Counted from the first letter of the stretch, positions 1-64,000 are shown. The stretch is DNA of 64,000 nucleotides from Phallusia mammillata (GCA_965637545.1 OZ281496.1:3224001-3288000), one strand, 5' to 3'. A program made the numbers and translations. Notes: generated by a model not told the origin, from the sequence alone.

Positions 1-1
1 A

Positions 2-660
2 TGCCGCAACTATGGCATATATGCTGCCACCTGCACAATATGCCAAAAGCAGTATGTCGGTCAAACAAAAAATAAGTTTTCAGTACGTTGGACGGGACAC
101 AGATCTATGTGGAATTCTTTCAAACCGGGTGATTATAACGAAAAGGCAGCCCTTTGTCAGCACTATGCCACAGAGCATAGCGCCAACGCCCGTGACCCTA
201 TCAGCACGTGTTTTCGGGTGCAGTTTTTGGAGCAGCCAACTATCCATCTACTGGACATCTATGAAAGTAAGTGGGCCAGCAAGATTGGAGCTGAAATAAA
301 CTTACAAAAAATGTTTTTACCCTACATTAAATAACATTTTATTTGTTTATTCCTACGCGCCTTTTGTCCGTTCATTTTTATCAGTGTTTCCGCCATTGGT
401 TTTTACAACGCTTCTTCCGTCCTTATCTACCTTCTTTTGCCCCGCGCCACAGATTGAGCGTTTTTCCTTTTCTTTCCATCTTTACTAGTGCGTGTTTGGC
501 CGCGCCATCTGCAGGTCCCAGTTCTACCTTACTGTCAGCAGTTTTTAATATGTTTTGTTTGTGCTTTATAGTTATACCTGCATACCATTTTTAGCGCTGT
601 TTTGTTTTTAGATACTGACGATGCCTATTACTTAGGCGAAATATATATGTCTAATAAAAC
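2..660 (+). mobile_element. 3' end of a Penelope-like retroelement (GIY-YIG endonuclease C-terminus plus 3' pLTR), cut by the window edge
   Basis: The frame 2-334 reads CRNYGIYAATCTICQKQYVGQTKNKFSVRWTGHRSMWN...ESKW, a GIY-YIG signature. A T-rich UTR follows and ends in a hammerhead motif. Confidence 0.85.
608..654 (+). ncRNA. Minimal type I hammerhead ribozyme (family 1)
   Basis: Stem I TTAGATA/TGTCTAA, core CTGACGA (615-621), stem II GCCTA/TAGGC, GAAA (638-641), palindromic ATATAT in place of stem III, predicted cleavage after UA at 647. Confidence 0.8.
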
Positions 661-808
661 GGTGGACGACTTCAGACTTGTCAAAGTTTTCAGTCTGTTT
701 CTAAAGACATGGTTTTAATGAAGTTTGTTATTTTGCTTTTAAAAACCCCGCGAGCACCTAAGGGAGTTAAAAACAGTGAGCTGTTTGTTAAACTTTTATA
801 TGTTTTAG

Positions 809-3024
809 ATTTGACGAAATTTTTGCAAAGAAAGCAGGAACGTTGGATGTCGCCCTAAATCTATTTAGCAACGAATACTTCAACGAGAGCTTGCCCAGAG
901 AAGTAACTGTACCCAACTACATTTTTGCTAAACTTAAACTTGATGAGATCTCTGCAGCCGATGATTACTTTATTGTCGTGGTGAATTGAAAATAAACTGC
1001 TTTTAGTGCAAGAAAGCATTGAATTTTTTGATTTAATATTCATTATTCTGGCATCTTTGGTCTAGTTTCCAATTTATACTTTAAAGTGGAATACCTTTTT
1101 GCACAGCTGGAAGCCTGTTGGGCGACACGCAATGAAAACTCCGATAGTTTGCCGAGTTACCAAATTGTACAAAGCGGGTAAGATATACTTGAATTACCTC
1201 AACACATGTTTTTCTTAGTTGCGAGCTGATTTGTTTAGTGATTAATTTTGTATCTGTATTTCACTATGATTAACCCAGCATCGAAACTATTAGATGCGTT
1301 GCGCCACCCAGTGGAGGAGAGGCTGCCGACGCGAAGACGTTGATACGAAATTACGAATCCAACTTTGCAACGTTCAAGCTGATGAGCTTTGGGTGGACAA
1401 ACTTTACCGACGCAGAACAATTTATCTACATCCACTGCGACGTGACCGTCTGTCATAATTCAACTGGACAATGCCCTGGACAGGTGACTTGATTAAAGTA
1501 GATTTTGGACTTGCAACAGAGAATAAAGTTTAGCAAAATAGTGTTGGTCGAAAAAAAAAGGTCAAGGAAAATGATATGTTTTTTTTTTCAGAACAAAATT
1601 CCTGAGTATTGCTCAAAAACAATCGAGATAGTATGTCTCTAAATAACTTAAGAATTTCTTTGGCGTTTATGTCCAGTTGTACCATTAAAAATATTAGTGT
1701 GGAATGGCTTTATATTCTGTTGCTTCCATACCAAAGTTTTCTAGGTTCGTTTGCCAATACGGTTTATTTCCTGTCACCAGTTGATTTTATGTGGCTAATC
1801 AGCAAAAAGGCTGTATGGTCCGGCGCGCCTGAATCATAACATAACCTTGATAGGAATTCGACCCCCATCCTATTTGGAATCCGAACCACAATAAAAATAC
1901 GAGGTTTACTGTGTGTAGCTTACATACAAATTTAAAAGTAATTTTAACCCTTTTATTTGGTTGGAGTGCGAGCAACGGTAAATATTCCGCCACAGGCTAC
2001 GCTGTCCTATGTTGAAATCGCTAGGGAGGCCGGCCCTTAATCGGCCTGAAGAACTATGATGTAAATATATGTGTGCCGTGATGGGCTTAATTCTGTATGA
2101 CGCCTTCAATAAAACTGGTGTACAATGAAATATCAATATTTGTATAATTCGTTTTGCAGTCTTGTTCTGGTAAGAAACGGCGATCTGTTGAAAACAATCG
2201 TCGCAATCAACTGCTTTCTGCAGGGCCAGTGCACATCATTCAAGGTATCGCTTTCCTACTTGGTAGGACAATGAGAAAAATTTAATTTCTATTCTAGATA
2301 ATATTGCTGATACACGTGCTTTTGCTAAACAAATTTGTAGTTCTAGCAAGCAAGTCGCACCTCTTGGGGCATAATAACATAAGTTTTCGAAATATTTTCT
2401 CGGTTTAATATACTGTGTCTTGGTGATTGATTAGTTAGATGTATATGTGATTAACTTGACTGGTAACATACCAACCGCACCTTTTATTCGATTTCCATAA
2501 GTTGTTATAAAAAAAAAGACTGTGACTAGCATTAAAGCACACATATAAAAGGAAAAAATACAATAAGTCAATCACCTTAAAATATATTTCACGGGTTCGA
2601 ATCCGATCACTAATTTTCTTTATCTTGTATATGTTATATGTTGGTTTAACAACCAGACTGATTGGATGAACGCTTGGAATCTTAACGTACACTGTGCTGT
2701 ATGAGTATAGCCAACACATGATCGTTTCGTGACAACACATGTCCGTTTCGTGACAACACATGTCCGTTTCGTGACAACATATGTCCGTTTCGTGACATCA
2801 ATCAGTAAACAGTTCTTTCCATATTATTTGCTATATTTGTTAAGCATGACTTTTTTGTTGCTTATAAACTTACAACAGGAGAAAGAAATGAAGCTTTAGA
2901 AGGAGCCGGCAACAGCTACCAACTTGTGATGTTTGTTCTGCTGGCTGTGATTGTTATTGGAACTGGTTACATCGTATGGGGCAAACTGACCCGGGATCGC
3001 AATGCGAGACAAAATCGCCAGTAG
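809..3024 (+). CDS. ZP-domain single-pass membrane protein, copy A (3' exons; the 5' part lies before the window)
   Basis: Phase-consistent exons 809-980, 1107-1177, 1294-1483, 2160-2244, 2879-3024. They encode ZP-C motifs (LEACWAT, IYIHCDVTVC), a furin site KKRRS, the hydrophobic patch GPVHI and a TM helix (LVMFVLLAVIVIGTGYIVW). No stop or frameshift is seen. Confidence 0.85.
2712..2797. repeat. 21-bp tandem repeat x4 (CAACACATGTCCGTTTCGTGA), intronic
   Basis: Four near-identical units are directly visible. Confidence 0.9.
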
Positions 3025-3961
3025 ATGAACTTTTTATTATTCTTAACATGGCATTGTTTGTATGCATGTAAAACTGTTTCTTTCTGAAGATAAAAGAAAT
3101 AACAAATTAAAGCTGTTTTTCATAAAGCTGTTTGTTAATTTAGTTAGCAAATAAATATTATGCATCATTTCACTTATTACATGCTTCATTCATAGCTGAC
3201 ATGAAATTACTTTGTCAAAGTATTGTTGTGTTTCTGTTTAACTGTTATATACTGTGCAATATAATCAGATGGGGTCAAAACTGTGTCCTTTGAATTAGTT
3301 GATATCATGAGTCAGAAAAAAACATTGTTAAATATTTTAGCGTGGTAGCCTGTGCTGAGCGAGGGTATATTGGATTTTCGCACAAACCAGGTTATACTGA
3401 TCTCTGTATTTTTCGTGTTTTTTGCAAAATGTTTTTCGTTTTGAAACACTATCTATTTATGCGCATTTTTTGGAAATGTAAAACCACTGGTGTGGCATAA
3501 TCTAGTGGCTTATTTGTTTATGCATTCATGCCAGTATCTAAGTCTCATTGTTTTCAGTTCCATGAACGCCAATCGCTGCAATCGCATAACCCACGCAACA
3601 ATCGTGACGTAACAAAGAGATAGCAAACAGTAAACAGGAAAGAAGGCGTTGATAACTGATCTTAACCATTGTCTTTGTACTGCCAAATGATTAGCAAAGA
3701 GAAGTTTATTGGTTGGGTGAAGTTTTTATACCTGGTTACAAACTTGCTTGGTTGGCGGTGAAAAGTTATTTGTAGCAGCGTAAACAGTTAATCCTTGCAC
3801 ATTTTCATTGAATCAAAATCATACAGCTCGTGTCATCGGTCATGCCAAGTTTTAAACGGTTTGTTTTGTGACGAGCGTCTGTTTCGTTTCAGTGCTATAT
3901 ATTTTGCAATTTGTACCTTGCTTTAATGAAAACAAGTATCATTGGCTGCTTTGCAAAAACT

Positions 3962-6900
3962 ATGGGTTCATGTTTTTCGAGAAACGTGACAGAAAACAAG
4001 AAAACATCAGGAAAAACAAACGAGTTTTGCCACAATGGTAAGTCTGTCATCGATCTGTGAGATTTTTCCGTCGTCCCAAAAATTAGCTGAGTAATGCCAG
4101 TTGTAACGCAGGTACCAGTTATATATAGTATATTTTATTGCAAGAATTCGTATGTGAGATCTATAAAAATTAGAGATTTTAAATGATGTGAGATTTTTTT
4201 ATGTCCCGTTTGCTGGACGAAATTGGCAATATTTTTTACCAGCTTACATGAACCGTTGTCAGTAAATACGATTATTCTCTTTTGCGTAGATACGATTAGA
4301 CGTCCACTCGCTTCAAAATTAGATTTAAAATCAAGCCTGCCAGGCGCCAACTATAGGCTTTCTTCCCACTAACACACAAAGTTCCAACAGTTTAATTGTA
4401 AACAAATCCCTTGCTGGCTTCAATTAGCAGAATGTAGTTACTTCAACGAGAACCGAATGGATAAACTGGCGGGCGGTTTTCAAGGGAAATATCAGGACAT
4501 AAACACAATAGAAAAAATGCCGGTCTAAACAATATAACACTCTTAACGAAGCTTTTGGACCAGGACTTTATAACAGTCATTCGTTGACGAGCTATCAAGT
4601 AACAAAGTACACTTTAGACCAGGCATATTGTTACAACAAAAGGTTTAACAATACAAGAAACTATTTGGAGGCATAATGTTAACAAAGATACCCAAGCAAA
4701 TAAAACAACACTTTCCAAAACAAAACAACTTGGTCACGAATTACAGGCAGGCTTTTTGTGCACAGCAATAAGAAACAGGTTACATACGATTTAACGACAT
4801 AGTTTACTAATTTTCCTGAAAAACAAACGACATTAGTTTCCTAGACACACGAAACGAACTACCGACGTTTTCAACAAACTTGTCGATGCGCGAAATTATC
4901 CAAATGATAAGGCGCTGTTTATACCTACATTTACAATTTGGGGAGACAGTAGACAAAACAGTCATTTGTAACAAATATAATATTATAGTTGGTCACAGTA
5001 CGCCTTCAATAGGCCTGGCGTACTGTGATTTATATCTGCGTGCGCCGTGATCGCTGGTCTGCATAGACGCTTCAGGGCTGATCCCAGTAATGAATTCATG
5101 TTCATCTTAACTGATTATAGTTGGTATTGCCATTTTTTACATGGTCAGATACATTCAACGTCTAATGGTGTTAATGTGATTCCTTTTTGTACAATTTGTT
5201 ATTTTATTTTTATGTTTAATTAAAATGTGTTTTTCTTATGTTTGACAAATACGGTTAAGACCTGTTTTTGTTTAATTTAGTTAAGAAAAAAACGATAGGA
5301 ATAAATTTGAAGAAAGAAACAGGGTTTCCCCCAACACTTTCTACAATTCCTACACGTGAAAATGATGGTTATGACGTGAGTAGAGTGAAAAGAATGTTCA
5401 TGGTTTAGGCCCTCACATACTGGACCTTTAAAAATGATCCTGTCATCAATTCTTAAATAGAAATAACCATCAAAATACACATCTTGTTAGCACAATTTTA
5501 TTTGCTATAGGAATCTAAATTTGATTTTCAGTATATAACGTCCTCGCCATTATCAGGGGTTTCTAGTTTCAATTAATATTAGCAAAAAGTCTGACCCTCA
5601 TTGTTTTATTTTGGGTAAGGATGAGTCTCTTCCACCATCACAATCATCACAGAAACCTGTTTCGTATGTAAAATAATTAATTTGACGGAGTTTCATGTAG
5701 TATTCTTACATTGATCAACAAGTAAATCATCCACTTTAGCGTGAGTAAAATGGATAATAAATAAGGTGTGAAATCGAACATAATTAATATGATCCAAATA
5801 TAATTAACCAATAAAATACGAAATTGCGCAATTTTATAACATCTCTGTCATGCCAATTTTGTAGTGGACCACTAAATCAATCCGGCAAACCTAATGTTGA
5901 GAAACATATTCGACAAAATAACAGATAGCTGAAATTAAGTGGGCTTTGTATTTTGAATGTATGTTCATGTTCAACCAAATTAACCGTAAAAAAATCCCTA
6001 TTAAATTCTACAAAAACTCCTAAGAAGAAAACGTTGTAATAAATGCCCTAACGCCGTGACATGTTGTTTTCAGACGAGGGGTCAGCCACGTAGGAAGGTA
6101 AGTAAAAAATACATTCTGTTTTTAAACATGCAATACTGTTGAGAGAAAGTGTCAATTTTAAAGACGAATATGACAAAAAAATATGATTGGGACTAATAAC
6201 CTCCGGTAAATGTTTGTTGTGTAATTGGTGACCAGTTTTATATCTACTGAACGCTACAAACCAACAACAAACAAAAAGTTATAATAACTGCGTTAACAGG
6301 GCATTTTGTTCCTTTCAGGAGATAGAGTTGGAATCTGGAGTTGAGGTAAGTAAAAACATTACGTCCTGCGGTAAAAAAATGTATGTCTGTTGAGAGATAA
6401 CTTAAAATACGAGACGATTTTGCTTGCCTTTAATCTGCATTGCTTGCAACATCCTCTAATATTAACCATGCTAAAACTATGAAATAAAGACAACGGCATG
6501 CAGTCTCGAGAACAAAATGCTATAAACAAACGGTATTACGATTCAATGTTAATAAGATACAAATCGTAAAACAACTAATATTTAACTGAGTTTACCAACA
6601 ATATTTACGCTATACTTTAAAGCACAAATAAGTATAATAAACTGAAACAAGATATGTCTAAAATTTTATATGTAAGTGTGTCACAATCAATATATCAAAC
6701 TAGTAAACAGAAAACGATTTATTTGATTTCATCCTAGCATTCTCCAGTTATTTAATTATGACGCAGCATAGTTAAATTTGCTCTTAAAAGCGCTTGATAA
6801 AAAAGCTGTAAACATGCAAGCATCCTGGGTAAAACCTGCTACAAAATACCAAATGAAATGAAACCAATTTGTACCTTGCTTTTGTCTTTAGTACGGAGAC

Positions 6901-7428
6901 ATTGACAACATTATTTTCGTCACAAAGGTAAACATTGATAAATTATTTCGCTGAACTTTTGATTTCAAACTTTGGGAACGCCCTGTAACGAAAGTTGCAA
7001 CTCGAACATTCAATGATTTAATTTTGATTGGAGTAAATCTGATAAAATGACAAAAATTAAAAACAAGAAACACTAACTCGAAGCTTTTTGCACTTAATGC
7101 ACAATAAACAATAATAAGAATCAAAAAATCAACTCAATAAGTTTTCTTTAGTCTCTAAACTGGTCTCAATTGGAACAAAATCTTCCAATCAATCGACCAC
7201 CACAAAATCCAGGTAAGAAATTTTCGTTTTGAATTTTCTGTCTGTTCAGTTAAAACACACTTTGTTGTGTAACAAAACAAAACGCTCCATTTGTCAGCTC
7301 GAGTTGCATTTGACAATTTCGATCCCAATGGATACCCAGCAGAAGAAGCAGCACAAATGGATGGCGATGAGGGTCGAAATCCGGACAACCAGATGCAACC
7401 AGAACAAAATCAGCCTCATAACAACTAA
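3962..7428 (+). CDS. Orphan micro-exon gene, copy D1 (model ~137 aa, disordered, N-terminal MGSCFS)
   Basis: Model exons 3962-4037, 5281-5375, 6074-6097, 6319-6345, 7152-7212, 7298-7428 are all GT-AG with compatible phases (1,0,0,0,1). The last exon, ARVAFDNFDPNGYPAEEAAQMDGDEGRNPDNQMQPEQNQPHNN*, has four paralogs in the window. The last two exons are well supported; the first four are a model. Confidence 0.6.
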
Positions 7429-8754
7429 TACTTGGTTTATTATACGTCAAAATCAATTAATGGTTTGGCAAAAATAAACATGCTAATGGTATCTTTGTCT
7501 GTACTTAACAATACAACATGTCAACAAACCTAAAGTAGCTTGGCGCCCCATCTAAACAATAAAAAATGCCCTTCCAAGCATTCCTCTAGGAGATTTGGCC
7601 ATGGAGCACCTTTCGCACTTGTACCTTGCAAATCTGCTATTAAAAACCGCCTTACAATTTTATAAACTGAAAGTGTTCTTATTTGACTGAGAGCTCAGCC
7701 ACTTAAGTGGTCCAAAGTATAGCGGTCCAAGTAACGTAAATCAACCATTTACAACTTGATGAATAAAGATGTAATAACAGAAGGGACTATAAAACAAGTG
7801 TTACGTTTAAGTCTAAATAAAGAACTTTGTTCAATGTCCTTAGAAATATTCTGTATAAGTGTTTGTTATTTAAGTATTTGTCAAAACTGAAACAACCGCC
7901 TAATACAGATACACTAGGTGGGGACATTAATTCGCCCATCAATTCGATTTTGACAGAATGTAGAAACCGTACTTGGTCATCATAAGAAACATTTTGAATT
8001 AGCAAACCAAATCCTCAAATAATCTTGATTAAGACTTTTTTGGTTTTTATGGCATATTACGATAAAACCTCAAAATCCGAAATTTGTAAATTCTGTTTAC
8101 TTTTTACTAAAATAAAACTGCATTACACGACCATTTTAAATATTTTACCAATGAACGTTTTGACTATAACAAATGTTTTGACTATAAAACTTCACTCTGC
8201 TTGTGACTGTATTTACTAAACTTTTATTTCAGTTTTATCTGGTGGTTCTCATTAATTGTGCAAATTTAGGAATTGTTTTCGAAAACAGTTTGTTTCGACT
8301 TGTCAGCTTAACCCCTCCCAGAAAAGATAAATTGTGTAACAAGCAAATTTCTGCTAATTGCTAACAATGTTTCAAACTTCGTAATACTTCTAATCACAAT
8401 TTAATTAGGAGACACATGCTACTCTAAACTGGTTAAGCCAAACGTGCCAAACACAGTTTGTAACTTTGGTGGTCATATAACCAACACATACACAGTATAA
8501 ATTACATCCGATTATATTGTTCTACAATCACAGAAACAAAAAAAAAACGCTTTGACAATGTATTTCTCTGACAACAATAAAGCAGTAAATATTGCATGTA
8601 CTATAATGCCTAGTTTTAAAACCTCTAGCAAACTTATCAACGAACTTAAGAATAAATAGCTGCCTAGTTTGTTGTTTTGGAGAAAATTTTAAGTGTGTTA
8701 ATGTCGTGAGACACAATACAATGTTATTTGTGAAAAGTTATTGTGAAATGTTAT

Positions 8755-11700
8755 CTACAGACCAAATTGTTTAGATTTTACATCTTGGGCAATTTTGCCC
8801 CATACGAGGTAACCTGCTCCGATAATTACAGCAGCCAGAAGAACAAACATCCCAAGTTGTAAGATGTTGTCAGCTGCTTCATTCACTTCACCTCTGTCTC
8901 CTGGAGTGTCTGCGATAAAAAGATAGTTTAACTTAGATAAACATATATGCATGGGAAAGCATTTGCTACTGGAACTAAAGATTAAAACTTCATAAAGACT
9001 AAAAATAATGCCACTCTTATGTATACTTCGAAGTGGGCCAAGTTTGCAAAAGAGTTAAAGCTGAATCGAGATTCTCAATACACTTCAGATTATAAAGAAT
9101 CAGTTGATGGTGGGATTCGAACTCACCGCTTACCATTATTCAGTATTAAGTGTTTCTTTTTTAAAGTAACTTTTAATTTTAAAGTTTGCTGGTTATGACG
9201 GTGTGGAGTATGTTTCTTGTACAAAACTTCAAAAAAACGAAAAAAAGCTTTATTGGTCAAGCCATGCATGAGTTTGCCAAAATGGCCGAGTGGTAAGTAC
9301 AACCGACTTGTGTTTAATAGCATGTGGGTTCTAATCCTGTCTCGACAGTTTGCATTTTTTTCTGGGCAAAAAACCTAAGTGGCATTGCTCAAACCTAGTG
9401 AAACCCAACGGATTGCACTACATTAAAGCCCCCTGCGCTATGTCAACGGTGGACTCAATGTGAGTTAACGCATTCAGGCTTTGCCGGCCCATCAAGTTTT
9501 GAAACAAACAAACAAATTCACATCAAGGCGCAGTAATTTTAGACAAAGAAACAAGCGAGATGTTTGATAATTGAGATCTAATATAGCTTAAGTAAATCTG
9601 TTTCTGCGGGTTTTAGTTGATAAATACAATAATTTGAGCAGTTGAAACATAGGCAACTGCAGTATTTTGTCCTGAACTAAGTTAATATGTAGAAAAGAAG
9701 AGTTTGAATATTGTGTTGGTACCTTGCACAAGCAAATACTTGGTTGTTTGTAAGATGTGCACTGGCCCTGCAGAAAGTCGCTGGCTGCGTCCATTGTTGT
9801 CATCAGATCGTCTTTTTCTTCCACCACACATCTGCAAATAAGTTTAATATTAACAATTTTCTTCATAAATAAATCAAAAACTTAAATAGATCCAGAAAAA
9901 AAAACTCAGGCATATCGTGTTTTTCTTTGATTATTTCAACTAAAGCAAACTTATTGAAAAATAAACAAAATAAATATAACCCACCCTACTTGCAATGACG
10001 CAAGCAGCTCGACGGCGGACTTATTGTGAGCATAACACAACAAACAAACTCAACTCACCTGTCCAGGGCATTGTCCAGTTGAGTTTTGACAGACGGTCAC
10101 GTCGCAGTGGATGTAGATAATTTGTTCTGCGTCGGTAAAGTTTGTCCACACAAAGCTCATCAGCTTGAATGTTGCAAAGTTGGATTTGTAATTACGCATC
10201 AACATTTGTGCGTCGGCAGCTTCGCCTCCTCTGGGTGGCGCAATACACCTAGTAATATTCACATAAATGTTGGCAAGTTGAAATAGAATGCACCGTTCAA
10301 TTTTGTGAAAAGTAAGAGCACCCACTACAAATCAAATACTTCTAATTCTTGCCCGCTTTGTACAACAGGGTAGTTCGGCAAACCACTGGAGTTTTCAACG
10401 CGTGTTGCCCAACATTCTTTGAGCTGTATACAAAATTGTAATAAAATATTTGTACAAACTCTATAGCACCCAAAGGCTGCTTGAACTTGGTGTGTTTGAC
10501 AATTTTACAGTTAAGTAAAAAAATAACCCTTAGAAAGTTTGGTTTGAAAGAATAGATTATACACAAGGTAATACAACGTGTGTAAGTTGGATTTACTATA
10601 AAACAATAACTCCCATTTATCAACCTTTGTTACTTCAATGCATTTGTTTTTACCTGGACAATAAAGTCATCGTTGCTTGGAGAAACTTCATCTAGTTTGA
10701 CTTCAGCAAAAATGTCGTTGGGCACAGTGACTTCCCCGGGCAAGCTTTTGTTTAAGTGGTCATTGGAAAAGAGATTTAGAGAAACGTGAAAGTTTCCTGT
10801 ATTCTTAGTCGAAATTTCTACGGATCTGCAATTTGTTTAATGATGAATATAACTCCCCATTTGGACGTAAAACGCTCATGCCATAAATGGTCATGCCGTC
10901 ATTGCCGAAACGTTTAATCAAAAAAGCATGTCGATTTTCGCTTCTATTTGGGCGTCTGTGTAGATTCATGTATAGCGTTACTAAAGAAAACAAGACAGTT
11001 TTTCACAGATGTTTTTAAACTGTAGTTACATTTGCTTCTCTCATTGGCTACTGTTCCCAGATTTTGGGCCGGTAGTGATGATAAACTAACTTTCAAAACT
11101 AAAACAATTGCCAACTGTGACAAAAAAGTTGCTTTCATGTGTCACGTGTCGTATGGCATGTGCAATGTGATCTTGTGGTCTCCTTACCCGAATTGTGGTT
11201 GGACAATGGATGACGATAGCAGTAGTTCCGCGTCAAATACACAAGTGACATTGAGTTTGTTTTGAACGTCGCGTCGGATCACGGCAGGGGATGGAGCCAG
11301 GAATCACCAGATAAGAAAAGACACCGACACCATTTCGTTTTCATTCTGTTTATAAATCAACAATTTTTTTTTAAATGGTAGCAATAAAGTTTATAGCAAT
11401 AAAATAGATCAAAATATACTGTAATTACCAGGGCTAGTTTTTGGTGCACTAAAATCGTGAGAAAGTTGCACCTAATTTTAACAAAAGTTGGAGTAAAAAA
11501 AACCAGTCAATCAACACTGCACTATAAAAACAAGTGTCCTAACTGACAACTAGCACTCTAGCCTCATTCAATCAGTCTCGGAAGCATTATTGCGCAACAA
11601 TCTCTCTTCAGTCTTCACTCACGCACGAGAAATAAAAAGGCGAACAGAGAGAGTAACAGCTGTCATACTGTACTATTACTGCGCCCCTAAAAGCTGACTG

Positions 11701-14228
11701 GTAGATTTTAATTAGGCTAAGATTCAAAGTTCAAAATACTAAGGAGTGAAAATGACTAGCTGGCCGCAGGTTGGACATTCCTGCCGTAGACTGTCATCTC
11801 AACAGATATCAAGGTTATCGCTTCTTGCTTGCAAAAAAAAAACTTTGTAAACACACAGTTTAACTAACTAAGCTATATCAACAAAACTTGACCTCGAAAG
11901 ACTAGACACAACCTGTTTTCGTTTGTGCGGGCTTGGCCAAAACCAAGTCATACTTTCACTTCTAATTTATTTCAGGCATTGTCGTGCTTGGCTGGGGTTG
12001 TTAAACTTCTAGCTTGCAAGCAAACTGTTGCGTCATAGATAACATTGAGATGCAGCTAGTCCATCTCATAGCACAAATCACTCCTTTACATTTTGCGCAA
12101 TACTGGATAAAAGTTGCATGAAAATTAGAAAAAAGTTGCAAAAAAATGCAACATAAAATTCCTACAAACAGCTTATAACATCATACTACATAAATTCTGA
12201 GAATTTAGGAAGTTGCCGGAAGCTGTACAAAAAATTGCAAAAGTTAAAATTTACCCTAGTAAATACTGTCGACGAAATAAGTATGTTTTGATACATGGTA
12301 ATATCTGTCTGTGTAATTTTACTAAAAAATGCATCTAAATGAAATGTTTGGTAAAAAATGGTAACAAATCTGTAGCATTTTACCTTATAGAGGCCTTCGC
12401 ATTGGTCAATGTCAAACACGAACACCGGATCTTAACCCGTGACCTTGCAGTTGTCATTGAGTTGAGAAAGAGGAGTTTCCCTGTCCAATGCGATGTAAAG
12501 TGTGTCACCGAGTTCGTAGTCTAATGTGTTCTGTTGATCAGCTGTTAATCTGTGAATATTGACTTTATAAGTTTTCCTAAACAATGTAAGTTCTCTTGAT
12601 GCACTATCGACAAAAATAACCTGCCCATAACATAAACTACACCTGTTTGACATTTAGACCCTGGGCTGCTGTTGTTTTTACTTCGCGTAATTGTTTCGTG
12701 AACGACCCAATTGCTCAATACCGATCGCCAAGTCGGAAACAGCTGCGCAACGGATAAATAGTACATAGCGAAAAACAATAGGAGTGCAATTGGTAGACTA
12801 TGATTAAACGCGCTGCAGCTACATCCTATTATAGCGCGGTATGTCAATAGATTTAATATAAATGCGTTTTGTTTAGTGTGCAATATAAAGAATTCAAATT
12901 ACTCATTTGAAACATTTTTCTCCATTTTTTTACCTACGGTGCCTACATTTTTTTACAAATTATGTTAATTTTGAGCACAATTTTTGGTGCATTACGTTTA
13001 GGAAGAAGCCACCATTACAAAAAAATAAACAATAAAGTTAGACCGGTTAATGTTATTGCAAAAAGAGTTAAACACCTTAGTTTTATACTTGCAACGTCGA
13101 ATAGATGCGAACAGATACCGTAACTAAAATGCTCTAAACATGAAAAAGTTCAGATAACACTTAAATTGTTATATATCTCTTAAGGTTTAATGTTACCACA
13201 AACAAACTAAACAAAGACAAACTTACGTGATAGTTAAACCTTCGGTCCGGCACATAGTCATCGATTGTTGCATTCCTACAAAAACTCTTAGTTTACTAAT
13301 AGGTAATAAGTTCACACTTGAGCACCAACGTAACAGCGCTTTGCTGCAGTTGTATAGATTCTACTTAGGTTCGGCACAGAACATCATGCATCTGGTTCCT
13401 AATAAACATATTGTCGTTGCATATGAAAAAGTACCTAGTGGATTTTATTTGACATTGGTCTTTCATACGTCAATTTACCGCATATTATTACATAACTAAT
13501 TATAAATCCCCTAAGCTAAATAGGATTTAAATTAATTTTTACAACCATTTTCATCAGCAAAAAAATAGAATTTAAATTACCTGCTTCAAGGTTAACTGTC
13601 GCACTAAATCCAATCCTTTGCCCGGCTCCATCGCTGACAAAAACAAGAGTAAGACTTCTTGTTGTAACTGAATGATCCAGCATGCAATCCAGTCAGTCGT
13701 TGCACATTACCTTTATCGTCCTTGAACTGAAAATCATGTCTTGTTTGCACTAAGGTGAATACAAGTAAGGAAGTGTATGCTGGTTTAAATAAACGTTTGA
13801 CGTAAGCTCAGGCTTTTTGAGTTTTATGTTTTGAACAAAACGGGCTTGATTCGAATCTGACTTTAAACTTCCCAATCTGCGGCCAAAATTCAGACTTGTT
13901 AAAAAAATTGGGTTTGGCCCATTGCTATGTTCTTCAGGAGGATTTAAGCGAAAAAAACAAACAATAATTATTGTAAATTATAATAAATATTTTAATGACT
14001 TACGTATAGAAAGTCAATATCACCCTCGGTGTAATAAAAGGAAAACTGAATTTAAAATTAAACAACCAAGTCTATGATTTTTGTAGATTTTGTGTGCCGT
14101 CACTCAGACAAGTTCGTTTCGAATTGCTATGTTTTGTTGCGTTTGATGCGTGCAAAAAATTACTCACCGCGATGTAATACACTCATGCAGCAGAAGGAAA
14201 ACGCGAACTTTAACAGACGAACTGACAT
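8755..14228 (-). pseudogene. CUB+ZP membrane protein, copy B, disrupted
   Basis: Exons in gene order: 14168-14228 (putative signal peptide), degraded CUB exon ending at 14004, 13581-13726, 12384-12549, 11188-11345, 10654-10825, 10353-10423, 10059-10248, 9723-9831, 8755-8909. Three exons match copy A lengths (172, 71, 190 nt). Lesions: 8-nt deletion in the second CUB exon relative to copy C, TAA at 12432-12434, TGA at 11304-11306. Confidence 0.85.
9276..9516 (+). mobile_element. tRNA-derived SINE in an intron of ZP copy B
   Basis: A-box TGGCCGAGTGG (9283-9293), B-box-like GGTTCTAATCC (9327-9337), unrelated body and (AAAC)n tail ending near 9516. Confidence 0.65.
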
Positions 14229-15291
14229 TGTTTAGGTTTTTGCACACAAAAAATTCTAATACCATCAACTATACCTGTTAATATATAACACAAATTCATT
14301 TCTAAAAATAATAATTTGCCAATTTAACTTGCAACTATACACATTTGCACATGTCCTAGAGCAGGGTTTTCAAACTTTTTAGCAAAATCGCCCCCTTTCT
14401 GAGACACTAGATCAAAAATGCTACACTATGAGAATGTTAGTTTGTATAAAAGTTTTCTTGAGCAGATGTGGACAATTAGATCACTCTGCAAAACGAAAAC
14501 TTCAGTTAACAGCTAAAATCTAATTTAATTTCAACTGCAACACCCAAGGTCCATTTCACGCAATTCTAACGTGTCTGGGAATTTTTGTTTAATTTTTACA
14601 GAATCCTATACATTCAACTTCAGATTAGACTAGATTTACCAAATGGAATGATACAAATACTTCGCAGTTTGGAAAGTGCTTGTCGCCATAGGAGGCTTAT
14701 AGGAAGTGTAAAAGCGAAACAAGTATGGGGGAAAGCCCCTTACCGTGATATTTTAAAGGTATGGCCTGTTACCATACATAGCCTTAAAAGTGTCCTCTGT
14801 GGCAATATAATGCCCAACCTTGCTCTCGAGATCACTAAATACAAATGTTACGGAATTATTTTGGTAACCTCAAAATTTAGAGAAAGTTGTTTGGGTGCGA
14901 GATCTTTAACGCTAAACCTTCCCAACTGTCCCGATTGTATTCTAACACTCGAGGCTACCTCCCTAATTCGTAAAACGGTCCAAGACCCTGCAGTAACGGC
15001 TTATCGCTAAAACCAATTGTTACAACGGTGACTTTACTACTGGCCAAAAACAATATATATTGTAAAAAAAAGTAAAAGTACAAAAAAAGATATTAAAGTG
15101 AAAAAGGGTGAAAATAGAACACAAGAAGACAACAGCGGAAAAACAAGTAGTGAAAAGAATAACGTGAAAATAAATACGGCTAAACAAAACTAACAAACAT
15201 TATGAAATAAACAACTAGTATATTAATGGGTAAATAAAGTTGCAGTGAAAAGCAAGTGCAATTATTAAATATTGAATAAGGGTATATCAAA

Positions 15292-18200
15292 CTAAATAAC
15301 AAAGTGAAACTGCTTGTCGGAACCACGTGCTTGTTCACGTGAAGCTACATCTTCTTCGTGACGCTTCCCAACAATTTCGTCTCCATCGTTGTTCTCATCA
15401 AAATTGGCCGATGTTTTCTTCAAGCGATTGAAGTGCACTACTTGGGTTTTGCCGGTTTGATCAACAATCTTGTAGTTGACAGGTCCTTGCTTCTCTACTA
15501 TCTGAAAAGGACCTTTATAGGGCAGGTGAAACTTTCTACATTCGTCCGGCGCCACAACCGGGTTTTCCAACAAGACTGAATCGTTAACATTAAGGGTGTC
15601 ACTGCTTTGCTTACTGTTATATTGCTTCTCTATTTGCTTGCGCTGACACTGGAGCGTCTCGCGTGCCACTTCCCTGGCAAGTGCCAGCTGATCTCGGAGT
15701 CCTTCCAGATGGACCAATGGCGACTGCTGGTCATGCGGCGAAGGCTCATGTATCAGGTCAGCGGGTAGACGCAAAGGACATCCTGTAAGCAAGTAGTGGG
15801 GAGCGAAGCCTGTGCTTTCGTGCCGACTGGAATTGTATGATGCTACCACCACTGACAAGGCCTCATCCCAGTGCTTTCCATCATGTTGAACATAATTTCG
15901 TAGCATGTTTAAAATTGTTCGGTTATCCCTTTCTACTCCGCCATTTGCCGAAGGCCGGTACGGGGTACTTCGGGTTTTCTTGCAACCCATCGGGCGGGTT
16001 AGTTCCTGAAACAGTGCGCTTTCGAAATTACCGCCCTGATCAGAATGGACTACCTCGGGGACCCCGTGGACGGTAAACCAGCGATGAAACAGCAAATTGG
16101 CTGTTTCTGTCACTGTTTGGTGACGCATGGGCCAAGCCCGGACGTACTTTGTGAACAAATCGCACGCGACAAGGACATAATGGTAACCAGTCCTCGTCAA
16201 CGGAAAAGGGACCATCACGTCTATCTCAATCCGTTCTAAAGGCCGAGTCTCTTGAGAAGGGACTAAAGATGCGCGTAGTTTTGTACTTGGCTTCTTATTT
16301 GATGCACATTCGGCACAACGGCGACAAACCTGCTCGACATTGTGGCGCCATTTTGCCCAATAAAATCTTTCTGACACTTTACTAAGTGTTTTCGCAATGC
16401 CAAGATGGCCGCCTCCATGAGATTGAACGTGTAACGCAGCTAGAACAGTAGGGCGCATAGCAAAGGGAACCAACATACGCTCTGTTCTGCCGTCGAGTCT
16501 AACCGAGTCCTCATCTCGGAGGTACAATATGCCGTTCCGACTAAACACACTTCCGAAAAGCGACCAATAATGTCGAATCGTTGGAGACATTCGTTTCACG
16601 GTTTTAAACTTGGCCCGGACACCCCGATGCAACCAACTAGCAACTACCCTCAGGTCGGTATCAGCCCCTTGAGCTTCTCTAATTTCGTCGAAGCTACAGC
16701 CAAGAATAACGCGAAAATTCACATTACACACTTCCGACGCACCTCCCGCCTGCCGCACGGGATATGGAAAGTCCGGGTCACTTTCGGGCTCAAGTCTACT
16801 TAGAGCGTCTGCGTTCCCATGTTTTACTCCCGGTCTATGAACCAACTCAAAGTTGTTTTCGGCTAGGTGCTCGACCCAACGCGCGCATTGGCCGTAGAGC
16901 TCTCTAGATTTCCATAGCCATCGCAAAGAAGCGTGATCTGTGCGCAGAATAAAACTGTTACCCAGTAAATAACAGAGGTATAGTTTCGTAGCAAGGATCA
17001 CAGCCAACAATTCCTTGCGGGTGGTCGAATAATGCCGTTCAGCTTTACTCAGGCTCCTACTACCATACGCGATCACATGCTCTTTGCCTTCGATCTCTTG
17101 GTTTGGAAAGCAACATATTGCATAGTCAGAAGCATCAGTGTCTAATATAAAGGATCGCCTGAAGTCTGGGTACTGTAGGATTGGTGCGTTGGTCATTATA
17201 TGTTTAAGCACAGAGAAAGCACGTTGGCAACTCTCGTCCCAGTCAAAGTTCTTCCCCTTTTCAGTAATCCGGTGTAGCGGGGATGCGATCTGCGCATAAT
17301 TTTCGACAAATTTGCGATAATAGGATGTCAATCCCACGAATTGTCGAACGTGCTTAACAGTTGTGGGAATAGGCCAATTTGCAACAGCGCGAACTTTTTC
17401 GGGGTCGCACAGGATACCCGCCTTGGAAACAACATGGCCGAGAAAATTAACTTCGCTCTTGAAAAGGCAACACTTTGAAGGCTTCAAAGTTAACCCTGCG
17501 GACTCCAATCGTCTTAAGACCAAATCTACGCGGGCTAGATGTTCTTCAAATGTGCGCGCATTTTTAATATTATTACGTCGTCCAGGTATGCAAGAACTCC
17601 ATTCAACCCCATTAAGGACGATACGCATTAACCTTTGAAAGCTGGCAGCTGCATTGCATAAACCCATCGGCATTACATTAAACTCGAATAGACCCATGTG
17701 GCTAGCGAATGCTGTCTTTTCGCGAGATTTTGGGTCCATAGGAATTTGCCAATAACCTGATTTAAGGTCGAACGTGGAGAAATAAACGGAACCGGCCATC
17801 TCGTCTAAACTATCGTCTATACGCGGTATGGGATAACTGTTCTTTTTGGTGACGGCGTTAAGGTCACGATAATGGATACAAAATCTTAAGTCACCTAACT
17901 TTTTCTTCACAAGAACAATTGAACTGGACCAGGGAGACGTAGACGGACGGACTAAACCTTGTTTGCGCATTTCATCGATGATCTCTTCAACTTTGTGCTT
18001 GTGACGTTGCGGCATCCTCCTAGGAGCTTGGCGCACTGGTCGAGCATCTCCTGTGTCAATAAAATGCTGCGTAATACTAGTTTTGCCAAGATCAGTTGCG
18101 GATGTAGAAAAGGCGCGCGTATGTGCCGACAGAACTTCAAGCACTTTGCGCATTTGGTCTGCAGTCAATTCATCACTCATATTTACCCCGGAGACTATAT

Positions 18201-19503
18201 TTCGCCAATGTTCATCAACCTGGCCGTCCTCTGCTTTGTGTGTGACGCTGGAGTTTCGGAAGTCTGCAAACAGTCGTTACAACTACATTTAGCAACATTG
18301 GCACCTAATAATACACGAAATGCGGGGTTGTAACATTGTACGTGGCCAAAAGTATTTGTATCCTTAGCTAACTTTATGTATTTGTATCCTTAGCTAACAA
18401 CCTAAAATGTTCGCAGGTCATATTAGCAATCGTGCCGTTTGCAGCAACCAGGCCAAAATTAGTTGGACACGACTCTAGGTTCATATTACCAACGTTAGAA
18501 AGTTTTCGCCGCAAGTGTTCGGATAACAAAGATACAGTTGCCCCCGTGTCTACTAAAGCACATACCGGCACGTTTTCGGTCACAATCTCAATAAACCGCG
18601 GTAACACTTGCTTTCGGTGGACGGTCGGAGGGTCAGGGAGTTGTTTGGTAGTCGTCATGGCTTTTGTGGGGGCCAGTCTAGAGGTTGCTCTGAGCACAGA
18701 AGAATAATTAAGGTTTTGTTTATCAACCGGTTGCATAGGAACGCGTAAACAGCGCGTCGTTTTTTTACCACGGTAACACTGGTGTTGGAGATGACCGGAC
18801 TCTCCACAATTAAAACACCTCCGCTGGTTAAAGGGTCGGGAAGGGCGCACATCGGAACGATGTTGAGCCAACGCCAGCGACCGAACCTGTTGCTGCAGAT
18901 TCTCGCACTGGGTTTGCAAACTCGCAACAGTGCTTGTTAAATGTTCTGTGTTTTTGTGTAAACCCTGCTTCAGTTCATTCAGGGTAGTAATTACAGTATT
19001 GTCAAAATCGCGTTTGTCCTCTACAGACGTAGTGACTGTTGCGACAATTGCCGTGGGTTGTTCCTTTAAACCAACTCGGAAGCGGCCCAAAAGTCACGCT
19101 TATGGTTTAATCAATTCGAAATATTAGCGGCAAGGTTTTGATCTAACAGTCCAGACAACAACACAGTGTACATTACTTTTCTCTTGATGTTTTCTTCCTT
19201 TTCCTCGGGGTACGCTTTGTTTCCCAGCTCCTTGATTGCACGCACAAATTCTCGGGGCGTTTCGCGAGGCATCTCCCGACGTGTAATCAATCGATGGCGC
19301 AGTTTATGCAAGTAAGCGCCGCCGGTACTGTTCTTTAGAGCTCGCTCGATAATAACTGAGTAATCCAGGTTGTATACGGAACGGTCCTTGCCTTGTATTC
19401 TCCAGCGGAGCTCGTCATCAATAGTAGACAGGACACTAGGTTTACCTCGCCACTGTAACTTAACTGGGCTAATAATACCATTTATTATGCGAACATAAAA
19501 CAA
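15292..19503 (-). mobile_element. Decayed Ty3/Gypsy retrotransposon internal region (gag, zinc knuckle, protease, RT, RNase H, integrase)
   Basis: 19111-19503 is gag-like. 18374-19090 contains CFNCGESGHLQHQC and LVDTGAT. 15292-18180 contains RT (SPWSSSIVLVKKK, DLKSGYWQ, FNVMPMGL), RNase H (LDTDAS, TDHASL) and integrase (H-H-C-C, SDQG, NGGVER) in Gypsy order. No LTR pair was found. Confidence 0.92.
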
Positions 19504-20028
19504 CTCAGATAGTAATCGGTTGTGCAGCTGCGACCTCCGCCTTTAGTACGTTTTCGTATCCTATGTGGTTTAGGAAATTGCCAGTTTAAGAAATTACGTT
19601 CACAGAGGAATCCCTGCCGTGCAGAACGGTGGAACAAAGTGACGCATTCATGTTTATTACACAATGCCTGTCGACGACGTATGTCTCTGCTACTTTTCAT
19701 TTGTGTTATTACTTGTGCGGTTTTTCAACGGGACTCTTTGTTTACTTTGAATAGACTAGAGCAGCTTTCGTGTTCGAAACTAAGGTGTTATAGAGACCAC
19801 ACAACAAGTGAAATATCTATTTTTCACACCATAGCGATCCAACAGAAACCACAGGTATAAAAACGAAACATTAACCCGTAAAATAACGTTTGTTTACACA
19901 ACACGCCAGATGACGATTTACATCGCAATAAGCGTTAACGAAAATCTTGTTGCAACAAATTGAACTTTTTTCATTTGAAGTAACTGATCAAAGTCTTAAG
20001 TTTAAAGAGCTCTTCTGGCAAATGTGAT

Positions 20029-20084
20029 TTTATTCCGACGTTTCGACGTCCTATACAGGTCGTCTTCATCAGGGTAAATAACAC
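20029..20084 (-). ncRNA. Minimal type I hammerhead ribozyme (family 2), complete
   Basis: The minus strand reads GTGTTATTTACC CTGATGA A GACGACCT-GTAT-AGGACGTC GAAA C GTC GGAATAAA. Confidence 0.8.
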
Positions 20085-20144
20085 TGAATGCGACTAGTAC
20101 AGTGCACGATAAACAAAGGAAAAAAGAATAGAACGCAAGCACGT

Positions 20145-20190
20145 CCCTGATGAAGACGACCTGTATAGGACGTCGAAACGTCGGAATAAA
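20145..20190 (+). ncRNA. Hammerhead ribozyme core (family 2) with truncated 5' strand of stem I
   Basis: CTGATGA at 20147-20153, same stem II and GAAACGTC as the minus-strand copy, but only CC remains of the 5' stem I strand. Confidence 0.65.
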
Positions 20191-20736
20191 ATCACATTTG
20201 CCAGAAGAGCTCTATAAACTTGATACTATGCCTGGCAGCAATAGCTTATATATGATCAAAGTCTTATTAGTGCACAGTTTTAATATGGTCCTTGTGTTGT
20301 CCGGGACGTTATAATCTGTAAGTAAATAACAACATAAAATTGGCCCTACATTTGGCAGGCTTTGGAAAGACGTAATCTCAAAACTCACTGCCAAGCCATA
20401 AGAAAAGCATCAAGCAATTTTCGATTCAGCGATATGTTGCGTTATAGTTGACAGGGTTTAAACAACTAAAATAATTTTTTTGGTTGAATTATGACAAGGT
20501 TCAACATTTGCTGTTCTGTGTGGACATTTTTCTGAAGTTTTCAACTATTTGCAAGATTCAAGTTCGGGAAATGTTTATTTCCAGGCTAAAATCAGTGTTG
20601 ACAGTGCTGTAAAAACAAATTAATTTCGCTAAAAAGCATCTTCAGTGTCTTATTCAAATAGAATATATTTGCAATAAATTTGAAATGCCTTAAATCTGCA
20701 GTGTTTTTTCTAGAGTATGTATCATAATGTGTTTTA

Positions 20737-21520
20737 TCAATGGAATTTGTCTTTATCGTGTGTCGTTATGTGACTTTTCAAACTCCCACTTGCGGTGAAG
20801 CATTTTTACCAAACATCACATCGATAAGTTTTTTCTTTGGTGTGTGTCACCATGTGCCTTTTCAAATTTCCACCTTGCTTGAAGCATTTTTCACAAACAC
20901 AACATCGATGAGGTTTTTCTTTGGTGTGCGTCAACATGTGCATTTTCAAGTGATCACGTCGGTTAAATCTTTTTTCACAAACACCACATTGATGCGGTTT
21001 TTCTTTGGTGTGTGTCAACATGTGTGTTTTTACATTTCCACTTGTGTTAAATCTTTTTTCACAAACACCACATCGATGCGGTTTTTCTTTGGTGTGTGTC
21101 AACATGTGTATTTTTAGGTTTCCACCTTGGTTAAATCTTTTTTCACAAATATCACATCGATAAGGTTTTCGATTGCTGTGAGTCAACATGTGCGTTTTTA
21201 AAACTTCAACCCGACTGAATCTTTTTTCACAAACTTCACATCGATAAGGTTTCTCTTTGGTGTGTGTCAACATGTGTCTTTTCAAATTTCCACTTTCGCT
21301 GAAGCGTTTTTCGCAAACAATGCAGTGATGAGGTTTTTCTTTGGTGTGTGTCAACATGTGCCTTTTCAAACTTCCACCTTGCTTGAAGCATTTTTCACAA
21401 ACATAACATCGATGAGGTTTTTCTTTGCTGTGCGTCAACATGTGCATTTTCAAGTGATCAAATTTCCACTTATTTCAAATATTTTGCACAAACATCACAT
21501 TTATATAGTTTTTGTTTAGT
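20737..21520 (-). pseudogene. C2H2 zinc-finger tandem array, decayed at both ends
   Basis: Seven intact 28-aa fingers with TKEKP linkers lie in 20806-21453. The flanking fingers carry stops (CAKYLK* upstream; CDVW*KCF downstream). No effector domain is visible. Confidence 0.8.
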
Positions 21521-21646
21521 GTGACACAATCATACAATAAGAATACTACGTGAAAGAAAGTTACAACTTGCAACCTCAGTTCCGTAATACTTTTCAATTA
21601 ACTTATGTGTGTAACTACAATCCTAATACTCGAGTATTGTTTAAAC

Positions 21647-22157
21647 CAGTGGTTCTTAACCTTTTTGGTGTGGTTTCCCATGAAAGTTAATCACCAAGTT
21701 CGAATTTCCCCCTCTGTTATTTTTATAATCATGTTTTGTGCCCTACATTAACAAAAACATTCTTTAATCGTGATAATTTTGTGAAGCGATTTGGTCACGA
21801 TCTTAATTGGTCACGACACTGCAATCTTATTTAGTTTAAATAGTGATTTCGTGACATGTGATTGCATCAGTCATTTCTGGCATCACAATCAACAGATCAA
21901 ATGCATTTATTCGCGAACAATAACACAGTCATTGATACTTGTGACGTAACAAACGATTTTTGAATTTTTATGCGCCTTGTTAAACTAGGTGAAGTTAATC
22001 TTATGTGTTGTTGCGGAAAATAGTGTATTAAATTAACTTTCAACGGTTAAATTCAACTCACGGGCCCGAGTTTGGTGACTTCTGACTACCATAATTTTCC
22101 TCCAAAAACATTAAATTTCCCACTGGTGGGAGATTTCCCACCGGTTAAGAACCACCG
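21647..22157. mobile_element. hAT-type MITE
   Basis: TIRs CAGTGGTTCTTAACC / GGTTAAGAACCACCG with a perfect 8-bp TSD GTTTAAAC (21639-21646, 22158-22165). Confidence 0.9.
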
Positions 22158-23429
22158 GTTTAAACCTAACCGATGTCAAATGGCTTCGCAATGCGGACAG
22201 CTGTGCATCAATTTCCTTTTCCAGCGTGTCCGATTACAAGCATCATTTATATCGGTCACAACTTGGGCCAAACAACTGATCGGACATATTTCTGTGGCAC
22301 TGTTGAAATAGCCAAATCGTTCATACAGTATTAAATCAATTTAACCTACAAAGGTAACCGAGCAAATGTAATTATTTTCGCTGAAATATGTTTTATGTTC
22401 AAAAGTTCTGATCTGTGCTTAAAGCGGTCGATGTCACATATGCAATACATTTGTTCTATTCAAGACAAGTCATTGTTTCTTTAAGAGAAATGGGTCTTGA
22501 ACTTTTTCAAACCCTCGAAATTACAACAGATGTGCAATAAATCAAAACTAGTATACACGCAACAGTTAAAGTGATTTAGCTTGTTGTAAAAGTAAACTGA
22601 AGTGATCCTGTGTTCAAAACAAACCTATAGATGCATCAAGCCAACAAATATTACATATCAGTGTTTCCAAGTATCAACACTTAAGTCCAATGACATTAGA
22701 ACCAGGTGTAATAATAATTCCACGTCGCTTGTTTGATTCAAACTGCAATTGTGTAACGCCCTTAATGGCATTTTTACTTTTCCGAATCTAACCCAACATA
22801 ACAGACCAGTGGTAAAATGATTGAAACGGTGTGTTCTAAACATAACAGACATAGAATTTGTCCTCTAAAATCTAACTATTAACACGCTAGCTTTCTCTCG
22901 CTACTGCAAACCTAAACTGAGCTACAAAGTCCACTTGTTGCGCGTAAACGAAGTAATTTAGACATTAACGGGTAATGCAGCTGCGACATAGGGCTTTACC
23001 ACGTTCTCGTATTACAGGAAGCAATTCGACGCATGGCCAGATTAGCTAGCTTCCACGAAGTTAGAAACTAAGAGAACAGGCAACTGTTGGGATTTTAAAA
23101 TTGATTTCATAAACAATTAAACCATTAAGACTGATACGCAAACATTTAACATAGTTTAATCCCACTACTACACACCAAGTGACGATTTACAATGCGTTAT
23201 TTTGTTTAGCGATATTGATATTAAAAATACAAATATATTCGCTGTTTAAGTACAGAAGATTTCAACATTATTCTTTAATGTGAATCAATATGTGTGTTTC
23301 CTTGTTTTACAAACATCACATCCAAGAGTCTGTATGAACACAAGTCGTGCAACGCTTTGTTACGCGATAAACCCTCGTGGAGCAATTTTGTGCCACAATA
23401 ATGGGCCGTTGCAAACTTTAGACAAGTAC

Positions 23430-23593
23430 CAGCGGTGGGATTCAAATTTTTTGTTAGCCGGTTCTATCACAAAGTCATATTTTTTTAGCCGGTTCTGTTA
23501 TAAAATGCATAATGCTAACCGGTTCGTTGATCTCATAAAATTTCGTGAGACGGTTCTATTGAACCGGTGCGAACCGACTGAATCCCACCACTG
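23430..23593. mobile_element. Short MITE
   Basis: TIRs CAGCGGTGGGATTCA / TGAATCCCACCACTG with internal CCGGTTC repeats. No TSD is recognisable. Confidence 0.6.
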
Positions 23594-26500
23594 GGTTTAC
23601 TGCATATCGTTGGTAAAGAAACCTATGCTATGCAAGTCGACCACGGGAGGGCAATATAGACACATTAGTATGGTGTTGTTTTTTATACCGACTTCTTTTA
23701 TGTTTCAATGATGACAAAAAAATCTCGGTATAGATCTGCACACGACACCTAGGAGGGAACTAGTTCAATTTCCATTATTTATACCAGGGGTCACCAAACT
23801 CCGGCCGGCGGTCCGGATCCGTCCGTCGGCCTCGTTTTATTCCGCTCATGAAAGTATTTTTTGTTTAACAAAACGTGTGAAAAGTTTTGTAACGTATTAC
23901 GTTAAAGATGGTACAAACCTCTATTTGTAATTTTTGTAATTTTATCTGGACAAACAGAATTACAACGCATAGGTATGATTCAAAAGCGGTTTGTAAAATC
24001 ACAGACAAGAGCAAAGAAAAGTGATTATGCGCGAACAAGTGACTTCCTTTGTTACTTGTCATAGAATTTGTTTGGTTACTTGTAAAAGAAATAGGCACAC
24101 TAATAAATTCTTCGTAATTTTAGTTGGACAGCGGTTGCGGAGCATATGAATACAAATAAATTGTGGAAAGACAAAAATCCTTAACCGTCCCGTCAAAACT
24201 GCCTTGCGAGTTCCAATTTGGGAATAGCTGCGCAAGGGCTTGTAAGCCATCCGGCCCTTGTGCGTGATTATTAAAATAATCCGACCTGCTGTTTATACAA
24301 TGCAAAATGTATTTTCTGAATGTTGTCCCTACTCTTCACGATGTGGACGTTTCGGTTCCGCAAATGGAATACTATGACATAATTTTAACTGTATAACTGT
24401 GTATAACTATAAATAACTGTATCCAACTCAAAAATCAAAAGCACAATATATAAATAAGAACCTGTGTTGCGACGAACAGCGAATATATTGGTATGGTACC
24501 TCTTGTTTATAGCGTTTGACTTCATACAAATTGGAAGTCACTGCTTTTCAATCTATTCGTATGTTTGTTGGTTCTAATTAAGCCTTACCACATTTTTGAG
24601 TTTGCAAAGTAAACCTCAAAAAGAGAAGAAATCGCTACCAAACCATTCAAATCTCGATGGATGAAACTTTGTTGTGGATATGAATAACGCGACTTTGTCT
24701 GTTTAGACTTGGATTTAACACTGATTGGGTTTATTCTTGTTTGAAACCGGAAACTGATTGGATATAAAGGGTTAAGAAACTGTACTTTTCCATCCTTATT
24801 TAAACGTTATTGGAGACTTGTTGATACACTTTCTATGCTTCTTTAAAAAGATTACATTAGGCAAATTACCTCCTTGTTCCATAATGCTGTTGCAAAGATT
24901 ACTATGTTGAAAACCAAACACAATTTATATTTAAAAGAAGATGGCCCATGTGCAGAAACCCTAAACTCATCTAAAAAATTAATATTAAATACTTTGGAAA
25001 CTTTGGCACAAACAAAAACACAGTTACAAGCCTCTATATATCAGTAAATTTGGTTGATTATTTAAACTTTCTAACAGCAAACAGTTATTATTCTTTCAAA
25101 CAGCACACGATGTAAAGCTGGAAAAGCCTAAACTACAAGTAACACACTCCAGTAATCGCCTTACAAACTGAATGCACAAGGTACATGACGTTGCACAACA
25201 ATAAACACAGCTTGCGTAAAGGTAATAGTAATCACTTTCGTTTGCGCGATATATTTACGACATGTACAACTAGCGACTGTTACTTTTTACCGACGACCGC
25301 AACAGGTTACGACAGACTGCCAGTAAAACCAAGATGGTTGCTTTACTAAAACTATTTTGTTCATGAAACATTGCCTTTGAAACGACGTAAATTTTTGTTG
25401 TCCTACTTTAGCATCATAATGGAAAACAGACAAAAATAAACTTTGTTGCGTACCAAGTTGCAAATACTTTCACTACGCTACTTTGTCTCGCGCCTAGTTT
25501 ATGCGTGAGTAAGGACTTTTCCTTTCCTGTCCGCTATACAGCAGGATAACTGAGGTTTTCGTCTCTTTAATTGGTCACAAGCATTTACACTGCAAACGAC
25601 CTAATACAAAAACAGTGATTTAGCAAATAAACTGTACAATACTTTCGAAATTGATTTAGCGAGTCAATTCGGAATCGTTAAGAAAAACATGTACTAATAT
25701 CACATGCAGTGTACTCATATCACATGCGTTTTTATGACCTTATCAATAGTTTTTTTTTACAGCTGGAACCATATTTTCTAATTAGATCTAAATGCTTTTG
25801 CGGTTCATATGGCTGTAGTATTAACTAGTATTTTCATAAACAAACACAAATATTTAAATGATATCAGGAAATAAACGCAATCCCTCAGCAAATCTGAAAC
25901 TTAAAACATCAAAGACATGTCATCAGAAATATCTATTACAGCAAAGTGATAAACATTTATGTTTGAAACAAATTCAAGTTCTCAAGCACAAAACATAATT
26001 ACAACCCTCTATAAATCATACAACACATTAGGTGACAAACCAGAAAATGCTCCTAAATCTGAGTTGAACGTGATACGCTATAAGCTATGCTATACAACAG
26101 ATGGCTTTGGCAAACAGAATATTTATTGTTCGAGTATGCGTGACGATGTTCGACATGTACAAATAACAACTTACTTTTTACGCCTACGACAGATTTACTT
26201 TTTTACGCCTACGACAGATTTACGAGTGACTGCCAGTAAAGGCAATATTGTTGCTTTACTGCAATAGTTCTATTTACATAGGTTTTTTCGAGTTAAAATC
26301 AAATTTTAGTCGTGACGTACTATCATCACAATAACAGAAAATAGACAGAATAACATCGTTGCGTATTTCTCTGTAATAACTTTTCCTACATGAGTTCCAA
26401 AAAGTATTATTAACTTTCGTGCGTGAAGACTTTTGTTTTGCTGTCGGCTTTACGGTGTAATATCTTCACTGTTTGTCTGCTTGATTAGTCAAAAGAAATT

Positions 26501-27656
26501 ACAATATAAAGAGCCTGACACAAAAAGGCGTAAGGCTCCGGAATTAATGATTAACTGGTATAATACACTTCAGTTCATTGCGTCTCCCCTGGACTGACAA
26601 GCATATTCCAATTTGGCAAAAAAAAACAGTTCATCTGTGGTTGTAACAAAGTCGATGTTTTAAATTTGCCTGTTAATCGACCTTAAATGATATGTTTGGC
26701 ATTTGGTGGATGACAATAAATGTAGGATTGTTGACGGAATAAATGTTTTTATGCTCGAGTAGAAAGGCAACAGCTTGGTTCGGCAAACAAGTGGCAAAAA
26801 TGCGAACCCTATTTAATCAGATATAAGCTAGAAAATAAATTAAAATGATTTCAGGTAAATTGTGTACAATTACGTAAGCGGTGCGCTTTATAAATTCTGG
26901 ATGCGTGGAGTTATCCTACACAGCCATGCTCTTGCGATTGGTTCTTGCACAAAATTATATCATCGGTATCCAATCACAGCACAGTACAAAGCACAAAGTT
27001 AAATTGCGTAACCACCATATCACAAAGTCGCATCTGCATCCTTATTAACAGCAAAATCCTTATTAGCAAAAAAAATTCACAGATGTTGAATAAAACCGTT
27101 GCACCATTTGACTTCCTTGCGAGCTTTAAGCTAACAAGTTAACGAGTTAATTACGTAAGCTATCATTTCGAAATTTGAACAAATTATATCACAACCGCTG
27201 CAAGTACATGACAGTTGCGCAGATTTTCACTAACTGGGCACGTGAAGTGCATAGTTTTGGGAGATTTGTTTTTTTTACAAAAAAAAATCATGGTTTAAAT
27301 TGCCATGATAAATAATAGTTTTGATACAGCTTTTGTGATTCATGCATGCGGACAGAAACGGAAAATCGCATAGCGGTAAAAGTAAAAAACTCAACAACCA
27401 CACAATGTACATGCGATTAGTGAAGTTGCTTGGGTAATGACATAGTTGGCGGTTGAATGACCGTATATGTGTTACGTTATACAATAGAATAGGAAACACC
27501 GGTATTAAATATAAAACTAGAATTCAATTTCTTTAACATTGATAAAAACACGAAATTTGTAGACTATTTACATAAAATGATTACTAAATTTAGTTTTATT
27601 GCGCTTATAACCACCATTAGTTAGTTAGTTATGCTCGTATAACAACCGTTAGTTAG

Positions 27657-27925
27657 TTAGTTGTTTAGGGGCAGGTTTCGTTCTGGTTGCACATGGTTGT
27701 CCGGGTTTCGTTCTTCACCATCTATTTGTACTGGTTCCTCTGCTGGAGGTCCATTAGGATCGAAAACATCAAATGCAAATGGGACTAAAACATTAATCAT
27801 ATATTGCAAAATGTTTGAAATGAGTTTTAGTTACGTTGAAGACAATCATAACCTAAATTTTCCTCACCTTGATTTACACGTGGTAGAATGTGTCTATTGT
27901 CTTGATGCTGAAACCTATTCAAATC
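27657..27925 (-). CDS. Orphan micro-exon gene, copy D2 (last two exons)
   Basis: Exons 27868-27925 (DLNRFQHQDNRHILPRVNQ) and 27657-27784 (VPFAFDVFDPNGPPAEEPVQIDGEERNPDNHVQPERNLPLNN*), joined by a phase-1 intron as in D1. Confidence 0.7.
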
Positions 27926-28840
27926 CTAAAAACGAAAATATTTTAATGGTATACTTTCTCTCATTTAAGACAAAACAAAGCATAAATGCGGTGCATTGTT
28001 TTACAGCACGTTTTTGAACACCTTAACACATTTGTTGTTACCTTTGTAGCGATTACGTCATAATTTGTGCAAACTTTGCAGTAATTGTTTAGCAAATTAG
28101 CTGGTTTTACTTGCTAAATTGCTCGAGTTGATAATATTCCCTGTTACAGTTAAATTAGGAGGTTGTTCGACCTTGCTATCTGATGTTTACCCGCTTTAAT
28201 CGTATGTTTTGTATTGTGCGGTAAATTTGGCGCTGTTTTGTGTGTGAGAAAATGTGCAAGCGCCAACGGCAAAGGCATAGTTGTACAGTTAATGTCACGT
28301 GCTATGAATTTATAAAACGTACCGCTGATGTAATGGCTCATAACAGTTTTAGTCTTACTGCAGTTAACTCTTTGGCTTACTGTTCAATTACTTGCATTGA
28401 AGTAATAAACAAACGAACTGAAGTGCAAGACACGTGTGTGGAGTTTCCAGGACTTGGTCCTGACAAGCCCAGGAGCTTGGGAGATTAAGGACGGTGGTAT
28501 ACCTCTTTAATTTGTAGTGACGCGATTATAACCTTGAGACTCATCAGCGAACATAAACATTTGATCACTACAAAGTTTGGTGCCGCTTGAGTGAGGAGAA
28601 CTTACAAAAAAAATTGCTGTTTAACGAGTGATAACTTAAGAAAAGCTCTAGTGATGTCACCAAAGTTTACGACAAGCGACCGAAAGAATTACAAGATTGC
28701 CGTCGAAATTTTTGGACTGTATCTTTAAGCTGAGAAATTACAAACATTTTATTTTTTTTGCAGAAGTCTGTATTTTATGTGTTGTCATCAACGCCGACCA
28801 TTTTTGTTTCTCACCGTCCGTATCATGTTTCTATATCATC

Positions 28841-29040
28841 NNNNNNNNNNNNNNNNNNNNNNNNNNNNNNNNNNNNNNNNNNNNNNNNNNNNNNNNNNNN
28901 NNNNNNNNNNNNNNNNNNNNNNNNNNNNNNNNNNNNNNNNNNNNNNNNNNNNNNNNNNNNNNNNNNNNNNNNNNNNNNNNNNNNNNNNNNNNNNNNNNNN
29001 NNNNNNNNNNNNNNNNNNNNNNNNNNNNNNNNNNNNNNNN
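28841..29040. other. Assembly gap (200 N)
   Basis: Run of exactly 200 N. The true size is unknown. Confidence 1.
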
Positions 29041-29363
29041 TTAGTTTAGTAAGTGATTAAGAGTCATTTGAATATTTGGCACGTCACGTGTTCTGTTCGT
29101 TGTGACGCAGTACTTATTTTCACACTCATGACTGCAACCGCGATTTGAACGTGTGCACAAGATTCCTCAATAACATTATGCTAAAATTTGTTTTGACATG
29201 GAAGTTCAAAGAGACAATAAAATCTACTCACTTTTCTGGCAGCCACAAATAAATCACTAATAAAGTATGTATATAGTAATAAGTTGCATTGACAAACACA
29301 AGTAAAAAGAATCAATCAACTGAACAAACGCAGTATTATATAAGAAAATCCAATATTTGACAG

Positions 29364-32300
29364 GATCAACATCAGTGGGTGGAAGAGGTGGAAAAGTAAG
29401 CATCCAAGCAAGATCCTTGGAGGGACATGGAAACATCGCAGCATCCGGAGGAGACGGAAGCAATACTAACGGAGGAACCGGAGGAAGAATTGAAATCCGC
29501 ATCGATTCCACCCTGGATAAATATACTGGACATTTTGAAGCAGTTGGCGGTTTCTTGAACAGCAATAAAGATATCAGGTACAACATGATTTACTGCGGCA
29601 TATTTGTGTATAAATTCTCAGTTTGGGTTTGTAGAAACCAGTGCGTTTGAACAAAATGTATAAACAACTTTTTTTTTCAAATTGTAAAAACAAATTAAGA
29701 TTAAGAGCATTAATACAAAAATGAAAAACACGGCAAAACAGGTTTAAAGTATGTGTACGCTCATGTATGAAAGGTAAGGTTAAGGCAAGATATATCAGCG
29801 CTAATTACGTGGCAACCACATAGTAAAAAGAACTAAGTTTTCTTTAATTTACACTCAACGTCGTTATATTTACTATATCGTTACATAACGTTATCTTTAT
29901 TCAGTTAACATTGTATTCTAAATAAACGCATAAACTCAAAGCAAAGGGAAATACACAGTTGGATTTGATAAGTGTTTTGTTTGTAGTTATATTCTGTAGG
30001 TATAAGTGAACTATATATTACTTATTTCAACCAAAACATTTTCGCAGAGCCGCAGCTGGAATAATATACCGGTCGTATCTCTCATCGTTCGAAACGCGAG
30101 TTACCGACCTTCGATTTGACAACAAACTCTCCAGCACAGACTCTCCTTCATCATCATCAGACTGTCCCTCATCCGAGCTCTTTACCACCAAACTCTCATT
30201 AAAGTCTTCTCTCGCAGTCGACGGTGTTGTCTCCTTCACTCAAATGACCATAGCGTCCGGCGCAAGAGTCCAGTTACAAGTGGACGGTTCGAAACTGACC
30301 ACCGAGTCCCTGACTGGCAACCAAATGGGTCAGCTGATTCTGCCAGCCAATCAGAGTTTCGAAATCAAGAGTGACGTCGACTCACGTAGCGATTACGTCA
30401 TGCCGTGTGCGGTACGTGTGGATGTGGGAGCGATGCTTGTTGTTCCAAATCGGTTAAGGATTTCCGAGTCGACCTCTAGCGCTTGCAGTTGTAAATACGA
30501 TATGGAGCTACGTGGTAAGCTGGCTGGAGTCAGGTACCTCACTGTTGGTAACAGCGCTCGTACCCTATTCGCCACCACAGCAAGCGTTTTGGTTTTTGCC
30601 GACGACACCAGCACCACCGGAGAAAAGATTACGCTGTCGGCCCTTACTTTGCTTCCAGAGTCGACTCTTTCTCTTGGCGTTGAAGTCATCTACGACAAAG
30701 TGGTTGTGCCTTCAAACCAGGTCACTCTCGAGGTGTATGAGTCTTTGGACGTACGGTACGGGGCGACGCTCCTGTCTTCAGATCTGTTTATCCAGACACC
30801 GAACATCACTGTATCCTACGGCGGTCGCATATCTGTGGACGGCTTCGGTAACATACCAGGACATGGACTAGGATCCTACCCGGATTCGAATACCGATTTA
30901 GTGCGCGGTGGTAGCCACGCTGGCTGCGGCGGTGTTTCGGATCCCAAGGGTTCGACTGATATCGCTTCGTGGTGCAAAGTGTACGGTGATGTGAAAGCTG
31001 CGAAATTGCCTGGAAGTGGTGGTGAAAAGTATACCACGGGCCCTGGTCTGCTTTGTGACGCTGCCGTTGACACAGACGAAGCTTGTGGACTGAAGGCTAA
31101 AGCTGGATCAGGCGGAGGCCGCATTCTTATCGACGCCACTTACTTGCGAATGGACGGTGTTGTCAGTAGCAACGGAGAGCAAGGTCATATCGGTACAGAT
31201 GTGAAAATCGGAGGCGGAAGTGGAGGTTCTGTTCATATCACAATCAGCGACACTTTCAGGGGCACTGGATCTTTTGAAGCCGCTGGCGGACACGGCATTG
31301 TTGACCAAAGCGGAAGGCTTGGAGTGGGTGGCGGTGCTGGTGGCCGGGTTTCTATTGTCCTAACTACAGCTTCTCTCTTCACTGGCACGTACTCTGTGCA
31401 CGGAGGTAGTCTGGACTCTACAGCTCGCTCTGGTGGCCCTGGAACCATCTTTATCGAAGACAGAAGAGTGAATGAAGATACTGGTGTGAGATCCGTTTAC
31501 AAAGTCCTGATTATTGACAACTTGCCAGTTGAAGCGTCTGACAATGGTTTGTACTCAACTGTTATATATTTGCTAGAATTTGACAAAATTATCATGAAAT
31601 GTATGTAACATAGGCGGAATCAAGAAGGAAACAACTGAAGATGTTTACGACCCCACTGTTCAACGCCCTGTTATGATTTTGAACGAAACTGTTGGGAATG
31701 GCGTGTACGATTACGACGACTTGTTCGTTTTAAGTTCGGTGCATTTGCTGATTGAAGGAGTTGATGTGACTGCAAGGGTATGTTACCAATCGAGTGGGTT
31801 AAAAAGGAATATTTTCCCCTGTGGCGACCATATTAAGTTTATGCACAGAACCTGCTTTTCTAGTTTTTCCTACTGTTATTTATCACCCAAACCAGTAGTT
31901 CTCAAACTGTGCGTCGCGACGCCCTGGTGCGTCGTTTCATTTTTTCCAAGGGCGGCGCAGAACAGTTCCGTTTCGTGGCTTTTTGTTGTTGTATCAATAA
32001 ACACAACTTTAATAATAAGTTTCCTCATTAACTTTTATTTGCTGGCGCGCGTCACAAGCCCAGAAAACTTTTCCAGAGGCGTCGCAACAAAAATAAGTTT
32101 AAGAACCACTGACCTAAACTAAGCATAACATTTTTGTGGTAAACTTAAATTCCGTGGTGTCAAATTTTACTTCCACAAAGAACCTATAACTTAGGTGTTT
32201 ATCCACGTTTAGTGGCGTTTTGGGGTTCCACGGTGAGATAAACAACTTTAAGGTACGATATTTTTAAGTACCAAAGTTCACCTTATTTGGCACATTTTGC

Positions 32301-35300
32301 TAAATCCTTATTCTTGCAGATTGGTTAATTTCTTAACACGCTTGTTACCAACACTTTACTCAAGTTGGCACCTTAGATATGGAGTGAAGTAACACTTTCG
32401 ATTTTTTTGTCGCAAAGGTAAAACGGCTGCACAGCGAAAGTTCAGCTTTGATCGAATTGCAAGATGACCAGATTCTAATACTTGAAGACAATCCTCTGAA
32501 TCAAGTTCTGTCGTGCAGCCTGCACCTTTCAGCTGGTGCAGAACTGAGACTTCCTCCATCTGTTGCCATGCAAGGACCGGATAACAAGATAGCAGGTAAC
32601 AGAGGGAATTGTTTTAGTAGATACCGTATTTGGACATCCGTTTGTAATACAAATAAAACTAAACACTAAAAAAGGCCGAAAAAAATTAAGAAAATTAAAA
32701 AAGGAACGGCTTTATGAGTTTTGTTAAAGACAAGATTTTGTTTTGTACAAAAAATACAAGACTTAGATGTAAACCTATGATAAAGAGCTCAATATAAGTC
32801 CATTGTTTCATTTAGTAACTTACATAATTTATCTAATTATCGTTTTGTGTACCACAGGTCTTTTGACCAATGTGTTTGAGATGGTGGTCAGCAGTGGTCA
32901 GTCGGTTGCCTTCTCCGGCACTGGACGAACTGGCACATTTGTGGATGGTCAGTACGGTTCACTGACCAAGCCTGGAGTCTACGCATTTTCCAAACTTACC
33001 ATCAAGGATCTCGCCACTGTTATGTTCGATCAAGGAGAAAACTCAGGCACCGAGAACCCAATGAGAATAGGTACGTGTATTCATGAGTTTGGAAAACAGA
33101 GTTTGCTATTGATATGTGGCACAAAGGGTTAGCAAATATTCAAAGCAAAACTCTGCAAAAATGCGAAAGACAAATAACAACAAAATTAACTGAAAAACTT
33201 AGCTTCTGATCTTAAATTTAGTTAAGGTTAGGAATAAAGTGTTTTAAAACGCTGTACTTGTTTAACTGGTAATTCAAATACCTGTGCTTTTTACGCCATC
33301 TATCGGTATTTAGCAAACTTTGTGTGGTCTGTGTCCTTTCTTCAGTATCTCTACGATTGTGCTTAGTTTTAATAAACCTTACTATATCGTCATATTTTGA
33401 AACCAACATAGCAGTTCTAATCTGAAATGCTACAGGCACGTTAAAATTGTTCAATACTGATAAGATAGATCTCTTAAATGTTTTTACCACCTATATTGCT
33501 ATTAGGGATGCGCCGAGCCGAGCCAGAACCCGAGTACTCGGTACCGAGCATCGCTATTTTTGATGCTCGGTGCTCGGCCGAGCAGTTGCACAAACTGACC
33601 CGAGCATTAAATTTGCATATTCATGCCCTGCTAACATAGGTAACTAGTGTTCGAAAGGGTGTCTATGAACAAAAACAAATGATTTTTCAAATGTATTAGA
33701 TTGTTGAAAAACGTGTACTTCTGAGGCCTGTACAGCTTAATACACCGCTGGTGACGTAAGAGGCCTTGTAGAGCTAAAACTTAGAAAGGGGATTTTTTGT
33801 GACGTCATAATGCATCAAGCGTGCTCGGCCGAGCACCGTGCATTAACGTGAGATGCTCGGTGCTCGACCAAACAGAACATTTGCAATTTTGGCACATCCC
33901 TAATTGCTATACTTACCGCTTGTTTTGTAGGTTCCTTGGAGATATTCTATGGAGGACGGCTGCTCGGTAAAATCCTGGCTATCCAAGGTAACGACATGAC
34001 GCTTCATGCTGGTTCTTCCATCGATGTTTCGGGAGGTGGATTTGAATCAGGCCTTGGTCCTGGTCGCGGATCGCAGGTATATACTTTAGAAGTACTAAAG
34101 GAATGTCTTGAGTCAGCCCTTCTGGAAATATATGACAAGCATTCAACGGATAATAACACACGGCAGAGTTGTTAACGGGCCTGAAATTGGAGCCCGAACC
34201 CAGCCGGAAAGCCGGCTTTCGGGCCCGTTTAGGCCCGTAAGTTTTCTTTACAGGAAAGACTAAGACAACAAACACAAGAGACATCTGGTCTTGAACAAGG
34301 CGTTTTATGGCTGTTTGCCAACTGGCTACTTAGCTAGTTAAATAAATTGTGTGCCCGCTTCAAAAACACAATCCATCAAGACCAATATTTAAACGTCTAA
34401 AACCTGCCCTTTTTGACTATTAGTATTATTAACACATTTGTAGATTAACAACGTTGGATTTGGAGCTGGACATGCGGGTTATGGAGGTTATGATCCAAAC
34501 TCAGACCCACAAACACCTGGAGCATGGTACGGTCAATTATCATCTGTTACACAACCTGGAAGTGGAGGAGGAAAGTCATCTACAGGAAACGGAGGAACAG
34601 GAGGAGGACTTCTCACTATTGTAGTCAGCAATGTATTGGAACTTGAAGGTATGTGAACTGTTAAATTTTACCATTGATTTGCGTACGCCATTTCTCGGTT
34701 TCTGTTCGGTTAAGTTTGCCTATTTTATTTCTATTTGGCCTGTTCTTAAATTAAGCTTGCAATGGTTAAACGGTAACTTATATTACATGAATAAATAGAA
34801 TAACTGCAGGATTTAAAGTGATAGAAATAGTAATGATATAATTTTGCCACTATAATCTGTGGTTCAAAACATCATAGTCGGCAACGAAAACATAGTTAAC
34901 GAGTAATCTAGAATCTTAAACATAAATACAGCACATTTTTATTATTTGTTGTTAGGAACTGACATGGTTTTGAATCTCGTTTGGCACAACGTTTTGACTT
35001 GTTAGGCAATCAATTTTTTTCTAGTTTATTTTGTTTAAATCAAGTTTTTTTATGGGCAAAAATGTCGCCTACCCGTAGACAGGTTAAAGCATTTTTATCT
35101 GTAACACTTTCATGTGGAACTGTAAATGCTTTACACTCAAAATAGGATCAATCATTTCTGATGCGACACACGGAGTTGCAGCGCACTCTGGTGGAGGAAG
35201 CGGGGGTGGAGTCTCCATTAAAGCTGATTCACTTACTGGACACGGTCACATGTCGGCTCGTGGTGGAAACGGAAACGGAGAAGGAACTGGTGGAAGTGGA

Positions 35301-37796
35301 GGAAGAATTACTGTTGACTTGACACAAAAGTATGGGGTCTTATTGAAGCAATAGTTTGTGTTTGCCTGAGGATATTTACTCACGATAGACGAAATTTGAT
35401 GGGATTAGTTGCAAATCTAGGAACAAATGGCTTACTAACCTGCAAGCTTTTAAAAACGTCCGCACAATGATCCATAACTTGAGCATAATGTGTTTCTGAT
35501 CTTTACTAAGTTAAACATAGACGCTGTTTATGTTATAACATGAAACCAATCAGTTTGTAAATTTTAAGCATGTGCGCATCTGTGAAACGTGCTCTAAGCA
35601 GAATTTCCAAATGTCTTTTTCGCTGGTCATTCTGCATAGCCATGCGTTGAAAATATACTGCTTAATCATGTAAATAAAAGCTGCTGAATCACGTCTTAAA
35701 AATATATTATTGCAATAACATACACCTGGCTTTGTTTAGATGGAGCTTCAAGGGAACAACTGCGCTTTCTGGTGGTAACAGTCCACTTAATGCTTACTCC
35801 GGTGCAGCTGGAACACTGTACGTTCGTGATCTCATTGGCAAAGTGGGAAGCACCAGACAAGTTACATTTGACGCCCGAAACCTCAACGACGCACTCAAGG
35901 ATGTTGCACCAAGTGTTATCGACACTTCTAATGCATCCTCTTATCATATCGATAAGATTACTATGCTTGGTACTAAAACAGTAGTTGTTGGATATTTGGT
36001 AAAAGCGTTAACATATGTTTTTTTAAGTTCAATACTTTTGCAAGTTACATGAATGTGATAAAATGGTTCTGTCAGGGTTGTAAGTCGGATCGAGATTTTC
36101 GTGTCGGGTTCAGGCTTGTTGTAATAATCAGTACTTGATTCGGGCCTAACTTTGCACTAGTCTTTTTTGTGCACAATTTTCACAACGTCTTGGTCCAATT
36201 CGGGCCTTTTTGAATAGAAACGGCTTTGGGTGGGTTTCGGGCTTATACCATCGGGTTCGGGCGCAAACATGCCCGCTTAAAACTAGGTTGTATTTTATTG
36301 CCATCGTTTACACTTAATTGCTTGTAGGCAATGTCCGAGTTAAGATCAGCGCCGATAACACTGAGTTGATTGTTGACGAAATATCTTCAAGCGGCGTTGG
36401 ATGGATAGAAGTGGATCCCACACACAAGTGGACGATTTCACCAAAACTTGCAGAACTTCGAATCACGTTTAATATGTTGGTCCAAGGTTCAGTGCTTTTC
36501 CCTGACACTCTCACTATCCATGGAACGAAGATTACTCTCGAAGGTAAAATGATTTAATGGGTTACAATTACTTGGGCAATGTTCTTAGTAAAATTACACA
36601 GTTAGTGTTTGGGTTTCTGCAAGAGCTCCGTTACGAATCTAGATGCAAAACGCAAGGATTTTTTTACACACCTTTGGTCCGCAATGTGTTAGTTTTTTGC
36701 CACTTTTGTGTGTTATGCATGCTTTTGCGATTTTGCTACCGACGAGTCCGTTTAGTTGCAAACCGGATTATCGCACGAAAATGCTTGTCAAATTGGAGTT
36801 GCTATTACTAGAACTGCGTTGTTTTTACCAAAAGCAAGGTCAAAAGCTACAGATACGTGTTTATAAAGCAGTATTCCTTTTATGTTCAAATGCTTTGGTA
36901 GTCTTAGAACCATATGTAATTATACTTAAAATACCGTTTTTTTTCTACTTGTCTGTATTGTTTATTTTAGGTAATCTCACCACATCCAACATTATCCTTG
37001 ACGACAAATCTTCACTTCACCTTGCTAAAACCTCTCTACTCGCATCCGCACAACAAGCAGAGGAAAGCACATGCCATTCCATCAGCACCTTTACAGCCAA
37101 GAGAGGATCTCACTTCACAGTTGAAAACCACTTCTGTCTTGCTGTCAACGAGTTTACACTCAAGAGCGGCGTCAACGTTGAGTTTGAGTCGATCGATTTG
37201 AGTGCAGCCAAAGCAACGCTCGAGCTCGACTCAGGCATGAGTGTAAGCGGTAAATCCTCAACTCAAGTCCCGTTGGAGCATCTTCCCGATGTAGCAACCA
37301 GCGGAACGGAAGACTTCGCTGGAGGTGTACATGCTAGCTTGGGAGGTGGCTGGTATCTGAAAACCGAACCACAGTGTCTTGTCCCACCAAGCTCTTACAA
37401 ACAACCCACCACTGCAGGTTTCGCTGGCCGAGGTACAGCGACCAGCAACGCCGGTTCAACAATAAGAATCAAAGCGCACTCTTTACGTGTTGACGGCAGT
37501 CTTCACGCTGATGGCTCTGATGTTCTTATCTCTTCGGGATTCCCTGCGGATGCAAGTAAAGGAGCGGGAGCAGGATCGGGAGGAAGCGTCTGGCTTACTG
37601 TGTCCGGATCCCTGGATGGATGCGGAGCAATTTCAACTGATGGTGGTTCATGTAAGATCGACGGATACTCGAGCCTTTCTTCCTCGGAGAGATCGAGACT
37701 GGCAACAGTTGCAACATCACGTTGCGGGTCTGGCAGCGGAGGAAGGATTGCGACTCACGTTAAGAGATCGGAAAACCGATTCTCCGGAAAGTACAG
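29364..37796 (+). CDS. Internal fragment of a giant uncharacterised Gly-rich repeat protein (probably extracellular, beta-rich)
   Basis: Eleven phase-consistent exons: 29364-29577, 30048-31546, 31614-31777, 32418-32595, 32858-33070, 33931-34076, 34444-34648, 35146-35329, 35740-35969, 36328-36543, 36971-37796 (4075 nt, open). The module GGxHxGxGG...YG...PGSGG...GGGxI...DG...GGGSGGS...GxG...AxGG...GGxGGRI...GxxGTxY/F recurs four times. Confidence 0.88.
31893..32111. mobile_element. hAT-type MITE (intronic)
   Basis: TIRs CAGTAGTTCTCAAACT / AGTTTAAGAACCACTG; 8-bp TSD ACCCAAAC / ACCTAAAC. Confidence 0.8.
33503..33902. mobile_element. hAT-type MITE (intronic)
   Basis: TIRs TAGGGATG / CATCCCTA, subterminal CCGAG/CTCGG repeats, perfect 8-bp TSD ATTGCTAT. 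Confidence 0.88.
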
Positions 37797-37849
37797 GTAT
37801 GTAACTGAAATATGACTAAGTATTGCTCATCCAGCAGTTTTATTGTAAA

Positions 37850-37899
37850 CAATCGACGTTTCGACGTCCTATACAAGACGCCTTCATCAGGATAATGAC
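37850..37899 (-). ncRNA. Minimal type I hammerhead ribozyme (family 3), inverted copy
   Basis: Exact reverse complement of 38231-38280. Confidence 0.8.
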
Positions 37900-38230
37900 A
37901 TAACTTGCAGGACAAATTTCTTTTAAAGCGACAAAATGCAAACCACACACATGTAAAACAGCGATAACAAGATCACGCGGCTGCAAACTCGCACCACCGT
38001 AGCGATAAAACAAGCTCAGTGGTGTAAAAGCGACCGATAATTTATCGGCATTAGAACATCTGTTTTAACGTTCATTGTGTTGGCGCGTGAATGGATGTTC
38101 CAAGACTCTAGGAAACTTCGCTTGTGAAAATCAGTTTCCTTCACCAACACTTGAGCAGCAGAAAAGTTAATGCTGTGATGGTGAGTGGTTGCATTTTGTC
38201 GCTTTAAAAGAAATTTGTCCTGCAAGTTAT

Positions 38231-38280
38231 GTCATTATCCTGATGAAGGCGTCTTGTATAGGACGTCGAAACGTCGATTG
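38231..38280 (+). ncRNA. Minimal type I hammerhead ribozyme (family 3), 5' pLTR
   Basis: CTGATGA 38240-38246, stem II GGCGTCTT-GTAT-AGGACGTC, GAAA 38268-38271, palindromic ACGT, predicted cleavage after GTC at 38275. Confidence 0.82.
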
Positions 38281-38323
38281 TTTACAATAAAACTGCTGGA
38301 TGAGCAATACTTAGTCATACATT

Positions 38324-40714
38324 ATGCCTGGCAGCAATAGCTTATTTCATGAATTTAAAGGTCTGTATGGACCCAGCGTCCTTTCGCAGTTGCGGAAATA
38401 CGTTGATCTAAGACGTAGCATTGTGAGACACAAGATGCACTTATTTTTCAACCATAGATGCCTTAGTGACAATGTGTTGCCTCGGTCGCTTCGGTTCAGA
38501 TCGCCTCATAATTCGGCCGCGGGTAAAAAGATAATGTGGAAATGCGGAATGGCCTTCATTCGACTGCGCATAGGCCTTTCTCACCATCGGATAAGGGAAT
38601 GCTCTGAGCTCTCAGAAGAACTTTTGCTCAGATTAGCCGCAATTCTTTCACACCATCACATGTGTCGCTTTGAACTGTATGTTAAATCGGGTAACGAAGC
38701 CCTTCAACGCCAACTTACGATTAACACGGAACGTCATCTCTGTTCGATTGTCCCAAAACGCCAGGAAGCCGTAAATGCAACCGGACAGCTTCAGAAGAAA
38801 AATTGGGTCGTTAATCTGTCCAGCTATCAGCCGAACGAAGTGGAGCTAAAGGTCCTGCAACTAGGAACCAACTTTGCAGTGGCACCAAGAACAGTTCCAA
38901 AGGCAAGTATGCTGGCCTGTGTTGAAAAGGGTATTTATTCTTTGCCGTTGCATGTCAAAAATCTAATACAAAGCAAGCTTGTTAATTGCATTAAAAGTCA
39001 CAGGGGCAATCCTTGTAATCTTACGACATCCGAGCGTCGTGCAGTCACAGATCTAAAAGCCAATGACGACATTACCATTTTACCAGCAGACAAAGGTAAT
39101 AGTACCGTTATTTTGGACCGCAAGGTTTATGAAGACAAAATCCACGAGCTTTTGCATGATTCAAGCACGTACAAGAAACTGCCACGTGACCCGACCCGAA
39201 GAACGGAACAAGTTCTTAACAAGTTTGTTGGTGTTTTGCACAAGGAGAAGAACTGTATTTCAGATGCGATGTTCCATCACTTGCACAGCACAGATGGTTC
39301 TGCTCCAAGGTTATATGGATTGCCGAAAGTCCACAAGAAGAATGTACCTCTTCGTCCAATCGTGTCGTTCATCGGAAGCCCCACTTACAACCTAGCCAAG
39401 TATTTGGCTCGAATTTTAGCGCCGTTGATCGGAAACACGGAATTTACCGTCAGAAATTCTGCAGAGTTTGTAAAATCTTTGAATGCGCAACAATCATTGA
39501 GTGAAGACGAAACGTTGGTTTCATTTGATGTTACTTCACTGTTTACCAACGTACCAATCGACCTAGCATTGGAAATAACCAAGTCACGGTTACTCGATGA
39601 TTACAGCTTTAAAGACAGGACCACATGGACACATGAAGACATACATAGAGGTCTGGAGATTTGCTTGCAACAAACTTACTTCAGATTCAGAGGTTCCTTT
39701 TACAAGCAAATGTATGGCACGGCCATGGGCTCTCCTGTGTCAGTGGCCGTTGCCAACATGGTCATGGAGTCTGTGGAGGAACGCGCCTTGCAAACTTTTG
39801 ACAAACCACCACGATTTTGGCGACGATATGTAGATGATACATTCTGTATCATTCATAAACACCGGGTAACAGAGTTTCTACGACATTTAAACAATGTGCA
39901 ACGAGGAATTGCGTTCACTATGGAATTGGAAAGCAAGAACCGGCTTCCTTTCCTAGATGTGGAAATTTTGAAAGCGGCGGATGGTAAACTTTCCACGCGT
40001 GTGTACCACAAGCCGACCAGTACCATGCGCTATTTACACTTCACATCCCATCATCCTTTGTACCAGAAAAGGGCTGTTGTCAAAGCACTTAAAGACCAGG
40101 CCAGACGCTTGACGACAGACCCAGCATTGCTTCAGGCGGAGTTGCACAGGGTAAATGAGGCCCTGCGGTTAAATGGCTACCCGAACTGGATTCTCCGTGA
40201 TCACAAAAAGATTTCACGGAAAGAAATCCAGTACAAAGAACGTGCCTTCGTCACCTTACCTTACATACCAAGGTTAACAGACATAATCCGTCGTATGTTG
40301 ACCGATTTCGGAGTATCGGTTGGGATCAAACCAGCAAACACCCTACGCCAGATGCTGTCGCACCCAAAAGATCCTCTAGATGCTACTGCAACTAGGGGTG
40401 TGGTGTATGCTATACCGTGCGGGGAGTGTGACGAAATATACATCGGTGAGACTGGTAGAAGTCTAAATACGCGCCGGAAGGAGCACGAAAGGGATGTGGG
40501 CAAGAAGGATGCGAAGAAATCAGCGTTGGCAAACCATGCAACCACTCACCATCACAGCATTAACTTTTCTGCTGCTCAAGTGTTGGTGAAGGAAACTGAT
40601 TTTCACAAGCGAAGTTTCCTAGAGTCTTGGAACATCCATTCACGCGCCAACACAATGAACGTTAAAACAGATGTTCTAATGCCGATAAATTATCGGTCGC
40701 TTTTACACCACTGA
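38324..40714 (+). CDS. PLE polyprotein: reverse transcriptase plus C-terminal GIY-YIG endonuclease (796 aa, Penelope/Poseidon-like)
   Basis: LYGLPKVHK, PLRPIVS, SFDVTSLFTNVP, GTAMGSP, RYVDDTF, FLDV and GVVYAIPCGECDEIYIGETGR..RRKEH in one uninterrupted frame. Confidence 0.95.
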   Translation: MPGSNSLFHEFKGLYGPSVLSQLRKYVDLRRSIVRHKMHLFFNHRCLSDNVLPRSLRFRSPHNSAAGKKIMWKCGMAFIRLRIGLSHHRIRECSELSEELLLRLAAILSHHHMCRFELYVKSGNEALQRQLTINTERHLCSIVPKRQEAVNATGQLQKKNWVVNLSSYQPNEVELKVLQLGTNFAVAPRTVPKASMLACVEKGIYSLPLHVKNLIQSKLVNCIKSHRGNPCNLTTSERRAVTDLKANDDITILPADKGNSTVILDRKVYEDKIHELLHDSSTYKKLPRDPTRRTEQVLNKFVGVLHKEKNCISDAMFHHLHSTDGSAPRLYGLPKVHKKNVPLRPIVSFIGSPTYNLAKYLARILAPLIGNTEFTVRNSAEFVKSLNAQQSLSEDETLVSFDVTSLFTNVPIDLALEITKSRLLDDYSFKDRTTWTHEDIHRGLEICLQQTYFRFRGSFYKQMYGTAMGSPVSVAVANMVMESVEERALQTFDKPPRFWRRYVDDTFCIIHKHRVTEFLRHLNNVQRGIAFTMELESKNRLPFLDVEILKAADGKLSTRVYHKPTSTMRYLHFTSHHPLYQKRAVVKALKDQARRLTTDPALLQAELHRVNEALRLNGYPNWILRDHKKISRKEIQYKERAFVTLPYIPRLTDIIRRMLTDFGVSVGIKPANTLRQMLSHPKDPLDATATRGVVYAIPCGECDEIYIGETGRSLNTRRKEHERDVGKKDAKKSALANHATTHHHSINFSAAQVLVKETDFHKRSFLESWNIHSRANTMNVKTDVLMPINYRSLLHH

Positions 40715-40830
40715 GCTTGTTTTATCGCTACGGTGGTGCGAGTTTGCAGCCGCGTGATCTTGTTATCGCTGTTTTACATGTGTGTGGTTTGCATTTTGTC
40801 GCTTTAAAAGAAATTTGTCCTGCAAGTTAT

Positions 40831-40880
40831 GTCATTATCCTGATGAAGGCGTCTTGTATAGGACGTCGAAACGTCGATTG
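40831..40880 (+). ncRNA. Minimal type I hammerhead ribozyme (family 3), 3' pLTR
   Basis: Identical to 38231-38280. Confidence 0.82.
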
Positions 40881-42481
40881 TTTACAATAAAACTGCTGGA
40901 TGAGCAATACTTTTTTAAACAATATCCAGCATTTCTTCTTTTAATGCAATCTGAAGAACAAATGCATCATTGTGCACTGTATCGCGTGACTTGCTATCAA
41001 AAACCAGAGACAATATTTATTTTTACACAAATAAATGCTATTTTTGTTTTCAATTTTGTCATCGAACGTTTTTTATTTGCTGTAGATCATTTGCATGTAT
41101 GTCTGGTCATCTGTACTTTCGGGTGATGTTTAACCGCATAATATTCGTTCCGTACAACCTTTTTCATGTGTCATTTTGGGTTAAATAGGAACGCAAATGT
41201 ACAAAGTCGTTTGTAAATTTTTGTAGTCAGCCAGGCTTGTTTAAACTGCTTGAGGCAAAAGTGTAATCAAGAGTTTGTAACAACATCTTTTATTATGTTG
41301 CACTTGAACCCGCAAAGAATCGAATAAATTATTGCCCTTTTTGTTTTGCTCTTTTAAGGTGAGCGCACTGCCATATAACGTATTGGAATGTTTCCTTCTG
41401 CATCTACAGCTGTGCCACATGTCAGCGGTTATTTTTAAACCTGCATTTGCTGTATATTTTGGTAAAAAAAAACAGAAGAAAATGTTTTAGCCCAGACGAA
41501 TCTGAATTAAATCAATTTCTAGTATTATAAATATTATTGCACTAAAAAGATTAATTTGCAAGCCCACTTGGATGATCAAAACATGTTAAAGCAATATTCT
41601 ACCTGATTAGGATAATATTGTATTATCCAGCAGTAATATTTTATACAGCCATTGCAAAGTATTTTGCAGACATAAGGGTGGGATATACAAATTAAAAATT
41701 GCCATGTTCAAAATGGCATTGCTTTCAGGTTGTAAATATTTTCTACATTTACTTTTCATTTGTACTTATTATGCAATGATTCTTGGCTGAGCAAAAACAA
41801 GAATGGTTGAGCTTTAAGTTTTTATGTTTGGTAATTTATCAACCTTTGTTTCTACGGAATTTTTTATCCATGTTGATTCATATTTGTCTTTAGGTGCAGG
41901 ATTAAAAACAAGCACTCCGTGTTCAACAATCAACAAAGTCTGTGCATCTGGAATGAAATTAATTAGCGTCGCAATCAATCAAGTGTTTACACCAAGACGT
42001 CATGGTGGCGGGTGGCATGGAAAGCATGTCAAATGCTCCATTTGATGCCACGACTGCCACCGGCGTATGGTGGCGTAAAAATGATCGACCTTATTGTTCA
42101 TGATGGCTTGACTGATGCTTACGGGAAATTTCACATGGGTATATGTGGATAGAATACTGCAAAAAACATTCAATATCTCGTCAAGAGCAAATGCATATGC
42201 CATTGAGTCATATACAAGAAGTGCAAAGGCTACTGAAGATGGGCAGTTTAAAGATGAAATTGTTGATGTTGTTATTTGTAGCGTCTCACTCACGCTTTGC
42301 GGGATTATACCAGATTTATTATGTTGCTGTCCAATACGCAGCACACCATCAGCACACGCTAGGTAGAATAACCGGCACATTATAAAACACTACATTATTG
42401 AAGGTAAATTGTAAAGTATATTTTACAAATATTGGATAAAACTTCCTGTACAATTTGATTGCATATGAAACATGTTTGATA

Positions 42482-42704
42482 AATCAAGTTTATAGAGCTC
42501 TTCTTGCAAATGTATTTTTATTCCGACATTTGATTTTCGAATTCATGAATTTTCCTTTGTTATTGTGCTCTGTACTAGTCGCATTCAGTGTTATTTACCC
42601 TGATGAAGACGACCTGCATAGGACATTGAAATGTCAGAATAAAAATACATTTGCCAGAAGAGCTCTATAAACTTGCTATATGCCTGGCAGCAATAGCTTA
42701 TATA
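42482..42704 (+). mobile_element. PLE pLTR remnant (family 2) with a mutated hammerhead, inverted arm and 22-bp TSD
   Basis: Homologous to 19999-20252; CTGATGA at 42600-42606. TGCATATGAAACATG(T/A)TTGATA is duplicated at 42460-42481 and 42705-42726. Confidence 0.82.
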
Positions 42705-42992
42705 TGCATATGAAACATGATTGATATATATGCTCTATTAAACACTTTGGTGACAAGACATTGCTTGTACAAGCTAGCATAGCCATATACACCATGCCAG
42801 ATTGTTACAGAAGTAAAAGGCTTTAAACCCATACCCTACCAAAATCTGCTGTATTGATAAGACATTTTGTGTTAAAACAGCATGTACTGTCTGCAGCTTA
42901 CTTAAATGTCAATTAATGGCTTTTATTTCTGTTGTGTACTGTTTCATGTTTAAACTGATAACTAGTAAGGTCACGTTTCCAGTCGTTACTTA

Positions 42993-43247
42993 ATGGTAAA
43001 AAATAATGGCCCAAATAGACAAAAAAAGCAACATGCTTTATTTTTTCAAATGTTTCAGCAAATGCTCATGCCATCATTTGTGATATAAAGTGTATATAAA
43101 CGGGTGTAACTGATGTGACCTTCATATTACTGATGATTGCATGAGCATTTGCCGAAACGTTTCAAAAATAAAGCATGTTGCTTTTCTATTCGGGCCATTA
43201 TTTTTACCATCAAATTATGAACAGATCCGTATATAGTGTTCAAAATT
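42993..43247 (+). mobile_element. Hammerhead-bearing inverted/forward remnant (family 4)
   Basis: The forward arm has CTGATGA (43130-43136) T TGCATGAGCATTTGCC GAAA C GTT. 42993-43090 is a diverged reverse-complement copy. It is homologous to 56575-56790. Confidence 0.65.
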
Positions 43248-43263
43248 TATTATTTGATCATGA

Positions 43264-43851
<588 letters not shown>

Positions 43852-44755
43852 TAAACTGTTTGTCCTATTTATATAATATGTTGTCTTTCTATCGTGTACA
43901 GTAATATTTTGAAATAGTTCCTTTATGTGATTTTTACATAGCCTCTTAACTTTATGGTTTTTAGGCTTCGTATGTTTAAAATTTAAATTTTGGTATGCCT
44001 TGTATGTTCAAAAGCCAGTCACAATCAACCATAGCATTTGTTACATAGATTTTCAACTAAAAATGGTTAATTAGGTACTTTAATGAGCTTATAAAAGCAT
44101 TGTTTTAGCAAGCTTTAGCAAAATCTTTGCCAAACAAATGGCTTAACCAATTTTTTGCCCACCTATATAAACCAATCTTCATTAAACAATGTTATTCATG
44201 TAACCACACTAACTATTACAAAGTGGTACATTATTTCATTGTATTTTTTGCCTTACCTAAAATGTGTCTGTTCTGTTATAAAAAAGTGTGGAACAAAAAT
44301 TATATAAAAGTTTTTCGATTATTTTGTGCTGTCCAACAATTACACAGAAATGCCTTCAGTTTGAAGGCAGATATTCGAAGTTAAAACATCAATCTTGGAT
44401 TGTGTGAGTTTAGAACAGGATTTTTACATGAGAGGCCCAGCAGACATACGCGTTTATGTGCTGTTTTTTATTTACTTTTAGTGTACACATAATCATTTTT
44501 TCAGCCAAGACCTCTGGAATAAGACCAAAAAGGTCGATTCTGGCCGGAAACGGGCCAACCTGGCAACCCTGGACACATTGCCGGCCGTTATTAAAACATA
44601 CACCTGTGATGCGGCCGTCAATAGCGAAAGCCAAAAAACGTCCCCCTTGTCTACGGCAAAGAATGTACTTTGGATGGCACCGTAATAGTTAGTTAGCATG
44701 TGGACTTTTTTCTTTTGAAAAAGACAATCTACTACATGTAACATTTGTTTTGAAA

Positions 44756-45208
44756 CATGAACGACTTTGCACGCTTTAAGCGGGTTACCTAACGAGCTTC
44801 GTGCGGTCAACCGCAGCGCTAGTTACATACATGGCCTTGCAAGCCTAAACGCGGGTTTCCTAACGAGCTTCGTGCATTTAAACATAGCGCTTGTTACATC
44901 CATGATTTGGCCCACTTGAATCCGGTTTCCTAACGAGCTTCGTGCAATCCACCATGGCGCTTGTTACATCAATGACTTTGCACGCCTAAAGCGAGTTTCC
45001 TAACGAGCTTCGTGCATTTAAACATAGCGCTTGTTACATGCATGATTTGGCCCACTTGAATCCGGTTTCCAACCGAGTTTCGTTCATTCCACCAAATCGC
45101 TTGTTACATGCATGACTTTGCAAGCTCAAATTGAGTTTCCTAACAGGCTTCGTGTAGTCAACCGTCGCGCTTGTTGCATGCACGACTTTGCTCGCTTACG
45201 ATTTCCCC
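44756..45208. repeat. ~70-bp tandem array, ~6.4 units, with 140-bp dimeric higher-order structure
   Basis: The anchor CCTAACGAGCTTCGTGC and its variants recur at spacings of 71, 70, 70, 70 and 70 bp. Unit 3 resembles unit 5, and unit 2 resembles unit 4. Confidence 0.9.
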
Positions 45209-45800
45209 TCGAGCTTAATGCAGTATTCTTTTCAATTAATCAAAGTTCCCCTTTTTATAACTTCACGTTGTTGTGCAAATTTCAATGGTGTCTTATCGCT
45301 CATGCCATGAATATCCTGTTTGGAAGTTTCCCTATGAGAAGTTGAATGCAATCAAGCAAAGAACGTTCTTTGAGAAATAGCTAAAGCGATATATCCTGCT
45401 TTCGTTATGAACTACAAAGTCCATTGTAAGTTTAACTTCCGTATCTGCATCAATAGACTTCATCTGTCTACTGTCTTTTGCGCACCCTTAGGGGAATCTT
45501 ATATATCCGTCTTTATAACTTACTGGTTTCGATAGGAATTTCCCTTCTTGGTACTTCCGTGCTATACAAATCATACCGCTATAAGTATAACGGCCTTGGT
45601 GATACGCTGGCTAGAGTAGTAGGTGTGAGGTAAATGCTACGTGATTGATTTCCAAATTTTGTACAGCAGCGGTTCTCAAACTAGGGTCCGCGGTCCCTTA
45701 GCTGTCCGCCACGTAAAATTAGAGGGATCGCGTTAGTCAACTAAATTAAGCCATCATGTTGTTTTTGGAATAATTTTGCAAGGAGTAAATTCACTTCTAT

Positions 45801-46142
45801 TCCGTATTTACTGGATTTACCTGCAGTTGTGTGGCTTTTAATCGGGGCGGCTTACAATCGAGGGCGGCTTACATTTTAATTTTATACCGATATTATTTCT
45901 GCACTCGTCGATCTACGTTCTGTTGGGTACAGTTATCAACGAAATTAACAGATATGGGCAAATAGTCATACCATATATATAACTACAGAAAGTTGTTTTA
46001 GGAAACAATCGTAAAATGTAAAATTCGAGCGTGCGGCTTACAATCTAGGGCGGCTTACATTGTTTTTCAACACTTTAAAATGCGGCTTACAATCGAGGGC
46101 GCCTTGCAGACGAGGGCGGCTTACAATCGAATAAATACGGTA
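45801..46142. mobile_element. pogo/Tigger-like MITE
   Basis: Termini CCGTATTT...AAATACGG(TA) with repeated GCGGCTTACAATC motifs near both ends. Confidence 0.6.
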
Positions 46143-46789
46143 GTTGTTGTTTCACTAATATACGTTTAGTTTCATGAATGCATTTAGCTTGGACCGCGAC
46201 GAAAATTGCGAGAGGGACCGTTATGGCAAACAATTAATAAAAATTGACTACCACTGTGCTATGAAAAGAGCTTTTTGTACCTCAAGTTTCGTACGAATTA
46301 GGCGAAGATCCGGTTTGACCAAGCATTATATACTGTATAAGTTACCTTTATATAAGTTATTATCTAAAAATGAAGTTTTAAAGTAAGTAACAGCATCGAG
46401 CCAATCAATGACATGCTGCAGACTGTGCATACTGTTTCGACCTAAAATGTCTCACGAGAAGTGTTTGTTGTTAAAATAAAACTTGTCGAGATATATCGGT
46501 AAATGGGCCAGTCTATGTCGAGCATTATTCAATCGAAAAATTAATTACTCCTGGCAGAATTTAATGCGATTTTCTACCTCAGACAATAGTGGCATTTAGG
46601 TCCAGGCATTTTTTTCATTTTCTCAAGTTACTAGCACTGGTGTGCATAAAATGTTTTTTGCTTTCCAAAAGTAGCTAAAGTCCGAGTCGTAAGCAAAGTT
46701 TTTAAAGTATAAGATTTCATTTAGCTTTTGTTTATGATGCACTGTGAAGCGGTTTTTAATTCGTTGTCTTAGTGTTTCACTAACAAATA

Positions 46790-47700
46790 CTATTTCAGTC
46801 AAGCAAAATACATATAGTAATACTAATTCAGTCAAACTGAAATGCAGTAACTAACACTAATTCCGTCACACAAAAAACGCTAAATAATTTTAATTGAGTC
46901 AACTAAAATACAGTTGTTGGTACTTCTTCAGTCAACCAAAATACAGTTACTAATACTAATTCAGTTACACAAAATACAGTAACTACTACTAATTCAGTCA
47001 ACTAAAATACAGTATATAAAAAAAAAACACTAAATAATATTAGTTCATGCAAGTAATATATAGTAACAAATACTATTTTAGTCACACAAAAACACTTAAT
47101 AATGTTAATTCAGTCAACTAAAATACAGTAACTAATACTAATTCAGTCAAACAACTACACTAATCAATATCAATTTAATCATAATAAATACATCAACTAT
47201 AATACTAATTCAGCAAATCTAAATACCATAACTAATACTAGTGCAATCAAAAAAATTACAGCAACTAGTACTCATTCAGTCAACCAAAATACAGTTGCTA
47301 ATATTAATTCAGTAAACAAAATACATAATAATACTAATTAAAGAAACCAAAATGCAGTGACTAATACTAATTCACTCGCACAAAAAACACCAAATATTAC
47401 TAAATCAGTCAACCAAAATACAGTTACTAATACTAATTCAGTCACACAAAAAACGCTAAATAACATTACATTAGTCAACAAACATACATAATAATAATTC
47501 AGATACAGTGACTAATACTACTTCAGTCATACAAAAAACACTAAATAATATTAATTTAGTCAACCAAAATACAGTTTTTACTACTAATTCAGTCAATTCA
47601 GTTTACCTACTGTTAAATAAAGTACACTAACTAATACTATTTTAATCAAACAGAACGCACCCAATGTAATACTAATTCAGTCAAACAGAAACACTAAATA
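46790..47700. repeat. Degenerate ~33-bp AT-rich minisatellite (ACTAATACTAATTCAGTCAACCAAAATACAGTT-like)
   Basis: The TTCAG anchor recurs at 46927, 46960 and 46993 and continues with indels for about 900 bp. It is strongly G-poor on the + strand. Confidence 0.85.
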
Positions 47701-48069
47701 AGGGCTACTTAAACTTTCTTGCTCTGCGATCCAATTTTGAAACAGAAATTTCTGCGCGACCCCCTTATGGGTAAAGCCCAGGTGCGCACAACCATTTCGC
47801 TATATGGCGGCCGCATCACAGAGCTGGTAATATTCTTTAAAGTTCCACAAAATGTGTTAAAAACAGTTTTAAATTCAAAATATTTGGCAAAAGAGTTTTT
47901 TTTTACGTCACGGCCGCCAGTGCATATATGCTAATAAACATGTTCACGGCGGCAGGTTGTGCACCCCTGAAAGCCTATGCACGGGAAAAACAATAAAAGT
48001 ACGCAAGTATGTTATTTATTTTGACTGACATAATAACGCATATTGTTTCGCGACCCCAAAATTCTAATA

Positions 48070-48128
48070 CGCGACCCTGACTCGCGCTCTACCAGGTCTC
48101 GCGCTCTACCAACTGAGCTACACAGGCC
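48070..48128 (-). pseudogene. tRNA-like 5' fragment (SINE head or tRNA pseudogene) with an internal duplication
   Basis: The minus strand reads GGCCTGTGTAGCTCAGTTGGTAGAGCGCGAGAC-CTGGTAGAGCGCGAG-TCAGGGTCGCG. The D-arm is present; the T-arm and 3' acceptor strand are absent. Confidence 0.5.
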
Positions 48129-48605
48129 AGTGAAGAAACCAGTCGAAAGTCGAATCACAAGCACCGTTACCTGCTTTGTATGCTGTACAAATCAGTTTCG
48201 TTGTAGGGGAACGCCAGTTCGACCATGTAAATGCCTTGTCATATGGGGATGCTTGGGAGACCGGCTAATTCGGTATAACGCCTTTCATAACGCCCCGTTT
48301 CGTGGTGCCTAATTTGTTAGTTTGCCTTTTCTGCTTTCTCGCGGCCAATGAACATGCATTTCTACTATTTTGATTGTACTTTTGTCTACAATTCAGGAAA
48401 GCTTTTCGAAAATTAGTACGCTTGGTTGGAAAATCAAACAAATATTTTTCGTTTTTTCGACCAAGCATTTCCATTTAGCCCCAACTTCAGAGCTGGTTCA
48501 AAGCATTATCAGCCAGACAATGGTCAACATGTATGACGTCACAAACATAATTAACCATTTTCATACCAAGTTGTCATGAAATTATAAATGTGCAACAATT
48601 TGAAA

Positions 48606-48674
48606 TAGGGGTGTGCAACCAATTTGATGGAATGGACCGCATTTGACCCGCAAGCCACAGGTTGCACACCCCTA
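48606..48674. mobile_element. 69-bp hAT-type mini-MITE
   Basis: Perfect 15-bp TIR TAGGGGTGTGCAACC / GGTTGCACACCCCTA; TSD ATTTGAAA / ATTTGAAG. Confidence 0.8.
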
Positions 48675-48837
48675 ATTTGAAGCCTTGGAAAATAAAATTA
48701 CACTAGGAAACGAAGTCACACAAGGAGATGATCTCATTGTCATTTTATTATTACTACAACAATAGGTATAGACTATAGAATTATAGATCAATCAAGAATA
48801 CGTGTTTTTTCACAGTTGCAAAATAGAAATCTTATAC

Positions 48838-51800
48838 ATGATGTGGTTATTGTTTCTATTGTTTTTCGTCGGATTTGTTGAAGGTGAATGTCCGGGTGAG
48901 GATCTCAGGCTGGCTCCACGACCTTATACAAGTAGGAAATCAATTTATTTTAAAAACGTCAAGGTTAGGCTTTTATATCGGTATTTGAACAAAAACTGAA
49001 ATCTATAATGGGAAAAAAACGACACCATTTATACAATGAAAATAAATACACGTGTTTTTCATCAATTTGTAAAACAGAAATATAAATGAATGTATTCATT
49101 TCCATTTCTGCTTTATTTCTTATTGAAATAGACTTCCTTTGACTACTATTTATTTGAAGCATATTTTATTCACAGAACCGAAAAATCTTTCAGAGTGCGA
49201 GGAACCGTATCGTGGTTCCAACTGCACCTGCCCTTCTTCAATGTTCGAATGTGCTTGTCACAAGTTTGGTCGGTGTGGGGACAAACCAAGGTGCGTTGAA
49301 ATGATGTTTGTACACAACTGGGGCAACGAATGCGGTGATTGGAGTGATGAGTTTAGCGATTATTGTCTAGAAGGCAGGTTTCAGTGTGACTGCATCAACA
49401 CAACTTGTAAAGGTGTAATTGGGTGTGGAAAATATTGGGTAAAGCATTGTAATGGAAACACGGAATGTATAGATGGCAGTGATGAAGTTAATTGCACTTG
49501 TCCAGCTCATAAGTTTGAATGTGATTGTTACAAAACAAACAAGTGCACAAATGGCCGTGGTTGCATTGAAATAGACGACACTTGCGATGGAAGAAATGAC
49601 TGTGGAGATTGGAGTGATGAAGTTAATTGCACTTGCCCAGCTGATACCTTTGAATGCCCCTGTTACAAAACAAGGAACTGCACAACTGCAAAGGGTGGTT
49701 GCATAAAAAACAAATGGCAATGCAATGGGTGGAATGATTGTGGGGATTGGAGTGATGAAATTAATTGCACTTGTTCAGCTGATATGTTTGAATGCAATTG
49801 TTATAAAACAAGCAGCTGCTCGAGAGATGATGGTTGCATAAACAAATCCTGGCAATGCAATTGGTGGAATGATTGTGGAGATTGGAGTGATGAAGCAAAT
49901 TGCACCTGTCCAGCTAATCGTTTTGAATGTGATTGTTACAAAACAAAGAACTGTACAACTCGACATGGTTGCATCTACAAAAAATATCAATGTGATGGAG
50001 TAAATGACTGTGGCGACTTGAGTGATGAAGTAAATTGCACTTGTCCAGCTCATAAGTTCCAATGTGCATGTGTTGGCACGAAACAATGCATTGTAACAAA
50101 GGGAAGTTGTATTGACCGATCTTTGTTATGTGATGGAAATGGTGACTGTTTTGATGGTAGTGATGAGACACATTACACATGTAACTGCTCTGGAGCTCAC
50201 GCAAAATGTCCGTATGATCCTGGCAACAAACGTTACCCATCTAAAGTCAGATGCATAGATTTGCGCTGGATTGGTGATGGATTTAAGGATTGTTTTGATG
50301 GAAGTGACGAACTGTGTTCAATCACAAACTTTACATGTCAATCTTGCACAATGTTTGTCACAACTTGTAAGGGTGAGCAGCTTGTCAGGTATCGTGTACA
50401 TTCTCCAGTCCCATCAGAGTGCAACACGGTAATCCAACCGTCGTGTGCTGATGACATAAATCGTTGTGAAAACAAGAATGTGATTTGTGTCTCATCAAAC
50501 TGCAACGAAAGGAAACATAAATATTGTAAGAAGGTTTTTATTTGTGAAAATGCAAATATAATAGCGGGAAGCGATTTTTGTGACAGAGTTAGTAGTTGCA
50601 GTGACAACAGTGACGAAATCATGTCGGGATTTGGATTTAAATGCTCTGGATCATCGAGACAAGGTGTTTGTGTATTACCACAAGTCAACGTTTACGACTC
50701 AGTGGCTCAATGTTCTGATAAATCTGATCTTTGTTTTGTCAACGGAAAGTTTAGATGTTTTCAGTGCTTGGATAAAAAGTTACTCATATCACCCAAGCAA
50801 GTTTGTGATGGTATTTTGGATTGTTTTGATATGTCTGATGAGTGTTTATGTTTGAATCAAAGTTTGTGTGAAGATATAAGGGGTTCTTGTCCGTCAAATC
50901 AGATGCATTGTCAAAATAAATCTGTTTGTTCGGATCAAAGTGGGAAGTTGTGCAATTCAAGTGTGCAATGTGTTGATCAAATCAACACGAAATACTGCTC
51001 GGCTCCTAATCACTTAAAACAAACCCAGTGTTTGCCAGAAGACACCAAACACCTTAAACTTGACGAAGTATTTAGGTGTGCAAAAACTGACAACCCACCA
51101 TTAAGGTATTGGTTTCGGGATCGCATCGATTCGGGCGATGATTTTAAAGTTCTGTTGAACTCAATATGTGATGGAATAGTAGACAGTTTTTGGGGGTTTG
51201 GGGAAGCGAATTGCCCAAACAGATTTTATTGTTTATCCAAAGAAAAAATCAGCATAGATATCTCACAGGCTTGCGACGGAAAAATTGATTGCGACGATGG
51301 TTCAGATGAATTTCCTGAACTTTGCAACAAAACCCAGTTTTATTGTAAAAGCAAGGATAGGGTTTCCATTGACCGAAAAACACTTTGTGATGGAATTATC
51401 GATTGTGACAATGAATCTGATGAAAGCAAATGCCGTTGCGAAAAAGTAAGGTTTTATTGCACAAATAAACAACCTGTTTCGATTGAAATAAAACTGGTGC
51501 AGAATGGAATTCGCGATTGTTCGGACGGAAGTGACGAATGTGCAAACTTGGCTGGAGACGCATTTGCAGATGTCAACGAAATGATCGCCAATCCAATATA
51601 CCGGGTAATTTTTTGGATAACAGCTGTGTTAGCCTTGGGAGGAAATTTGTTTGTGTTTATTGCAACTGCTCACAGCTTGTGGAATGCAGACAGAAACAAA
51701 CATGTTTTTATTAACACCAGTATTTTTATTCTTAACCTTTGTTGCTCAGATTTCCTCATGGGAATTTATCTGCTTGCAGTTATAGTTCAAGCCAGGCAAT

Positions 51801-52750
51801 TTTCTGGCTCGTATTGTCTATTTGACAAGGAATGGCGATCAAGTAGATTGTGTTCAGGACTTGGAGCACTTGCAATTATTTCTTCAGAGGCATCAGCGTT
51901 TACAATGACAGCCATGACAACGTTTCGCCTTGCATCAGCTTTCAAACCATTTACAATCCGAAACATGGGTGTTCTTAGAGTTTTACTTGGTGAATTGATT
52001 TGCTGGATTTTGGCTACGGTTTTGGCAATTATTCCCTTACTTCAAGTCAATTCAGAATATTTTACAACTGATGTCTGGTTTCCAAACAACATTTTTGGAA
52101 ATGATTTTGTTTCCAGAGAAAACATATCACTTCTTGCTGAAAGAATTACTGGTGTAGAACCGGTGGGTTGGAACGATGTGAAACAAACTATAACAATGGC
52201 ATTTCCTCGCAACCCAATCAAAGGAGAGTTTGGATATTATGGGGAAACAAGCGTTTGTATGCCACGTTTATTTGCCACAACCAATGAGTTTGCTTGGGAA
52301 TATTCAACTTTCCTCATCACCATCAACTTCCTTATGTTCATCTACATGGTGATTGCATACGTTCTTTTCTACAAACAAAGCAACCGCATGAAAGAAGCCA
52401 GAAGCAATGATGTCAGTTCCAAGATGCAGAAAAGAATCTCGAGGTTGATTTTGACCGACTTTTGTTGCTGGATTCCAATTTGTGTTATGGGATATTTGAG
52501 TGTTGGAGGAATCAGGATGCCACCAGATGCTTATGTGTTGAGTGCTTGTCTGTTGCTTCCAATCAACAGCGCTCTCAATCCATTGCTTTACTCAAAAGCA
52601 ATTGAAGATCAACTTACTAGGGCCAAAAAATATGTGAGACAAAATGTATCTTCTATCGGGGCAATTACAAGTTGCCCAACGGAATTGACTGTGACCTACA
52701 ATGCTGGTGCAGTACAAGAAGGCGACAGAGTGATTGAAGTTGTTGGATAA
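48838..52750 (+). CDS. Multi-LDLa class A GPCR (GRL101/RXFP-like 7TM) lacking leucine-rich repeats
   Basis: A signal-peptide exon from 48838 (MMWLLFLLFFVGFVE, phase-1 donor at 48884 or 48896) splices to one 3.6-kb exon, 49176-52750. It contains many CD..DC.D.SDE modules, then a 7TM with GGN, NLCCSDFLMG, CMP, TDFCCWIP and PINSALNPLLY. Confidence 0.92.
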
Positions 52751-55700
52751 AGTTTCATCCTCGAACACAAAAATTTTCCCCGAAAAAGGAGTAAATCGTG
52801 TAATTTTCTTATGATTTACAAATGTTTGCATTAATGCGATAACTATTTAAGCATTCTAAATTTGACAAAAAGTTAAATATGAAAACTTTTTTAAAAATTA
52901 AAAACAATTAAAGTAATTGAAAATTAAATACACAATACGTAAATTTATAGTTTTCACCTTGTCATGTAGGAATGCGCTTTCTTATGTAGGAAAGGTGTTT
53001 GACTGATTCGATATAAAGCCTTCAATGTGCTGGCATACTTTAATTTATGTATATATTTGCCTTGATCGTTGGTTTGCATGGACGCTTCAGCGCTCATCCC
53101 GTTTATGAATTGATTTTTATCTCAACTTCTTACATTTGAGGAAATAATTGTCTTCGCTTACTGTGAACAAAATGGTTGTCATTGCAACATGTCGAATTGT
53201 CTGGTGGATTAGCATATCTTATCACATAAATTCGTTTGTAATAATGCCTTAAACGCACTGCCACTTTGTTTGAATAAGAATGTCAACTGTTTGTTATGCA
53301 TCCACAATAATTTAAAATACATTCATTTGTTTGTAAATTTTTTGTGTGTTTAATTTCCCGTGATTATTTTCTTTGTTGTGTAAAGTGTGTGCTGTGAGAA
53401 CGGTATTGGACGCTGCGTAATCAAGATTAAAATGCAAAACGCTGATCAGCATGTGAAAAATGTAGCTTTTGCAAAACAAGTTTAAGCATTATATTTAAAT
53501 ATGACTACAAGTCCAAATGCCAGGAGCATAAACCGTTTTTAAGTAAATACGTTTGGGGAGTTATTTATAAAAAAATTGAAATGCACGGAAACTCACATAC
53601 GTTGCCTATACGTTCAGGACTGTTGTAGTTACGTTTCGTTTTGAATTGTTATTAAATCTTAACCAAGACCTGATATTTCTAAGAATTGTGGAAAATATAT
53701 TTTACGCTTTCCAGAAGACTTCTTTTTGACATTGGTTTTATGATAAGAAAAGCGGGACTCCCTGTCCATTGTGGGGCAGAGACAAAACAGAAATCCAACA
53801 AGCGGTCACACAGCTCCTTGTTCACTTTAAAAGCAAACCGCCTCAGTAAGAAGTCAACCACATTTATTGGGCTCTAATACGATTAAACGCAAAGGGCTAT
53901 AGGGGCATCCTTAAAGTCACTAAAAATGTTAATAATTTTGCGCAACTTGTGTCCATGGAATCGCTGTGTGTTTTCGAACTAAAATATATAATCAGGGGAA
54001 TTAAACTAAGAGCGGTGTACCCCGAGAGTACTTGCATTGATTTATGATATCGAATAAAACACTATTTGTCTTATTTATTTATATTGAGTTGTAAACGGGC
54101 CTGACATTGGAGCACCAACTCGGCCCGAACCCGAAAATAAAAGCCCGAAACCGGCCCGATCGTGAATAGTTTCTGAGAAGCTCGTTTAAGTCATAAATGT
54201 TGATTGACAAGCCTATACATTGAAGCCTCAGGAAAGACCAAGACAAGAAACTCAATAGATAACACTGGGCAACGAAAAAATATTTTTTTACTGGTGTCTA
54301 GAATGTTTTAACTGTTTTTGACTAATTCTAGTGCCCTGATCTTAAAAGTGCAATTAGTTTATCTGTATCAAGTCTAGTTTTCCTGTTATGGTACGTCCAC
54401 ATTTGAAAAACAATCTATATGTATACACTATAGTGAAACTGGTTTTGAGTAATTTATTTGAAATTAACGGTATTGCAAGAACAAAATTTTGAATTTAATT
54501 TTAAATGTAACAGGTGGACACTCCTAACTAACAAAATTCAACACAAAAAAAAAACAAAAAAAATGTTTCAAATTTGTAAGTTATCAGGTATACCCCTACA
54601 CATGTACTTTGGTAACTTTCGAAACTGAGTGTCAGCCATACCGTCCCGTTTAATTGACCAACAGCAGTTAGCCAGGACCACATTATTCCCCCTTCCCTGA
54701 CCCGTTTCGTTTTACTGATATCCTGTTGGAAACTTTTAGCTGAATGCTCATCATTTATATCCCCTACGTTTTAAGGGCATTGTAGCTTTATACTCATTTT
54801 CGTGCCGAATGTTTCAGACCGCCTAATAACTTAATTATGTACTCTTTCTAATAGTTTCAGTCCCTTTCTTCTGTTTTTGTCCATTACTGCAATATTCCAG
54901 CCAACATTAGGTAAGTGGAGCTCATTGCTTGTCCTAAACTCCTAAGGCCACATCGAAGTGTGCAAGATATGCACATTTGATACAGATCATTTTTACTTTT
55001 TTGTTGTGTTGTATGGGTGTTCACCAAAACATCTTGGTAATTCAAGCAACACCGTATAGATGACCTTGCCACTACTAATTTTAGTTTTACCACCTTGCTT
55101 TACTAGCCTGAAAATCACTCAATAAAACACGTATATTTTAAAGTTACCGCTGGCCAGCACCAGCCATTTTTAGACAGACCATAAGCATAGAACGCATATT
55201 CATGCTATAAAACTGACTGCACTGTAAAAAAATGATGTGTATAATGTAACAAAACTTTAACAAACACAAAAAAGCATGATTCTAAAGTCATTGAATCAAT
55301 ATGGTCATAAATTTTGATTTTGATCTGATTGAAGAAAACCGTAATGATTTTTAAAATCAGCACCTCAAAATTAGTCAATAACAATTTTAACATTAAAGAC
55401 ACCAAAAATTGTGTTGGCCAGTGTAATTGGTCTTAAACAAGGCGTTTTAGGCCTGTTTGACATTAGGTCAGTTTCAGCAACTGGCTAGTTGAATTAATTC
55501 AACTTAGCTAGTTAAAATAGTTCAAAAAATGCTAACATAGAGTGTAAAGTCAAGCCCGAAAAAAGCCTTTTTTAATAAACCCTAAGCCCGAACCGGAACT
55601 CGACTTACAACTCTGTGTCATTAAACGCTATTTGTACAATTGCCAGAGGCACCGAAGTAAAAAAAAAGAGATTTCAAAATGACGTCATGTGCTTGGTTTT

Positions 55701-56105
55701 GGTGGTACTTTATATCAGCTGATAAATTGAAAAAAATCGAAACAATATTTTAATCAATAACAGACGCAAAACGTCGGTTGAAACGATGCAGTTGCCAGAA
55801 GGGATTTAGGTAATATAACTAAGTTAAGCTACTTGCACTGGTCGGCTATGGGGGGTGAATAAATGTCTTTGAATTGGATTACTTTGCTTGACTACACATT
55901 ACCTATTGTGCTTTAAAAACACATTGATTTTGGCCACAACGTGGTTTTTATTGAATGGATGATATGTCTTTAAACTGCCACCGATAATGATGTAGTATAT
56001 TTAGATACAACAATATGCAATATCACAAAACCGTGCAAATCATCAAAAACGCAAACTTACGATAAATATTATGTCCGTATATGTAGATGTGCACCGCACT
56101 AAGTG

Positions 56106-57288
56106 TTATGTACCAACAGGTCGGTTTTGTTCTGGTTGTAGATGGTTGTTTGGGTTTCTATTCCTATTACCATCCATTTCAGTTGGTTCCTGTGCTGGTG
56201 GTCCGAAAGGTGGTGGCGGTATGACTGATTCCTCTTTATATGCACACTTGTCAAAAATATAAACAAAACTTATTCCTTTTTTAACATTTTTTGCCAAATA
56301 ATCAAATATTTAGTTTGCTAGAACCCGTATTTGTTACGAATTGCAAATAAATTTAAAGTTTAATCATAAACATTACTGCCAAAGTATTGGTGTATAAAAA
56401 ATATATCGTTCCGTGTTCTACAGGTTGATTAAAAACATGCACTGATGATGACAACAGAGATTGTCGAAACGTCTGAACGATGTATTCTATATACACCACT
56501 ACCTTGGCAGTAATGTTTATGATTAAACTACTAGTCCGTGTATAGTGTTCCTAAATGTATAGTTTAATGATGAAAATAACAGCCCAAATAAACGTAAAAA
56601 AGCGACATGCTTTTTACAATAAGTGTGTATAAACAGGTGTAACTAAAGTGGCCTTCATATCGCTAATGATGGCATGAGCATTTACCGAAACGTTTGAACA
56701 CTTAAGCATGTCGTTTTTATGTTTGTTAAGGCCGATATAAATTTTCACAATATAATTTATAAACAGATTTCTATATAGTGTTCCAAAATTCATAGCTATA
56801 TTTGAAATTATGAAATGCTTATGAATAAAATAGTTCTTGCCTGTACATTATTACCTTGGACATGTATCTCAATGTATTACCACACATGAAAGTTGTACCC
56901 AAGGGGGATGCGTTGTTTGGTGGCCGTAGTGCTGGTATTGATGGTAGATGTGACTGCGAAGGTAGTGGATGTGGTGGTGGTATTGGTTGCAAATGTGATA
57001 GTGGTGATGGTTGTAGATGTGGTTGCGATGATGATGGTGCTGGTTGCACATGTAGTGGAGAAGTTCGATTCTGAAAAACATTATATTTTAAACATTTTGA
57101 TTCTAAACAATGAAGCAAAACTAATATATATGGCAGCGCTGACAAACTGCAATGTTTGTATTAATCTTTTTTAAAGATCTAAAAACATCAACATAAACAC
57201 ATGTTACCACTTAGCAGAATAAACACATGTTTCATTTCGCATTAGTCCTACTTACTTCATTTGTATGTAGTGAATGCTCCATTTCTTC
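56106..57288 (-). CDS. Orphan micro-exon gene, copy D3 (divergent, with a Pro/Gln/His-rich exon)
   Basis: Exons 57256-57288 (EEMEHSLHTNE), 56855-57070 and 56106-56246 (..FGPPAQEPTEMDGNRNRNPNNHLQPEQNRPVGT*), all phase 0. Confidence 0.62.
56357..56550 (+). mobile_element. Hammerhead-bearing remnant with 55-bp inverted arms (family 5)
   Basis: 56357-56411 is a diverged reverse complement of 56475-56529, and the two arms enclose a hammerhead core. Confidence 0.7.
56435..56483 (+). ncRNA. Minimal type I hammerhead ribozyme (family 5)
   Basis: CTGATGA 56442-56448, stem II GACAA-CAGAGA-TTGTC, GAAA 56466-56469, C GTC, stem I CA/TG plus distal ACAT/ATGT. Confidence 0.72.
56575..56790 (+). mobile_element. 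Second copy of the family 4 hammerhead remnant, degenerate, with a short inverted arm
   Basis: CTAATGA T GGCATGAGCATTTACC GAAA CGTT at 56663-56694. It aligns with 43091-43247, and 56575-56615 is an inverted copy of the downstream segment. Confidence 0.6.
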
Positions 57289-58727
57289 CTGTGACTTTGT
57301 TGTATTCAACAACTTCTTTTTCGATGAAACAAATCAGACAAAAATGTTTAGATTTTAAACAATTTGCTAGAAACTCACTCATGTAAACTATAACACAATA
57401 TAATTGTTTTTTTGAATAAATTTTGCATAGAAAACGTTTAAGTTTTGTTTTAGAACGATTCAAGCAAACCGGTAGGAAAAGTTCTGTTCGTTGTGTAAGA
57501 AAGTCCGCTGAAAAGTGAAAGAATGAATTTACTGCGCAATATGTATTGTTTCCCTAATACTTACGTTTACACAAAGTGACTTGTCAAGTCACTGATGATC
57601 AAACAGTCATATGTAGAATAAAAAAGGTGTTCAATTCTCAGGTAACATTTAAATACAATTGGAAGTGGTTTGAAAGTTTTTTCATCTTTGGCAAAAAAAG
57701 TCACATGTTTAATTATATATATCGTCCTCTTTTATCCAACTTCGAACACATTTACCCACTGTGTACAAAGGGTGTCATATTTGACTTTTATACTTGCTTT
57801 AGTATTACAAATGATTTGATTGTTAACTTCTAAACCTTGTTAAATATCTAAACCCCATGTTCATAACACTTAACACATTGTTCTACACTGGTCTTGTGCA
57901 AAAAATTTTCATGATGTCGTAACTTATTTATTGTTTTACACAACTTCGTAAATAGAGTTTTTAAAAGAACTTTAGAAACTTGAAGGGCCAGCAATTACAC
58001 AGGCAAAAGTCCGTGCCCTTCAAGTACGTCTGTATACATGTAATAGCTTTCAACATTACCAATATGAAATTTCATATAACTTCTCAGTTTATCCTGAACT
58101 TTTAAAACGCACATTTATTTTCTACCTGGTCTCTGTAGAACTGATAATTTGCACATATAGAAGTGTAGACAAAGTGCTGTAGAGGCTTTAACCACGAGAA
58201 ACATGCAGACGCACAAGAAACAAAATCAAAACATTGGCCACATCATGTCACACTTTGACGCGCAACTTCCAGGATGTGACGTAAAACCTTCTCAAAATGA
58301 AGTGTAAATATGGTATCGTACTTTCAACAGTCGCTCTTATCGGATAAGCTGTACATTTTGCATAGCTTGATTACTTAAATTTTGCGATTTTTATTTCAGA
58401 CGGAAAGTTTAAAAGCCACGCATCATGATATTAATAGCTACTTGTTGGAAGAAACATATATTGATTGAATATTATATAGATACATGCATTATATCTAAAA
58501 ATCATACACTTCTACGTGCAATGAGAGTTTAATCTCCACATCCCCTAGCCATATTTAAGACAGAAGCTTTTGCAAATAGTGACAGAAGCTTTTCCAAATA
58601 GTAATTAGGTTAATACAATAAGGTGTATTACAAATTCATCCATCTGCATTGGAAAGGACCAACAATATTCTAAACCTTTTTTAAATAAACGCAAAAGCAT
58701 AATTTTTAATGTACATTTAGGCAAGCA

Positions 58728-59287
58728 TTAGTTGGTACGAGGCTGGTTTTGTTCTGTTTGCAACTGGTTGTCCTGGTTTCGAACCTCACCGTCGTCTACT
58801 TGGGGTGGTTCTTCTGCTGGGGTTCCATTAGGGTCGAAGTTGTCAAATGCAATTCGGGCTGAAATGATTGTTTGGTAACATCAAAAATAGTGTCCAACGA
58901 CGACAGCAATAGTTTTTCAACATAATCTACTTACATTGGTTTACAGGAAGCGGTGGTGGAGATGGAATGTTTGAATTAAATTCTCTCATCTTAATCTTGT
59001 TGAAAATCTGTACAGAATAATTTGAGCTTGACTTCGTGTCATAGATTTGTGACAGTTTTTAGTTAGTTTGTTTGCACCTGCTAAATGTTAAAATTATTAA
59101 CTGAGATTCAAAAACACCGTTCAAACAAAGTTAATAGAATAGAGAATATTGAAGTAATGCGATCTTCATCTATGATTAAAAATTGCTTTAACTTTTTTTT
59201 TGTATATTTTTATATTTTTACTAAATACTGTTTTTTAATTATTATTCCTACTTGGTTTGCTGGCTGAAATGGTGGACAAGGCAGAAC
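58728..59287 (-). CDS. Orphan micro-exon gene, copy D4 (last three exons)
   Basis: Exons 59252-59287 (VLPCPPFQPANQ), 58935-59007 (IFNKIKMREFNSNIPSPPPLPVNQ) and 58728-58858 (SRIAFDNFDPNGTPAEEPPQVDDGEVRNQDNQLQTEQNQPRTN*). The last exon is 131 nt, as in D1. Confidence 0.72.
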
Positions 59288-60285
59288 CTATAAAACAAAA
59301 AAGCAACAAAATTTCAAAAGAGTAGGTATATTACAATGACGTCTATCAGCCATAATTTACAGCTTTCTGAAAGCCCCTAAAATGTATACAGGGCACCTAT
59401 AATCCTGTTCAACATAGGTGCATACATTGTAGGTATTTGCTGATTTGTTCAACAATCGAGCACCAATTTAGACCCACATCAAATCTTTTTCTATAATCCA
59501 AACTAAAACCCGAACATAATAAAGGAATACAACAATTAAATTGATGTGCCGTTGTTGGAATTATATAAATGATTTTGGAAGTCGAGATGGCAAAAAGATA
59601 ATAGAGTTAATACAATTATAGCAAACAAATCAATACATGAAAAGTAACTCTGCGAAAACTAATAATATAGAAACTTTTAATATACAGGTGTGCTAAGTTC
59701 CGGTATGTGGCACACTCAAACATTTTAAAAGCAGTTTGTGTAAAAAGTGCTGAGAGTTAAGATCACTACGTTTAGTCTATGGTTCCATAATAATAATAAC
59801 AATAAAATCAAGTCAAAAACTCAGTTTTTTGTTAAATTTAGTCCCCAAATCTATTCTAGTCTTACTGTAAATTTAAATAACTGCGCTCTTTACGTCATTT
59901 GTCGGTATTTGTTAGTAGCTTTGAAATGAGCTTTTGGATTTTCTACCTATTTTTTTGTAATGATTAAACAATCATCAGTTTTGAAATCCAATTTTAAACT
60001 TTATTGATTTTTCTAACTGTGCTGAATACCACTGTCTTTGAAATGCCACATTTGCACTTTTACAAATAAGACATATTGTACAATACCCTGCATTACTACG
60101 ATATTTTTTGTATCATATTGGTCATTACGACAATTTTATTTATTTATTTTTAATTATGTAGTTTTTGTGCACCTGCGACGACTTTTGCAATCCAATTCGC
60201 GACGACTTTTGCAAATCCAAGTATTTCATAGTAGTGTAAAAGACTATTCCCCTGGGGGTTTGAACAGACAACGAAATAAAAATAA

Positions 60286-60920
60286 CTATCTAATCTGCGT
60301 GGGTGTATGTTGTGTATCCTTTGGGATTTGATCCTCATTGCCATTCGATTGCTCCGGTGGGTCTGGGATTCTGTTTGGGTCAAAGTTGTCAAATGCGATT
60401 CGAGCTGATAAAAGTGACACATTACATACACAAACTTTTGCAATGTTTATCGTTTTTTAACCTTGGTTTGGAGGTGGTCGGTGAAAGGTAATGTCATATT
60501 CTTCGCATGTAATCTTGTTAGAAACCTGAAAAATAAAAAGTTAAGTTGTTTCTTCAATGACAACAGTGTGTTGTGTATTTAGCGAAAAATAAAAACAAAA
60601 ATACGTCACCTAATAAATACCCCTCACCTTCAGTGGTTGGAACAATATTTTGGAAGCATTTTTAATGCAAACTATAAAACTATTCATTTACACATATAAC
60701 TTTCGACAATATTTCTTTAGAAATCAAGTTATTACTGTCGGTACCATTTTGCAACTGCAGAATGTACTGCCGATATCGCCAAAATGTTGTTAATTATAAC
60801 CTAATTCAATTAAATGGGAATTAAATTTTGCAAAATATTTGCACTCACCGGTATTTTGGTATTTTGCTGTTCATCCCACACCGAACTTTGTGGTTCTTTT
60901 TCCGACGTGTTGAATGACAT
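60286..60920 (-). CDS. Orphan micro-exon gene, copy D5
   Basis: Exons 60462-60525 (VSNKITCEEYDITFHRPPPNQ) and 60286-60404 (ARIAFDNFDPNRIPDPPEQSNGNEDQIPKDTQHTPTQIR*). A candidate ATG exon, 60849-60920 (MSFNTSEKEPQSSVWDEQQNTKIP, GTGAGT donor), is less certain. Confidence 0.65.
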
Positions 60921-61629
60921 TTGTTTATTTGCCAAAGTAATTAATTGTACTTTATTTTAGTGTATCAATTAGCTGCAGACATACAGGAGGGCATAGCTCG
61001 CAATAAAGTAATGATAAAGCGAGGGGACGCATTAACAGGACTGTAATCAAATTCCATTTATGCTGCCGCTATTGGTTTAATTATAGATTCATAATTTTTG
61101 TAAAATCAACACGGCCTTTGTAATCAGGGTATGACATAAAAAGAACTTTATTATTAAAAACGACTCAAGCTATGGGGTGACAACTTATTCAAATCATTGT
61201 TCAGCAAATTCTAAAACTGCTTTTAATAAGTTTGAAGCGTGCTTTTTGTTATATCCTAAAGAATTTTTTGACATTATTATAAAACTATGCAATTTTACTT
61301 TGCTGAACAAATCATCGATTAAATAGTTTATTGACTTATAATTTTATTATTTATTGACTTATAGAGTTTCATTCTGTTAAGTCTCATCAGTGAAACGGGT
61401 GACAGAACATTAGGGGTATAGGTTTGCGCAGCCAGGCCAAACAAGTCTCATGTTTTTTTGATTCACAGTTTAAATACATGTGGTTAAGTAACTAAGTAAC
61501 TGTCAGGATTCACAGTTGTTTTTATCGGCTGTAATGTGTGCAGTTGAACTATCAAACAACTGACGCTTATTGCGCATCAGCACGAAAGCTCCTATAAAGT
61601 TAAACATTACTGTTTTCTATGTATTTTAG

Positions 61630-63929
61630 CTACTTTGTGCGGAGAAGATGCTACCGGCCCGGTTTATAACTTACAGTCTCCAAACTTTCCGAGTAACTAT
61701 CCGGTTTCGTTCAGTTGTGTTTGGAGATTTCAATTGGAAAGAAGCGGCTCTTTGGTATTTCAATTCTCCACTTTTGTCACCGAGGATGGATTCGACTTTC
61801 TATACGTAAGTGAGTGGTTATTTGTGTTTAAATTTCTTCTGAATTTTGGTCCATGCGATGTTCTTAGAGTCCTACAGCCAGATTTGGTCGCGTTTCCCCA
61901 ATATATGAAGCGCCGCAGTTGCAAACCAACCGGTAAACAACGTTAGTTCTCTCGATATGTTCCTGGTGCTTTTTTATAGGAAAATACTGTGAAAGATTGT
62001 TCGTTTCATGGATAAGACGCAAGCGAATGTTAGCCCTGGTTCGACAAATAAAACGCTCCAATTTCCTATTGACTCTCACATCACAGATCGCCATTTTACC
62101 AACATCATTTTTGTTTTGATTTTCTAACTAAACCACTCAAAGAAATCCATTTTACCGTCGCCTAAAAATCTAGAAAAAAATTGTTATTCTTTCACTCGTA
62201 GATAGAGATTATTTTGAGTGCAATCACGTCCTGACTGTTGTTTATTTAGTATTTTTTCCCAATAGTTACTAAGCCACTAACAAACTCTCCAGGCACTCGA
62301 AACCCATACAGAGCGTTTATTACACCCAAATTTATGCAAAAACAGTTTTATTCTATTGACCAACCCCAGACATGTTTTTGCGGCGTCATAACTTCCCTTT
62401 CTTCTCCCGCGCCTTATGCACCCCCGATTTAAACCAGAGTTTTTCCACTAGATCAATGGAGTGAAATTATTTTCAGTTTAAAGACGACCAAGGAAATGTA
62501 GAAAGATTGACTGGACATTATGGTGGAGGATTGAATCACACAGTTACTGCGACAAATCTTACTCTTATCTTTATCAGCGACGTTTTCGGGACTAAGCAGG
62601 GATTTAATGCGACGGTCAACCTTCCCTCAGGTTAGTGCTATTTGGTTTTAGAAAGCAAAAGACAAAAAACAAATCGGACAATGTATGTTTTAGGTACATT
62701 TTCAAAGGTTGATACCGATGAAAAAAAATTAAACTTTCCGATATACCCTTAAAGTAAATGAGAGTATATTAAATTGATTTGCACCATGACATGTCATCGA
62801 GCTGTAATTTTTTAGGTTGTGAAAAAGGGAAAACAAAACCCATTAGGTTCTTCTTGTGGGAAACGACAAAAATAGTTTTGAAACACAAGTTTTTTTGAAA
62901 TGCGCTAAAGCAAAATTTTATCTATGCAACGCGGAAAAGCAGATAATTTAATCAATTTGGTTTAAAAAGGGTAACCTAACTAAAAGTAATGTAATGTTTT
63001 TGTAGGAACGGAACAAACAATGAGCCTATGCCAGACTAAAGGTTTGACCATCCAGTAAGTTCTTCTTTTTTGGATTGATGTAACATTATTAAACCTTAAG
63101 ATATCTATAAGGAATAGTTTCTTTAGATCAGTGGTTCTTAACCTTTTATCCTTGCTGCACCCCTCTCAAATCACCAACCAATTTTAGCATCCACCTGGGT
63201 TTTGTGTTTATATAAAATAGATCTAACCAACCTTAATGATTAGAGCGATCGGGTCTCTTTCACCAAGCGAACTAATAACGACAAAAACTCAACGCAACTC
63301 AACAACAGCAAAAATATGACATAACTGTTAATAGTTGTTGTTCATTTAGTAGGCTGCTGCATTACGATTGCTGTTTACTTGCTATTCGCAGGGTAACAGC
63401 TAATGAACAGACCACATTAGACTATGAACTCGGTGACACACTTTACATCGCATTGGACAGGGAAACTCCCCTTTCTCTACTTAATGACAACTGCAAGGTC
63501 ACGGGGGCAGACCCGGTGTTTGTGTTTGACATTGGTCAGTGTGAAGGTGCCTACAAGGTAACGTACGATTATTTTATATATTGACGCTGCATAAACTGAT
63601 TAACAACGCTCAGGCAATTCACCGGTTGATTATTTACAATGAAAAACATAGTTAGCAAAGATGAATGGTATTTGAATTTATCGCGCCAATAAAATAAAGG
63701 ATTACCATTGTTTGGTTTAGTAAACTTTTTTGCGTTTGTACTGAGAATGATTACGTACATTTTTTGTAATAACAGAATGAGAACGATATGGTGTCAGTGT
63801 CGTTCCTGATCTGGAGATTCCTAGCACCGTCTACTGCCGTGATCCAACGCGACGTGCAAAGCTCACTATGACTTGTCTATTTAAAGCCGATCAACTTCTC
63901 TCGTCATCCAATGTCCAACCTCAAGCTGG
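61630..63929 (+). pseudogene. CUB+ZP protein, copy C (5' part; runs off the window), frameshifted
   Basis: Exons 61630-61805 (CUB: LQSPNFPSNYP..SCVW..TEDGFDFLY), 62477-62630, 63006-63054, 63392-63557 and 63776-63929. The last exon is 154 nt against 158 nt in copy B, so a 4-nt deletion near 63858 breaks the frame. Confidence 0.75.
61864..62094 (-). mobile_element. PLE GIY-YIG endonuclease remnant in a CUB-ZP intron
   Basis: TNVVYRLVCNCGASYIGETRPNLAVGL*EH, a decayed VVY..C.C...YIGET.R.L..R..EH motif. Confidence 0.75.
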
Positions 63930-64000
63930 GTAAGGCGACAACAAGGGCACATGCCATATGTTAAATGGCACACGACATCAGTTAGTAATTGTTTCAATGT

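Follow-up and report, generated by a model that had tools for sequence, protein, structure and literature searches.

The question raised by this locus is whether a short segment that recurs five times in a 64,000-nt stretch of the Phallusia mammillata genome (GCA_965637545.1 OZ281496.1:3224001-3288000; the whole stretch is called the window) is the last exon of a family of small protein-coding genes, or a relic, a mobile element or a non-coding element. An earlier note on the same DNA had described five paralogs of an unrecognised, fast-evolving family with a conserved motif in a disordered acidic tail. The segment is judged to belong to a genuine family of small-protein genes, ampliconic, taxon-restricted and previously undescribed; the probability that this is a taxon-restricted, protein-coding multigene family of P. 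mammillata, encoding small (about 80-130 aa) disordered proteins without a signal peptide, is put at roughly 60%.

Terminal exons are found at all five places at which they had been reported: 7298-7428 (+), 27657-27784 (-), 56106-56246 (-), 58728-58858 (-) and 60286-60404 (-), denoted g1 to g5 in this order. In frame-corrected translations each is open to its stop and each follows an AG. The pattern R.AFD.FDPNG plus tail, claimed for all five, stands for four of them (g1, g2, g4, g5), in which the motif reads (R/L/P)(V/I/F)AFD(N/V)FDPN and which have the position of the AG acceptor in common; it fails for g3, which is without AFDNFDPN and keeps the tail only (PPPPFGPPAQEP...RNPNNHLQPEQN), so that the motif is not universal in the family. 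The tail of g5 differs from that of the other copies (IPDPPEQSNGNEDQ...). In g1, g2, g4 and g5 the terminal exon is preceded, as had been noted, by a Pro-rich exon and a phase-1 intron; that exon ends in ..PPxN(Q/P) and one further base, and the intron measures 57-91 nt.

The gene models are as follows. For g1 (+), a first coding exon at 3962-4037 (76 nt, MGSCFSRN..., phase 1 end, gtaagt donor, myristoylation/palmitoylation-like start); a candidate micro-exon at 6892-6927 (36 nt, phase 0 to phase 0), the AG/GT sites of which are kept in five paralogs, with the frame open in 5/5 and length differences of 3-21 nt, every one a multiple of 3; a penultimate exon at 7152-7212 (61 nt, ending ..NRPPQNP plus one base, phase 1; in-frame 3-nt indel among paralogs); and the terminal exon (RVAFDNFDPNG..., acidic tail, TAA stop). 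Ab initio chaining between exon 1 and 6892 gave too many conserved AG..GT candidates for the middle exons of g1 to be singled out, because the introns are 80-90% identical within the subfamily. For g2 (-), a penultimate exon at 27868-27925 (58 nt, ending ..ILPRVNQ plus one base; aligns to three paralogous loci) and the terminal exon (PFAFDVFDPNG...). An assembly gap at 28841-29040, left unbridged and unfilled, overlaps no exon found; the nearest, 27868-27925, is 916 nt off, and only the 5' part of g2 could lie past the gap, where its 5' exons may sit. For g3 (-), a first coding exon at 57256-57282 (27 nt, MEHSLHTNE, phase 0, gtaagt donor), a middle exon at 56855-57070 (216 nt, Pro/Gln/His/Ser-rich, phase 0 to phase 0) and the terminal exon, which reads as a fusion of penultimate and terminal exons (..IPPPPFGPPAQEP..). 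For g4 (-), an exon at 59252-59287 (36 nt, VLPCPPFQPANQ, phase 0 to phase 0; in-frame 3-nt indel between paralogs), a penultimate exon at 58935-59007 (73 nt, ending ..PSPPPLPVNQ plus one base) and the terminal exon (RIAFDNFDPNG...). For g5 (-), a first coding exon at 60849-60920 (72 nt, MSFNTSEKEP.., phase 0, gtgagt donor), a penultimate exon at 60462-60525 (64 nt, ending ..HRPPPNQ plus one base) and the terminal exon (RIAFDNFDPNRIPDPPEQ..., variant tail). A search for the first exon of g2 and of g4 did not turn them up. The three-exon models of g3 and g5 keep the frame across canonical AG/GT sites and give complete predicted products of 127 and 84 aa, respectively. Not every upstream exon is a micro-exon (24-95 nt in the earlier note), the middle exon of g3 measuring 216 nt. 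CCAAT-like and TATA-like boxes are kept upstream of the g5-type ATG in paralogs (alignment read by eye).

Five paralogs proved to be far too few. Terminal-exon matches in the P. mammillata genome amount to at least 150 copies, and 149 of the matches listed fall in C3:2.93-5.18 Mb, that is, in 2.25 Mb of a chromosome-scale contig; beyond this region the contig has a single family site, at 10.3 Mb. A degenerate DNA pattern for FDNFDPNG has 104 genome matches against 0 for the reversed control, which is far above chance. Exon 1 of the MGSCFS type has 16 genome copies and that of the MGKCIS(K/R) type 6; where coordinates allowed a pairing, a same-strand terminal exon follows, 2-7 kb downstream in the MGSCFS type. 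The family is ampliconic, with many copies in large, highly similar segmental duplications and with gene conversion between them: about 16 segmental copies in C3:2.93-5.18 Mb each hold an intronless LDLa-GPCR gene and convergent family genes, and many family copies are near-identical segmental duplicates. In the window the receptor gene lies at 49139-52750 (+; LDLa-repeat, relaxin-receptor-like, intronless; Pfam LDLa x6 and 7tm_1). Sixteen copies of the gene with ≥91% identity lie between 2.9 and 5.1 Mb; those paired by coordinates are followed, 3-6 kb downstream, by convergent family genes. More than 100 further copies lie elsewhere in the genome, outside the family-bearing region. The layout of the receptor matches that of the Ciona LDLRR-GPCRs, in which LDLa repeats are set on a relaxin-receptor-like 7TM domain without LRRs (Kamesh et al. 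2008, PMC2396169); it is a co-amplified neighbour, neither member nor relative of the small proteins. FDNFD(P/S)NG recurs on C2 as well: in a kinase family clustered there, one copy or more has the site directly behind the kinase domain, and it is also carried by a family of about 51 linker exons. Ty3/gypsy and other RT elements are present in the window.

The family looks protein-coding, its splicing being predicted from the genome alone. Far from carrying stops in most copies, 140/150 of the terminal-exon matches listed have none; 9/10 stops are TAG, and in the copies read this TAG lies five codons ahead of the usual stop. Two sampled copies are frameshifted; the g3 type, though without the motif, stays open in many copies. 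Across subfamilies only the exon of about 141 nt aligns (23/24 loci), and the alignment stops at the exon borders; in the old paralog types the flanks are saturated to the shuffled baseline, yet the exon is 80-87% identical, with acceptor and stop at the same positions. Entropy at the three codon positions is 0.30/0.26/0.47, third positions being the most variable. The dN/dS among paralogs, named in the earlier note as a check, is about 0.34-0.42 for the terminal exon (NG86: 0.34; pairwise among non-independent, recombining paralogs) and thus not near 1; dS is 0.36, below flank divergence. The codons of the AFDNFDPNG core are the most constrained part of the exon (pN/pS 0.24), as expected of the conserved core that had been proposed, and the first two codons, before AF, the least (pN/pS 1.6). 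Rapid evolution outside the motif was likewise borne out: with the flanks saturated, middle exons have pN/pS of about 1.1-1.2. Values for first exons are 0.27 in the MG type (within subfamily) and 1.76 in g5, with few changes behind the latter figure. Penultimate exons are recognisably homologous between copies. Between g5 and its paralog L048, indels measure 3, 3 and 3 nt in exons and 4, 18, 1, 10 and 16 nt in introns and flanks; identity is 77% in exon 2 and 86% in intron 1, exons being no better kept than introns within subfamilies. Retrocopies were considered as a proxy for germline expression and discarded, the long open frames being intron read-through and not spliced retrocopies.

Selection is not the sole cause of this conservation. 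Copies g4 and L034 are 98-100% identical as far as terminal-exon codon 16 and 83% identical over the last 81 nt, the upstream kilobase being 98-99% identical; the same 81-nt tail of g4 is 94% identical to L033, the upstream region of which is only 73% identical. This pattern indicates that short-tract gene conversion shuffles the final 81 nt of this exon among paralogs, and terminal-exon conservation is evidently owed in part to it. Even in functionless copies, gene conversion can hold frames open and depress apparent dS. The similarity of the terminal exon across otherwise unalignable paralogs would accordingly be due to two processes together, purifying selection on the motif and short-tract conversion that shuffles the tail.

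No signal peptide was seen in the first exons identified, all of which are hydrophilic (MGSCFSRNVTENKK.., MGKCISKQKCDD.., MSFNTSEKEP.. and MEHSLHTNE types). Two well-supported and possibly three 5' exon types begin MGxCxS or MGC; in MGSCFSR and MGKCIS(K/R) the initial Met-Gly has a Cys close by and a small residue at position 6, which is not so in g3 and g5. MGxCxS is the classical signal for N-myristoylation plus palmitoylation (dual acylation), and by analogy the subfamilies that carry it are like lipid-anchored proteins, a putative assignment. AlphaFold2 on a 23-sequence alignment of the terminal exon gave a pLDDT of 60 and zero secondary structure; the terminal peptide is thus predicted to be intrinsically disordered, in agreement with the earlier note. 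The tail described there as acidic is usually so, but a basic variant occurs in about a dozen or more copies; the AFDNFDPNG core persists whether the tail is acidic, basic or of the g5 type, and its invariant part is FDP. A short invariant peptide within a disordered chain would be read as a docking motif. For the conserved exon Rfam gave no match, and the RNA fold has a z-score of -0.4.

The family was rightly called unrecognised. Pfam at E<=10 gave nothing but one noise match, a length-limited word search of public proteins gave no candidate relative, and a profile of 23 exons run against 1.84e9 representative proteins gave two matches and no true relative. Both matches are spurious, to repeat proteins over about 17-23 columns each; by eye, one is a bacterial PKD-like repeat protein and the other a Cys-rich, chitin-binding-like repeat protein. 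A literature search with the motif string returned no match, and a general one on Phallusia nothing relevant to the family.

Alternatively, the exons might be non-functional or dying gene pieces, passengers of a recent amplification of the LDLa-GPCR segment, their conserved look being the product of young copies and homogenising conversion. Near-identical segmental duplicates, demonstrable gene conversion, upstream exons evolving at about the neutral rate and a few frameshifted copies all fit this explanation; it nevertheless appears doubtful, since old types with saturated flanks keep the exon 80-87% identical with the same acceptor and stop, the motif has a pN/pS of 0.24, 140/150 of the listed matches are open with 9/10 stops TAG (near-terminal in the copies read), indels in exons are multiples of 3, and conversion alone fails to explain homology confined exactly to the exon borders. 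Transposition of an exon carried or captured by a mobile element, for which the high copy number and the Ty3/gypsy and other RT elements of the window might be cited, is very hard to reconcile with copies limited, on a single contig, to a 2.25-Mb region and a lone site at 10.3 Mb; there are no dispersed copies, homology between types ends at the exon borders with no termini in common, and copy number tracks large segmental duplications that include the GPCR gene, so the known-transposon origin weighed in the earlier note finds no footing. That the conserved 141 nt are a non-coding RNA or regulatory DNA is just as hard to credit: the codon-position variability, the conserved stop and acceptor positions, the missing Rfam match and a fold no better than that of shuffled sequences speak against it, and the one observation in its favour, a dS (0.36) below flank divergence, is attributable to gene conversion.

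Fast evolution in tandem arrays, together with small exons, Pro/Gln-rich stretches and an acidic piece at the C terminus, might also suggest secreted small proteins or peptide precursors, of the kind of the schistosome micro-exon genes (MEGs), the SCPP/proline-rich secretory proteins or antimicrobial precursors with an anionic pro-piece. MEGs are indeed similar in being lineage-specific, clustered and rapidly evolving, and in having exons so short that ORF finders miss them. MEG products, however, have signal peptides and symmetric exons suited to exon skipping; in the present family no signal-peptide-like hydrophobic stretch is seen in the identified first exons, exons measure 27-216 nt, the lengths compared with MEG symmetry (76, 36, 61, 58, 73, 64, 72, 27 and 216 nt) include several not divisible by 3, conservation lies in the C-terminal exon, and the penultimate exon always ends in phase 1. 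SCPP and proline-rich secretory genes have a signal peptide and introns that are all phase 0, unlike the last intron here, which is phase 1 in 4/5 window genes. With a profile search that found no relatives, a secreted product is improbable.

The taxon-restricted family of small disordered proteins preferred here has its closest parallels in organisation among the vertebrate GAGE/PAGE/XAGE and mouse Sly/Slx-type genes, which likewise form tens to hundreds of near-identical copies in segmental duplications of one chromosome, encode short, acidic, disordered products from few small exons, and evolve fast with conversion between copies. They differ in that there is no sequence relationship, that only the last two exons are common to the present family while the 5' exons differ by type, and that a GPCR is co-amplified; we also know of no sex chromosome or germline-restricted expression in the ascidian host, unlike in the GAGE/Sly-type comparison. 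Src-family kinases, G-alpha and small anchors with MGC/MGxC starts resemble the two 5' exon types with MGxCxS(K/R) followed by a short hydrophilic, disordered chain; here the start is limited to some subfamilies (g5 begins MSF.., g3 MEH..), homology is absent and lipidation is putative. In many copies R-(V/I)-A-F followed by acidic residues fits the loose RVxF pattern of PP1-docking peptides ([RK]-x(0,1)-[VI]-{P}-[FW]), but whole subfamilies read LFAF, LFAL or PFAF, the first two codons are the least constrained (pN/pS 1.6) and the invariant FDP lies outside RVxF.

In the proposed explanation, each gene would consist of variable 5' exons, a Pro-rich penultimate exon (PPxNQ, phase 1), an intron of 57-91 nt and the conserved terminal exon, the last encoding (hydrophobic)-A-F-D-N-F-D-P-N-G-x-P and a charged tail that is as a rule acidic but in some copies basic or truncated. 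Some dozen old types of paralog would have been multiplied by some 16 copyings of a segment of about 60-300 kb with the LDLa-GPCR gene, within C3:2.93-5.18 Mb. We infer the function of the family from sequence, and this extends to the motif as functional unit as put forward in the earlier note: through the motif the proteins may dock to a conserved partner in the cell; the 5' exons may set the site at which the motif is displayed, lipid-anchored at the inner membrane face in some types and cytosolic in others; and the tail may tune binding. A more specific proposal, which we regard as a long shot, is that the family is a diversifying one whose products, some of them lipid-anchored, display a SLiM as adaptors or decoys and work together with receptors or kinases also amplified in this genome, either as intracellular partners of the co-amplified LDLa-GPCRs or as competitors for the FDNFD(P/S)NG site of the C2 kinase and linker-exon families; conversion would then mix motif and tail variants into a combinatorial diversity as in innate recognition.

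If expressed, these genes, 150 or more within 2.25 Mb, would rank among the largest tunicate orphan families; the profile search of 1.84 billion public protein clusters gave no homologue. The concealment from ORF finders by micro-exons suggested in the earlier note is plausible, and standard annotation may overlook such genes; no member turned up in the public protein sets searched. The architecture is clear, with variable exons that would serve targeting and a constant exon that would serve docking, held similar by selection and conversion, and it offers a tractable case both for the birth and upkeep of short linear motifs and for the evolution of ampliconic regions away from sex chromosomes. 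Phallusia eggs are transparent and easily injected, so that tests of localisation and of partners are straightforward. Since the two are co-amplified, the family may also inform on the role of the orphan ascidian LDLa-GPCRs.

Five terminal exons with a common peptide, as claimed in an earlier note on this DNA, were recovered at all five intervals by phase-1-corrected translation; the genes are named g1 to g5 by the order of these exons (g1, 7298-7428, +; g2, 27657-27784, -; g3, 56106-56246, -; g4, 58728-58858, -; g5, 60286-60404, -). All five begin in phase 1 and are preceded by AG, and the offset from exon start to motif is identical in the motif-bearing exons. The motif, (R/P)(V/I/F)AFD(N/V)FDPN, is present in g1, g2, g4 and g5, and AFDNFDPN is absent from g3, which shares the tail only. 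After the motif, g1, g2 and g4 read G-x-PAEE..DG.E.RNPDN..QPEQN.P; g5 is the exception, with a variant tail (IPDPPEQSNGNEDQ..). In g3 the usual tail follows ..IPPPPFGPPAQEP.., an arrangement resembling a fusion between the final part of a penultimate exon and the body of a terminal exon. The sole assembly gap in the window (28841-29040) overlaps none of the claimed features; the nearest placed exon (g2, 27868-27925) is 916 nt away, and the 5' exons of g2 may be located on the far side of the gap.

A penultimate exon of 19–24 codons is located 57–91 nt upstream of most terminal exons and ends in ..PPxN(Q/P) plus one base; these exons are visibly homologous between types (..NRPPQNP, ..ILPPQNQ, ..NIPPPPPVNQ, ..FHRPPPNQ). 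Complete, phase-consistent models with canonical AG/GT were obtained for g5 (60920-60849, 60525-60462 and 60404-60286, -; 72, 64 and 119 nt, predicted 84 aa) and g3 (57282-57256, 57070-56855 and 56246-56106, -; 27, 216 and 141 nt, predicted 127 aa). The g1 model (+) is partial, with four exons placed: exon 1 (3962-4037; MGSCFSRN.., phase 1), a 36-nt exon (6892-6927), open in five paralogs and differing between paralogs by 3–21 nt, always in multiples of three, the penultimate exon (7152-7212) and the terminal exon. Between exon 1 and 6892, the AG..GT candidates for linking exons are too many, since subfamily introns are 80–90% identical. Searches for the first exon of g2 and of g4 found none. 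Poly(A) signals follow the stop by 17–153 nt in each gene; they are weak evidence, since such signals occur at a background rate of 0.25 per 100 nt.

None of the first exons identified is hydrophobic. Two 5' exon types start MGxCxS(K/R), a consensus for N-myristoylation with adjacent palmitoylation: MGSCFSR (16 copies) and MGKCIS(K/R) (6 copies), located upstream of a same-strand terminal exon in those paired by coordinates. MGCTST is a possible third type; g5 and g3 start without MGxCxS (MSF.. and MEH.., respectively). An extended (GTGAGTGG/GTGAGTGC)n microsatellite stands at the start of the intron after the MGKCIS exon (alignment of the paralogous loci L050, L047, L048 and L033); it forms a series of tandem consensus splice donors and varies greatly in length between paralogs.

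P, N, Q, D and E are abundant in the predicted products, and 19–25% of their residues are hydrophobic. The terminal peptide is predicted without secondary structure (AlphaFold2, 23-sequence alignment; pLDDT 60, pTM 0.17). Its tail falls into five classes: acidic, canonical; acidic, shortened by TAG; g5-type; basic (..QINRNRDRFRHNQLQRS..; roughly a dozen copies or more judging from the match pattern, five loci read directly); and the motif-less g3 type. Since the tail classes differ, the constant element is (hydrophobic)-AFDNFDPNG-x-P. The disordered acidic tail proposed earlier thus stands for predicted disorder and for the canonical tail, and must be widened to admit the basic variant. The basic-tail subfamily (L052–L056, e.g., G000:C3:4679044-4679157) retains ARIAFDNFDPNGQPAEES and, without a shift of frame, continues ..NRNRDRFRHNQLQRSRNGRS..; point changes have reversed the tail charge from acidic to basic.

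With the g1 terminal exon as query, the entire 240-Mb assembly was searched in six frames and gave at least 150 scored matches (150 of 197 candidates), so that the five paralogs of the earlier note are all real members of a far larger family, of at least 150. On C3, the contig carrying the window, 149 of the 150 are within 2,928,607-5,178,693, the remaining one being at 10.31 Mb. A degenerate DNA pattern for FDNFDPNG (one mismatch at most) matched the genome 104 times and its reversed control 0 times; the matches are within the C3 family region bar four on contig C2. A separate DNA search agrees on this distribution.

The intronless ORF at 49139-52750 (+) encodes an LDLa-repeat, relaxin-receptor-like GPCR, a type known in Ciona as LDLRR-GPCRs (PMC2396169). 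Sixteen copies (91–100% identity) are located inside C3:2.93-5.05 Mb, with two or three convergent family genes 3–6 kb downstream in the copies paired by eye from coordinates; more than 100 further GPCR copies are outside the family-holding region. Identical search scores are common to many family copies, and the loci L001 and L002 share 96% identity across 3.1 kb. GPCR copies with adjoining family genes, together with the near-identical family copies, therefore indicate that segmental duplication multiplied perhaps a dozen old paralog types about 16-fold.

The GPCR itself is hugely expanded genome-wide (527 candidates at first look); the 100 scored copies of these, mainly on C3, C5, C6 and C1, are mostly open and 58–100% identical over the 7TM half, and the 16 near-identical copies mark the amplicon with the small-protein family. 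The sole C3 family copy outside 2.93-5.18 Mb (L051, G000:C3:10309318-10309437, +) is open (LFAFRIFDPNGSLAEES..), has LDLa-GPCR copies about 20–70 kb away and might be an ancestral or a dispersed locus. Elsewhere in the window, an RT-encoding ORF (38324-40714; Pfam RVT_1 only) has 137-nt direct repeats on either side (38189-38325 and 40789-40925), and perfect inverted copies with 377-nt arms (37818-38194 and 40536-40912) are present too; the layout of the whole (37811-40925) recalls Penelope-like elements and their pseudo-LTRs. In a Ty3/gypsy-type retrotransposon (15292-19090, -) the 962-aa pol ORF (RT, RNase H, integrase) is intact, and the ORF upstream of it contains a zinc knuckle and matches aspartyl protease weakly; the retrotransposon is adjoined by a 215-aa ORF of tandem C2H2 zinc fingers (20806-21453, -).

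Between old paralog types the terminal exon alone aligns (23 of 24 loci), from a few bases before the acceptor to a few bases past the stop; in pairs with 80–85% exon identity, the last intron and 3' flank are at the level of shuffled sequence (identity 0.61 versus 0.57–0.60). Entropy at codon positions 1, 2 and 3 is 0.30, 0.26 and 0.47, respectively. NG86 estimates for 22 unique sequences are dN 0.12, dS 0.36 and ratio 0.34, pairwise values that are indicative only, since gene conversion inflates apparent conservation. For the whole exon (25 unique sequences) pN/pS is 0.42; for the AFDNFDPNG codons 0.24, the tail 0.34, x-PAEEPAQ 0.93 and the first two codons 1.6; for the g1-subfamily terminal exon 0.52, the MGSCFS exon within its subfamily 0.27, and the 6892 and g1 penultimate exons about 1.1–1.2. 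Between g5 and its most distant subfamily member, three exonic indels are 3 nt each, those of introns and flanks 4, 18, 1, 10 and 16 nt. A frameshift was seen in 2 of about 46 sampled copies, and 140 of the 150 scored matches have no stop; nine of the ten stops are TAG, replacing CAG five codons ahead of the normal stop in the copies read. The earlier note had named a dN/dS close to 1, combined with stops in the majority of copies, as evidence against such a family; these exons did not show it.

The terminal-exon dS is far under flank divergence because of gene conversion, directly visible when g4 is compared with the paralogs L034 and L033. Identity between g4 and L034 is 98% in the 346 nt upstream, 99% in the penultimate exon plus intron and 100% in the terminal exon up to nt 47, then falls to only 83% in the last 81 nt of that exon; the L034 tail is 94% identical to that of L033, the upstream region of L033 73%. 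Further combinations of backbone and tail recur likewise. From these mismatched identities it follows that tail variants move between paralogs in short tracts by gene conversion.

With single exons as queries, no Pfam match was found, in keeping with the earlier remark that no domain was recognised, and a word-indexed protein search returned no candidate relative. When 1.84 billion cluster representatives were searched with a 23-exon profile, two proteins matched, neither of them a homologue: a bacterial repeat protein, PKD-like by eye, and a Cys-rich repeat protein, chitin-binding-like by eye, both aligned over the first 17–23 columns only, via repetition. "Lineage-specific" is used here for absence from the public protein sets searched. 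The motif string was absent from the literature searched. R(V/I)AF is loosely like the PP1-docking RVxF; however, whole subfamilies are without it, and its codons are the least constrained. On C2, the 8-mer FDNFDSNG (21 of 23 nt as in the family motif) is found in L061 (1424-2321, -), where it follows a protein-kinase domain by about 40 residues; L061 is one of four C2 motif sites (L061–L064; G000:C2:1.21, 2.71, 2.77 and 2.90 Mb). The 8-mer recurs in a linker exon of 56 codons (about 51 copies, mostly C2:0.76-4.0 Mb); profile comparison aligned only 11 columns (probability 62%). Either a shared linear motif or chance could account for FDNFDSNG (about 0.1–0.2 independent matches expected by chance).

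A transposon origin, which the earlier note had allowed for, and a non-coding RNA fail on the copy distribution, the exon-bounded homology and the fold statistics (no Rfam match; RNA fold no better than shuffles). Secreted proteins, MEG-like or SCPP-like, would call for a signal peptide, absent from the identified first exons, and the intron phases do not fit. The main rival is that the copies are passenger relics, still open through youth and gene conversion; it is weakened by old, flank-saturated paralog types that retain acceptor, frame, motif and stop.

These sequences are best read as a real family of small disordered proteins, taxon-restricted and ampliconic. Variable N-terminal parts, some of them probably lipid-anchored, would present its conserved C-terminal linear motif, for which we infer a docking function solely from the pattern of conservation.
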